Origin: Macrostomum hystrix | Lineage: Eukaryota > Animalia > Platyhelminthes | DNA: 64,000 bases | Assembly (NCBI GenBank): GCA_950097015.1 | Contig: CATNEN010000001.1 | Location: 10,726,001 to 10,790,000, forward strand | Direction of reading: 5' to 3' | Shown here: piece after piece, positions 1-64,000 of the stretch | How positions within the stretch are numbered: the stretch's first letter is position 1 | Layout of the letters: the number at the start of each line of letters is the position of its first letter | The notes under the pieces: model-generated | Seen by the model: the letters and a program-made list of their open reading frames with translations, nothing else | Told to the model about the DNA's origin: nothing | The model's database searches: none | Translations under genes and position numbers: made by a program

Positions 1-234
1 AAACATCGATTTAGTTAATTTATCTACAAATATTATATATATTTTTAATAAAAGTGTCTGAGCTTTTGTGTTCTGCTACAAAGTAGGGAAACCGTGAGAC
101 TTTCTGGTATTTTAGGTCTTAATTTGATCCCTTTAATTTAATCCCTTCATGGTCTTCGTTGCACTTGCTGTGGACTAGGATGTCGTCAACATCGGTGACT
201 ACAAACGGCATGTCTCGGAAAGTAGCATCGACGA

Positions 235-345
235 ACCGTTGAAAGGTGCTCGTTGCGTTGCGCAACCTGTATGCAATCCGTAAGGTGTGCATACTGCGGT
301 CTTCTCCGTGTCTTCATCAGCGATTGGCACAAAATGGTACGCTTT
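235..345 (-). pseudogene. Gypsy-type reverse transcriptase fragment
   Basis: ORF 199..540 contains KAYHFVPIADEDTEKTAVCTPYGL, matching the LTR-RT motif 'AYHQIP...D..KTA..TPFGL'. Flanks are degenerate. Confidence 0.65.
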
Positions 346-2460
346 TATCAGATAGTTTACGTCGTTCAGACGACGGCCAACGCCTGACTGCTCTAAAATC
401 ATTACAGTTATACGCTCACACAAGTAAAATATAATAATCTGAGAGTAGTAACATAGTTTTTTATAGACGGACATACAAACGAGGACTGCATTACATTCTA
501 CATACTGAAATACGTTAAACGGAATGTTATACAATGACATACGATTATGCAGAATAGTCGCACTTACTATACTTAAGCTGTAGCATGTAAGCGCATGAAG
601 AGCGCAACTCTTCTATTGGCATGTCACCGGTAGTACCGCTGCTGCGAGAGAACGCATACTAGAAAGAGACCAAACGGTAAATAACGATTTAACTCGCGTT
701 CAACTTGGTATTCGCATGTGGGCTAAAGCGCTTAAAGATACCTACTGAAGCGAAATTCGTCCGCTCTGCGGCTCCGCTAACATCAGGGGTTTCAAGGATG
801 ACTATTTTGCGATCTGGCAGACGAAGTACAAATGAGGCACTGCCTCATTTTGCTGAAAATGCTGATTCTTGCCTTCATTAATCTATTGTTCCTAAAGCGA
901 GCTAAACTACCTTCGAAATCTGGGCACTTCACGCTCTGAAGGTCTGAACCCAGATCGAATCGATTCTTTCATTTGCACGTTTGATGGAAAGCAGTGCAGC
1001 CTTTCCAGTCTGAATCTATCAAGCTCAATTCTTTCGCTCGCGACTTCAAGCGGCAGGGATTTGGTACGAAGTATCTAAAGGACAAAGTTCAAATGCAAAA
1101 TGACAATATACAACACTTTCTACTTCCTAAATTTCTATATTTCTATATTTCTATCTATATTGGTCATGCAATCTCATGCAATCTCATCTCAGCATGTCCA
1201 TCTCACTCTCAGCCTCTGATCTCTCAAAATAGTCAACAGCAGCACTTGCACATGCTATTGCAGGGCTACGACTAGGAGTAGGACTAGCAACATCATTGTT
1301 TTTCCAAGGCAGATGTTGTGCTTTGTTTTTAGATGGTCAACTAATCCTTTGTGGAACCACCTTTGGCAGAAAAAGATTGCTTACAGATCTTGCATCTTGC
1401 TGAATTAGGATGTAGCTTATCAAACTACTTCCAACAGGGAGAAGTCAGCTTGTTATAAGCAGGCATTGAAGATGCTGAAAATGATGGCAATTGGCAAAGA
1501 TGCTGGCTGTGACTACATACAGCACTCAAATTTGCTTTAAAAAACCCAACCTCCACCTATGAATATCCTAAAGTTCAGAACGTTTGTTTACAATGTACTA
1601 AATCCAAATAATACTAAATCTCAGAGATTTATCTCATATATGATATGAATATGACACTATTTTCAAAATAATATAATGAGGATACACTTCAAAAAATATT
1701 TTTATACCAAACATTAAATGTTAACTTAACATTAGTTTATGGTCTTTGAATCCCTAGTTAGTAGTACAAAATATTATAAAATTATATTATACTACATTTT
1801 TCAAAAGGTTATAAGTGTATCATATATGTATAACAATATTAAAGTAAGGATTGAGAATGATTATTTTATAAATCTATATGAATTTTATTAAAAAATAACT
1901 AGCCTTTATTTGCTAATAGACTACTAGTACTACTAAAGAATAGGCCTAGCCTATGTAAACTATAAACTTATAAAGTTGTAATTATACACTTAAAATATTT
2001 TTACAATTAAATTATAAGTGAAAAAACAAGTCTACTGCATCTGAAATCTGCATGTGTCTACATTCTACAATCTACATTAACAAGTCTACAACTACGCTCG
2101 TACGTCTACAATTGCTATTAATTATTGTTATTGCTCTCCATTGCTCGCTTGCTAAGTTGCTACTAGCTGAGTTGCTAAGCTGCTACTTTCTATAATCTAT
2201 AGTCTATCTCTATACCATGCTTGTCTTTTCTATAAACTCACTAAGTCACTAGAACTAGAAGTAGTAATTTAGTATAGTAAAATAGAAATCATAGAATTGT
2301 ATTCATACATTTAAGAATTAATATAATCTTGCTGGAAATAGAATTGGACTTTGTATTTTGGATTGATTGAATCTGAATGAATGAGCTCGACTGGACTGGA
2401 TGAATCGAAAATCAGATTCCGTAATAAAACTTTTACATAAAAAGTTCAAATATAATAATT

Positions 2461-4960
2461 CACCCGACGGCAGAGGTCTAGACGGGGAAAAAGCTTAAAA
2501 TATCTCCCGTCTAGCCTGGAAAAAGCTCGTCTGTTAAGCTTTCTTCTATGGACTAGACCGGAAAAAGCTCATCTGTTTTAACTAACTAGTACTTCAATGC
2601 AGCAAGGCTAGAAATTAAGCGATTTATTGTGTTTTGTTTAACCTGTTAAAAATCCTAAATTTTGAAATACGACTTTGTTTTAAAGTGCTGTTTGAATAAA
2701 AACGAATTTAAAATTCATCAGCACGGGGCTGGCACTGGTATATGATTCATTATCAGGTTTGATGTTACTTGCAGAATTTACAAGCTAGTCAGTTGCTTTA
2801 AAGCTATACATAGATGTGACTTACATTGTATGGTGAAGTTGAAGATTGCTTTTTGTCGAATATGAATTTTCTTGTAATGTAACAGTAAAGCCACTATATT
2901 ACTACTTGCTAGATTAGAAAGTTGTAGTAACAGGTTACAGGAATTAACTATTAACTCAGGTTCTTTAGCTTTATGGGCTTTTTCTGATGTGAAACTTTTG
3001 TTAAGTAGAAATCAAGCTAGGCTATGCCTAGGCACGATATATTTTCTAAACATTTGATCTATTTATCCAATAATGTGCTGATAAAAACTGCATAGTTAGA
3101 ACCTTTTGTTATTATTAATGCTAGTTTATATATATAAATGCTAGCTGTCCAGTCCTCTTAGTTACCCAGCCCTCTAAGCATTTGATCTATTTATCCAATA
3201 ATGGGCTGATAAATACTGCTTAGTTATAGCTTTTTTGTTATTATATATGCTAGTTAGTAGTTTAATATAGGCACTCATTTGCATGGAGAAAATTTATTGA
3301 ATTGTTCTAAAATACCAAATAGCTTTTTATGTTATGATCTAGTCATATTTGTTAATTTAGAGACATTATCTATTTTAGTATTAAAATACATTTTGCAATA
3401 TAAAGTATAACATATATATACCATATATATCCTGTCCTCCTAGCTACCCAGCCCTCTAGTCCTAGATATCCTGCCCCTAGCTGTCCAGTCCTAGCTAACA
3501 ATCTTGCCCCCCTAGCTGGCCAGTCCTAGCTAGCTATCCTGCCCCCTAGATGTCCAGTCCTAGCTAGCTATCCTGCCCCCCCCTAGCTAGCTATCCTGCC
3601 CCCCCTAGCTAGCTATCCTGCCCCCTAGCTGTCCAGTCCTAGCTTGCTTTCCTGCCCACTTAGCTTGCCAGTCCTAGCTAGCAGTCTTGCCCCCCCTAGC
3701 TGGCCAGTCCTAGCTAGCTATCCTGCCCCCTAGCTGTCCAGTCCTAGCTAGCAGTCTTGCCCCCCCCTAGCTGTCCAGTCCTAGCTAGCAATCTTGTCCC
3801 CCCTAGCTGGCCAGTCCTAGCTAGCTATCCTGCCCCCTAGCTGTCCAGTCCTAGCTAGCAGTCTTGCCCCCCTAGCTGTCCAGTCCTAGCTAGCAATCTT
3901 GTCCCCCCTAGCTGGCCAGTCCTAGCTAGCTATCCTGCCACCCCTAGCTAGCTATCCTGCCCCCTAGCTGTCCAGTCCTAGCTAGCCATTTTGCCCCCCC
4001 CCCCCTAGCTGGCCAGTCCTAGCTAGCTATCCTGCCCCCCTAGCTAGCTATCCTGCCCCCTAGCTGTCCAGTCCTAGCTAGCCATCTTGCCCCCCCCCCC
4101 CTAGCTGGCCAGTCCTAGCTCGCTGTCCTGCCCCCTAGCTAGCTATCCTGCCCCCCTAGCTGTCCAGTCCTAGCTAGCCATCTTGCCCCCCCCCCTAGCT
4201 GGCCAGTCCTAGCTAGCTATCCTGCCCCCCCCTAGCTAGCTATCCTGCCCCCCCTAGCTAGCTATCCTGCCCCCTAGCTGTCCAGTCCTAGCTTGCTTTC
4301 CTGCCCACTTAGCTTGCCAGTCCTAGCTAGCAGTCTTGCCCCCCCTAGCTGGCCAGTCCTAGCTAGCTATCCTGCCCCCTAGCTGTCCAGTCCTAGCTAG
4401 CAGTCTTGCCCCCCCCTAGCTGTCCAGTCCTAGCTAGCAATCTTGTCCCCCCTAGCTGGCCAGTCCTAGCTAGCTATCCTGCCCCCTAGCTGTCCAGTCC
4501 TAGCTAGCAGTCTTGCCCCCCTAGCTGTCCAGTCCTAGCTAGCAATCTTGTCCCCCCTAGCTGGCCAGTCCTAGCTAGCTATCCTGCCACCCCTAGCTAG
4601 CTATCCTGCCCCCTAGCTGTCCAGTCCTAGCTAGCCATTTTGCCCCCCCCCCCTAGCTGGCCAGTCCTAGCTAGCTATCCTGCCCCCCTAGCTAGCTATC
4701 CTGCCCCCTAGCTGTCCAGTCCTAGCTAGCCATCTTGCCCCCCCCCCTAGCTGGCCAGTCCTAGCTCGCTGTCCTGCCCCCTAGCTAGCTATCCTGCCCC
4801 CCTAGCTGTCCAGTCCTAGCTAGCCATCTTGCCCCCCCCCCTAGCTGGCCAGTCCTAGCTAGCTATCCTGCCCCCCTAGCTAGCTATCCTGCCCCCCCCC
4901 CTAGCTAGCTATCCTGCCCCCCTAGCTATCCTTTCCCCATAGCTGTCTAGTCCTACGCCA
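2461..4960 (+). repeat. Left terminal inverted repeat (~2.5 kb including minisatellite)
   Basis: 2461-~3110 is nearly identical to the reverse complement of ~24085-24711 (about 3 mismatches seen). Homology continues through ~3430 into the CTAG minisatellite. Confidence 0.9.
3430..4950 (+). repeat. CTAG/C-run minisatellite (CCTAGCTAGCTATCCTGCCCCCTAGCTGTCCAGT variants)
   Basis: Tandem units of ~20-36 bp. A diagnostic variant AGCTTGCTTTCCTGCCCACTT recurs at 3641 and 4290, a ~649-bp higher-order duplication. Confidence 0.95.
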
Positions 4961-5165
4961 CCTTCCTTTCCTCCCAGCTACGCTGCCTCCTTGCTCTCTA
5001 GTCCTTTCAGCTATCCTGCCAAGTACCCTGTACTTCATTCGATTCCTTATCCTTTTGCTTTCTTATCTTATTTATCAGTCCTAGCTCTGCAGTACCTTTT
5101 AATTCTGCAACCTGTTTTGTTATTAGTATCTGTAACCTGCTGGTTTTTCGTTTTAACTTTTGCAG

Positions 5166-8100
5166 ATGGTTCACACTGCGTATTCATCCTTTTTGCAGGA
5201 AAATAAACGATTCGGTAAGATAGTATTCTTCATTGTATGTGCTTTCTTAATCCTTTTTAATTGTGTAAGTAATATAAGAATAAGTTCATGCATTTTTTTC
5301 ATTTTTTTCTTGAAACGGATGTGTATATGTACATGTTTAATGATGTGATTTTAGTTATTTAGCATATCCATGAAGCTGACAAGTCGTTTATACTGTAGCT
5401 AATTGCTCAATTTTTTTAATTGGTTGTTATAAAGCAAAATCCCGAATGTACAGTAAAGGTAATAAAGGTGCATGATATATTTATACTGTTACTTTTCTAT
5501 TTTCAGATCAACAGAAGGAGTTGGCAGCCAGATTCAAGTCTCTCTGTGGCTCGGAAAGACAGCGGCTCGCTGCAAAGGCAGCACAGACTGCCCCCAAGCT
5601 CTCAACGATAGAGAAAATGGTAAACTGCATTTTTTTGCTTGGCGGACTCACTTTTTATCGCTACCACACCTTTTTAATTTGCTATCACACCTATCGAAAA
5701 GTTTAGCTTCGCAAGGACCCATCGTGGAGATTTTTTTTAATTGTGGCCCGTCAGGATAAGCCACCATACTTTTCATGCAGCCCAGAAGATGTAGAACTTC
5801 ATCCATTGGCGCGGCAAGTGTCAGAGGTATGAGCCACGTCTCATTGGTTAATGACCTACGCTTACTCTTGATTAATTAATAATGCTCTGTTTAAAACTAT
5901 TTTTAGAAGCTTATCGGCCATTTGAAAAATCCGCCTAAAAAAAGCATAATGGGTTTGAGAAAGGCCCTTCGCAAGCAGGCTCAGGATGCATATAGTAAGT
6001 TATTTTTCTCTAGCTGGTTTTTGGGCATAGACAGATCCTAGAGAAGATCAAATTTATTTTAGCGTTCAATGTGGCTATGAATAATCTTATTGGTAATTAA
6101 GATGTGTCAGCAGTAAGATTGTAATAGGAAACTACTTTTATTAGGGATTATATTATAGTTAAATAGACAAAACGTGACAAAAGTTGCCACATTTTTTGGA
6201 TTGTTAACATTTTAGATGCAGCAGGGTTTCATGGCCGCGTCCAATGGAAGAAGTTGCCTATAATTGGCCAATTCGAACCATGGTTATGCGATCCTACATG
6301 GATGACAATGGAGTCTATTAAAGCGGCACTTTCGAGCCCTATCGTATTCCATCCATCAAGATCAGGTCTTAGTTTTAGTTCTTACTTCTTACTTAGCTAA
6401 ACTTACTTACTTACTAACTAAACTAAACTAAACTAAACTAAACTAAACTAACTAATAAACTAAACTTACTTCTTAGTTTAGCGCACAATATGAAGTTATT
6501 TCGTTATTTACACTGCTTTACTTTACCGATTTATACGATAAAGGTGATTTTAATTAGTGCAGAGAAGTTTGAGTGCTTTGAAATATCGTCTAGCTGTTTC
6601 CGTTTATTCACTGACTGATTTATCCTTATTTTAAAATCATGACTCAATTTAAACTAGCCGTTTTGTTTAATTTCTTTATTTCTCTCCAGTTCCAATCGAC
6701 GTAAGCGAACCCGAAGGCAACGAAGACCATATCGACCAATCAGAAGACCTTGACTGGCCGAGCTCCGGCGGTCCGCACTTCGGTGTGCCGAGCTCCAGTG
6801 GGCCTAGAGGCGGTGGGCCTAGTGGCGGCGGGCCGAACTCCAGCGGGCCTAGAAGCGGTGGGCCGAACTCCAGCGGGCCTAGAAGCGGTGGGCCTAGTGG
6901 CGGCGGGCCGAACTCCAGCGGGCCTAGAGGCGGTGGGCCTAGTGGCAGCGGGCCGAACTCCAGCGGGCCTAGAAGCGGTGGGCCGAACTCCAGCGGGCCT
7001 AGAAGCGGCGGGCCGAACTCCAGCGGGCCTAGAAGCGGCGGGCCGAACTCCAGCGGGCCTAGAGGCGGTGGGCCTAGTGGCGTCGGGCCGAACTCCAGCG
7101 GGCCTAGAGGCGGCGGGCCGAACTCCAGCGGGCCTAGAGGCGGCGGGCCGAACTCCAGCGGGCCTAGAAGCGGTGGGCCTAGTGGCGGCGGGCCGAACTC
7201 CAGCGGGCCTAGAAGCGGTGGGCCTAGTGGCGGCGGGCCGAACTCCAGCGGGCCTAGAGGCGGTGGGCCTAGTGGCGGCGGGCCGAACTCCAGCGGGCCT
7301 AGAAGCTTGACTTACTTGACTTATCTGCAGGGCGGTCCGACGGACGCAGCGGGGAGGCGGGAGTCGCCCATTCCACTAATCCCTGAAAGACCCGCAATCG
7401 GCCGATGGCGCGGGGCCAGTCAGGGAGGTCCGTGTTCGGTCCTTCCTGCAGCTTGTTCCTCGCTGGGGAAGAAAGAGGCTCGTCTGGTAGCCCTTAGGAA
7501 CCGGACGAGCCGCGGGATGTTCTCGGATCTGCAAACATCGTCCATTGATGGGTTTGGTCCGAGGTGATTGAGCCTCTCTCTGGTGAAGAAAGGGCAGTGG
7601 CAGACGAAGTGCAGGGCATCCTCGTCCTCAAGGTTGCAGAAAGGGCACAGCTCACTCCGGAGGTCTCCACGGAGGAAACAGTGTCTGGCGTAGCAGCCAT
7701 GGCCCGTGAGGGTCATGGTGAGGGCCCGGATGTCCTTCCGGGTCTGGTTCAGAAGGACCTTCCGGAGCCGAGCGGATGGCACTGGAACTGCCGCTTTGGA
7801 TTGGCGGCAGTTAGTGGTGCTCCTCCACCGGGTAAGATGGAGGTTGGCGGTCCAATCATTAATCTGACGATAAATGACGGTGCTCGGAATCGGAGCCGGG
7901 GGGGAGGGGCCCGGCGCAGAGCTGGCTCCTCCCTGCTTGGCCAGGTGGTCAGCAAGCTCGTTACCAGGGAAACCGGCGTGCCCTGGTATCCACTGAAGTC
8001 TGACGGTATTCTTACCGGCCAGGTTATTGAGCTGCCGGACACAGTCGGAGACTGTCCGGGAGGTTGTGGTGGTGTGACAGAGGGCTTGCAGAGCGGCCTG

Positions 8101-11100
8101 ACTGTCCGAGTGAAAGATGATAGTCCTGCCTGAGATGTTTTTCTCATTCAACTCCGCAGCGCAGGAGCTGATGGCCAGGACCTCGTTCTGGAAAACGCTC
8201 GAGGATTTTCCAGTGTGTTGGGCGTGTGTGGCGACAACACGTCCGTTGATAAGGATACAGACCCCGAAGCCAGCGGAGCCATCCTTCATGGATCCGTCCG
8301 TGTAGCAGTGGACCTCCTGGGTGTTCCAGTGGTCGCTAACTTGGTCCCTGGTGGGGATGAGAACCTTAAAGCGCTGAAGGAGGTTGAGCGAGCACGGTTC
8401 ACCGTCCGTAAGGACGTTGATTCCGTTGCTCGCACCCAAGTCTCTCAGGCAAAGGTCCGTGTGCGGCAGGAGCTTTCGCTTCGCTGCCGCTCGTTGGGGG
8501 ACGAAGCGCACACCGGCATCAAGGAGACGCCGGGCGGTTTTTGCCGCCTCCCCGCGGATAAAGATATCGAGCGGGAGGATGTTCAAGAAGGCGTTGAGGC
8601 CATCGAAGGGGGCGGATGGCGGGGCGCTCATGATCGTCCGACATGCGCGACCTTGCACTCTCCGAAGAGTCTCATGGCAGGTCTTAAGCTGAAGGGCACT
8701 AGCCCAGATCAGTCCGGCGTACGAGACAGCCGGCCTGACCATAGCAGTGTAGATCCACCATAGACGTTTGGGGGTGAGACCCCACGTGTTGCCCACCGCC
8801 CTGCGCAGCTGCGCCAGGATCGCAAAGGCCTTTTTGGCTTTGGCATGGACATGAGGAGTCCAGCTGAGCCTGTGATCGAGCGTTATGCCCAGGCATTTGG
8901 TTTGCTTCTGGAAGGTGATGTCCTTTCCATACAGCTGCAGGGGGCGAATATGCCATTTGTTTTTGCTGGTGAACATGATCGCCGCTGTCTTAGACTCGGA
9001 GAGCTTCAGACCGCAGCGAGTTGCCCATCTTTCGGCGTTGTTGATAAAGTTTTGCAGAAGGTCTCGGAGGGCCTCTGGTACCGGGCCAGATGCCACTGCC
9101 GTAACATCATCCGCATAGCCGACCTTTAGGATGGGGTCTGGCTGAGAGTCTCGTAAGAGCTCGTCGATAACCATGTTCCAGAGAACTGGTGAGAGGACGC
9201 CGCCTTGTGGGCAACCTTTGCAGACAGTGACCGTCCGCTGGTGTCCAAGAAGGTGTGCCGTAGCAGTGCGGTGGCGGACCATGTACATGATCCACCTCCT
9301 AAGATGCGAATGCGTGTGCCGCATACGTAGGGCCCTGTCAAACGCCTCGAAGAGAACGTTGTCGAAGGCCCCGTCAATATCCAGGAAGATGCTCAGGGCA
9401 AAGCCGTTCCCGAGGACGGCCTTTTCCAGAGCGTCCACCAGAGCGTGGAGAGCGCTTTCGGTGGAACGTCCCGACCGAAAGGCGTGTTGATTGCCGCTTA
9501 GTGGCATATTTTTCAGCTCCACAGAGAGGAGGCGCCAGAGCACCAATCTCTCCATCAGTTTGACCATGGTGGAGGTAAGGCTAATTGGCCGAAACGATTT
9601 AATGGAATGGTAGTCCGGGCGGCCTGGCTTGGGGATAAAAACCACCCTCGCCTCGGTCCATGCCTTCGGAACATACCCAAGCACAATGCAGGCCTTAAGG
9701 AGCTTGCAAAGATTTGTGAGGAAGCCATGGCATTTTACCGCCTCGCGGATGAAGGCTGGTATAATGCCGTCCGGCCCCGGGGATTTGAAGGGTTTGAAAG
9801 ACTGGGCTGCCTTGGTAACCCGGTCTTCAGTAATGATGGACGTCGCAAGGATATGACCTCCCTCGGTGTGATCCGGGGGGTCTGTCCCTGCTGGCACGCT
9901 GGGGAAAAAGGCTGTGAGCATAGTGTCGAGCGTTTCCCCAGGGTTCTCGGTGGGTCGGCCATCGGCCTTCCTCACCGTCGAAAGCTTGGACATTTTGTCC
10001 AGCGTGAGGGCTTTGACAATTCTGGAGGTGGGGCGAGTGCCCTCAAGCTCCTCACAGTATTGCCGCCACTTGCTGTTTTTGGCGTTTCTGACTTCCTTCT
10101 TGAAGCTATGGATGGCTTCGAGATACGCAGCCTGATCAGCCGGGTTTTTTGTCTTCGTGGCCCTGCGGTGCAGCCGCTTCGCCGTTCGACGGAGCTCGCC
10201 GAGCTGCGGATTCCACCATGGGGCCGAAGTTTTGCCTCTGTAAGCTTTGAGGGGGCAGGAGGCCTCGAAGGCGGTGGTCAGCGAGTTGGTGAGAAACTCA
10301 GCTAGCTCATCCGCTTCATCGCAGGTGTTGGCGGGGGGGCTTAGGTTTCGTTGGGTTCCTTCGAGGTTATGCCTGAAGGCTTCCCAATCGGTATTCCTAG
10401 CGTTCCTTTTCCAAATGATCTGGTTAGTGCAGCGTGCACCCGCCAGTTGGAAAGAGATGTATTTGTGATCGGAGAGGGAGGTCTCCGGCAGAACCTGCCA
10501 CTCCCTAAGGCTCTGGTAAAGCCCAGGTGTGGCTAGAGTGGCGTCGATGACCTCAGACCACCGGCCATTGTCAAAGGTCGGGGTGCTCCCTGTGTTGCAG
10601 AACTCCAGGGACGTGGTTAAGATGTAGGCAAGGAGGTCCTCGCCTCTCGAGTTAATGTCAGAGCTCCCCCAGTGGGTGTGGTGGGCGTTAATATCGCCAG
10701 CCACTATGAGCTCATGGTTTTTGGCAGCGCAGGTTTCAATCAGAGAGATCAGCTCCTCATGGACTGCCGGCCTGTCGCCCGGTAAGTAAACCGAGGCGAT
10801 TAGGACGGTTTTTCCTGGGAGGATGTTCTCCGTCTGGATGACACAGGTGTCCCGATCAGAAAGGTCGGGTCTGTGCCAGGCGTTGAGGGAGTCTCTCACG
10901 AGGATGCACGCCCTGGGAGTTTGGTTCTCCCAGTGACGGCTGTTGTAGAGGCAGTGATACCCATTGGGTACATTTTGAGGCTTTATGAGTCCACGGCTCC
11001 TGGACGAGGATGAGACCCGGCATGTTGAGCTCGACATAGCGCATCAGATTGACGGATGCAGCTATGCAGTGTTGCAGGTTAACCTGCAGGCAGGTGATCC

Positions 11101-14100
11101 CAGTGTGGCCGATCATGGTCCAGCGGGAGTCTCCTTGAGCAGCTCGTCCTCCTCAGACGGGGTCGGGCTGCAGACCTCCATGAGTAGCGGCGCGCCCGCA
11201 ACCGCTGTGGAGGGAACGGCGGGAATCGCTGCGGAGAGCTGCTGCTCTGACCGCTGCGTGTCCCGGCCGCTCCACCCAACAACGGTGCAGTCGCTGCCGT
11301 CACTCGACGCCTCGCCCTCGGGGGTCGGGTCCGTGTGGATGGCAGCCTCCTTCCGGTGAGGGGGATCCTCAGACCAGTCGGTGGCCACCGCTCCGTGGGT
11401 CCCGGCACTTTGCGGCTGGCTGGGAGGAAGGGAGGTTTGCGCTTTTGTAGCGCGGGAGCGCTCCAGGTGCTCTCTGAGCGCTCGGGCTTCGCTGAGCGCC
11501 CGCAAGACCAGGCCCGATTTGCGGTTGTTGCGGGCTGGTCTACGATCTCGGGGGCCGGATTCGGCGATGCGGATATTTTTGCCCGGGCGGGGGTCCGCGG
11601 ACGTTGCATGCCGCTTAGCTGGCGGAGCTTTCGCCCCAGAGCCAGGAGCGGCCCGCTTATTTTCCGATCCCTCCCCGGCCTTCCTCTCCTGACAATCCAG
11701 GATGGTCAGCGGGTAGAGTCCCGGTTTGATTACGCTCTTGTGAGGGATCCTTTTGGACCAGGCTTCGGAGAAGCCGTAGATCGCCGTGAAACCCTCCGCT
11801 TCTTTGCGGACGGTTTCGTGGCAGATCAGCCCGGAGGCTGGGAGGTCCGGGTTCATCTTCAGCAGCAGCTGCCGAAGTTGGTCCCCGGACCGGATTGAGC
11901 AGGCGTCGGGGACCCAGACACGATGACGTCGGGTCCGTGGACGCTCGGACTCGGTGGTGCACCTCAGTCTTCCGACATCGGTGCCCCACTTGAAGTCTTT
12001 GATCCGATCGCGCAGTAGGCGGCTATCCCCCGCCGATTTGCACCAGAGGAGGACAGCCCCCTCCTGCGCTTCGGACCTGACAACGCTGACTGGTGTCCCT
12101 GCCAGTGCCAGGTCCGTGAGGCCCTCGTCGATGGTCCTGAGCATGCTTTTGAGCTGCTCGTTTGAGAGGTCCTGTTCCTCGCCGACCACAATGATCGCCG
12201 GCTGGACAGGCTCCCGCTTGGCTTTGGAGGCATAGGTCTCCTTGGCCTTGCTGGCGTTGGACGTGCCGGCCTTGTGGGTGGTGGTGGCCGTGATGGCGGT
12301 GGGGGCGGCGGCTCCAGATGGCCCTGCTGCGCCTTCCACGCTCTTTCCGTCGGCGTCGGTGCCGGCCTTGGAGATGGTGCTGGCCGGAGCGGCGGTGGGG
12401 GGGGGGCGGCGGATCCAGGTGGCCCTGCCGCATCTTTCGCACCCGCCTCGTGTGCATGTGTCGGGCGCCCACCAGTCGCGGCCGCCGCAGCATTACGGCG
12501 GCGTTCGTTGCGCTTCTGGTTGCGCCTTACACGCGCTTCCTCCGAGCGCTTGCGGCTCGGGTTGCGTTTATTCTGGTCGACGATTTCAGTGGCGGGATTC
12601 TCAGTCCCACCAGCTGCACCGAGGACGTGGGACCTGCCAGTGGCAGCGTCCGGAGCGGCCGAGTTTAGCTCGGTTTCGAAAGAAGAGATGGGCGAGGCCA
12701 TGGCTGAAAAGCAGGTGGGGGGCTGCTCGTTACACGAGTGAGAAAAGCCCGACTGGCCGACACCCCAAGCCAGCCGGGAGCAGCAAAAAGGCACCGTTAG
12801 CGGCTGGAATACTCCCCAACCAAAGCGCGGACTGAAGTCCGGCAAAGCCCAGCAGCACGGATGCACTGGGGACATTAGAGGGTACCAAAAGGCCGGTACC
12901 GAGGCCTGCGGACTGGCCGCATACCCTGTTAGGGTCAAAGGGTAGTACCATTTCCTCAGAGCCGTAGCCAGAGGTACCTGATCACGCACAGGTGCACGAA
13001 GCTGCGGACTGGCCGCATACCCTGTTAAGGTCAGAGGGTAACACCATTTCCTCAGAGCCGTAGCCAGAGGTACCTGATCACGCACAGGTGCACGAAGCTG
13101 CGGACTGGCCGCATACCCTGTTAAGGTCAAAGGGTGACACCTTTCCCTCAGAGCCGTAGCCAGAGGTACCTGATCACGCACAGGTGCACGAAGCTGCGGA
13201 CTGGCCGCATACCCTGTTAAGGTCAAAGGGTGACACCTTTCCCTCAGAGCCGTAGCCAGAGGTACCTGATCACGCACAGGTGCACGAAAACTGCGGACTG
13301 GCCGCATACCCTGTTAAGGTCAATGGGTGACACCTTTCCCTCAGAGCCGTAGCCAGAGGTACCTGATCACGCACAGGTGCACGAACGTTGCGGACTGGCC
13401 GCATACCCTGTTAAGGTCAAAGGGTGGCACCTTTCCCTCCAGCCGGGGCTAGAGGTACCCAGTTTGGCCAGAGGCCCTGGATGGGTCATCCAGCGCTGTT
13501 GCCCATTCTGTCCGGCTGCCCTAGGGGCAGCCTTGAACACTCGCGGGGCGTGTACCCATGGGTCAGCTGACGGGACAGCGTGGAGGGATTCCTGCACCCG
13601 AAGGCACAGGTCTCCTTCCTGCCAAGCCTGCTCAAAAAGCGACTGCAGGTGTGAGGCATCGCAGACCTTAGCCCGTGGGCCTGGTCTGACTCATACCTCA
13701 CAGGCACTGTGTCCCGCCGGTGCGAGCCTAGAAGCGGTGGGCCGAACTCCAGCGGGCCTAGAAGCGGCGGGCCGAACTCCAGCGGGCCTAGAAGCGGCGG
13801 GCCGAACTCCAGCGGGCCTAGAGGCGGTGGGCCTAGTGGCGGCGGGCCGAACTCCAGCGGGCCTAGAAGCGGTGGGCCGAACTCCAGCGGGCCTAGAAGC
13901 GGTGGGCCTAGTGGCGGCGGGCCGAACTCCAGCGGGCCTAGAGGCGGTGGGCCTAGTGGCGGCGGGCCGAACTCCAGCGGGCCTAGAAGCGGTGGGCCGA
14001 ACTCCAGCGGGCCTAGAAGCGGCGGGCCGAACTCCAGCGGGCCTAGAAGCGGCGGGCCGAACTCCAGCGGGCCTAGAGGCGGTGGGCCTAGTGGCGTCGG

Positions 14101-14713
14101 GCCGAACTCCAGCGGGCCTAGAGGCGGCGGGCCGAACTCCAGCGGGCCTAGAGGCGGCGGGCCGAACTCCAGCGGGCCTAGAAGCGGTGGGCCTAGTGGC
14201 GGCGGGCCGAACTCCAGCGGGCCTAGAAGCGGTGGGCCTAGTGGCGGCGGGCCGAACTCCAGCGGGCCTAGAGGCGGTGGGCCTAGTGGCGGCGGGCCGA
14301 ACTCCAGCGGGCCTAGAAGCGGTGGGCCGAACTCCAGCGGGCCTAGAAGCGGCGGGCCGAACTCCAGCGGGCCTAGAAGCGGCGGGCCGAACTCCAGCGG
14401 GCCTAGAGGCGGTGGGCCTAGTGGCGTCGGGCCGAACTCCAGCGGGCCTAGAGGCGGCGGGCCGAACTCCAGCGGGCCTAGAGGCGGCGGGCCGAACTCC
14501 AGCGGGCCTAGAAGCGGCGGGCCGAACTCCAGCGGGCCTGAAAGCGGTGGGCCGAACTCCGGTGGACCAGGAAGCGGCGGGCCTAGAGGCGGCGGGCCGA
14601 ACTCCAGCGGGCCTAGAAGCGGCGGGCCTGAAAGCGGTGGGCCGACAAGGGATGGGGATTTAGCTAATAATGTTTTGTATGAAGATGGAGAACTTTTTGT
14701 TCTTGCTGATTAA
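5166..14713 (+). CDS. Transposon accessory gene: HMG-box-like N-terminus plus Gly/Ser/Pro/Arg repeat tail (~664 aa without the LINE), interrupted by LINE
   Basis: Phase-consistent GT-AG exons 5166-5214, 5507-5619, 5907-5994, 6216-6365, 6690-7306 + 13736-14713. Translation: [43 protein letters not shown]...[14 protein letters not shown]...PIVF...([10 protein letters not shown])n...[12 protein letters not shown]. 'TAYSSF.QE.K...LAARFKSL...E+Q' resembles HMG-box helices. Confidence 0.75.
6785..7306 (+). repeat. Coding minisatellite (30/45-bp units), left part
   Basis: GGGCCGAACTCCAGCGGGCCTAGAAGCGGC units encoding [10 protein letters not shown] / GPSGG. Confidence 0.95.
7420..11116 (-). CDS. LINE ORF2: AP endonuclease, reverse transcriptase, RNase H, zinc knuckle (one frameshift near 10990)
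   Basis: N-terminal LQVNLQH..LVQEPW lies in ORF 10856..11116. ORF 7420..11037 has [46 protein letters not shown] and [14 protein letters not shown]. The ATG at 11116 overlaps the ORF1 stop (ATGA). Confidence 0.92.
11113..12701 (-). CDS. LINE ORF1 (gag-like), frameshifted at the G10 run 12397-12406
   Basis: Likely starts [12 protein letters not shown] at 12701 (in ORF 11964..13307) and continues in the 408-aa ORF 11113..12339 after a homopolymer slip. Lies directly upstream of ORF2. Confidence 0.7.
12906..13440 (-). repeat. ~5.5 x 96-bp tandem repeat in LINE 5' UTR
   Basis: Unit starts at 12906, 13002, 13098, 13194, 13291 and ~13388. Confidence 0.95.
13726..14645 (+). repeat. Coding minisatellite, right part
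   Basis: Same units as 6785-7306, in frame with them once the LINE and one TSD are removed. Confidence 0.95.
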
Positions 14714-17001
14714 TTATGCTTCTTAACATGGCGCGCAGCACAAAGTTATTTCGCAATATATATTTTACTGCAAAGTAGTTTGAGTGCTTTGAAACATGGT
14801 CTTGCTGTTTTGTATTAGATAATTTGTGATTTGATGATTTGTACGAGCTATGTAGAACTTTTTGTTTTTACTGATTAATTTTGCTCGTTTCGGGTGGGTG
14901 CGGTGGGTGGTAATTGAGGGTGGGTGCCGGGTCCCCTCAGTCCATGGACTGAACAGCCGTTCGCAGCCTTCAGGTGCGCCGCGCAGTAGCTGCCAGCTGT
15001 GCTGTCGGATGCACATGTGGCAAGATTGGGACAGGCGTAATCGATTATTATTAAAAATATTATTATCATCGTAGTGCGAGTGCACACAAAGTCTTGCACT
15101 TTTGAATCCACCACCAAAAATTAAAACGGCAATATTGTTTTCGTGACCTAGACAAGGCACGCAATTTATGTTATCAATGTTTGAACAGAATGTGCAGCTG
15201 AAGAGAATTAAAAAAAATGCTTCCTGTTTTCCACTTCTTTCAAGTACAAACTAAAAAACTGTCGAGGCAGATTGAGAGGCGGCGGATAGCAGTACATGTG
15301 CCACGGATGGTCGTATGCGACCGGCCAAATTGTCGACCAACTGCACGGATCGTAAACGAGTATACTGGGCAGCGGCAGCTTTAATAATCCAACTCTCCCT
15401 CACCCCAACCAAAGGCTTAGCACCTTGCGCGTTGTGCGAATTGCGCAAGTTACAATACTGCGGAGAGGGAAATGGATCACTAGTTGGGATGAGTGAGTTA
15501 TTCAGGGTGGACACGCGCAGGTTTCAATTGCGCAAGTTGTGATAGGAGGGAGAAATTGCTCACTTGCTCATGTGAACACTTTTCAATGTCCAATAGTGTA
15601 ACACTGACAATATCAAAGCGTAGCTTTTAACAGATATTAAGGGATAACTCTGATATCATAGCCTAGCACTGGTAGTAGGTTAGTTTTAGGGTAGATTGTA
15701 CAGATTCGATTTTAGGATATTGGGATTTAGGGAAGTGCTTAGAAGATAAAAACATTTACGTGGGGAAGTTTTAGTGACAATCGTATACTAAAATAGTTGC
15801 TTACAAAAATAGTAGGGGCATTAAAACAGTAAACGCTTATTCTTCCTTTTAATAATATACTTTATCGATACTCACGGCTGCATCTTATTCGTCCGTCCGT
15901 TATTTATAAGATCGGAGGTTTTGTCTGCACATCTGTTCTCGAGATGTCGGTTTTCGAGCAGTCAGATTTTTTTACATTTTCCATGAAATTAGGTAAAGAG
16001 AAGGTAAATTCCTAAGGTGAGTTCTGTACCGCTGGCTTAGCCGACCAACACCTAGAATCATGCTGATGATGCGTTCCTTGATACACAAACAACCATGAGC
16101 TGTAAACTTTGGCACGAGGACCATTAGTAAAAGGGATGTTACACTACTCATAAGCATAAAAGTATATGAAAAAATGAAATGCCGCCTTCGGCAAAACCGG
16201 GCGACCAGACTTGGGGTAAACCCCGAACCCGGAACCCGACCCGGACCCAAAAACCGACCCGACCCCGAACTTTACCCGACTATCTCCTGGACTTGGAGTG
16301 ATGGCTAAGAAGAGTACTTGTCTTAAAATACCGCCTTTTCCTTTTTCTACTTTTCTATTGTTAACTCTTCTCCCCCACTATCACTACACTACTCGACTCC
16401 TCGGACAGTCGTACTCTTCACTTTACCCTCTACTCCTGAAAGCCTCAGGCAGGTTTGTATGTTAAAAATTCAGATTTAAGTTGCTGACGTGGGATTACAT
16501 AGCTAACGAAGTAAAAAGAAAACATAATTAAAGACCATTTAAAGACATAATGCAGAATTAGGATGAGCTGTTTAGACTTTAGAAATATGTATATCTATAT
16601 GTATGTATTATAATTCAAGGCCTAAAATTCGTAGAATGATTTATATACATTAGAATGACTAAGGCATCACGATTATTAATTCATTAGTGCAGTGCAAATT
16701 ACGCCAGTTCAGTTTAAGAAAAAAATATTTTTGAAATGGCGCGATTTCGAAAGACGCTTTATCACGTAATAAGGCAATACTTAAATAAAACTGATAATAA
16801 TAAAAACACCGGAAACCTGAACCCGGTACCAAAACCCGACCCGAAAACCCGAACCCGAACACCCAACCCCGAACCTCGAACCCGACCCGGACATCTACAC
16901 CCGAACCCGGTACCAAAACCAAGAGCAAGAAAACTGAGAAACTTCAATTCTAGACTTCATTTGCTTTCAAAGACTATAGTCTGAAGCTACATGTATACTG
17001 C

Positions 17002-17370
17002 ATACGAGGGGGTTAAAAAGTTTTGCCGTTGACTACTTTGAGAAGCCACTTCTACTCTTCGAGAAGAAGCTAAAAGTTTGGGGAATCAAAGGTTCGGATC
17101 CATGCACCCATGAAAGCTCGTCGAGAGGCATTTCTAGAAGGCAATGCGCATGACACTTGTTCTGCGACCGCACTGGACCCCTTACGATCGAGCTTATGCA
17201 GGAGCCTGACACAAGCATCAATTCTGATCGCTACATGTACATGTACTGAAGGATGCATGACATTCAAAACAAGCGTCACAGAGACACCAAGCCCTTCATT
17301 CTCCATCACGATAATGCAATAACACACACTGCTCAGAAGACCACTGAGGCTGTCACAAGGCTCAAACCTT
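17002..17370 (+). mobile_element. Mariner remnant (TIR-like start and transposase fragment)
   Basis: TACGAGGGGGTTAAAAAGTTTTG mariner-type terminus. FILHHDNAITHTAQKT matches the mariner HDNARPH motif. Confidence 0.65.
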
Positions 17371-19042
17371 CTGCCACACCCGCCATACTCGGCCAATTAG
17401 CTTTGCTCGACTGGCTCACTACAGTCTGCAGCAGCAAGCACCAGGACGCAGGTGTCGAGCGGCGCTTCGTGCCGCCCTTCCTGCGTTCCTCCCGTACATG
17501 TACTTTTGTGTCTCAACCCCTTGCCCAGTGTATTTGCAATTACCCCCACCAGCCCAATCCGGTTCTCCGGTTTGTCTGGCCCTCGGCTTAGCCAGGCAGG
17601 CCGCTGATTGGCTGCAAACACTTATTTTCTCGACGCTCTAATTCTCTTCTTCGCCTCTCGGCTCTACTGCAGCCTGCCCCAACCCCAACACCCAACTCGG
17701 GGTGGCTAAGCCCCACTCCTCCCCTTCTCACCTCCATGGATGCGAGGCTGGTGCGAGCCAATTTTGCGTCTGCCACCCCCTGGCAATGTCATTGGCTGGA
17801 GGGCGCAGCCCGGCCCCGCCCCTGCTCTGATTCTCTCGCCCCTCCCCGCCACTATTTATTTGTGCGCTCCGCTCGCCATGCCATAACGCGCTCTCGACCG
17901 CCCTACCCTGCTTAATTGCTCCGGAAAACTTGGTTTGACGCGCGGTCTCTTACTCCGACGAATCAAATCGATTACCTAAGATCAGATTTTGACACTTAGA
18001 AGAACCACACAGTGCATTGCGGTGAGCGCAGGCACAGAGCAGAGGATTGCCAATAATACTGAGCAGTCAGCGCGTGCACGACCTGCACTACTAGCCCGAG
18101 ACGCGATTTATGAGCTCCCGGTAAGATTCGACTTTCCGCGTTTATTATTTCACCTGGTTGTTCTCATTGCTCGAGCGTCTTCGGTTATTTACGTTACGTT
18201 CGATGGAGTCCGAGTGGCCGTCTGCTCACTCGACACTTTTATTATCCGTTATTTCGATCATTATTGTCTGCAAAGTGTCCGTACGCCTCCAGGCTTTTGC
18301 TTACCCTAACACTCTGTAGTGCACAAGACCGACTGCAGGTGAGATGGCCAGGCAGATGCTGAGGTTCTGACCGCGCTGACCATTCACAGTCGCATTGGTT
18401 CTGTCCGATTGAGATGTCCAACCCAGCAGAAATTGCAGAAATTGCTTGCAAACTTGCCTAACTAGCATGCAAAAAGGTACGGTATAGTCGAACTCCACAG
18501 CTTAATTACAGTGAATGAGACTAGGCAAATATGCATTTACGTGTCAATTCCGATATTCATGGTAGATCGGCTACTGCTAGTAGTTAAGCAGAATTATGAA
18601 AAAAACGAAGGCGCATTAACACTGCCTTTTAGGGTTTGACATTTGGTTTGTTGTTACTTTTTAGCAAAGTAACTGCGACCATATCCAATCAATTTTCAAA
18701 ATGGACGCGAATTCTCGCTTCTCTCGCCACTGTGGCATAAGAATTGTGCTCAAAGTAACAATTATTATTAACTAAATCGCAGCACTGAAAACAAAAGTAA
18801 TAAAATAGCGCGCTAGTGAGTAGATTCACAAAGTTGTTTTGATGTAAATCCACAGTCAGCAAGAAATACAAGAAATACAATTTTCCGTATTAAGGAAGAT
18901 TGTACTGCAACAATATAAATGGGAACTGTAGGAAGTAATTGTGCACACCAATAACACATCGAAAAAATTTCTTCTGTTGCAGTTAAATGAGTTAGAAAAT
19001 AACAGAAAGAAAAAAACTTTTATCTTGCACGACACCGTAAAA

Positions 19043-22000
19043 TCAATGCATTTGTGCGATCACATCAACGCATTGAAACCGCAGGTCTTCAAGGACATGG
19101 CGACAATGGGAAAGCAAGCCTGTTTTGCCTTGTAACGACTCGATTTCTTGATAGAGCCGTAACTGCAGACGCGAAGCTTCTTCGCGGATCAGATTTTTCT
19201 CCTCACCTATTCGGGAAAATAGAGACGAAGCTTCGATCATGAGAAGACGATACCGTGCAGCAGGTTCAGATAGAGACACGCCGCAGTAGACATCGGCCGT
19301 TGGATTGTAATATGTGGCCAGAGGTTCCCGTGAAAATTGTGGCAGATCCTTGGACCAAATGGCCGCCATTTCGCGCTGAACAACAGACAATCGCGCGATG
19401 TACACCTTGGCGTCGCTTTGTGCACTGCATTGGCGAAGGCTTGCATACAAGCGCAGCCGCTCAACAGCTCCGCACCGAAGGCGCTCTAATGGAGTCAGCG
19501 GAGAGGATTCTTCTTCAACTAAATACTCCTGAAGGTGCAGCTGTCCTCGTAGAAATAGCTGGTGCGGCTCACGATCTGAAAAATATGATTTCATTGCACG
19601 ACTGTTTTATTGCTTTACTCACGCGAGACAACCGCAATTAAGGCAGTGTGTTACCTTCTGGAAGCAATTTCTGCAAGAGACTGGTCAGAGACGCCGAGTG
19701 CCTGCGCAGCAAACGAAGTCTGTTTTGCAGCCATTTCCCTGGAGTGGAGGAAGTTGAAAAAAATTCTTTCAATAAATCGGCGCCCATAAATGATAACCGC
19801 CATCGAATAACTGAATAAATGACATCCATTTTTAATACATTTGCTGTCAAAAGTTGAGGATATATACATTTTCAACCTTTAAACTGAGAAAATATGCGAC
19901 AGAGAACAGAGAGATAGCATTAAAGTAAAAGGACAAAAAATCAAACACTGACCACATTCCAGTAAGTGACTGACATTCGAACGCCAAATGTAATGAGCTA
20001 GAGTGTAAGTGCGGTGGTCAATGCGCATCTCCTTTAACTGTGGGCCGTATGGTCGGAACGATGAATTCAACCTCTCACAGTGTTCGCCATCGGTTAGGCC
20101 GCAGCCTTCAACGAATCTAACTGAGTTTTTTAGCTGAAATATGAAATAATAGGAATGATATGTGGCAAAAAATATAATGTACAATCAAAACTATTTTCTT
20201 TCTTGTTTTGGTACGAACAAATGTAATACGAAATTTATAAATGAGACACAAAATACATACTCGGCAGGATGTCTTGTGAGCGAATGCATGAAAGGCGTTT
20301 ACAGCAGGAACAATGGTTACATATGGATAGTCAGCCGCGATCTGCTGCAATCGACGGAACATCTTGCAGGCAATGTCATAGACAAAGATGACTACCCCAT
20401 TTACGCCACTTGCTTCCAAGAAGTATCGAAGACATTGTTCAGCGTATAAAAGGCGTTCTCCTGGCGATCGGATGTCAGCGCATGAAACTATAATTGAGTG
20501 GCGACAGGAGAGCATGAAGAGTCCGTTAACATCAAGGGCTCTTGAAGAAATTCTCCGAGTGACTGAGCCAGCTTGAAAATTCGAACACGAAGCAGTATCT
20601 TCGCCAGCTTCCTTGGGATCGACATCAACATGAATAAAAGGTGCCGGAAGACGACCATCGAGTGGTGATGGACACAGCTGCTGACCAGCCCGGCGTCTGT
20701 GACGCAAACCCATGCACCCATCTCCTGTGACGATTTTTGTGGACGGCAACGAACCTGGAGTGTTCTGAATAATTTGACGGATCCGCGATTTAAATTTTAC
20801 AACAATTATTGATTCGTGTATACATGCGAATGCTTGCATTTTAGTAAATTTCAACAGTGATCTAATTAAGAGCAGCAATTTAGAAATTAGACACCGTAGC
20901 TGGGGTAGCAAATTTTAGACACAATGTGCACTTCGTCTATCGTCTTTCCTAAGGAAAACCTGCTCAATTTCGAAAAACAGTAGCAAGTTATTACTCACAG
21001 CATCTGGACACAACAAGCAACCGGTCGGCCAAGGAAGCACATCGCGAAGAAGTTGCCTATATCTTTTAAGCACATCGTTTCGACGAAGAGCATCGTATAA
21101 ATGCAGCCATGTCTGGAAACGAAAATGTTTTTCCAATTGTTATCGGCTTTGAGTTTGTTGGTAAAACGCTCTATACTTAACCATATTTATATTTTAAGAT
21201 ACTATCCCATTTTTAGTATATAGGACTAGAAGATACAAGTTTTTTATAACTTACGCGCTGTCGACCCTCAGTGATATTATCAAACGTAAGCAAGCAGCGC
21301 ACAGCTCGTAGAAGTGACATCTTTCCGTCGGATGTGAGACAATCGAGCATATCCAGAAGTCTCTTGTGAATGAATTTGTCGGAACTAACTTTTGTAACAG
21401 GAAAGTAGCCCGCAATAAGCATAGCATCGTTAATAGAACATTCCGCACAAAGATGAACTGACACAAAGATGCGATCTAAAATGATATTGCCCCAGAATGT
21501 AAATACGTAAAACAATGTTAATACGGGTAGCACCATCGCAATACAAAGCAAATGTTAAAAATTACGTACGACCAAGATGGTCGTATACATTAGCAGACGT
21601 GCTACTATGTAAATCCTCTCGGGAATTAACACAGCAATGAATGACAGGCCGCTCAGCAGGAGTAGAGTCTTGGTACATCTCTCCCTATAATGAGTTTGAA
21701 GAGTAAACGAAAGTCACATCCACGACATAAGAAGATGCACTTTCATATGAAGTTATGAACAGTCAACTTACATTCCACTCGGTAAATTTGTGCACCAGAA
21801 AGGTGCCATGCGTATCTTTCATACAATCCGAGCAGAATTTGCTGGCGCATGTAGTACAATATACGAAACCATCATTCATGCAGCGGCAGCACGGCTGTAG
21901 AATAAATTGCTTTAGACAAGCAGACGACTGCTGCTCAATAACTGGTTCTTCTCGCTCCCAGTCCTGTAGAGGCTGCTGCAACTTTGGTGATGCTGCCACG

Positions 22001-22197
22001 GAATCTACGACGTCCCAGTCCCTTTCTGCATGATCTGATACATGATCTGCTACAGAATGCTGAGAAGCTGCGGATTCCTGACTGCTTTGAGTAGTTTGCC
22101 GGTTAAAGTTGGCTCTAGCGACATTATAGGGCAGAAAGAGTGAACCACGGCCGCGGCGCCGCGATACTCGGATGCCAAGATTTACTGAACGAGGAAA
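19043..22197 (-). CDS. KDZ transposase (Kyakuja/Dileera-like), 8 exons, open, >=724 aa, first coding exon not located
   Basis: Phase-consistent exons 22197-21772, 21684-21573, 21475-21255, 21112-20999, 20764-20261, 20133-19953, 19738-19655, 19575-19043. Motifs: N-terminal Cys cluster CCRC..CTTC..CSDC..H..H, GCLLCP, TGDGC, CSNFQAG, GLFMLSCRH, GER..Y, YDIACK, FHAFAH..SC, GCGLTDGEHCER. Confidence 0.9.
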
Positions 22198-22254
22198 CTG
22201 AAATAAAATAAAGCATAAGAAAACTACAGTAAGGAAAAAGGAACAAAGTAGTGC

Positions 22255-22572
22255 TACAGCAGGGCAGGGGCTGGTGGTGGGGCAGGGGCAGGACTACTGC
22301 AGGGTTTGGGCAGGGGATGGGACTGGGCAGGGGCAGGGGGTTTGGGGCAGGGGCAGGGACAGGGGGTTGGGGCAGGGGCAGGGGGTTGGGGCAGGGGCAG
22401 GGACAGGGGGTTGGGGCAGGGGCAGGGACAGGGGGTCGGGGCTGGAGCAGGGGCAGCGGCTGAGGCTGGGTCTAGGGCAGGGGTAGGGCATCGGTAGAGG
22501 CAAGGGGTGGGGTAGGGGCCAGACAAGGGCAGTGCGAAAGTTGGACAGGGGCAGGGGCAGGGGCAGAGCAGG
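22255..22572 (+). repeat. G-rich (GGGGCA/GGGGGTT) repeat upstream of the transposase
   Basis: Dense GGGG runs. The ORFs here are low-complexity artefacts. Confidence 0.85.
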
Positions 22573-22917
22573 GTCCGTGTCATATAAAGGGAACATAATA
22601 AATGACTTCGTTAAATCCAGCTTTATAGGCCACAGCTTGTAGTATATAAATATAACCTTCTAGCTAGTGGTTGGTATAGCTACCCTGGTAAGGTTGGCAG
22701 GTTGCTCATAACTGGAGATTTATCTTAATTTAAGTAATTAAATGAAATATGAATTGTATCTCATTTGTCATATAATAGTTTAGGAAATCAAATAGATATA
22801 GCCTTATTTAATCACTTCGAAATAGTGCCTCGGTTAGCAATATAAAATCATAAACCAAGTTTAATAAATTATTCTTTATAATAAATTATAAAGAAAAAAA
22901 GTATTCTTGTATAAATA

Positions 22918-24711
22918 CTGGACTGGACTGGATAGCTAGCTAGGACTAGAAAGCTAGGGAGGCAAGATAGGACTAGACAGCTAGTGGGGGGGCAGGATAG
23001 CTAGCTAGGACTGGACAGCTAGGGGGGCAGAAAAGCTAGCTAGGAATGGACAGCTAGGGGGCAGGATAGCTATCTAGGGGGGGCAGGATAGCTATCTAGG
23101 GGGGGCAGGATAGCTAGCTAGGGGGGCAGGATAGCTAGCTAGGGGGGCAGGATAGCTAGCTAAGGGGGGCAGGATAGCTAGCTAGGACTGGCCACCTAGG
23201 GGGGTGGCAAGATTTCTAGCTAGGACTGGACAGCTATGGGGCAGGATAGCTAGCTAGGACTGGACAGCTAGGGGGGCAGGATAGCTAGCTAGGACTAGGC
23301 AGTTAGGGGGGCACTGGGCACAATAGCTAGCTAGGACTGGACAGCTAGGGGGCAGGATAGCTAGCTAGGACTGGACAGCTAGGGGGCAGGATTGCTAGCT
23401 AGGGGGGGCAAGATTGCTAGCTAGGACTGGACAGCTAGTGGGCAGGATAGCTAGCTAGGGGGGCCTGGATAGCTAGCTAGGACTGGCCAGCTAGGGGGGG
23501 GCAAGATTTCTAGCAAGGACTGGACAGCTAGTGGGCAGGATAGCTAGCTAGGGGTGGCAGGATAGCTAGCTAGGACTAGGCAGTTAGGGGGGCACTGGGC
23601 ACAATAGCTAGCTAGGACTGGACAGCTAGGGGGCAGGATAGCTAGCTAGGACTGGACAGCTAGGGGCCAGGATAGCTAACTAGGACTGGCCAGCTAGGGG
23701 GGCAAGATTGCTAGCTAGGACTGGACAGCTAGGGGGCAGGATAGCTAGTTAGGACTAGACAGCTAGGGGGGCAAGATTGCTAGCTAGGACTAGACAGCTA
23801 GGGGCAGGATATCTAGGAGGACTAGAGGGCTGGGTAGCGAGGAGGACTGGATAAATATAGTATATATATATGTTATACTTTATATTGTAAAATGTATTTA
23901 ATACTAATATAGATAATGTCTCTAAATTAACAAATATGACTAGATCATAACATAAAAAGCTATTTGGTAGTTTAGAACAATTCAATAAATTTTCTTCATG
24001 CAAATGAGTGCCATATAATTTTTTATATAACTACTAACTAGCATTTATAATAACAAAAAAGCTATAACTAAACAGTATTTATATAATTTATCAGCACATT
24101 ATTGGATAAATAGATCAAATGTTTAGAAAATATATCATGCCTAGGCATAGCCTAGCTTGATTTCTACTTAACAAAAGTTTCACATCAGAAAAAGCCCATA
24201 AAGCTGAAGAACCCGAGTTAATAGTTAATTCCTGTAACCTGTTACTACAACTTTCTAATCTAGCAAGTAGTAATATAGTGGCTTTACTGTTACATTACAA
24301 GAAAATTCATATTCGACAAAAAGCAATCTTCAACTTCACCATACAATGTAAGTCACATCTATGTATAGCTTTAAAGCAACTGACTAGCTTGTAAATTCTG
24401 CAAGTAACATCAAACCTGATAATGAATCATATACCAGTGCCAGCCCCGTGCTGATGAATTTTAAATTCGTTTTTATTCAAACAGCACTTTAAAACAAAGT
24501 CGTATTTCAAAATTTAGGATTTTTAACAGGTTAAACAAAACACAATAAATCGCTTAATTTCTAGCCTTGCTGCATTGAAGTACTAGTTAGTTAAAACAGA
24601 TGAGCTTTTTCCGGTCTAGTCCATAGAAGAAAGCTTAACAGACGAGCTTTTTCCAGGCTAGACGGGAGATATTTTAAGCTTTTTCCCCGTCTAGACCTCT
24701 GCCGTCGGGTG
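22918..24711 (-). repeat. Right terminal inverted repeat (~1.8 kb, shorter minisatellite 22920-23850)
   Basis: Reverse complement of the left TIR, including the same CTAG minisatellite. Confidence 0.9.
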
Positions 24712-25437
24712 AATAATTGCATATGCAATACTTTCGTACTTTTTAATTGTAGACTTAGTCCAATAAATATTCGTCTATGAAAGAAAATGAAAGAAAATAA
24801 ATGAGCAATCATTTAAGTGCTTAAAAACAGATCTACTATAGTCTATAATTCTTTCTTTCATATATTTCGTTTTACTAATACTAAAGAGAGACGTTTAAAA
24901 AACTTCTATCCGGGGATCCCTGGACAAAACCCCGGACCTTCATTCGGGGTCGCCGGGGGGCCGTCCCCGGGGTTGGCATTATGCCACATGGTATTCAATT
25001 TGGACATTGGTTCAAATTAAATGCCTGGCTTATAATACTGATTGAAAATGGGCTCAAATGGCATAACCAAATTTAGGTAATTATGCCAAATTGGCCCAGT
25101 GAAAAATTCTCAGGTCCAAATGACCTATACTTTAAATGTTTAGCTATATAACTCCAATATTAGGCTTAGTATTATTAGGCATACAGTTACATGTATTTCT
25201 AAATACTACTAGTAGGCTAGGCTAGTACAAAACAAAACATTTAGCAAAATTTAGCTAGTCTCTAAATAATTTTATATAAACATCAATAAAAACTTATGTC
25301 CCTTTATCTATATTAGTATCAATAACTATACATTTATAAATATAGAACTACAAAAGTCATTATGCCTTATGCACATAGTTTTTATGTTATAAATAATATC
25401 AATATACATTGAGGACCAAATGAATATACCAAATGAA

Positions 25438-25521
25438 TGTGGCCTCGCCGTGGAATCGAACTTACGCTCGTAAGGACCGTGGCGCGAGAGGCAAACGCGT
25501 TAACCGCTCTACCACCGAACC
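25438..25521 (-). other. tRNA-derived sequence (SINE head or pseudo-tRNA)
   Basis: Minus strand GGTTCGGTGGTAGAGCGGTTAACGCG...GTTCGATTCCACGGCGAGGCCA has Pol III A box and B box. Acceptor and anticodon stems pair poorly. Confidence 0.6.
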
Positions 25522-26029
25522 CCTATTCTACATGTATATGTATAGTTGGCAAGTCGACGGTAATGCTCGTAGAAGTAGTAAATTATGTGACACGCCGCTA
25601 TATATCACTTGGTCTGACGATTTTTAGCATTTGAGAATTATATGTAAGTTTTTTAGTATGCAAACGATATCCGCTATGCGCTAACGATACAATTTTCGTA
25701 CGGCTTTTTATAAAAATTGTAACTCATTTAAAAAATATTGTAATTCTGTCGTGCAACAGTAGGTGTTAAGTAGCCCCGATTTTTCGCGTCTCTTGTGCCT
25801 TGTCCCATTTCAAACGCTCATATTGATCCCCGATCAGTACATTGTTGCGGAGAGAGCGTACAAGAGATCATTGTATGTATACTTTTCCTCAGACGCAATG
25901 AAATTTCATTTAGGCCATTATTCCACACTTTTGGAATTTTCATAGACAAAAGAGTCCATCAGTATATTTTAACTAATAAACCATGGATGAAAATATAACT
26001 GAAACGATATAATTTATATTATTGCGTTT

Positions 26030-26283
26030 TTCGAGCTAGTAGAACCTACGAGCAAGAAATTTAATCCAACTGAATCTGGGCCTCACGGCTAGTAGTCTAT
26101 GGCAAAAACTGTGTCAAAGCGTCAAACAAGAAAAGCATGTACTGAAATGCGTGCTTGAAGGATTCACTTGCTTGACGCTTTAACACAGTTTTTGCCATAG
26201 ATTACTGGCAGAGAAGCTCCGATTGCATGCATTTTTTCTATTTTGCATTCATTTGCTTGCTCGTAGGCTCTTTTAGCTTGCAG
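26030..26283. mobile_element. Palindromic MITE-like element
   Basis: Nested inverted arms: TCTATGGCAAAAACTGTGTCAAAGCGTCAA / TTGACGCTTTAACACAGTTTTTGCCATAGA and CCTACGAGCAAG / CTTGCTCGTAGG. Confidence 0.65.
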
Positions 26284-26699
26284 AAAGCTACATTCATCCA
26301 TGCATTAAATAACCATGAACACAAAACCAGAACAGGAGCAATTGAATGTCACTGCCTATCAACGTTACTGCAGATGTCAAAGACGCCTTTTACTTACTCA
26401 CCCCGAAATTAAACGTGCAGTTTTCAAACCGTCAATTTTCGAAAATACGAGACACTTGGGCCTAAGTGTTCATCACTGCAATAATTGAAAGCGAAACTGT
26501 TTTGACACCAAAGGAACATTTATTCACCGACAAACATTTTCTGATAAATAAACATTCATTTAATTACTCATAAACTTACCACTTGAAAGATGCACTTCAT
26601 TAGCCGGCTTGACTTCGACAGGTGAGATACCGTCGACACCTGTCTCAATGCACGGCATGTTTACGCCGTTCGATTGCTTGGGAACCTCGATAGGACGCT

Positions 26700-26825
26700 C
26701 TAAGGCGTTACAGCCGTCGACGCTTCAAAAACTGCGCGGTCGCGCTTCCTTGCTAGATATCGGCGCACCGTTCTTTCGCTCTTCTGACCGGTGATGCACA
26801 TGATATCGTTCATTCCATGGCCATT
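26700..26825 (-). pseudogene. Crypton-like tyrosine recombinase C-terminal fragment
   Basis: Reads HGMNDIMCITGQKSERTVRRYLARKRD, like the YR box II 'IM..TGH.SE.S...Y'. Confidence 0.55.
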
Positions 26826-27486
26826 ACCTTTATTCTTCCCAAAGAGATCAGCAAAAAAGGGTCCCCGCCTCTCTCTAAAAAACTCGGTCTCTATATTCTA
26901 AATTCTCTACTTTTAATATTCCACATCAGTTTGTGAGTTGCATATCTAGGACAAAAATTATCGAAGCCTCCATAATGCACAAACCGTTACCTTTATTCTT
27001 CCCGAAGGAAAAAAAGAGTCCCCGCCAAAATAAATCTGTCTCTATGTTCTCTACTTTCCATATCAGTTTGTGGGTTGCATATCTGGGACAAAAAATTATC
27101 GCAGCCGCTATAATATTCCCTAAGAGATCAGGAAAAAAAGTGAACCTGCAAAAAGTGTGCCAAATCCATAAAACTAACACCTAGATTCCCAATCCCTAAA
27201 ATCAAGACCCCAAACCTAGGGTGCTCATCCTCCGAAATTATATTCTCATTAAAAATGCTCCCAATCGTCTCTCCAGGATCTTATTACAAAAGTCATGAGC
27301 CTAATTACAAAGAGTAAATACCGATGCAAACTAGAATGCAGCGAGTACATGAAAAAATATTGGCCCAACGTCGATATCAATGTCCCTAATATTAATCAAG
27401 CTCTCCAAAGACACTGGTTTCATAAGTATGGAGTAACCTACGTAAAGGACTAGGACAGCTTCTATAACTGCAGAAATCATTAAGCA
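26820..27486 (+). repeat. Dispersed ~0.7-kb repeat, copy 1 (internal ~160-bp duplication)
   Basis: High similarity to 53640-54347. Confidence 0.9.
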
Positions 27487-27499
27487 ATTGTGCTTTCTT

Positions 27500-27690
27500 A
27501 CATTCTCCTGAATGATCAACGTCAATACAAACTCTTCACCGTTGAAATCAACGCCAACACCATCTTCCGTCTCAAACTGTAGCACAATCTCGTGAATCTC
27601 CTTATTACTTAGCACAACTCTTTTCACTGGTGCGTACGAGCTCTTCTCCTTGTGCGTATTCATTTTCATATCTATTTTTAAGGCTGTCAT
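27500..27690 (-). pseudogene. Polinton/adintovirus-like minor capsid (penton) C-terminal fragment
   Basis: YAPVKRVVLSNKEIHEIVLQFETEDGVGVDFNGEEFVLTLII resembles the 'Y.PV...I..I....G..VDF.GE...L' penton C-terminus. Recognised by eye only. Confidence 0.45.
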
Positions 27691-27874
27691 ATTGTTGTTT
27701 TTCAGCTGCTTTTCAGCTGTTATTTTTTACGGGGTAGAAAAAAATTGAGTAAGACAGGAACAACAAATGAGCGTCAGACGCAAAAGAAGGCTGACTCAGC
27801 TTGAGCACAATTGAAGCCTTTTTTCAATGGTGTTTCGTGTGGTTGCATTATTTTTCCCAACGGATAGGAAAAAT

Positions 27875-28096
27875 TGATGTGGATTGATGTTTGGGCTAAC
27901 AAGTCAAAGTGCTTTTCCAGAAGACTACGTTTATTAGAAGTCTTGCGAGCTCGGGTAGCCGCGCGGTAGAAAGGGGCTACTGCCCGAGAGGGGCCTCTAC
28001 GATATGAAGAAACAAGGGAGGGAGGATGGCACATAGACATATAAAGTAAGACGCTAAGACGCGCAAGCAAAACCAACTAGCGAACTTGATACATCA
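27875..28096 (-). mobile_element. Gypsy 3' LTR (~222 bp)
   Basis: TGATGT...ACATCA termini. Polypurine tract GGGAAGGGGA just upstream on the - strand (28099-28108). AATAAA on the - strand near 27930. Confidence 0.75.
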
Positions 28097-28381
28097 TGTC
28101 CCCTTCCCGACAGAGTGCAGACGCAGGGCAACAACAGATAAAGAGACGAGCGAAGGTAAAGGGAGCGGAGGTCGGGCGGAACAAGACCGAGTGAACAAAC
28201 ACGCATCACTGCATCTTCAACTTAGTCACAGCACTGTTCGTGGTAAGAATAGTAGTAATGAGAACAGATCAGTCACGTCCAGTCGTAGTCAAGGAACAAA
28301 ACGAACGGGAGGGCGCCGAAATCTAGCGCTGCGGCGGGTGGCGTCAACCGGAGCATCGGCGGCTGCTGGATCGTCAGGAGC

Positions 28382-30800
28382 CTAGGAAGCCACGACGGGG
28401 AAAGCCGGCACTGCACCCTCGGCCACGGGGATCGAGTCGCTGTCATCAGTCAGAGCATCGAGGGGGGCCAACTGATTGGTGCTGGCCAGGGGTAGCGAGG
28501 CGCCGTCAAGTACCCAAGCAGTGTTGCGGCCCTGGCTCATTAGAAAGTCCACCTTGTTCGGCAGTTGGGAGGACGTCTGCTGATAGAGCACACGGTCACC
28601 CTGGGAATATCGAGAAACGAGAGGGACACGAAGCCGACGACCAAAGACTAGCTCAGCAGGACTCTTTCCGCGCGAGAGGGACGAAATACGATGGTGAAAT
28701 AGAACTTTCTGCAAAAACGGTACAAACGGAGCATGCGTGAGCCGCTCACTCCAAGCGCGCAGCGCTCGCATAACCGTTTGAACAGCTCTTTCAGCAGCAC
28801 CATTAGCCTGGGGGTAATAGGTAGGTGACTCCATCTTCCTAACACCGTTGATGCTTAGCCACGAACGAAACGAGTCACCGAGGAATTCAGGAGCATTGTC
28901 CGATACCAACAGTTCCAGCACGCCAAAGCGGGTGAACACGGTGCGCAACGACTTGATAACGGACTCGGAAGTGCGATCTTTGCAAGGGAATGCCTCTATC
29001 CAGCCCGAGAAGGCGTCCACGATGATGAGAACGTTACCTGCATCCGGAACGAAGGCCCAGTCTATGTGAACCTTTTGGAATGGAAAGACAGTCGGAGGCC
29101 AAACATCACGTTCCTGTCCCAAACTCGGGTGTAACAGGTTGCAGGTGGCGCAGCCTCGCACGAACCGCTCCACGTCGGAATGCATACCTGGCCACCAGCA
29201 CGATACCGCCATAAAATTGTAGGTAGCCACATGTCCGGAGTGCGTAGTGTGCGCAGCTCGAAAGGCCTCTGCCCGGAGACGGGGTGGAATGAAAACCCGA
29301 CGACCGTAGCAGAGTAGACCATCCTCGATCGTGAGCATACCTGCCACAGTCGCAAACGCCCGTTCAGCTTGGGAACACTGGCTCCAATCGCCGGTGCGCA
29401 CGCGAGTCAAAATCCGCTGTAAGAGTGGGTCAGCATCCAATTCTCGGAGGATTCGATGTTGCGCAATTACGGGGGTCTCAAACGTGACGCAATGTATCGC
29501 AGCAGAAGTAGCGCATGAGTCCAGCGAAGAATCAGTAAAGCGAAGGCGGGATAGCGCGTCCGCATGGCCAATTTGCCGACCAGGGGTGTACTTAATGTCA
29601 TAGTCGAAGTGCATCATGGTCAATGCCCACCGTGAAATGCGAACGGAAGTGTTTGTAGGCACGCCCCCCGTCTGGCCAAAGAGTCAAACCAATGGCTGAT
29701 GGTCAGTCTCGATAGTAAAACGGCGCCCCAGGAGGTAGTGTTGCAGGCGCTGCACGGCCCAAAAAACGGCCAAAGCTTCGCGCTCAATGTTCGAATAACT
29801 TTGCTCGGCTTTAGAAAGGCAACGAGAAATGAAGATGACCGGATGTCCGTCCTGAGTCACGACTGCAGCAAGGGCACCTAGCGAAGCGTCTGTCGTTAAA
29901 GTGAGCTCTTTCTCGAGTGAGTAGGGCTGAACAACCGGGATCGACGAAATTTCTTTTTTTCAGCTCAACAAAGGCACGATCGCAATCGGCAGACAACACG
30001 AACGCTGCGTCAAAGCGGCGGAGGGCATGAAGCGGCAAGGATTTCCCAGCGAAGTTGGGAACTAACCGGCCATAGAAGTTGGTGCGGCCCAAAAAATGCT
30101 TAAGTTCTTTCTTGGTTGAGGGAGCAGCAATGCTGCGAATCTTCTCCACAAGCCGAGTTTCAGGGTGAATCCCAGCAGCCGAGATCCGGAAACCCAGAAA
30201 GGAAATATCGTCACACTCTTCCACGCACTTTTCGTCATTCATGGTCACATGCTTCTCGCGAAGTCGAGTCCTGACTACCTGCAAGCGCTTCTGCAGCGAG
30301 TCGGAGCTTTCAGCGAAGATGAGAACGTCGTTCTGATAGACAAGAACGCCTTTGAGGTCGCCAAGAAAAGACTCCATCACGCGTTGGAAAATAAACGAGG
30401 AGTTCTTCATCCCCATTTGTAGGCGGTGAACGCGATAAAGACGTTTTGATGATGGATAGGTCCTGTGCAGCAGCGTCAAGCTCGGTCTGCCAATGCGCAG
30501 AGCGAAGGTCGACTGCAGCAAACTTCTTGGCGTTCTTTAGTCTTGCGAAGAGGCACTCGATGTTTGGAATTGGGTAAGAATCTGACTTAATTTTTGCATT
30601 AACGTGAACGCTGTAATCAGCACACATCCGAAGTGAACCATCCTTCTTCTTGATCCAAACGACTGGAGAAGCATTACTCATCGGACCGTCAATTGCCTCG
30701 ATGACGCCCAAAGCTTGCAGACGATCCAGCTCGGCATTCAGTAGCCTCCAGCGCGATGGGAACGGGACTTGCGCGGCAAAACTTCGGAGTCGTACCCTCG
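28382..30800 (-). pseudogene. Gypsy pol (RT, RNase H, integrase), frameshifted and 5' truncated
   Basis: ASPVVWIKKKDGSLRMCADY, VYQNDVLIF (degenerate YxDD), HHCC zinc finger, HIDWAF, VSDNAPEF, YPQANGAAERAV. Confidence 0.92.
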
Positions 30801-31186
30801 ATGAGTGTCATGGTGGCCTTCACACCTTTTATAGCCGGCAGGTGAGCCGGCATGGAAATTGTTGAGGTGCCAGCCGTGGCAGTGGAGAAAGCCTGACTGA
30901 CTCAGCTTGAGCACAATTGAAGCCTTTTTTTCAATGGTGTTTCTTGTGGTTGCATTATTTTTCCCAACGGTTAGGAAAAATAATGCAACCGCATTCTTTT
31001 TCCTAACGGTTAGTAAATTTTATGTGGTGCTCCAGATCAGGTCTTTAGTTGTGTTTTTACGTTTCCATCCTTCTTCTTCAACTTCGTCTTCTTAAACTTC
31101 GTCTTCTTCAACATCTAAGAAGACTTCAGCTTCGTCTTTTTTTCCGTTGAAATTGGCTTCTGGAGCAAAGATTTATCAAATAGTGT

Positions 31187-31870
31187 TTAGTGTTTATAAT
31201 ACCAAAATAATTGAAATATCTTACTTCTTTTACCATCTTCAAACCAGTTGCGTAAAATCTTCTCCTCGCCACCTTCTGCTGGAATCAATGAGATATACTC
31301 CTGCTGTATTTTCAGCAATTCATCAAATCGTTGATCGATTTTGGCTTTTGCCATTGTGTATGATGAAATAACTAATCCCGGGTACTCCAAGAATAGGCGG
31401 TAAAAATTGTGGAAGTCGGCCACCTTGCGCTGTGTGATGCCGAATGTTGTCACCAGATATTCTCCACTTATCTTGTGGTTCATGATCAAGTAGTGGATTA
31501 GCCTTCCTGTTCAAACTGCATGATGGTCGAAGTCAACCGGTTGAACCGCTCTATCAGTTTATCCTTCTCAAAGTTTTGCAGCTTTTCACCAACCAAGTCA
31601 AGTCCTTCAGAGATAGCATTAAGACGCAGCTTTATCTTCATTCTCTTCCAACTTACGAAGAATGGTATCCAAAATATGGTTGCGCTTACTTTCTGTTGCC
31701 ACCTTCTTCACAGGTGTTCGTTTCGCTTCTGGAGCACTTTCAAGTATTTTCAAACTTTTCTCAAAGTCTTTAAGTTCATTATCGGTAAAATCCTTCAGAC
31801 GGGAACCGATAACAGATGTCTTTTTTGCTGATGGATGAAGCTGCCTGCACGATGGTTGAAATCGCACTCA
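31187..31870 (-). pseudogene. Degenerate intronless ORF of unknown function, possibly Polinton-associated
   Basis: Protein-like frames (...RNHILDTILRKLEE...; FHNFYRLFLEYPGLVISSYTM) broken by frameshifts. Lies on the far side of the Gypsy insert from the penton-like fragment. Confidence 0.3.
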
Positions 31871-33384
31871 AACCGATCGCCCCGCGTGTCGCGGTCGACC
31901 CGGAACCCTAGCGCTACGGACCGTCACCGAGCCGTCCTTCTCCTGTTGCCGGCGGTAGCCCTCATTGAAGAGTGACCGGCACTCGGTTCTCTCGAGAGCG
32001 CCACGCATGTGGGGCATCGAAAAGCGGTCTTGGGCTGGTGGGCCGGACGGTTGCGCCCGAACCTGTGTTGGTGGCGGAGGTGGAGGCGCGGTGGCACGTG
32101 GGTCCGGGCCCCACCCGATCAGGGGCACTAGCTCCTGTGCACACGCCGTACGGATGACGTCGATGGCCTCGTTCGGCATGCGTCGCCGCGGTGTAAAAGC
32201 TACCGCTGTACTGATAGCTTCGCTCAGCGTCCGCTGGAGGTCGGGGAATGGTACACCGACGCGTTGCCCTCGAGTCCGATCCCGACGGATCGCGGCCCAG
32301 CTTTCTGATGTTCGACACAGCTTTCTGACGTCCTTGGAAGGCGCCGTCACCGTTGCCGTAGTGGGACCATTCGTTTCGTATGAATGTCTTGAGTGACTGG
32401 AAGATATTTCGCCGTGCGGCATCGATAGCCTCCGGCTGGGGCTCTACCGCTCTCTCTTCGCGGCGCTGTTCCCGTCGTTCCTGTTAAAACCGCTGAGCGC
32501 GCTGTTGGCGTCGCTCCCTTTGCGTCAGCCTGGGTGTTATTTCTGCGGGCCCCTCGTTAGTGACGTCGACGACGCTCATCGGTTCGTCGGCACACAGGTC
32601 CAGAATGTCGGCCGGGTCACGTCATGGATTCAACGTCGGCGATTTCTCCGTCCTCTAGGTCGGCCATGGCTGCAATGCGGGTGCAGTTCATGCTATAAGC
32701 TAAAGGCAACGCGACCCGTGCCATTATATAAGTTATTCCAGCATTTGACTATAGTGCTCTTAGATGATACGATCCAGTCTGATACAATGTGTGTATTTGC
32801 CCGATTCCCTGGCAACCATCTTGAATTGACCTCTATATTCCCCGGACTGCAGACTAAATCTGAGCCGAATTTTCATCTTAAAATATTCATAACAAGCTGG
32901 CCGATCTTCCTGACCGCAGCTTTGCATGTAGCTGTATTATCCTAGTCATATTAGTATACCGTAACAATGTCTCATAATCACAACTCCCTTCAATTTCAAT
33001 TAAAATCTAAAACATGGGTCTGACAAACACATAAACTAAATTCTCAGTAGACAAAATCGTAGCAATAATATGGAGACAATTCCCTCAGTTAACTCTTTCA
33101 CTTCTCACTTTCACTTCCTTGACATTTTAACCATCATGGTCTCGGCGGATTTTTACTCACTTAAGAAGGCTTCAATGATAATAATACACAGGTGGCCGTA
33201 TGTTCGCGCGGTGTTTCAGCCGCCGACCCCAGGCTGCTGCCGGAGGTGTGTCCCCTCGCTGAGGAGTCGGAATGCGACCCGCAGTCGCCTGTCTTGGCGG
33301 ACTCACTAGCCCCGGGCTCTGCCTAGCTGGCGTCTCGTCCGGGCTCACCGCTCTGGGCGGAGTCCGTGGACTGTTTCTTTCTCC

Positions 33385-34310
33385 CTATCCTGTCTGTGGA
33401 CTGGTCTGTTGTCCTGTCTGTGGACTGGCATTAGCAGTATTCTGAATTCTATCCCTTTCGCTGACTCTATCTCTAGCACCTTCGCTTTCTCTATCCCGGC
33501 GGATTAGATTTCCTAAGCTTGGTCTCTGGACTTCTATATGAATGCTAGACTCTTCTGAGTCTTCTTCTTCGACAGGGCGGTCATCTCCATTTCGCCACTG
33601 CCGCAACTGGTCGTCTCTAAGATGGCAGGGTTTTGCTCTGTCTACAGTGATCACGTCATGAATTCTTGCTGGCTGTTCTATGCCATCAACTTTTGGTCCA
33701 GGCTCGACTTTCAGATTTTTTCCATTTTTCCTAACTTCTATGACTCTGTATGGTCCGACCCATTTCCTGTTACTGTCAAAACATTTCTGGGTATTCGCGA
33801 GCCATATCAGGTCTCCGGCTTTGTAGAAATTTCTAAAGACTTTGGCGTCATAATTAGTCTTCTGTCGGTTTACCGAAATTTTCTGCTTTTCTCTGGCAAT
33901 TCTAAAGGACTCCATGCACTTCCTATATAGATCGTGTACGTGCCTGTCACGGGTTTTGCGCTCCGGCGAAGGCAGGCCGAGTTCGGCGTCAACCGGAAGC
34001 CGCATCTTTTGCCCGTACATTAATTCGAATGGGCTGAACTTGTTACTTTCGCTAACAGTACTTCTCTGCACCATCAAGGCGCGTGGGAGCACTTCGTCCC
34101 ATGCTAAATCAAGCTCACTCTGGGATAATCTAATACTGTCTTTTACAACTCCACCATCCGCTCGCAGCGGCCGTTAGCCTGCGGGTGATAACTTGCGGTA
34201 TGGCGGAGATCTATTTTAAAATTGTCAGCTAATGATTTCACTATTTCAGAAGTAAAAGAAGCACTACGATCCGACACAAAAGCTTCCAGAGCTCCGTGAC
34301 ATAATTACTA
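33385..34310 (-). pseudogene. Second Gypsy integrase fragment
   Basis: VSDRSASFTS, TASYHPQANG and WDEVLPRAL upstream of ORF 33385..34092, which has SPFELMYG and KWVGPYRV (GPY/F motif). Confidence 0.85.
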
Positions 34311-37154
34311 CATAATTATTCCTAATACATATTTCCCATCATGTTCTACACGTTCTACTGGTCCAAAAATGTTATCTGTCACTTTTAGTTGTGATTGATG
34401 CGATTCTGCAGATTGCTGTATCTGCGGTGCTTCTGGAATTTTGTCCAAAGCCTTTTGCACCTGGGTTTCATGTATGTCGTCAATAGTTTCTTTGACTTGA
34501 TGATGTGGAGTGTGCTGCGGGATACGAGTGGGAGTGTGAACCAGCATAATTTTTCAAATTTTTAAGTATCTAATAATTGCGACCCACATAGCAGCTGGCC
34601 GCAAACAAGATCATTAATCTTAGGGCCGGGTTTTGGGCGGCGGTGAATTAAGTAGCCGTCGAATCCCTTCTCCCTGGATCTGTCTAGACCCCTGTAGGAA
34701 TGACTGATCGCGGCCATAGCTTTTATTGTATGAGTAGTTTAGGTCATAATTCCCCTCCAAACCGCGATCAGATGTCGGGAATCACTCGGGCATTATGAGT
34801 GATCATTAATTCTTCATGTCCCCATTTCTTTACAGTATTCGAGCCCAACTCGACTTTACAACCTCCCTCTCTTTAGATACATGTAAATGTCACTGTAGGC
34901 AGGTCGGCGCCTGCGCTTCCCATTGTCCCGGCGGAGTAACAATCATTTGGCTGTCTGCCGGCAGCTGCTTTCGAGGAGCATCTGTCGTTTCCCGCCGTCG
35001 GTTCATTGGGTAATCGGGGCGGCCCATCGCCGCTTCGATTCCCCGTTGACAGGCTGGCGCGAATGTGGGTTGTTTTGATGGATGTCGGGGTTGGCGTGCT
35101 GCAGGCCTATTTAAGCAAGCGCGCCGCGCTGCTCCCTCTAGGACCGCCCCACCGACCTTAACCTCCCTTCCTACCGTCCCGAACTTCCTTTCCTCCGGGA
35201 AACTCCCCAATCGCAAGACCTTCCCCGGACAGTTTCTCCCCCAGCTAGACTCTAGAGCTATAAGCTCAGACTAGTTCTACAGGCACATTGCCTGCTCCTA
35301 ATCCCCTAAGTTCAAGCCACCTCTTTAGGTGAGTCTTCAAATTGAGCCATAGAGCTTCCCTAGTGCGTTGGCCCCTGCCAGCTCATTCTAGCTTTTTCCC
35401 TTCTCTGACTCTGCTATTTTGCCCTGCCCTCCTTCGAGAACGACGGGCCTGTGGCACACAATCAGCATCCAGATAAGTAACCCGCGCAGCGGCTTTGTAA
35501 TTGTTAATCCTAAGGGACTTTTCTTTAATTAGGCGGCACTTTAGTGGGGAAAGGGCACTTGGACTTTTTGGCCTAATAAATTAGTGCTACTATCGCCAAA
35601 TCTTTTAACCATAGGCAAATCTTTAATAACAATTTAAATCCTCTCTGCTTTATTCTCCATGTTTATTTTATCTCTTAGACAGCCCTCAGAGATGAGTGGC
35701 TAATCTCCTAGGGGGTGGGCCCTGGTGATGCTGAGCTGAAGGCTGCGGCAGGAAGACAACTGTGAGCGCGCACAAGAGTAATATGGAGCTAGGGATTCGC
35801 GGGCAGATGCGGAGCGTAGCATATGCACCTCTGCCAGGGTGCGGGGGATTCCTTGGCGGGCTTCCCTCTCTCCCCGGCAGATCAAAGGGGTACGTGTCAA
35901 ACTCCCTTGCAAATGGAGTTCCCCTTCTTTCCCCCCTCCTCTCGCAACTACCGCCACAGGGGCGGGAGCGAGATCTAAATAGTCGTTCGCTTGCGTAATC
36001 ACTCAGCCAGTGTTCTGCTTAATCTCTCCTGCCTCTGATTTCCTCATCTCACACAGGTTCGGATTCGTTAGTTACCTAATGTGTAGGCTGCAATCTAATG
36101 TACGGAATGTGTCTGATGTTTCATGAGTAGGATTCTAGCTATGGATTTTCATTCGAGTTCTTAGTACCACCTTTCTAGACCCCTGTAGCGCGAATTCAGG
36201 AATCCCCTGTTGAGGCGTGTCTCGATCCATTCTGGGGTTCTCACCCCAGTCTAAAACGGAAGTTGCAGAATGCCCTATTTTTCGGCTTGTCTAGATCTGT
36301 GTGATGAACTGGGAGCTGTGTACTCCGGGGACCCAAGTTCCCAAATGTCTGCGGTGGCAACGTAGGCGCATTGGGTGGTGGCGCTACCCGAGATCTTTTT
36401 CCGTTTTGCCAATAGCCTTTCCGCATTTCTGTGACAAGAGCCTGGGCCGTTTCGACCACCGCTACCAAGGTTAGGAGTCGGTTATTTACATGCTACTGAC
36501 GACAGTAGGCTCTCTAGCCCTGTCCTATCTGTTTACGGATAGTCCGACACCTTACTTTAGACTTTTAGCCGGGTTCGAGCATTGCTAGGGGTAGGCACGG
36601 CAGTCATGCCTGTGGCCTATGGGACGAGTGGGACTGGCCAGCCTGAGGCCAATAGAGCAGAGCAAACATGTCTTCGTGCGATGTTGACAAACATCCTTGC
36701 GGTGGCCTTATTTACCGCAGCAGTAGCATTTCACATGATTGACCATGCTGCTTCCACTTGCTACGAGACTTCAAGGCTTTGTGATTGCTCAGTCTTTTCT
36801 GCGTCTCGGGCTTGGGCCTTTACTATGGAATTGTCTTTCTGATCAGTAGGACGTGATTGCCCTTCATCCGTCTTTCACCGCGGGTTACGGCTTCACATGC
36901 GGTTGCCAAGGACGTTACCCTTTTCCAATCAAGGACTGTCATTTTCTCGGAGAGCAGCTTGCGAACGATGTCCTTATTTGACAGTCCGAAGACGGACTGA
37001 TCTCGGAGTCTATTGTAATTCTATTGACTATTATAGTCTCATTTGCGTCGACCTCGCTGTGGATTGCCTCGCAGGCCTCAAGGTGAAGTAACTCGCTTGT
37101 TTGGTGATCTGGTTCGACGTCGGCCTTCAGCTCTGCTGAATGAATGGCAGGTTG

Positions 37155-37850
37155 TGATCAGCAAACGGAAGCAAAATGATGCGGCTTTGAACACTTTGCG
37201 CAGGTCTTTCCGTAGGCTGGACACTTTCTAAGAGCGGCAAAGGCTATTGTGGTCTGACTGTACTTTGCTCCGGTTCGCGCCTCCTCGGTGGCAAGGGATT
37301 GATGTCGAGGGACTCCGAGATTCTCAAGTTGATCTGTGTGCACTCGGCCTTTGATCTAGCGGATTGAGAGGCTACGAACTCCTGGACTTGGCTTATTTGT
37401 GCAACCAGTTCCACGATTTCAGCTATGTTCAGTTCTTTGACTTGCGTGTACTCCAGAACACGCTCACACTCCAGAACATCCCAGTAATAAGAGCCAGGCG
37501 AAGCATTTCATCCTCCGGGCTTGCAGCCTCTTTTAAGTTGTCGAATTGGCAGAAGCGAGCGGCCTGCCTCAGGCGAGGCTCCGACAGGGTCTACTTCTTC
37601 CAAAGCGGCGAAGTGGATTGGCACGTCACGCGCTGTCGCCTACGCCAAGCCATCTGTTCCTCCGCGCGTGCCGCAACAGGTTTAATGGTGAAGTTGCAAG
37701 CAGCAACGCACGTGACGCAGCTAATCAATTGGGCTGTGACATCAAGCGCGGCATTTTCGCCGTCGAGATTGAGTTCGCTAACGACGGTGATGGTGCTAAT
37801 GAAGTGCTCGCAAACTGACGTTGCTGTCTCTTTTCCATTGCGCCCGGGCA
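37155..37850 (-). pseudogene. Gypsy gag fragment
   Basis: CPAYGKTCAKCSKPHHFASVC zinc knuckle, with RLRQAARFCQF upstream. Confidence 0.75.
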
Positions 37851-39289
37851 CCCCTGTCCTATTCCAGGAACTATTCCTATTCCTATTACATGGTCAGTCT
37901 GACCTTATGGTATCGATATTTTCTTGCAAATGCGTGTCTATGTGTTGAACTAAGTACTAGAATTTGTGAGAATTTGGCAGTTAGCCATATCACGTAGTAC
38001 ATGCTTGCTACTCGCCCACACACTTGCATTAATTTGATATCCAGTTTAAGCAAATACGTATCGTAGCAAAATACAAGCGTAAATTATCACACAATTTTCT
38101 TCTGGTTCTGATTGTTTGCTTTGTGTTGTTTTTTGGGACGATTCTATATGGGATTAGCGTGTTTGCAGTAATTTAGATGACTTAAAAAGTTAAAATTATG
38201 CAGGCCCTAAATCTTAAACGCATTGATACCCAAAATATTATTCTGCTTAGATAAGAATAGTGTGTGTGGCATCTAACAAAAGTCATTGCCACCTCTGGAA
38301 CTGAAACTTATTGAATGAATGTTGTTGCTTCGAAAATATTGGACTCCTCGCGGTCTACTACGGTCGTCGCAAGCCAGACGCGCAAGAGCTGCTACTATGA
38401 GAGATAGGTCTTTAATGCTACTAACGAATTTCAGTTCCTATTTAATGACATCGCAACCAAGCTTGTTGTATAGTTGCGTTCGCCAACTCTTCCGCAAATG
38501 CATCCTTCCTGAACATGATCAGTTTCACTGGAAAGCATGGCTGCTCCTTTTGCACTATTACTGGAGTTCATTCACATCAATTTACAAAGATGACCTACCC
38601 CTACAAAGCGAACCCGAGCTCTTGGCGCGATTGCGAATCTCATGCTCATCACACCGAAGAGGGGAGTGAGAAGAAGGGGTGTGAGGGTTAGGGAAAGGGA
38701 ATTCCCCGATGCCCGATTTAAGTCTCTTAAACGCCAACTACAGTATACTATTTTGATGATCCGTTTTTTAGACAGTGTATGGCTATGCAGTTTCGCCTGT
38801 CCAAACTACATGTGACCATCAACCTGCTCACAAGTGCATCCATCTTTGTGTCCCTCATGGAGAGATGACGAATTGATCGATATGCATATTATGTCCAAAA
38901 TGTTAAGGGCATTAGGGGTTGCCGTCGACATGTATTCGCTCGTGCAGTGGCTCTTTCGATCGCTGACCATCTGATTTGATTACTGAATATCTCTGGAAAT
39001 ATTCAAATTTATGCTACAGTGTATATTGTACATGTAATTCAAGCTATACTGCACAGCATCATAATGTACAGCTGCGATTCCATCAGATAATTCGAAGACT
39101 GCAAGCATTTGAGACTAATGATAGGCACTGTGCTCGCTGCAAGGGAAATCCATGTTCACCTTATTCAACATTCAGCGTTTTTATTTCATTTGCAATACTC
39201 AACAAAAGCTAAAAAAAACCCCACGCTGTGTTGGCACAAAGCGCAGAAGTTAACGAAGTCATTGCAATTTCAACACTGTTATAGGTTTT

Positions 39290-39420
39290 AGCACATCTGT
39301 CCTGGAGGATGCATCGCGCAATGCGCCGCAGAATGCTAAGCAATTGCGACTGGCGGTCCTGAATGCCTGGCAGCTGCAGCTGCCCCAAGAATTCATCAAC
39401 CGGCTGGTGGTCCGAAACGA
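39290..39420 (+). pseudogene. Tc1-like transposase C-terminal fragment
   Basis: APQNAKQLRLAVLNAWQLQLPQEFINRLV matches 'P.N..EL..A...AW..IP...I..L'. Confidence 0.5.
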
Positions 39421-40639
39421 CACTTTTGCACGCAGTAGTTCCCACACGCTACTAAAGCACGACTGACTTCAATAACATTATATTGTCTCCTGACTGGCTT
39501 GAGTCTTGTGTGGCGGTTTGCTTTTGCTGAGTATATAAAATGTAATGTTGTGGCGTGCTAGCCAAATAGAGAAGTGCGAGTCCACGCGAGCGTATATTTG
39601 TGTGGAATTGTAAGAGTTCTAAACAGCTTTATAGAGTGGGCCCAGCGAGGAAGGGGAGAGAGGGCGGCTTCCAGTTGATGTGCGCGCGGCTTGTTATACG
39701 CTGCCACAACACTGAGCAAAACCCGCGAACGCATTCTCTAATACTGCATGTAAACGTATTAGTAATGATAAAACGGAATCAATAGTACAATAAACTGTAC
39801 TGCAGAAACGCATTGGAGCATACTGTACTGTAATAGTATATGATATGCCTGGTTGATGGAAGCCTGCAGGGGCTTGGTTGCTGAATCTGATCCATTCCAT
39901 ATATATCTACATGTATATATATATTCCAGATGCAGAGTGGTGCGGCCTGTGGAGTGCTTCATAGAGTTGACAAGTTACAAATGGACAAATTTACGTTTTA
40001 ACATCCAAATGTAAATTGCACTGACAATTAAGTTACAAGTCTGTCAGCCATACTACGCGCAAACATGTAAATCTGATTATTCACAACAGTAGAACATTCA
40101 CTCCTATACACTTGTCTCCCACTTTTACTGTACATGTAAGCTTTGTAGCATGCATGTCACTTGTCACATTTGTCGCTCACCAGTTGACCGCCACCGCAGC
40201 TGCCCATACGCCATGGGCGTGCACTACCCGGAGAGGCTGCCGTCCAGAGATCTGATGACTTGTGCTGACGTCACCCTGCACCGGCATAGTGTATGCTGCT
40301 CAGCCTGGCCTGCGGAGCACGGATCCGTCGGAACACTGGTGTTTGGTCCTCTAACACCAGCCGACCGAGTGGCTGCACTGCAGGCCATCAAACTCAGCCC
40401 CAAGATCCAGTAATAAGTTCACTTTACTGCAAATAGATATCCCAATAAAATCCGCGATCACGCTAATATTACAGTTTTTTAAATAAGAAATACGTAGTTT
40501 ACGCAGAATTGACTGCTGCGTGATTTTACATTTCAAAGATGAATCATTCACATTCCGTTATAAAAAAGCATTCTTAAAAATGTCTCGTTAATTTTTAATG
40601 ACTGTTAATTGGGTGCTCTAGATTTTAAAACAAACAGCA

Positions 40640-40752
40640 GACCCTGAAAGCAAAAGCCAGTCTATGGAGTGGAGGCAACCAGGCGAAGCACCACCTAGGA
40701 AGTTCAAGGTTCAGCGCACAGTCGGCATGGTCATGTCCGCCTTCTTCTGGGT
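40640..40752 (+). pseudogene. Mariner transposase fragment
   Basis: KSQSMEWRQPGEAPPRKFKVQRTVGMVMSAFFW matches the mariner 'QS.EW..G..PKK.K...GKVM..VFWD' segment. Confidence 0.7.
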
Positions 40753-41330
40753 TGCCGATTTATTTAGCACCCTGCTTTCTAGAAATTTCATGCCCCGTCA
40801 TTTTCTGTGAACCCTCCCATCTTTGTGGCACTCACACCAGATTTTCTTAGCACTCTGCCCAACTTTCTTAGCGATGCGCACCCTTTCGAAGCTCAAATTA
40901 GCCAACATCTTCTAGTACCCCAAATGTTTTATTTAAATCAGTGAATTGCATTGGAGGAGGAAGTTTGAAAAGTGCACTTTGGGGGGTTCAGTCACATCAT
41001 CCAGCAGAAACCCAGACGCAGGAGCGCAGACGCAGTTACTATATTATAACATAAGATTTGGGAATAAAACAATGTAAAGCAACTTTATTAATTTCAGAAC
41101 AAAAGTTTTAGTTTGAAACACAAGTAAAAGTCTAGCTGTATCAAAGCTTAAACGCTTACTAAAAAAGTCCTAGATAAAAACAAAACTTGCATAAAACAAC
41201 TTTAGGCAGCAAATTCAACATATTGTTTAACTGAGAAAATTGAAATTATTGTGAAATAAGCTGGCTGACACAGATAGATCCTCTCGGCAGCGTATTAAAA
41301 TCCGGCACTTCCGAGGCATTGAAGTTGAAG

Positions 41331-42198
41331 TCAGTCAGTAAATTTCGAACAAAATGCAGCATCCCCTCTAGCCGATGAGTCGGAAGAAATATACTCGGAA
41401 GAGTCATCCGATGCTTGCGAATGTGATGATGACTTGTTAGCACCACTGAGTGCGGAATATGAATGGATTTGAGGACTCAGCTGAAGACATTGAGACCGCA
41501 CAACATCAAGAGCGCAACGACATTTGGAAAATAACCCTGGCCTCCCATGTAGCAAGGCGATCGCTTGACTGAAGCGCAGTTGTAGACGAGAGGCTTCTTC
41601 GCGGATTAAATTGCACTCCTCACTTACTCGAGCAAGCAGAGCGGAAGCCTCAATGGCGCGTCGATGAAACTGGACAGCCGGCTCATCTACAGATACATCA
41701 TCGTAGACCTCGGCCATAGGATTCTTGTAAGTCATTAGAGGCCTCCTGGAAATTTCCGGCAGATCCTTGGACCATACTGCTGCCATCTCGCCCTCAACGA
41801 CAGAAAGTTCTGATGTGTACACCCTGGCGTCCTTTTGTGAGCTGCACTGGCGAATTTTCGAACTCAAACGCCACAGCTCAACAGCACCGCAACGGAGTCG
41901 CTCTAGCGGAGTTAACGGTAAGGCTTCCTGTTGAGCAAGGTACTCCTGTAGATGCAGCTGCCCCTGTTGCAAAACTAGATGCGGATCACGCCCTGGAAAA
42001 AAATGAGTTTCGAGTTCGACGCAAGGTAATGGCTAATCTAATCGATTCGACTAATCGAAGGCAAACCGAATCTAAGTTAAAGAGTAAGTACATTAAGTAG
42101 TAAAATGTAATCACCTTCCGGAAGTAATTGGTGCAATATATCTTTCAAAGATGCCGAGTGTTTGTCCAACAGTCGCAGTCTGTCCTTCAACCATGAAG
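41331..42198 (-). pseudogene. 3' exons of a second, diverged KDZ transposase
   Basis: Exons 42198-42115 (SWLKDRLRLLDKHSASL) and 41992-41331 (GQLHLQEYL...PLTPLERLRCGAVE) are homologous to the last two exons of 19043-22197, with the same intron positions. Confidence 0.88.
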
Positions 42199-42644
42199 CT
42201 GAAATTAGAAGCGAATAATGGAAAACATATATTATGTTATTACGGATCTTAAAAGAAGGCCGAATAAATTCTGCGGAAAACTGGTAGTGGTAATTAATGA
42301 TACGGAATACAATTACGGGGTATATACAGTGCATCAATTTAATGTATCTTATAAATATAATACTATCTTAATTAGACATGTAACAATGCATAGCACGCAC
42401 CGCTCTGAAGCAAATTGTTAGCATTGGAACGCCAAACATCCATGTGAAAAGGTGCTGACGAAACGGTGGCGAAACGGCGGCTGCCTGGCTTACGCCTGGC
42501 GAAAAAATCGAACTACGATAAATATCCCGAAATTTAAGGCAATCCCCTAAATTTATGTTTCTCGTACCCCTGCAGTGCAAATTTTGCTGTTCTAAACTTA
42601 TTTGAGAATATACTATCAGTGGCTAAAATTCGTGAAGAGCTAGA

Positions 42645-42942
42645 ATCCGTGCCGCGATGGGGCCGGAAGCCGTTCTGCTTAGGTCGCAGATACGGATCCA
42701 GCACGGGCTGAAACCGCGATAGCAGCATCCGGTTGAACAGCTTCGCAGCACAGGACTGAAGGCAGATTCCTCGATGCTCCACTAGCCTTGTGGTGCCCGG
42801 CTTCTTAGGAATAGCGACGATGTGCGCCGTGGTCCATTCGTTGGGTGCGCCTCACCGAAGAGCACGAGGTTCATCACACCAGCGACCTCACTGGCCACAC
42901 AGTGGATGCGCAGCGCCTCGATGGGCACCTCATCCGGACCTA
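42645..42942 (-). pseudogene. Non-LTR RT fragment
   Basis: GPDEVPIEAL, EWTTAHIVAIPKK, HRGICLQSCAAKLFNRMLL, QNGFRPHRGT. Confidence 0.8.
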
Positions 42943-43849
42943 TCTTTGTTTAGATTTGATAGCTCCTAAGGCTCAAATGAATAATTTATGAATCCACCTC
43001 TTACACAAACGAATTTTTAGTCTGGTATGTAGGTGGTGGATTACTCAAAACAGTAGTCTGCGCCAGAACCTGTCAGTAGCGAACGCTTGAATATACTCGT
43101 ACTCATATAAACGAAATAATATGGGTCACTAATAATTTTAAAAGTAAGGGAAATTTATTACTTTTTTCAGCATTTTACCTCATACTCATACCTCATGGGT
43201 CACCATTCATTAATCATGACCTACGGGTGGGAACCTTGTAAAAAGCAAAAACATTGGCGCTCAAAGAAAATGAATAAAAAAAAGTACCAAAAGCCTTTAA
43301 ACGTACTTCAAATTTCAAACATTACGTATTTGTTAAAGATTTTTATAACCACATTCAACTATAATATTTTACTTGCATGTCAACGTTAAGGTTCAGGACG
43401 CCCAATGATTTAAAACAGTGTAAATTTGGTGTAGTAAAGCATATAAGCGTGAATTACGGAGCGAAAGATGGCTTCCGGTTTCCAGCTTATAGAGACAACG
43501 ATGAGATTGACAAATGAGATGAGATTGACAAATGAAATGAGATTGATTTTATTGACAAAAAACTAAAATGCACGAGGCAATTGAAAGTAAAATGCTGCCT
43601 TAAATTTCAGACATACCAGACAGACAAATATACAAGTCAGATAAAACAACTATCAAAACTAACACACGGCGCATAGTGAAAGCATAGAGGCGCATTGACA
43701 AAGTCGATTCTTTAGCTCATTCATTCTCATTCATTAGCTCATAAAAATCAGCTAAGTCAGTGTCAATCAGCATGTTCTTCTATACTATGCAAAAAGTTTA
43801 TTTTTTCAATGCAAAAATATTTTTCTTTCGGACGTGATATAAACGAATA

Positions 43850-43983
43850 TGGGTGACATGCTAAAAGCCAGTGGAGGCTGCGAGTTGGCGGCTCTGGGTG
43901 GAAGAAGTTCAGAGAGCTGTCTGGTGCTCTGTGCGGGAAGGACGTGCCAGAAAATGTGAAAGGGATGGTGTACAGAACAGTTT
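43850..43983 (+). pseudogene. RTE-clade RT C-terminal fragment
   Basis: GWKKFRELSGALCGKDVPENVKGMVYRTV. Confidence 0.6.
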
Positions 43984-44127
43984 AAATCAATGAAATGAAA
44001 TTCAGAATGTTCCAAAATGAAAAGAAATTTCGTTTTTTAATTTTTTATGAAAATACACTTCAGAAAATTACGATGGACAGGTGCTAATTCTGACAGCACG
44101 AATAGAGGTGTTTGACAACGTTGGTGC

Positions 44128-44680
44128 AGATGCACCGCCGCGTCGGACAGTCACAGCAGAGCTGCCTTAGACTACAGAGCTGCCCTGGACTGCACCGCCG
44201 CCTCGAATAGTTACAGCAGAGCTGCTCTGGACTGCACCGACGCCTCGAACAGTCACAGCAGAGCTGCCTTGGACTGCACCGACGCCTCGAACAGTCACAG
44301 CAGAGCTGCTCTGGACTGCACCGACGCCTCGAACAGTCACAGCATAGCTGCCTTGGACTGCACCGACGCCTCGAACAGTCACAGCAGAGCTGCCTTGGAC
44401 TGCACCGACGCCTCGAACAGTCACAGCAGAGGCACCAGAACTACTGTGAGACGACGAAGCTGTGCTGCCATAATTTAACTCCTCATTAGTATCGCCTTCA
44501 ACGGCGCTCTCAAACGCTCTTACAGAGAATTGAATTCGATCGCGCGCCTTCCATGTGGAGTCAAGTTTATGCCTCTTCAATAGTTTAGGTGGTCGATCAG
44601 CTGGCACTCCAGTAGGCCAATTAAGCCAACAATTGGCGTACTTTTTGTAGGCCATTTTCCGGACCCACCGCCTGCAACTG
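44128..44680 (-). pseudogene. Exon with a WPxGVP motif followed by a 39-bp coding tandem repeat
   Basis: ORF 44167..44655 reads MAYKKYANCWLNWPTGVP...RDRIQF, then an acidic linker and (SSAVTVRGVGAVQ)n. A splice acceptor lies near 44678. Confidence 0.45.
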
Positions 44681-44755
44681 AAGATAAGGATTGCGATATT
44701 ATATATTTACCGCAACGAAAATTTGTAGAGTATATTAGCAGAGACACAGTGTCTA

Positions 44756-46053
44756 TTAAATGTTTTGCTAAATTTAAAAGAAAGCTTCGAATTGAGGTTC
44801 TGACGGAAAAGAGCTTTGCTTACTGAACTTATTTGTTAGCATTGTGCTGGTCTTCAGCCGAAGCTTAGGCACGTTAAGCCGCTCGATTGCAGTGGTTTTG
44901 TCCCGTGATCGTAACATAACCTAAAATGTAAGGGTTTAATCATTTTTGCGAGTGGTGAACTTGAAGATCAGTTTGTGCTTCGCAAAAAGCCCATATATTC
45001 ATAGAAGCTTAAAACATATGATAAGCTCACTTCAGAGAGACCGGACTTTTCAACTTCGCCTTGAATCGAAGAAGTTTCATAAATGAAAACTTATCCGTTC
45101 GGTAGTCCTAGGCAAATTGCGATGGCAGTGTCTCTTTTCTCAGAAGTCCGCATCTGGAATTCACACAATAAAATGTCGCTTATAGTAAAATTTGGGTTGT
45201 ACGAAGGGTGTCTGGTAAGTTGTTACTTTTTAATATCTTGCGTTTAGAAATTCACACCTATAGGCCTTTCAAATTTCATATTCACGATGCCAGAACCAGA
45301 ATCGATTCTGTCTTTCTTATTTTGACTTGTCTGAAAAATACGCACTTAGTTTTCTTTATTTTTAACTTTAAACCATCTCAATATTCCTTTTTTGTTTTGT
45401 TGCTTAAATGTTTTGCTAAATTTAAAAGAAAGCTTCGAATTGAGGTTCTGACGGAAAAGAGCTTTGCTTACTGAACTTATTTGTTAGCATTGTGCTGGTC
45501 TTCAGCCGAAGCTTAGGCACGTTAAGCCGCTCGATTGCAGTGGTTTTGTCCCGTGATCGTAACATAACCTAAAATGTAAGGGTTTAATCATTTTTGCGAG
45601 TGGTGAACTTGAAGATCAGTTTGTGCTTCGCAAAAAGCCCATATATTCATAGAAGCTTAAAACATATGATAAGCTCACTTCAGAGAGACCGGACTTTTCA
45701 ACTTCGCCTTGAATCGAAGAAGTTTCATAAATGAAAACTTATCCGTTCGGTAGTCCTAGGCAAATTGCGATGGCAGTGTCTCTTTTCTCAGAAGTCCGCA
45801 TCTGGAATTCACACAATAAAATGTCGCTTATAGTAAAATTTGGGTTGTACGAAGGGTGTCTGGTAAGTTGTTACTTTTTAATATCTTGCGTTTAGAAATT
45901 CACACTTATAGGCCTTTCAAATTTCATATTCACGATGCCAGAACCAGAATCGATTCTGTCTTTCTCATTTTGACTTGTCTGAAAAATACGCACTTAGTTT
46001 TCTTTATTTTTAACTTTAAACCATCTCAATATTCCTTTTTTGTTTTGTTGCTT
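44756..46053 (+). repeat. Near-perfect 648-bp tandem duplication
   Basis: Copies start at 44756 and 45404. Matching ORFs at 45208 and 45856. Confidence 0.95.
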
Positions 46054-49000
46054 TATTTTTTAGAAAATTATGGTTTTGAAATCGCTTTGTGAAATGAGCT
46101 TGGCTCTTTCACGAGCTTAGCATAATATGGAAGCGAAATATCTTTTTAAATTGACAATTGACATTAACTTTAGGAGATACGGAGCAGCGCTTCAAGAGAA
46201 ATTGATAGTTAAGACTTTAGTAGAGAGAGGTAAGGGAGACTTACGCAACCTATAAGGCCTGGAAATATATTACCACTTTGGATCGGCAGGAGCAAAGTGA
46301 ATGAGATCCACAAGCCGCTTTGCTCTGCTCATGTCGACTATGCTATCAGAAAGATGAAAGTGAGGAGGTGGGTGAATCAAATTGTAGTGAGCCACTGCTT
46401 AGGGGCCTATTGATGCCTCACTAGCTGTCAGTAGCCCCACCTGCAAGGTAGCTTAGGTGTCCCCTTTTGCTGGCATTAAGTGGCTGTCCGGCCCGCCCTC
46501 TCTGGCGTTGTCTGGTCTGTCCCTCTCTGCCCTTCCCTTCCCGGCGGCGCCTGCACTTAGAGTGTGTTGTCTCTTCCCCCCAGGGATGAGTCATCACCTC
46601 TTTGTCCCGCGCTGGCTTTGTTGTCCCTTGTCCTTTTCTTTGTGTGTGGTTGTCTGCACTCAGTCAGCACGTGATTCTCCTCATGTGACTGGCCTCTCTC
46701 TTTGTCTATTAAAGTGCAAGTAAACATGTTTACTGCACTTGGGGCTTTTATTATGGGACAGGAACCTACGTAGGAGTGACGTTTCTGGCGCCACTGACGC
46801 CAGTTGCTATTTTTAGAAACCACGTGATTCCATCACGTGTTTTCTAACTCTGCACTGACCCTATGGGAGGCCCTTGCCTATGTTGTGAGCTGCGTCTCAT
46901 AACGATCTTGCCCCGACCCCTGCGTCTCCAGCCCTTCCACCCCAGCCGCCTGCTCAATCCGGTTCTGCCCGGCCCCGGCTTAGGCCACCCTCCGTTGGCG
47001 TGTTTGTCGTTTGTCGTTCGCCCATTGGCTGTCCCCTGTGCCGTCCTCGCTAGTCTAATCAGGCCTCTCGCCAAGGAGGCTTCTGATTGGCTAGCCGGTC
47101 TCCTTCTCTCTCTCTCTCGGCTTGCAGCCGACCCCAGCCCAGCCCTGTTTGCTACCACCCCAGCCCTGCGTGGCTTAGCCCTACCCCGTCCAGCCCTATG
47201 CCCTCGCCCCACCCCACGCGGTTATTTATTTGCGCGCGCTGCCCGTGGCCAGCCCCGCGCCTCCAGAGTACTAGGGCGAGAACGTTGGCGAAGCTAATAC
47301 AACATTAGAAAGTAGAATCCATAATAAACGACGCAGCCTGAAGCACAATTTATTGCATGAGTTCCACGTTCAACCCCTCCCGGTAAGAAAAGCATTCACG
47401 CGTTATTTATTTCTTTATTATCGAATCTTGTTCCTCTGCCCAACCTCGGCTGCTGCCAAAAACTCACCATCATCCTTCTCCTCCAGAGTCTTCCTCGAGT
47501 CTGCGAAGTGTCGGTACGCTTCCAGACCATCATCTACATCTCTCTTGGGCTGTCGAGTGGCTACCCGCTCGCAGTCAAAACCTTCAGTCAGGGCTTAGCG
47601 AGTGTCGGTACGCTCCAAGTCCATCCCGTCTCTCCTCGGAGTGTCTGGACGCCTCGAGGGTCGCTGCTTCCCCCCCTCTACCCCCGGCAAGCTTTGGGTG
47701 GTCCGTACCCGAACCCCCACTACCGCGTTGGCGAACTGCCGACAATACGAAAGAATTACAACACCTATAAAAGAAAGCTCCCCGCTCCTCTGGCCCTCAA
47801 CCTGGCCGCTTCCTGTCATTAACGTTTTCTCTGACTTATTTTAGTCTCTCTTGTCAGTGCCATCGAGTGTCTAAGTTTCCCACTTCAGTCTCTGCGTGTG
47901 GCTGCTCGCAAGCTCAGTTCTGGCTAAGTCCCGAAACTAACTTAGCCTTCCCCCACCACCCGAGCTACGCAGGACACTGACAGCCTTTAACTGCGACTGA
48001 AACTCTGCACGGTGTGCGCTTCTCAAGACTTCGTGACTTTATCTCTTTCGGGCCAAGGATCCTTCACCTCACCGAATGCAGGAGTCCTGACGCCCTGGTG
48101 GCAGCGCTACTACTACACTACCTAGTATTCTTGGACTTCATATTGGAGTTCGCCGGATCCCGCATTGTTAGCAGGACGACCGGTACAACAAAATGCTCAA
48201 TGAGAAAGGCACAATAGAAAGGTCATGCCGATTGCTTAGCAAGCATTAAAGGCTGTGTAAGACTCAGCCCCTACCTCTCTATATACTTAACTGTCCGTTT
48301 CTTATGAAACACTGGTTTGAATCCTTTGAAGTTGATGTCGATTTAAAGAAGAGACTTGCCGCTTTTAAATGACACCAAACTCGCTTACGCTAAGAAAGAG
48401 TAAAACCACTTTCCGGATACCCCTTGTACGAGGTGTTAGTTAGATGGCAGGGGGCTGAGGGTTTTGCCACGATCATTTTGGCGACAATCAACACAGCTAG
48501 CGGGGAGACACTATCCTGCCCATTGCAGTAGCCCCTGAGCACACAGGCACATGCTGACACAGAGGTGTAAAGCTGCACTGAATTTCTCATTGCAGGCATT
48601 GTACTCGTACACTCATTGTATTTGGGATTTTACCCTCATAGGCATAAATCGCACAGCAACCCCGAAAGTATCTGCGGCTGCTTTAACGTGGCCTCGCTAC
48701 GAACTTAAGGCTCTGGTGCCAGTCAGACGCGTTACTGCTCTGCGACTCAGCCCCCCTGTAGTACGAGCTCGTAGGTGTAGAAAACACCAACAGGAAAACT
48801 GGCAATGAGAAATTACAATGTTACTAGCTAAATCATAAAAGATTGTCCACTTAGTCCTCCCTGGAAAAAAATTCGTTCCGCGGTCCCTCAAATTGAGTAA
48901 TAAATTCGTCTGAGTGCGAATTAGCAAATACTTATAACAATACCACATACTGATCTTTCTGTGAGCAGCTTCACGCGAGAGTTGCTGCATTCAGCGCTGA

Positions 49001-49399
49001 GGACGCCATTACGTAAACGAACTTCTTCATGCAGCAGGTTAAGTTGAGCAGGTCGCAGTGCATGAAAAGCTTATTTAGAACTTTTATTCGGCCTAAAATA
49101 ATTACGATTTGATTCTCAGTTTGCATTAAAGAAAAGGCAGATTAAAGGCTTAGAATCGAGAATCACCTTGAAAAGATCCTGTGAGCTTGTAATTTTGTGC
49201 CACAAACAAATTCCAAATAGACTTTTTCGCCCACGCATTGCAGAGAAAATGATGATTGTACTGAAAATTTATGGAAGTTTAGCTTCGGAAATTGAATATA
49301 AAAAGTTTAAGATGGTTCTAACTTCTAATGTAGAAATTATATTGACTTTCTAATAAGGTAACTTAGGTACCACAAAAACATAAGGTTCGTGGGAGATAA

Positions 49400-50982
49400 A
49401 GGGGAAGAAGGGCAATGGTAGGGTACTAATGATAGGATTGATAGGTTACTAAGTGTAGAAAGATGTGCAGGGGAAGAGGAGCAGAGGCAGATAATCAGGG
49501 GTAGAGCAAGGGACAGAAAAGCAAGGTTAGATCAGGGGTAGAGCAGAGAGTAGATATGCAGGGGTAGAGGTGCAGGAGTAGAGTGGGGAAGAGCGGAGGA
49601 GAGCTGCGAAGAGCGGGGATGCGCGGAGAAGAGTGCAGAAGAGTTGTGGTGAGCGGGGAAGAACTGAGGAGAGATGCAGAGAGTGGGGAAGAGCGAGATG
49701 ACGGGGAAGAGCGGAGAAGAGAGGTGAAGAGCGGAGGAGAGTGGAGAAGAGCGGAGGAGAGCGGAGGAGAGTGGAGAAGAGCGGAGGAGAGTGGGGAAGA
49801 GCGGAGGAGAGTGGAGAAGAGCGGAGTAGAGTGGGGAAGATCGGGAAAGAGCTGCAGAGAGCGGAGAAGAGCTGCAGAGAACGGAGAAGAGAGGATAAGC
49901 AAAGGAGAGCGGAAAGAGAGGGAGAGTGGGGAGTGATATAGAGTAGAGAGAGGGAGAGGGGGAGTGGGGGACGGGGTAGATTGAGTGGGAGGGAGAGGTG
50001 GACGGGGAGAGGTGGTGGCAAGGGGGTAGAGTGGGGGAGAGCGGGAGGCGGGGGAGAAGGGGAGCAGTGTAGAGTAGGGAGAGGGTGAGGAGGGGAAGAG
50101 GGGGAAGAGGGAAAAAGGGGGAAGAGGGGGACTAGTGGAGAGCAGGGGTAGAGTGGGGGAGCAAGGGGAGAGGGGTAGAGTAGGGAGAGGGACAGAGGGG
50201 TACTGGGAGAGAGGGGGGACTGGTAGAAAGGGGAGAGTGGGAGGGAGCAGGGGTATAGTGGGGGAAAGGGGAAGAGCAAGGGGAGAGCAGGGGAAAGCTG
50301 AAAGAGAGGGTGAGTGGGGGAGCAGTGAAGAGTAGCAAGATGGGGAAGAGGGGAGAGGGGGTCTGGAAGAGAATGGAGGAGAGTAAGGGTAGCAGGGGAG
50401 TGGGAAGAGGGGGAGGGTAGGAGTGAAGAGTAGGTTTAAGGGGGAGGAGAAAGGCAGACTGGATAATAGAGGAAAGAGTATGGGAACAGTGTAGAATAAG
50501 GATGGGAAAGAGGGGGAATTAGAGCCTAGGGGAGAGGGGGAGAATAGGTGAGTAGGTTAGAGTAGAGGGGGAGATGAAAACGTAGGGAGAGGGGAAGAGT
50601 GGATAAGCAATATAGAGAAAGAAAGGGAGAAGTGAGGGAAAGGGGGACTAGGGGAGAGAGGAGAATGAACAAGGAATGTAGTGTAGGGAGAGAAGGAAGA
50701 GAGAAAAAGAGACTTGGAGAGAGGGGGGAAGAATGGGGGAGCAAGGGTAGAATAGGGGAGAGAAAGAGATCATTGGAGAGCAAAGGAAAGCGAATGAGAT
50801 AAAGTGTGGAAAAAGGGCAGGAGAAAGTAGAGAGTAGAGGAGAGTGGTCAGAGCAAAGGAAAGGTAGAAAAGCCAGGGAGAATATGCCCCTAAAGAAAGA
50901 GATGATAATAAAGGATAGGGAGTATAGGGGTAAGGAGATATAGGGGAGAGGAATATAGGGGTAAGGAGAAGAGTGGGGGGAA
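49400..50982 (+). repeat. Polypurine (G/A-rich) low-complexity tract
   Basis: ~1.6 kb almost entirely G/A, including GAGCGGAGGAGAGTGGAGAA repeats. Confidence 0.9.
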
Positions 50983-51910
50983 ATTAATTCTTAAAATTTA
51001 TTTTTTAACTGCACATAATATAATTATAGTCATATAGAAAGCTTAGCTCTGACTTGCTAACCTAGATTTATATAATTTAAATTTGCTATATAAGACAAGG
51101 AGAGAAAGCCAAATAAAGATACAAAATAATCATAGTAGGCTAAATTACTTGAAGTATAAAAAACTGATATAGTATGGCAGGCTTATTACTTCCATCTAGG
51201 CCAATGACAGAGATATAGGATAGGGCCTGTATACATACTAATGTAGGCCTAGGTCTATACAAAATATAACATGACACTAGTCCATGATATCAATTAAAGT
51301 AATTTGCCATGTATTTTAAGCTATAACTATCTAATTGTGACCTTACTAAACCACAGAATTCACGTCGGCTATATATTAGTTCATATAATCATATGTGAAT
51401 TATATTAGAATATAATTCACATACCACATGCTACAGCATGGCATGTGCTAAGCAGTTCCAAAATACCATAAGCTAGTGGCCTACCTACCATAAGCGAGTG
51501 GTCAGATATAATAATATATCAGTGGTTTACAAGGCCTATTGAACATGTTCTAAGAACATCGAACATGTTCGGTACAGCCTTAGAAGCATTCGTTTTGCAT
51601 GTTCGATAATGCTATGTAGGTGGGTTTAAAGAATATGTTTCAATATTATTATTTTTCATGTCTGTAATTTATTGCACGCGTACTAAATTTCTACCCCCCA
51701 TGCGCTGAGTCATTTTCTCTCTGGCGGCAACTCATTCTTGGGCTTCAGCATGTACGTTTATTTGCCCACCCCAATTAAATTGATTTAAATAGGCTACTGG
51801 TCGTTAGCAGCACTGAGAGTGACCGCGTCGTTTATAGCCTATAGTTTTCAAAGCTCAAATGACGGCCTACTTAGTTTTTTTCAATCGTTGAGAACTAGCT
51901 CACAAACACT

Positions 51911-51928
51911 TGGTAGCAGAGCGTGGTT
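51911..51928 (+). promoter_or_regulatory. Primer-binding site (initiator tRNA-Met type) of a BEL/Pao element
   Basis: TGGTAGCAGAGCGTGGTT lies 2 nt after ...AACA and is complementary to the tRNAi-Met 3' end. Confidence 0.75.
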
Positions 51929-51992
51929 TGTCAAGCCACCAGACATCGCTTATAATAGTGCAAGTCCGAGCTAGGCAATACAGTAGGCAGAA

Positions 51993-53630
51993 ATGAGCGA
52001 CGATGAAGAACAGAAGAAACCGACAGAGCTCGACGTGTCATCGCTGAACGCTCTTAGGCGACAAAAGGCAAAGTGCAAGTCTGCACTCACCAAGAGCCGC
52101 AGTAGGCCATTCAGAGAGAATGCGAGACCGTCACCAAAGCGTACAAGGAGGCGGCAGAAGTTATCCAGCAGCTTTGCGATGAGCTAGAACAGCAATCGGA
52201 TCCAGGGGCACAGAAAAAGCTGCTCGACGAGATCGACACAATCGAGGACGACTATAGAACAGCTATGCAGGCGGTTTAGCGGTACCTCATGGCCCGCACA
52301 GCACCGCGAACAACATCGACTACAGCTACGGCGGCACCTGAGGAGCCAGCAGCGGCTCAGCCACTGTGTGGAGCCAGCCGAGGCCAGCGATTCGGATTCA
52401 GCGAGGCGGCGCCGGAGCTCCTGCCAAGTCAACAGCAGCAAAATCCGTACAGAGGATGGAGTGGTGAGTTTGGCTACCTGACTTCAAACCAGCGAAGGGG
52501 CTTCGAGAAGGAGGACGATGATCTAGCCAGGGCTTCTGGTGACTGCTGTGAGCGTAGAGTGGGCAATTCTTCAGAGCAGCAACTATCGAAGGATCTCTGG
52601 AAGATGCTCCGTGGAGTGGAGATTCCTACCTTTTATGGCGACAAGCAGCAGTATGAAGCGTGAAAGGCAGCCTTTATGGCTTGCATTGATAGGGCGCCTG
52701 CAACTCCGGAATTCAAGCTGCTTCAGCTGCGCCAGTATCTGAAGGGAGCAGCGCTGAAAGTGATCGAGCACCTGGGTCACTCGGCAGCGGCGTATGAGGC
52801 GGCGAAGGAGAGGCTGGAGCGAGAGTATGGTGGCAAGAGGAGGCAGTTGGCTCTTTATTTAGAAGAATTAGACAGTTCTCCACCTTTGAAGCAGAATAGT
52901 GCAGAGGAGTTGAAGAAGTTTGCGAATCTCTTAGACGTTGCTGTTATTAATCTAGAAGAAGCTGGCAAGAACACCGAACTCAGCGATGGCCTACTGTCTG
53001 CTAGATTGCAGAAAAAGCTCCCAGAGCCGATGGTCGCAGCGTTTCGCCGTTGGCTATTCAAGAAAGAGAAAGCAGAGGGTGTAAGGACACTTCGAGAATG
53101 GGTGCTGAGTGAGTCCGAGTTCCGGACTCAGGCAGCAGAGATTGTGCACGGAGTAGCCACTTCCAACCAGGAGCAACCAAAGAAAGAAGGGAAGCAGAAG
53201 ACTTTCCACGTGATGCATCAAAGCAAAAGCTCAGGCGAGAGGTACTCTTGTGTTGTTTGCAAGGAGCCGCACGAACTGTGGAAGTGTCCAATGTTTGCAA
53301 AGCTGTCTTCCGAAAATCGATGGAAAGCTGCTCAGGAAGCCAGGGCTTGTTTCCGGTGTCTAGGACATGGCCACAGTGCTATAAACTGTCGACGAGGTCG
53401 CAAGTGTGGCATTGACGGTTGCAGCAAAACACACCATCGTTTGCTGCATTCAACAGCAAGATCAGAGGCAAAAGCAAAGCCCGAGGCAGCTTCAGCGGCA
53501 AAGCAGCAAGCTGAGAAATACCAGCCAAAAGCAGAAACTGTGACTATGGTGTCCAGGGAGGCTAGTGCAGTGTCGCTGCGAACAGTGCCAGTCATTCTTA
53601 AGTCGAATAGACGTGCGGTGAAAGTAGTAT
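51993..53630 (+). pseudogene. BEL/Pao gag (DUF1759-like plus three zinc knuckles), disrupted and 3' truncated
   Basis: IPTFYGD...KLLQLRQYLKGAA..LEREYG. Knuckles CVVCKEPHELWKC, CFRCLGHGHSAINC, CGIDGCSKTHHRLLH. Stop at 52661 and a frameshift near 52100. Confidence 0.9.
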
Positions 53631-53639
53631 GCAAGAGGG

Positions 53640-54347
53640 GGCTTCTAGGACAAAAATAATCGCAGCCTCCATTATCCACAAGCCATTACTTTTATTCTTC
53701 CCGAAGAGATCAGGAAAAAAGGGTCCCTGCCTCTCTCTAAAAAACTCCGTCTCCATATTCTAAATTCTCTACTTTTAATATTCCACAACAGTTTGTGAGT
53801 TGCATATCTAGGACAAAAATTATCGCAGCCTCCTTAATGCACAAACCATTACCTTTATTCTTCCCGAAGGAAAAAGAGTCCCCGCCAATAAAAATCCGTC
53901 TCCATATTCTCTACTTTCCAGTTTGTGAGTTGCATATCTTAAACAAAAAATTATCGCAGCCACCTTAATACTCCCTAAGAGACCATGCCCAAAATAGTGA
54001 ACCTGCAAAAAGCGTGCTAAATCCATAAAACTATAACACCTAGATTCCCAATCCCCAAACTTAAGACCCCAAACCTAGGGTGCTCATCCTCCGAAAAAAT
54101 TTATATTCTCATTAAAAATGCTCCCAATCATCTCTCCAGGATCTTATTACAAAAGTCATGAGCCTAATTACAAGAGTAAATACCGATGCAAACTAGAATG
54201 CAGCGAGTACATGAGAAAATATTGGCCCAACGTCGATATCAATGTCCCTAATATTAATATAGCTCTCCAAAGACACTGGTTTCATAAATATGGAGTAATT
54301 ATAAGGGACTATGACAGCTACTATAACTTTGCAGAAATCATTAGGCA
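53640..54347 (+). repeat. Dispersed ~0.7-kb repeat, copy 2
   Basis: Homologous to 26820-27486. Truncates the BEL gag-protease. Confidence 0.9.
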
Positions 54348-55184
54348 GCTATAGACTTTCGATACAATACGCTTTAAGACTTCTAGACTGCATTAAAATC
54401 GATATTTTTACGTACAAGCGTATGACATTTTCTGTGTGGCGGCTGGCGTTGAGCGGAATGGGTACGGCAGCTGTTTCTTGCCATAGTTCTTAGCGCGAGC
54501 GGCGTTGGTAGTCACTCCCAGTTGGCTCTAGCCCCCCTCACAATCCACTATACTAAAAATGAAATGCTTGGTTGGTTGGTTGGTTGGTTGGTTGGTTGGT
54601 TGGTTGTAATTGATTTTCTCCCGAACGGCTCAACCGATTTTCACCATTTCTTAACCAAAAGATGCTAAATATGGGGACAATTTTACACGTATTTTTATTA
54701 AGCTGAACTTCATTGCTAAGGGGATTAAATATTCGAAAAACATGATTTTTTAAAGGTCAAACCATCTTGGCCTATTGAGAATTTCACTGACAGCCACTGA
54801 ATTAGAATTGCATCGTCAAATTGCGCAACAACCCCTAGCTGATTGAATTTGAAGCCTGCACTCTGGAGACAAATTTGAAATAAATGTACACAACCAACTG
54901 CGAGACTGAGTGTACTCTATTTTCTTACTTCATTGTACAAAGCCAGAACTTTGAGAATTCATTTTATAAGGCTGATTTTTGCACCCACTAACCAACAGTC
55001 GGAATAGCCGATGTGTAGGCACTAGGAATAGGTTAGGCTAGGCTAGGGTTCGATTCTGCACTGCGTCAAATCATTTAGACTAACTTTCAGCCAGTAGTGA
55101 TTGAAGATTATTTTAATTTATATTTTTTCATTTCGTAAATAAAATATCATAAATCATAGCAAAGCTGAGTTTGTCATAGAAAAC

Positions 55185-56185
55185 CTGAGTTTGAATCATG
55201 GCTAAACCATAGTCTGAATCATGGCTAAACCAGAGTTTGAATCATGGCTAAACCATCGTTTGAATCATGGCTAAAGCAGAGTTTGAATCATGGCTAAACC
55301 AGAGTCCGAATCATGGCTAAACCAGAGTTTGAATCATGGCAAAACTGGAGTTTGAATCATGGCTAAACCAGAGTTTGAATCATGGCTAAACCAGAGTTTG
55401 AATCATGGCTAAACCAGAGTTTGAATCATGGCTAAACCAGAGTTTGAATCATGGCTAAACCAGAGTTTGAATCATGGCTAAACCAGAGTCCGAATCATGG
55501 CTAAACCAGAGTCTGAATCATGGCTAAACCAGAGTTTGAATCATGGCTAAACCAGAGCTTGAATCATTGCAAAACCAGAGTTTGAATCATGGCTAAACCA
55601 GAGTCTAAATTATGGCTAAACCATAGTATGAATCATGGCTAAACCATAGTCTGAATCATGGCTAAACCAGCGTCTGAATCATAGCTAAACCAGAGCTTGA
55701 ATCATGGCTAAACCAGCGTCTGAATCATGGCTAAACCAGAGTTTGAATCATGGCTAAACCAGAGCTTGAATCATGGCTAAACCAGAGCTTGAATCATGGC
55801 TAAACCAGAGCTTGAATCATGGCTAAACCAGAGTTTGAATCATGGCTAAACCAGAGCTTGAATCATGGCTAAACCAGAGCTTAAATCATGGCTAAACCAG
55901 AGCTTGAATCATGGCTAAACCAGAGTTTGAATCATGGCTAAACAAGAGTTTGAATCATGGCTAAACCAGAGTTTGAATCATGGCTAAACCAGAGCTTGAA
56001 TCATGGCTAAACCAGAGCTTAAATCATGGCTAAACCAGAGCTTGAATCATGGCTAAACCAGAGTTTGAATCATGGCTAAACAAGAGTTTGAATCATGGCT
56101 AAACCAGAGTTTCAATCATGGCTAAACCAGAGCTTGAATCATAGCCAACCAGAGTTTGAATCATAGCCAACCAGAGTTTGAATAA
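55185..56185 (+). repeat. 23-bp satellite (GAATCATGGCTAAACCAGAGTTT), ~43 copies
   Basis: Direct reading. No unique spacers. Confidence 0.95.
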
Positions 56186-56676
56186 GGGCAAAAGCAGTTT
56201 TCCAAAGCCAGTTTTGTTAAAAGTGATACTGATTATCACTGATATTGATGATATCACTGATATCAGTGATACTGGTTATAACACTGATAAGAATTGCAGT
56301 GTGTCAAATGTAGATAACTAGATAACTGTGTTAACCCCACTGGCGAGACACATCACAGCTTTTCTCACTGGCTGGCGCAGACCAGTGTACATTGTGAGCC
56401 CTCTGCCCCGGAATGTGGACACACGGGCCTGGAGAGCCCACACGCCAAATCATAGGTTTTTTGATTTAGACCCCTATTTCTTTATCGATTTTTCAGTTTT
56501 ACCCTGCGTCTTAAGATAAGCTCCAATTCAGCCCACTGGATGATAAAAAGCCTGCAAATTAGTTTGGCTAAAGGGCGCCTTATCTGATTCTTCAGACATC
56601 CAAATCCACAAACTTTCATCTTTCAAACCATATCATTCTTTCTCAACTATTTCATTTCGCTTCTCATTTCTCAATC

Positions 56677-59600
56677 ATGGTTCGACGCGGCGCCAGCAGT
56701 TTAAAGAAGAGCCGCGATGCCAAGCGACGGCGACAGGCAGAATCCGAGGCAGAGCGGGCTGCCCGACTGGAAGAACAGCGGCAGCGGAATGCTCAGTGCA
56801 GACATGCTGAGACTGAGGCAGAGCGGGCTGCCCGACTGGAAGAACAGCGGCAGCGGAATGCTCAGTGCAGACATGCTGCGACTGAGGCAGAGCGGGCTGC
56901 CCGACTGGAAGAACAGCGGCAGCGGAATGCTCAGTGCAGACATGCTGAGACTGAGGCAGAGCGGGCTGCCCGACTGGAAGAACAGCGGCAGCGGAATGCT
57001 CAGTGCTTTAAAGCTTTGTGCCTGTGTACACAGAAATGTTTACCGTTGTAAAGAGTTTTGTTAAAAGCATTTGTTACTACCGTTCAAAATCAGGCGCTAC
57101 AATTTGCCCACGGCAAACGAGGTCGGCATCCTCATTGTTAAGGACACTGAGGACACTGAGGCCCCTGAAGACGGTGATGAGCCAGCAACTAGCCGAGATG
57201 TTGTCATTCAACTGCGGGGTGGCGGCTACAAGAGGATTAGCAAAACACACCGATCGTATGATGCACTGGAGTACGTGTTGCTGTTCCCCCATGGCGAGGA
57301 CGGCTGGCACCCGGAGCTGCGCATGGGCAATGGCCGCAAGCTGACGCCGATGAAGTACTATGCCAGCGAAATCATGGTGCGAGCGGGCCAGAGCAGCCTG
57401 CTGCACCACGGACGGCGGCTGTTCCAGCAGTACCTGGTGGACATGTGCGCCAAGATTGAGTCAGAGAGGCTGCTCTATCTGCGGACCCATCAGAGCGATC
57501 TGCGCAGTGAGACGTACAGCGGTCTGCGAGACGCTCTATTCGCTGCTGATGGCAGGTCGACCGACACAAATCCGACTGATATTGGCAAGCCTGCGCACGT
57601 GTTCCTGTCCTCCAGCTTCGTTGGCGGGCCAAGGTACCTGATGGAGAGGCTGCAAGACGCCATGACCTATGTACAAAAGTTTGGCAAGCCGGACCTGTTT
57701 GTCACGGCGACGTGCAACCCTAAGTGGCAGGAAATCAGTGCACAGCTGCTGCCTGGACAGCGACCTGAGGACCGGCCGGATATTGTCACGCGTGTTTTCG
57801 AGCTGAAGAAGAAGGCTCTGCTTGCCGAGCTGAGGAAGCGCTTTGGAAAGGAGGCCGCGCATGTTTGCTCTCTGGAATATCAGAAGCGCGGTAAGTTAGC
57901 AAATTGCGCTTTCAGTTTTCATTCTGTAATTGCATTCCAGGTTTAGCAATCCATATTTTTATGCAAGGGGTCATTGCAAACCGGAATTAAGCTCTGGTTT
58001 AGCCATGATTCAAACTCCAGTTTCTCCATGATTCAAACTCTAGTTTCTCCATGATTCAAACTCCGCTTTCTCTACGATGCAAACGCTGGTTTAGAATTTT
58101 AATTCTTTACATGACTAAATTGTGATCACTCATACGTCGCTTTGAATCACTTATTTGTTTATGTCTTCCACAGGTCTCCCCCATGTGCACTTTCTGCTCT
58201 GGCTGGTCAGTGGACAGAGAGTGACTCCGGACCGCTACGACAAAATCGTGTCCGCTGAGATCCCGGACCCACAGCAGCAGCCGAGGCTGCACGAGCTGGT
58301 GAAGACTCACATGATCCATGGCCCCTGCGGCGTGGTAAATCCAGCCTGCCCGTGCATGGTGGACGGCCAGTGCAGCAAGGGCTTCCCGAAGGAGTTCCAG
58401 CAGGCGACCCTAACCAGCGATACTGGCTACCCATTGTATCGCAGGCTGTCCCCTGAGATGGGCGGATTTACGGTGGACAAACTATTCAAAGGCCGCAGCA
58501 TTCGCATGGACAACAGGTGAGTGAGGAGGTGTTGGTGTTTTTTCAGACTTGATTGAAAGGTTGATTCTTTAATACGAAAGCAAAGTACTTAGTTTAGCCT
58601 TGTGTTTAGTTTATTTATATTGCTAAATTGTTTATTTACTGTAAGTTTAATTTAAAATTGCTAGAATACATAAATCATTAATTAGCAATTCTTTTCCTGG
58701 CACAAATACAGGTGGGTTGTACCATACAACCCGGGCCTGCTGCTCCTTTTCGAATGCCACATGAACTTTGAAGTTTGTGCCACCGTCAAGTCGGTCAAGT
58801 ACGTGATCAAGTACTTGCTAAAAGGCGGCGACATGGCGTCGTTCAAGTTCGAGGCAAACAAGAAGCCGAGCGGGCCAGGAGAGCAGGCTGCGGATGGCGA
58901 ATGACAGGAAGGTTCAGCTAGCAAGGCTCCGACTCAAGCCAAGAAGGAGGGGCGAAATGAGATCAAGGAGTATCTGCTGGCGCGCTACATATGCCCAATG
59001 GAAGCCGTGAATACCATCTTGGGCTTTGAAGTAAGTCATAGATGTTTGCAAGGCAGTGCTAGCAGCAAAGAATGGGAAAATAATGATATGGTTTTTAAAC
59101 TAAAACACAACAGGTGCACAACAGATTTCCGGCTGTGATCCGATTGTGCGTGCACAAGTCTAACGAGCAGCTCGTGTATTTCAACGAGCAAAATGCGAGC
59201 ACAAAGGCCAGGGCGCCCAGAGATTCGACGCTGACGGCTTTCTTCAAGCTGTGCCGCACTGATGAATTCGCTAGAGGCCTGGTGTACACCGAGGTGCCGT
59301 CCTACTTCGTGTGGCACCACAGCGAGAGGGAGTGGCGCCGCGCCAAGAAGGGTTCGAGAGTTGAGGGCCACCCTGGTGTTGTGCACAACACGAACATTGC
59401 CCGAATGTACACGGTGAGTCCGAGAGCAGGGGATCTGTTTTATATGCGAATGCTCCTCCTGCAGGTTAGAGGGCCAACCAGCTTCGAGGCGCTGCACACT
59501 GTGGACGGAGTGCTGTGTCCCAGCGCCAAGGCTGCTTGCACGGCCCTGGGTCTGCTGCAACGAGACGACCACTGGCGGCGCTGCCTAGCCGAGGCAGTCC

Positions 59601-61467
59601 AGTCGCGAATGCCGAGAGCTCTCAGGCACCTGCTGGCTGTCATTCTGATTTGGGGCAACCCTGAGGATGGCAGCGATCTGTGGTGCACATTCGCCGAGGA
59701 TCTGTGCGAGGACCTGCGGTTTCACCACCGAGATCTGAGCGCTGAGGAAATCACCGACCTGGCGCTGCGCGAGCTGCAGAGCATGCTGACCTCCATGGGC
59801 GGTCACAGCCTGCCCGAGTACGGCTTGCCTGCGGCCTCCGTGCCGCCTCAAGTTGGACCGATGCAGTTCGACCCGGTTGAACAGGCCGAGATCCGGGAAG
59901 CGAGACTGTCAATGCTGACGGAGGAGCTGATTGCGGTGTACGAGTCGGTGACTGCGGATCTTGTGGCCGGCTCGGGCGGTTTGCACTTCCTGGACGCGCC
60001 CGCTGGCACTGGCAAGACCTTCCTGCTGGAGGTTTTGCTGGCCTTTGTGCGCAGCCGCGGTGAACTCGCCCTGGCAGTTGCGGCGTCTGGAATCGCAGCG
60101 ACTCTGCTGCCAGGCGGACAGACTGCGCATTCCACGTAAGTTTTTTAGATTAGGGGAATGCTTCTGAATTTTATAGAGTCGCGTTTCTAATCGATTCTAC
60201 CTATGACAACTTCACTCTAGGTTCAAGATCCCAGTCCGGCTGCTCCGATCCAACAAGGATGTCTGCGCTGTTGGCGCGCAGTCCAAGCAAGCGGAAGTGT
60301 TTCGTAGAGTTCGGCTGATTGTCTGGGACGAGATCTCCATGACCAATCGAAAGGATGTGGAATCCGTGGACAGGTGTCTGCGAGACGTTCGGAAGCAGGA
60401 CAAGCCATTTGGAGGAGTCACTCTGGTGTGTTCCGGTGACTTCCGCCAGCTCCTGCCTGTCGTAGTGAATGGAACCCGCGCCAACAGCGTCATGGCGTGT
60501 GTCTGCAGATCTTCGCTGTGGAAACTTTTCAAGCGACAACGCTTGACGAGAAACATTCGTCTGCTGTGCAGCTCCGAGCCAGCGATATACCAGAAGTTCA
60601 CGGAGCTACTCATGCAGGTGAGAATGGGGTGTAAAAATCCTTTTTTCTCGCGAATCATTGCGAATATTTTTTTTCATGTTTTTATTGCTTTTCTTTTCAC
60701 AGATCGGAACCGGGACAATCGAGCAGGATGCTGAGGAGAAGGTGTCCCTTCCCGCTGAGATGGTGATTTCTGCAGAGGCTCCGCTGAATGACCTGATCAA
60801 GTTCGTGTACCCGTCGTTTGAAGAATCAGCGGAGCGGGACGACTATTTTGCAAGTCGAGCGATACTGGCGCCGTACAACGACTCTGTTGATGCCATCAAC
60901 GAGACGTGTCTGGGCATTTTCCCGGGTTGCCTGCGAGAGTATCGCTCTGTAGACAGCCTGGCTGATGAGGAGGCCGCTACGCATTTCCCGACGGAGTTGC
61001 TAAACCAGCTGGATGCCCCGAATTTTTCAACTTATCTGCTCAGGATCAAGGTGGGCATGCCGCTGGTGCTTCTTCGGAATATCAACCCGCCGCGGCTGTG
61101 CAACGGTACACGGCTCATCGTTCTCACGATGGGCGATAATGTGCTGCGCTGCAAGATTGCCGCCGGTCAGTTCACCGGAGACGAGATCCTGCTGCCGCGA
61201 ATTCCGCTGATTCCAAACAATGCGGATCTACCAGTGAGTTTCAAGCGGCTGCAGTTTCCGGTGAAGCCGAGCTTCTGCCTTACAATACACAAAGCACAAG
61301 GACAATCCCTGGAGACCGTTGGAGTTGACCTGGCTGTCGGTTGCTTCACTCATGGTCAGCTGTACACGGCGCTGTCACGGGCGAAGAACGCCGCGAATGT
61401 TCGCGTCCGGATCTGTGGCACCAAGACCAGAAACGTGGTGTATCCAGAAGTGCTCACTGGAGATTAG
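56677..61467 (+). pseudogene. Helitron RepHel (HUH Rep plus PIF1 helicase), intron-containing, one premature stop
   Basis: Exons ~56677-57010 (87-bp repeats EAERAARLEEQRQR), ~57090-57890, 58174-58516, ~58711-59030, 59114-60135, 60221-60617, 60703-61467. Motifs FVTATCNPKW, EYQKRG|LPHVH, KYVIKY, DAPAGTGKT, WDEISM, GDFRQLLPV, TIHKAQGQS. TGA at 58902-58904. Confidence 0.92.
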
Positions 61468-61771
61468 GCGATTTCCAGGCGTCATTGAAGTGAGTATTAC
61501 TTGTGTCATTTTGTCTGTGAGTGTCGCATTGGTATCTGTGTTTAATAGTGATCACAAGTAGTTTATCCTGATATGTAAATGGCCCGCTGAGACATATCAG
61601 GCAAATCCTGCTTTATTCACCTAATAAATTCAAATGAGATGGGATCATAATGGAATTGAGATCAGGGATTACCTAGGCAAAATGATTAGCTAAATTGGGT
61701 TCATTGCATAACAGAACTGAGATTGTTGCTTAGCTAAATTGTGTTTGTGGCATAACAGAACTGAGCATAAC

Positions 61772-63985
61772 AGATCCCAATCCTAAACTCACAGAATCTC
61801 TTAGATCCCAATGCTAAATTCAGAGAATCTCTTAGATCCCAATCCTAAATTCACAGAATCTCTTAGATCCCAATCCTAAATTCATAGAATCTCTTAGATC
61901 CCAATGCTAAATTCATAGAATCTCTTAGATCCCAATCCTAAATTCACAGAGTCTCTTAGATCCCAATGCTAAATTCACAGAATCTCTTAGATCCCAATCC
62001 TAAATTCATAGAATCTCTTAGATCCCAATCCTAAACTCACAGAATCTCTTAGATCCCAATGCTAAATTCAGAGAATCTCTTAGATCCCAATCCTAAATTC
62101 ACAGAATCTCTTAGATCCCAATCCTAAATTCATAGAATCTCTTAGATCCCAATGCTAAATTCATAGAATCTCTTAGATCCCAATCCTAAATTCACAGAGT
62201 CTCTTAGATCCCAATGCTAAATTCACAGAATCTCTTAGATCCCAATCCTAAATTCATAGAATCTCTTAGATCCCAATCCTAAACTCACAGAATCTCTTAG
62301 ATCCCAATGCTAAATTCAGAGAATCTCTTCGATCCCAATCCTAAATTCACAGAATCTCTTAGATCCCAATCCTAAATTCATAGAATCTCTTAGATCCCAA
62401 TGCTAAATTCATAGAATCTCTTAGATCCCAATCCAAAATTCTTTAGATCTCTTAGATCCCAATCCTAAATTCACAGAATCTCTTAGATCCCAATCCTAAA
62501 TTCATAGAATCTCTTATATCCCAATCCTAAATTCATAGAATCTCTTGAATCCCAATCTTAAATTCACAGAATCTCTTAGATCCCAATCCTAAATTCATAG
62601 AATAGCTTATATCCCGATCCTAAATTCATAGAATCTCTTAGATCCCAATCCAAAATTCTTTAGATCTCTTAGATCCCAATCCTCAATTCACAGAATCTCT
62701 TAGATCCCAATCCTAAATTCACAGAATCTCTTAGATCCCAATCCTAAATTCATAGAATCTCTTAGATCCCAATCCTAAATTCAAACAATCTCTTAGATCC
62801 CAATCCTAAATTCACAGAATCTCTTAGATCCCAATCCTAAATTCATAGAATCTCTTAGATCCCAATGCTAAATTCTTAGAATCTCTTAGATCCCAATCCT
62901 AAATTCACAGAATCTCTTAGATCCCAATGCTAAATTCACAAAATCTCTTAGATTCCAATCCTAAATTCATAGAATCTCTTGAATCCCAATCCTAAATTCA
63001 TAGAATCTCTTATATATCAATCCTAAATTCATAGAATCTCTTAGATCCCAATCCTAAATTCACAGAATCTCTTAGATCCCAATCCTAAATTCATAGAATC
63101 TCTTAGATCCCAATCCTAAATTCTTAGAATCTCTTAGATCACAATCCTAAATTCACAGAATCTCTTATATCCCATTATTAATTCACAGAATCTTTTAGAT
63201 CCCAATGCTAAATTAACAAAATCTCTTAGATTCCAATCCTAAATTCATAGAATGTCTTGAATCCCAATCCTAAATTCATAGAATCTCTTATATATCAATC
63301 CTAAATTCATAGAATCTCCTAGATCCCAATCCTAAATTCATAGAATCTCTTAGATCATAATCCTAAATTCATAGAATCTCTTAGATCCCAATCCTAAATT
63401 CATGGGATCTCTTAGATTCCAATCCTAAATTAACAGAATCTCTTGGATCCCAATCCTAAATTCACAGAATCTCTTAGATCCCAATCCTAAATTCATAGAA
63501 TCTCTTCGATCCCAATCCTAAATTCACAGAATCTCTTAGATCCCAATCCTAAATTCACAGAATCTCTTATATCCCAATTCTTAATTCACAGAATCTTTTA
63601 GATCCCAATGCTAAATTCAGAGAATCTCTTAGATCCCAATCCTAAATTCATAGAATCTCTTATATCCCAATCCTAAATTCATAGAATCTCTTAGATCCCA
63701 ATCCTAAATTCATAGAATCTCTTATATCCCAATCCTAAATTCATAGAATCTCTTATATCCCAATCCTAAATTCATAGAATCTCTTAGATCCCAATCCTAA
63801 ATTCATAGAATCTCTTATATCCCAATCATAAATTCATAGAATCTCTTATATCCCAATCCTAAATTCATAGAATCTCTTAGATCCCAATCCTAAATTCATA
63901 GAATCTCTTATATCCCAATCCTAAATTCATAGAATCTCTTAGATCCCAATCCTAAATTCACAGAATCTTATATATCAATCCTAAA
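61772..63985 (+). repeat. 31-bp satellite (AGATCCCAATCCTAAATTCA[C/T]AGAATCTCTT), ~70 copies
   Basis: Direct reading. Lies downstream of the RepHel stop. Confidence 0.95.
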
Positions 63986-64000
63986 TCATTGCTTAGCTAA

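Follow-up and report, generated by a model that had tools for sequence, protein, structure and literature searches.

The window analysed here, a stretch of 64,000 nucleotides from the flatworm Macrostomum hystrix (contig CATNEN010000001.1, positions 10,726,001 to 10,790,000), contains a KDZ (Kyakuja-Dileera-Zisupton) element of 22,251 bp that carries a spliced transposase gene on the minus strand, a convergent second gene (gene 2) on the plus strand and, nested in gene 2, a LINE (Table 1). Without the LINE, the length is 15,831 bp, in agreement with the approximately 15.8 kb given in a first-pass annotation of this DNA. The layout proposed there, with gene 2 and the transposase gene pointing towards each other between terminal inverted repeats (TIRs), was borne out and recurs in a diverged sister family (G000:C39:4610101-4628264) that has identical 12-bp tips and the target-site duplication (TSD) CTATAAT. 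The element starts with CACCCGAC and ends with GTCGGGTG, so that its termini are 5'-CA..TG-3', and it is flanked on both sides by AATAATT. At an empty paralogous site on another contig (G000:C32:250373-250379), the flanks are contiguous around one AATAATT, which fixes the exact ends of the element. Thus, the tips and flanking duplications named previously are correct, the suspected extension of the TIR by 3 bp (ATT) is refuted, and the span of 2454-24718 is real, with the qualification that it takes in both duplications.

The outer TIR arms align over 625 nt with three mismatches and no gaps (99.5% identity); a longer alignment of 652 nt at 98% extends into the AT-rich flanks. Further inside, there are about 1.2 kb of inverted subterminal tandem arrays with units of 17-34 bp, which match each other at about 82% with indels. 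The near-identical TIRs of the first-pass annotation are therefore real, but a kilobase length results only when the degenerate arrays are included. Each TIR contains three copies of a 17-18-bp motif, CTAGNCNGG(G)AAAAAGCT, for which a strict search of the window gave 4 matches compared with 0.02 expected; these motifs are candidate transposase-binding sites.

Table 1. Features of the KDZ element and its insertion site (positions in the window; gene 2 exons are predicted)
Feature	Position	Strand	Basis or remark
Whole KDZ element	2461..24711		tips, TIRs, TSD, copy comparison, empty site
Left TSD, AATAATT	2454..2460		single at the C32 empty site
Right TSD, AATAATT	24712..24718		repeat of the left one; empty site
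Left outer TIR, 625 bp	2461..3085	+	motifs at 2478-2495, 2511-2527, 2553-2569
Right outer TIR	24087..24711	-	motifs at 24603-24619, 24645-24661, 24677-24694
Left subterminal tandem arrays, units 17-34 bp, CCTAGCTAGCTATCCTGCCCC-like	3438..4944	+	mirrored by the right end
Right subterminal tandem arrays	22968..23848	-	self-comparison, tandem-repeat scan
Gene 2 exon 0: start codon, 16 codons + 1 base	5166..5214	+	inferred model; AG acceptor directly before
Gene 2 exon 1	5507..5619	+	23/37 residues identical to sister family; AG/GT conserved
Gene 2 exon 2	5707..5826	+	28/40 residues identical to sister family
Gene 2 exon 3	5907..5994	+	sister-family comparison
Gene 2 exon 4	6216..6365	+	phases fit those of exons 3 and 5
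Gene 2 exon 5, first part, into (GGGCCTAGAGGCGGC)n array, ends at LINE	6690..7306	+	ORF, repeats
Nested LINE, this copy only	7307..13726	-	copy comparison, ORFs, repeats
Gene 2 exon 5, second part: remaining array, conserved C-terminus, stop	13727..14713	+	ORF; sister-family comparison
Non-coding spacer separating the 3' ends of both genes	14714..18640		repeat search
Transposase exon 8: stop TGA 19045-19043, then 3' UTR	18641..19575	-	RNA contigs; frame
Transposase exon 7	19655..19737	-	RNA contigs
Transposase exon 6: DGEHCER, catalytic E	19952..20133	-	RNA contigs; Pfam; alignment
Transposase exon 5: TGDGC and YDIAC (two catalytic D), CRH, H..H..C	20261..20764	-	RNA contigs; Pfam; alignment
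Transposase exon 4	20999..21112	-	RNA contigs
Transposase exon 3	21255..21475	-	RNA contigs
Transposase exon 2	21570..21683	-	RNA contigs
Transposase exon 1, B-box-like zinc finger, spliced-leader acceptor at 22198	21771..22198	-	RNA contigs; Pfam
G-rich array, (GGGCAG)n, upstream of the spliced-leader acceptor, in the outron or promoter region	22325..22566		tandem-repeat scan

The transposase gene consists of eight exons separated by seven GT..AG introns, as revealed by RNA contigs from four runs; that these runs represent cDNA is deduced from the splice joints and the spliced leader, not from the run records. At their 5' end, the contigs carry the last 23-24 nt of the spliced leader of Macrostomum lignano (PMC8629364), present as a 23-nt loose end in the four runs. 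The spliced leader provides the AUG, in frame with 725 codons that are open in all six full copies of the element found in the genome. The Pfam KDZ model (PF18758) matched the two core exons with E-values of 2.6e-18 and 1.3e-9 (67 and 38.5 bits), both above its gathering score of 26.6 bits, and the D, D and E of TGDGC, YDIAC and DGEHCER fall on alignment columns that do not vary among the relatives. These results confirm the open, spliced KDZ transposase with a D/D/E triad that had been read from the DNA initially. The B-box match in exon 1 (E 2.4e-4) is below Pfam's cut-off. The copy in the window encodes a protein with two private amino acid substitutions but is otherwise intact. At position 20449, the RNA has the base of the other copies and differs from this one, so that the RNA contigs support expression of the family, not of this copy specifically.

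The closest proteins are three of M. lignano, PAA67003.1, PAA74961.1 and PAA68011.1 (47, 35 and 36% identity, respectively, in the core exon), which share the B-box-like plus KDZ architecture and belong to the same clade. They are annotated as hypothetical proteins, "B box-type / CxC2 domain-containing", and no paper in the searchable literature presents them as transposons whose ends and TSDs are defined. In a phylogenetic tree built without labelled reference sequences of Kyakuja, Dileera or Zisupton, the Macrostomum proteins form a clade of their own (SH-aLRT 95) beside other metazoan and basidiomycete groups. None of the Pfam CxC models matched any exon piece of the transposase in an exon-by-exon search, where the N-terminal part in which such a cysteine cluster would lie is divided among exons 2-4; the relatives have CxC1/CxC2 matches, weak or clear. 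CxC1, CxC2 and CxC3 were considered as labels for Kyakuja versus Dileera and rejected, because their matches overlap in all three tree groups, and no assignment of CxC types to KDZ clades was found in the literature.

Among the known KDZ elements, the fungal Kyakuja-1_LB and Kyakuja-2_LB of Agaricomycotina (Kojima, December 2025) have a 7-bp TSD and 5'-CA..TG-3' termini, lack TIRs and carry TET/JBP dioxygenase genes (PMC12730594). The CA..TG ends and the 7-bp TSD of the Macrostomum element, which the first-pass annotation considered possibly undescribed, are not new, and the family belongs to an already known class. A KDZ-type transposase, the TSD length, the tips, the large size and the presence of extra genes are common to both, a likeness in described features, whereas the Macrostomum element differs by its 625-bp TIRs, its inverted subterminal arrays, its animal host and a different conserved companion gene in place of a TET/JBP gene. 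It may represent Kyakuja sensu stricto in an animal and not a separate metazoan KDZ lineage. This assignment, which we regard as possible but somewhat doubtful, would account for the 7-bp TSD and the tips, as opposed to the 8 bp of Dileera (PMC12730594) and of the fish element Zisupton (Bohne et al. 2012, as cited in PMC12730594 and PMC9297572). In all six full copies the duplication has 7 bp, and both the empty site and the sister family agree with this length. Furthermore, an exon-wise scan that covered exon 1, the ORFs overlapping exons 3-6 and the coding part of exon 8 gave no match to the CxC4 and SWIM domains of canonical Zisupton transposases (PMC11343200), nor were these domains matched in any of 93 relatives scanned across the three tree groups. 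On the other hand, the lack of TIRs in fungal Kyakuja elements fits poorly with the long TIRs observed here, and the separate position of the Macrostomum clade argues in the same direction.

Further similarities exist with two other KDZ systems. KDZ1, KDZ2 and KDZ3 of the fungus Cryptococcus (Dileera clade) have about 9-11 kb, 236-bp TIRs, an 8-bp TSD and CxC1, and movement was demonstrated for KDZ1 and KDZ2 (PMC11343200 / PMC11588098). They are likewise "giant" and combine long TIRs and TSDs with additional genes whose function is unknown; at 15.8 kb, however, the Macrostomum element exceeds them in size, its TSD is 7 bp long, and it is presumed to be mobile on the basis of sequence. Zisupton also lives in an animal, belongs to the KDZ superfamily, has TIRs and a transposase gene of several exons, and has been active recently, but it differs in its TSD and in the CxC4/SWIM domains, which are unmatched here in exons scanned singly.

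The six full copies are spread over four contigs in direct and inverted orientations, and their unique interiors differ by 0-0.16% (0-12 substitutions in 7,451 bp). All six have perfect 7-bp TSDs, namely AATAATT, AATTTGC, AATTGAT, TTTTTTT, GTGGGGC and ATTAGGC. The copy search and the duplication table thus confirm a consistent TSD and a young family, as the first-pass annotation had supposed. One copy, on contig C38, at first seemed to have a different interior; it is merely inverted, and the first BLAST search had covered the plus strand only. In addition, MITE-like derivatives retain only the terminal ~105-140 bp, at the left end the first ~105-138 bp, and have 7-bp TSDs where these are intact. 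Among six such pairs, the TSD is perfect in three and degraded in two, and one pair has a duplicated left tip with no matching duplication.

Mobility of the family is suggested by the near-identity of the copies and by their TSDs. Alternatively, the family could be immobile by now, after one recent burst or duplication, with a transposase that is expressed but inactive or on the way to domestication. The defects of gene 2 in four of the six copies and the two private substitutions in the transposase of this copy would agree with such a fate. We consider it unlikely, since distinct and perfect TSDs in unrelated flanks point to transposition, not segmental duplication, as the origin of the copies, a divergence of at most 0.16% and a frame that is open in every copy leave little time for decay, and the transposase mRNA is correctly processed.

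Gene 2 is a real, conserved gene, for which comparison with the sister family predicts six exons with identical phases in both families. In exons 1-4, 93 of the 157 residues are identical, with a dN of 0.35 and saturated synonymous sites. The length, phase and GTAAG donor of exon 0 are the same in the sister family (counterpart peptide MVRNSYTAFLKAQKKF); an AUG donated by the spliced leader at the acceptor of exon 1 was rejected, being out of frame. The (GGGCCTAGAGGCGGC)n array of the last exon encodes a repeat rich in Gly, Pro, Ser, Asn and Arg, and is followed by a conserved C-terminus that ends in the sister family with ...YWENGELIVVAI. Only two of the six copies have an intact gene 2; copies C11a, C11b and C5 lack one base of an A-run near position 5941 in exon 3. 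The copy in the window is interrupted by the LINE. This insertion was at first taken to be harmless within a non-coding array, a view that had to be abandoned because the array has a long ORF with the conserved C-terminus and is thus part of the last exon. Therefore, this copy is not the complete two-gene transposon it was initially believed to be. The LINE (6.4 kb) is young; it has an ORF2 (7420-11037) with endonuclease, reverse transcriptase and RNase H domains, an ORF1 (11964-13307) and a 96-bp repeat of 5.8 units in its 5' region (12906-13459), and more than 600 candidate copies are present genome-wide, many of them 99-100% identical.

Gene 2 had been described as a convergent, HMG-box-like gene. 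Its convergent orientation was verified, but an HMG box was not found exon by exon in Pfam, PDB and ESM Atlas: no exon piece matched the Pfam HMG_box model at E-values up to 10, nor was there any Pfam GTF2I match, and exon 4 gave no match in PDB sequences or in the ESM Atlas. By eye, exons 0 and 1 loosely resemble helices 1-3 of an HMG box, although in true HMG boxes a much longer stretch separates these helices. Together with the negative exon-wise profile search, this makes it improbable that gene 2 encodes an HMG-box DNA-binding protein. A conserved second gene beside the transposase is also known from cut-and-paste elements of the PIF/Harbinger type, in which the partner is a Myb-like DNA-binding protein. 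Their transposase superfamily is unrelated to KDZ and the likeness concerns the layout only; gene 2 could at most hypothetically play such a partner role.

That the repeat is a segmental duplication or an assembly artefact can be dismissed as practically negligible: the near-identity of the copies is all that points to it, and the borders are sharp and identical, the six loci on four contigs have different 7-bp TSDs, both orientations occur and an empty site exists. The element is, with high probability, one copy of a very young KDZ-superfamily family of DDE-type cut-and-paste transposons in a Macrostomum-type flatworm. The transposase would bind the 17-18-bp motifs, three of which lie within the last ~110 bp at either end, excise the element and reinsert it with a 7-bp staggered cut. 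The product of gene 2 would be an accessory protein, probably one that binds DNA or chromatin. As gene 2 is intact in only two of the six copies, this protein might be supplied in trans or be dispensable; the copy in the window could at best provide transposase and would rely on other copies for gene 2. Macrostomum may even harbor its own KDZ lineage organized as a two-component system, in which a transposase that obtains its start codon only from the host spliced leader acts with a co-evolving, required companion, borrowed in trans by copies that lack it; in this companion, a small and conserved head that looks DNA-binding would be followed by a tail of hypervariable repeats and by a C-terminal peptide that is again conserved. 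This is a tentative and rather unlikely extension, and the defects in four copies count against gene 2 being required.

To our knowledge, complete ends have been reported for few KDZ elements, almost all of them fungal. The exact ends, the empty site and the exon-level, RNA-supported transposase model are now available for an animal KDZ element, and the type with a 7-bp TSD and CA..TG tips evidently occurs in Metazoa too, here with long TIRs. Macrostomum is a model for regeneration and stem cells. The short derivatives define a minimal end of ~105-140 bp, and together with near-identical copies and a processed mRNA, this qualifies the family as a realistic candidate where an active, endogenous cut-and-paste vector for Macrostomum is sought. 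If it is indeed an active two-component element with 15 kb between its ends, it could become a transgenesis tool for these worms. The transposase gene is also a clean case of a transposon that depends on the host spliced leader for its start codon, while the companion gene is conserved between families, yet decays within one. Lastly, the spacer between the two genes contains old dispersed-repeat fragments (about 14910-15070 and 16220-16920) that are common to all six copies, and no RNA contigs map to its 17500-18640 part.

The ends of the KDZ element are fixed by an empty paralogous site. The insertion target is a low-copy repeat (window 2161-2460 and 24712-25011) with paralogues on contigs C32 (about 89% identical) and C34 (about 75%) of the same genome (G000). 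The C32 paralogue contains a single AATAATT (G000:C32:250373-250379), around which both flanks are contiguous. This single copy defines both ends to the base and proves the 7-bp target-site duplication (TSD), so that an extension of the terminal inverted repeat (TIR) by 3 bp into the TSD, considered in the first-pass annotation, is ruled out. A search of the 220 Mb genome (42 contigs) with the left arm recovered twelve full-length arms, which paired as six elements. Tabulation of their flanks revealed a perfect 7-bp TSD of individual sequence in all six, corroborating the consistent 7-bp TSD proposed before; beyond a mild A+T bias, no target consensus was apparent among the insertion sites.

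Features of the KDZ element in the window and full copies in the genome (window positions unless a contig is named)
Feature	Position	Strand	Remark
KDZ element, window copy	2461 (CACCCGAC) to 24711 (GTCGGGTG)		22,251 bp
Target-site duplication AATAATT	2454-2460 and 24712-24718		abuts both tips
Subterminal tandem arrays, 17-34-bp repeats	3438-4944 and 22968-23848		inverted, inside TIR arms
Gene 2 exon 0	5166-5214	+	16 codons plus one base, likewise in sister family (MVRNSYTAFLKAQKKF)
Gene 2 exon 1	5507-5619	+	conserved in sister family
Gene 2 exon 2	5707-5826	+	conserved in sister family
Gene 2 exon 3	5907-5994	+	conserved in sister family
Gene 2 exon 4	6216-6365	+	conserved in sister family
Nested LINE	7307-13726	-	GC-rich block, inside gene 2 exon 5
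Transposase exon 1	22198-21771	-	run contigs
Transposase exon 2	21683-21570	-	run contigs
Transposase exon 3	21475-21255	-	run contigs
Transposase exon 4	21112-20999	-	run contigs
Transposase exon 5	20764-20261	-	run contigs
Transposase exon 6	20133-19952	-	run contigs
Transposase exon 7	19737-19655	-	run contigs
Transposase exon 8	19575 to ~18641	-	run contigs
Full copy 1 (window copy)	G000:C1:10728461-10750711		TSD AATAATT
Full copy 2 (C1b)	G000:C1:25892483-25908111		TSD AATTTGC
Full copy 3 (C11)	G000:C11:187285-202927		TSD AATTGAT
Full copy 4 (C11)	G000:C11:271262-286947		TSD TTTTTTT
Full copy 5 (C5)	G000:C5:5097050-5111900		TSD GTGGGGC
Full copy 6 (C38)	G000:C38:24587063-24602369	inverted	TSD ATTAGGC

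The outer TIR arms of the window copy are 625 nt long, with three mismatches and no gaps. An inverted-repeat search alone returned 652 nt at 98% for the arm pair, because the AT-rich flanks pair by chance. The left and right subterminal arrays match at about 82%, with many indels, and the TIRs reach the kilobase length initially assigned to them only if these degenerate arrays are included. In short MITE-like derivatives (about 315-1,330 bp), each end is reduced to its first ~105-138 bp. Of six such insertions, three are flanked by perfect 7-bp TSDs (TACCCCC, TGTTTTC, and ACGTAAA), the TSDs of two are degraded, and one combines a duplicated left tip with the lack of a matching duplication. Such an odd junction is seen at the MITE-like derivative G000:C1:27000107-27000537 (L019), where a duplicated CACCCGACGGC precedes the left tip without a matching 7-bp duplication.

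The minus-strand gene encodes a KDZ transposase, as the first reading had it: two minus-strand ORFs matched PF18758 with 67 and 38.5 bits (cut-off 26.6 bits), and the D/D/E residues in TGDGC, YDIAC, and DGEHCER aligned with three columns (D, D, and E) that are invariant among relatives. About one quarter of the words of window 14700-24699 were present in four public runs from one study. Compared with window 17500-23499, the run contigs skip seven intervals, each with CT..AC borders in plus-strand reading and thus GT..AG borders in the direction of the gene; these seven introns yield an eight-exon gene. In all four runs, contigs carry 23 extra letters past 22198. Reverse-complemented and extended by the G that follows, these letters are identical to the 3'-terminal 24 nt of the 35-nt spliced leader of Macrostomum lignano, CGGTCTCTTACTGCGAAGACTCAATTTATTGCATG (PMC8629364). 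The splice joints and the spliced leader indicate that the runs, which bear no RNA label on record, are cDNA. The Macrostomum leader ends in a potential start codon (PMC10468722). Read from this AUG, the spliced transcript is open for 725 codons, up to a TGA at 19045-19043; counted from the first internal AUG, the frame comprises 619 codons. Frame continuity, computed from the coordinates, showed the 725-codon frame to be uninterrupted in all six copies, so the spliced transposase is indeed open. Exon 1 contains a weak B-box-like zinc finger (Pfam), and UniRef names the M. lignano relatives as B-box proteins. Private amino acid changes are T302K and V398L in the window copy and C286Y in the C5 copy. 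The RNA letter at 20449 is that of the other copies and does not stem from the window copy, and one unspliced contig has the letters of the C5 copy. Therefore, at least two copies are transcribed, and the transcript evidence applies at the level of the family.

The convergent plus-strand gene (gene 2) had been described as HMG-box-like. This assignment was not upheld: searched piecewise at E values of up to 10, the plus strand of 5400-6800 matched neither HMG_box nor any other Pfam family, and exon 4 had no match among PDB sequences or in the ESM Atlas. A diverged element with the same two-gene layout (G000:C39:4610101-4628264, L048-L050; 18.2 kb, TSD CTATAAT) represents a sister family, with 12-bp tips (CACCCGACGGCA) identical to those of the window family and 60-77% protein identity across the transposase exons. 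The sister family keeps the exon lengths, phases, and AG/GT sites of gene 2, which argues that it is a real gene. Over exons 1-4, 93 of 157 residues are identical between the two families, with a dN of 0.35 and saturated synonymous sites. In all five LINE-free copies, the internal (GGGCCTAGAGGCGGC)n array forms a single long plus-strand ORF of 392-512 codons, the length differences being whole repeat units. This ORF is in phase with exon 4 via an acceptor at 6690 and has a conserved 13-residue ending, with the counterpart YWENGELIVVAI in the sister family, the array of which uses a different repeat. The in-phase ORF and its conserved C-terminus indicate that gene 2 has six exons. The predicted protein would begin with a small conserved head, continue into a hypervariable tail of low complexity, and close with a conserved C-terminal peptide.

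In the window copy, exon 5 of gene 2 is split by the nested LINE, and hence this copy is not the complete two-gene element that had been supposed. The interrupted frame enters antisense LINE sequence, where it meets a stop at 7567, leaving the conserved C-terminus on the far side of the insertion (13727-14713). The LINE, which is missing from the other five full copies, has an open ORF1 (447 aa), an open ORF2 (1205 aa) with endonuclease, reverse transcriptase, and RNase H domains, a 96-bp repeat (x5.8) in its 5' region, and a (AAGTCAAGT)-like 3' tail. The genome contains over 600 candidate copies, many of them 99-100% identical, and the LINE family is very young and probably active at present. 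Gene 2 is intact in two of the six KDZ copies, C1b and C38. In the two C11 copies and the C5 copy, an A-run in exon 3 (~5941) is one A shorter, resulting in a frameshift; the cause could be an inactivating mutation common to the three copies or an assembly error in the homopolymer. The 3.9 kb spacer between the 3' ends of the two genes (14714-18640) is non-coding. It contains old fragments of two dispersed repeats (~14910-15070 and ~16220-16920; 75-87% identical to many loci) in all six copies, so these were already present in the master copy.

Across the unique interior (7,451 bp), the six full copies differ from one another by 0-12 substitutions (0-0.16%), C1b and C38 being identical. Whole-copy identities are lower (97.8-99.2%), because the tandem arrays vary in length. 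The family is a plausible candidate for an active element. Altogether, 57 or more KDZ transposase loci, belonging to several families, are present in the genome, with protein identities to the transposase core exon of about 72%, 58%, 38%, and 35%; a relative with 58% identity lies at G000:C1:10851623, ~61 kb past the window end.

KDZ transposases are widespread in animals, including nematodes, lancelets, echinoderms, and molluscs (PMC9297572), and animal relatives were also recovered by our sequence searches. Fish Zisupton and fungal Dileera generate 8-bp duplications, and fungal Kyakuja, which lack TIRs, have 7-bp duplications and CA..TG tips (PMC12730594). Thus, contrary to the earlier suggestion that it might be undescribed, the 7-bp TSD has a precedent among KDZ elements. 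Compared by description, the Macrostomum family resembles Kyakuja in TSD length and CA..TG tips, but has 625-bp TIRs. Long TIRs are shared with Cryptococcus KDZ1-3 (9-11 kb, 236-bp TIRs, 8-bp duplications, extra genes), of which KDZ1 and KDZ2 have been observed to move (PMC11343200). In contrast to Zisupton, the Macrostomum family showed no SWIM or CxC4 domain in an exon-by-exon scan of the transposase (exon 1, the ORFs over exons 3-6, and the coding part of exon 8). At E values of up to 1e-10, the core exon matched only 13 proteins among 1.84 billion representatives, and the best match was M. lignano PAA67003.1 (47%). A quick maximum-likelihood tree was computed from 95 core domains, without labelled Kyakuja, Dileera, or Zisupton references. 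It placed the window protein in a clade with M. lignano proteins and one run-assembly protein (SH-aLRT 95), adjacent to two groups, one of other Metazoa and one of Basidiomycota; CxC1/2/3 matches did not discriminate among the tree groups. No description of KDZ elements in Macrostomum was found in the literature searched. The initial view of a young animal KDZ family was right in kind, but overstated with respect to the HMG box, the completeness of the window copy, and the novelty of the TSD: the family is a new, well-resolved KDZ member of an already known type.

As a possible mechanism, the transposase would recognise three candidate motifs of the form CTAGNCNGG(G)AAAAAGCT within the outermost ~110 bp at either end, cut the element out, and integrate it with a 7-bp stagger. 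The terminal motif region is kept in the MITE-like derivatives and partly conserved in the sister family. Transposase expression would need trans-splicing, which would remove the outron and supply the AUG, and the gene 2 product may work in trans or be dispensable.

Several other features were observed in the window. Nucleotide skew is very strong in 49000-51000 (G over C and A over T; GC skew 0.56-0.84), where a 250-aa minus-strand ORF (49527-50279) has no Pfam match. A 327-aa plus-strand ORF (52676-53659) contains DUF1759, a domain typical of the gag region of Bel/Pao-type retroelements. A partial LTR retrotransposon is represented by minus-strand ORFs with integrase (H2C2 zinc-binding and rve core) and reverse transcriptase domains at 28382-30521, and a 23-bp tandem repeat occurs in 44 copies (92% matches) at 55181-56197. 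Helitron-type Rep/helicase ORFs (Helitron_like_N, PIF1, Pif1_2B, and UvrD_C_2) occupy the plus strand at 57071-61467, followed by about 71 copies of a 31-bp satellite (61772-63986).
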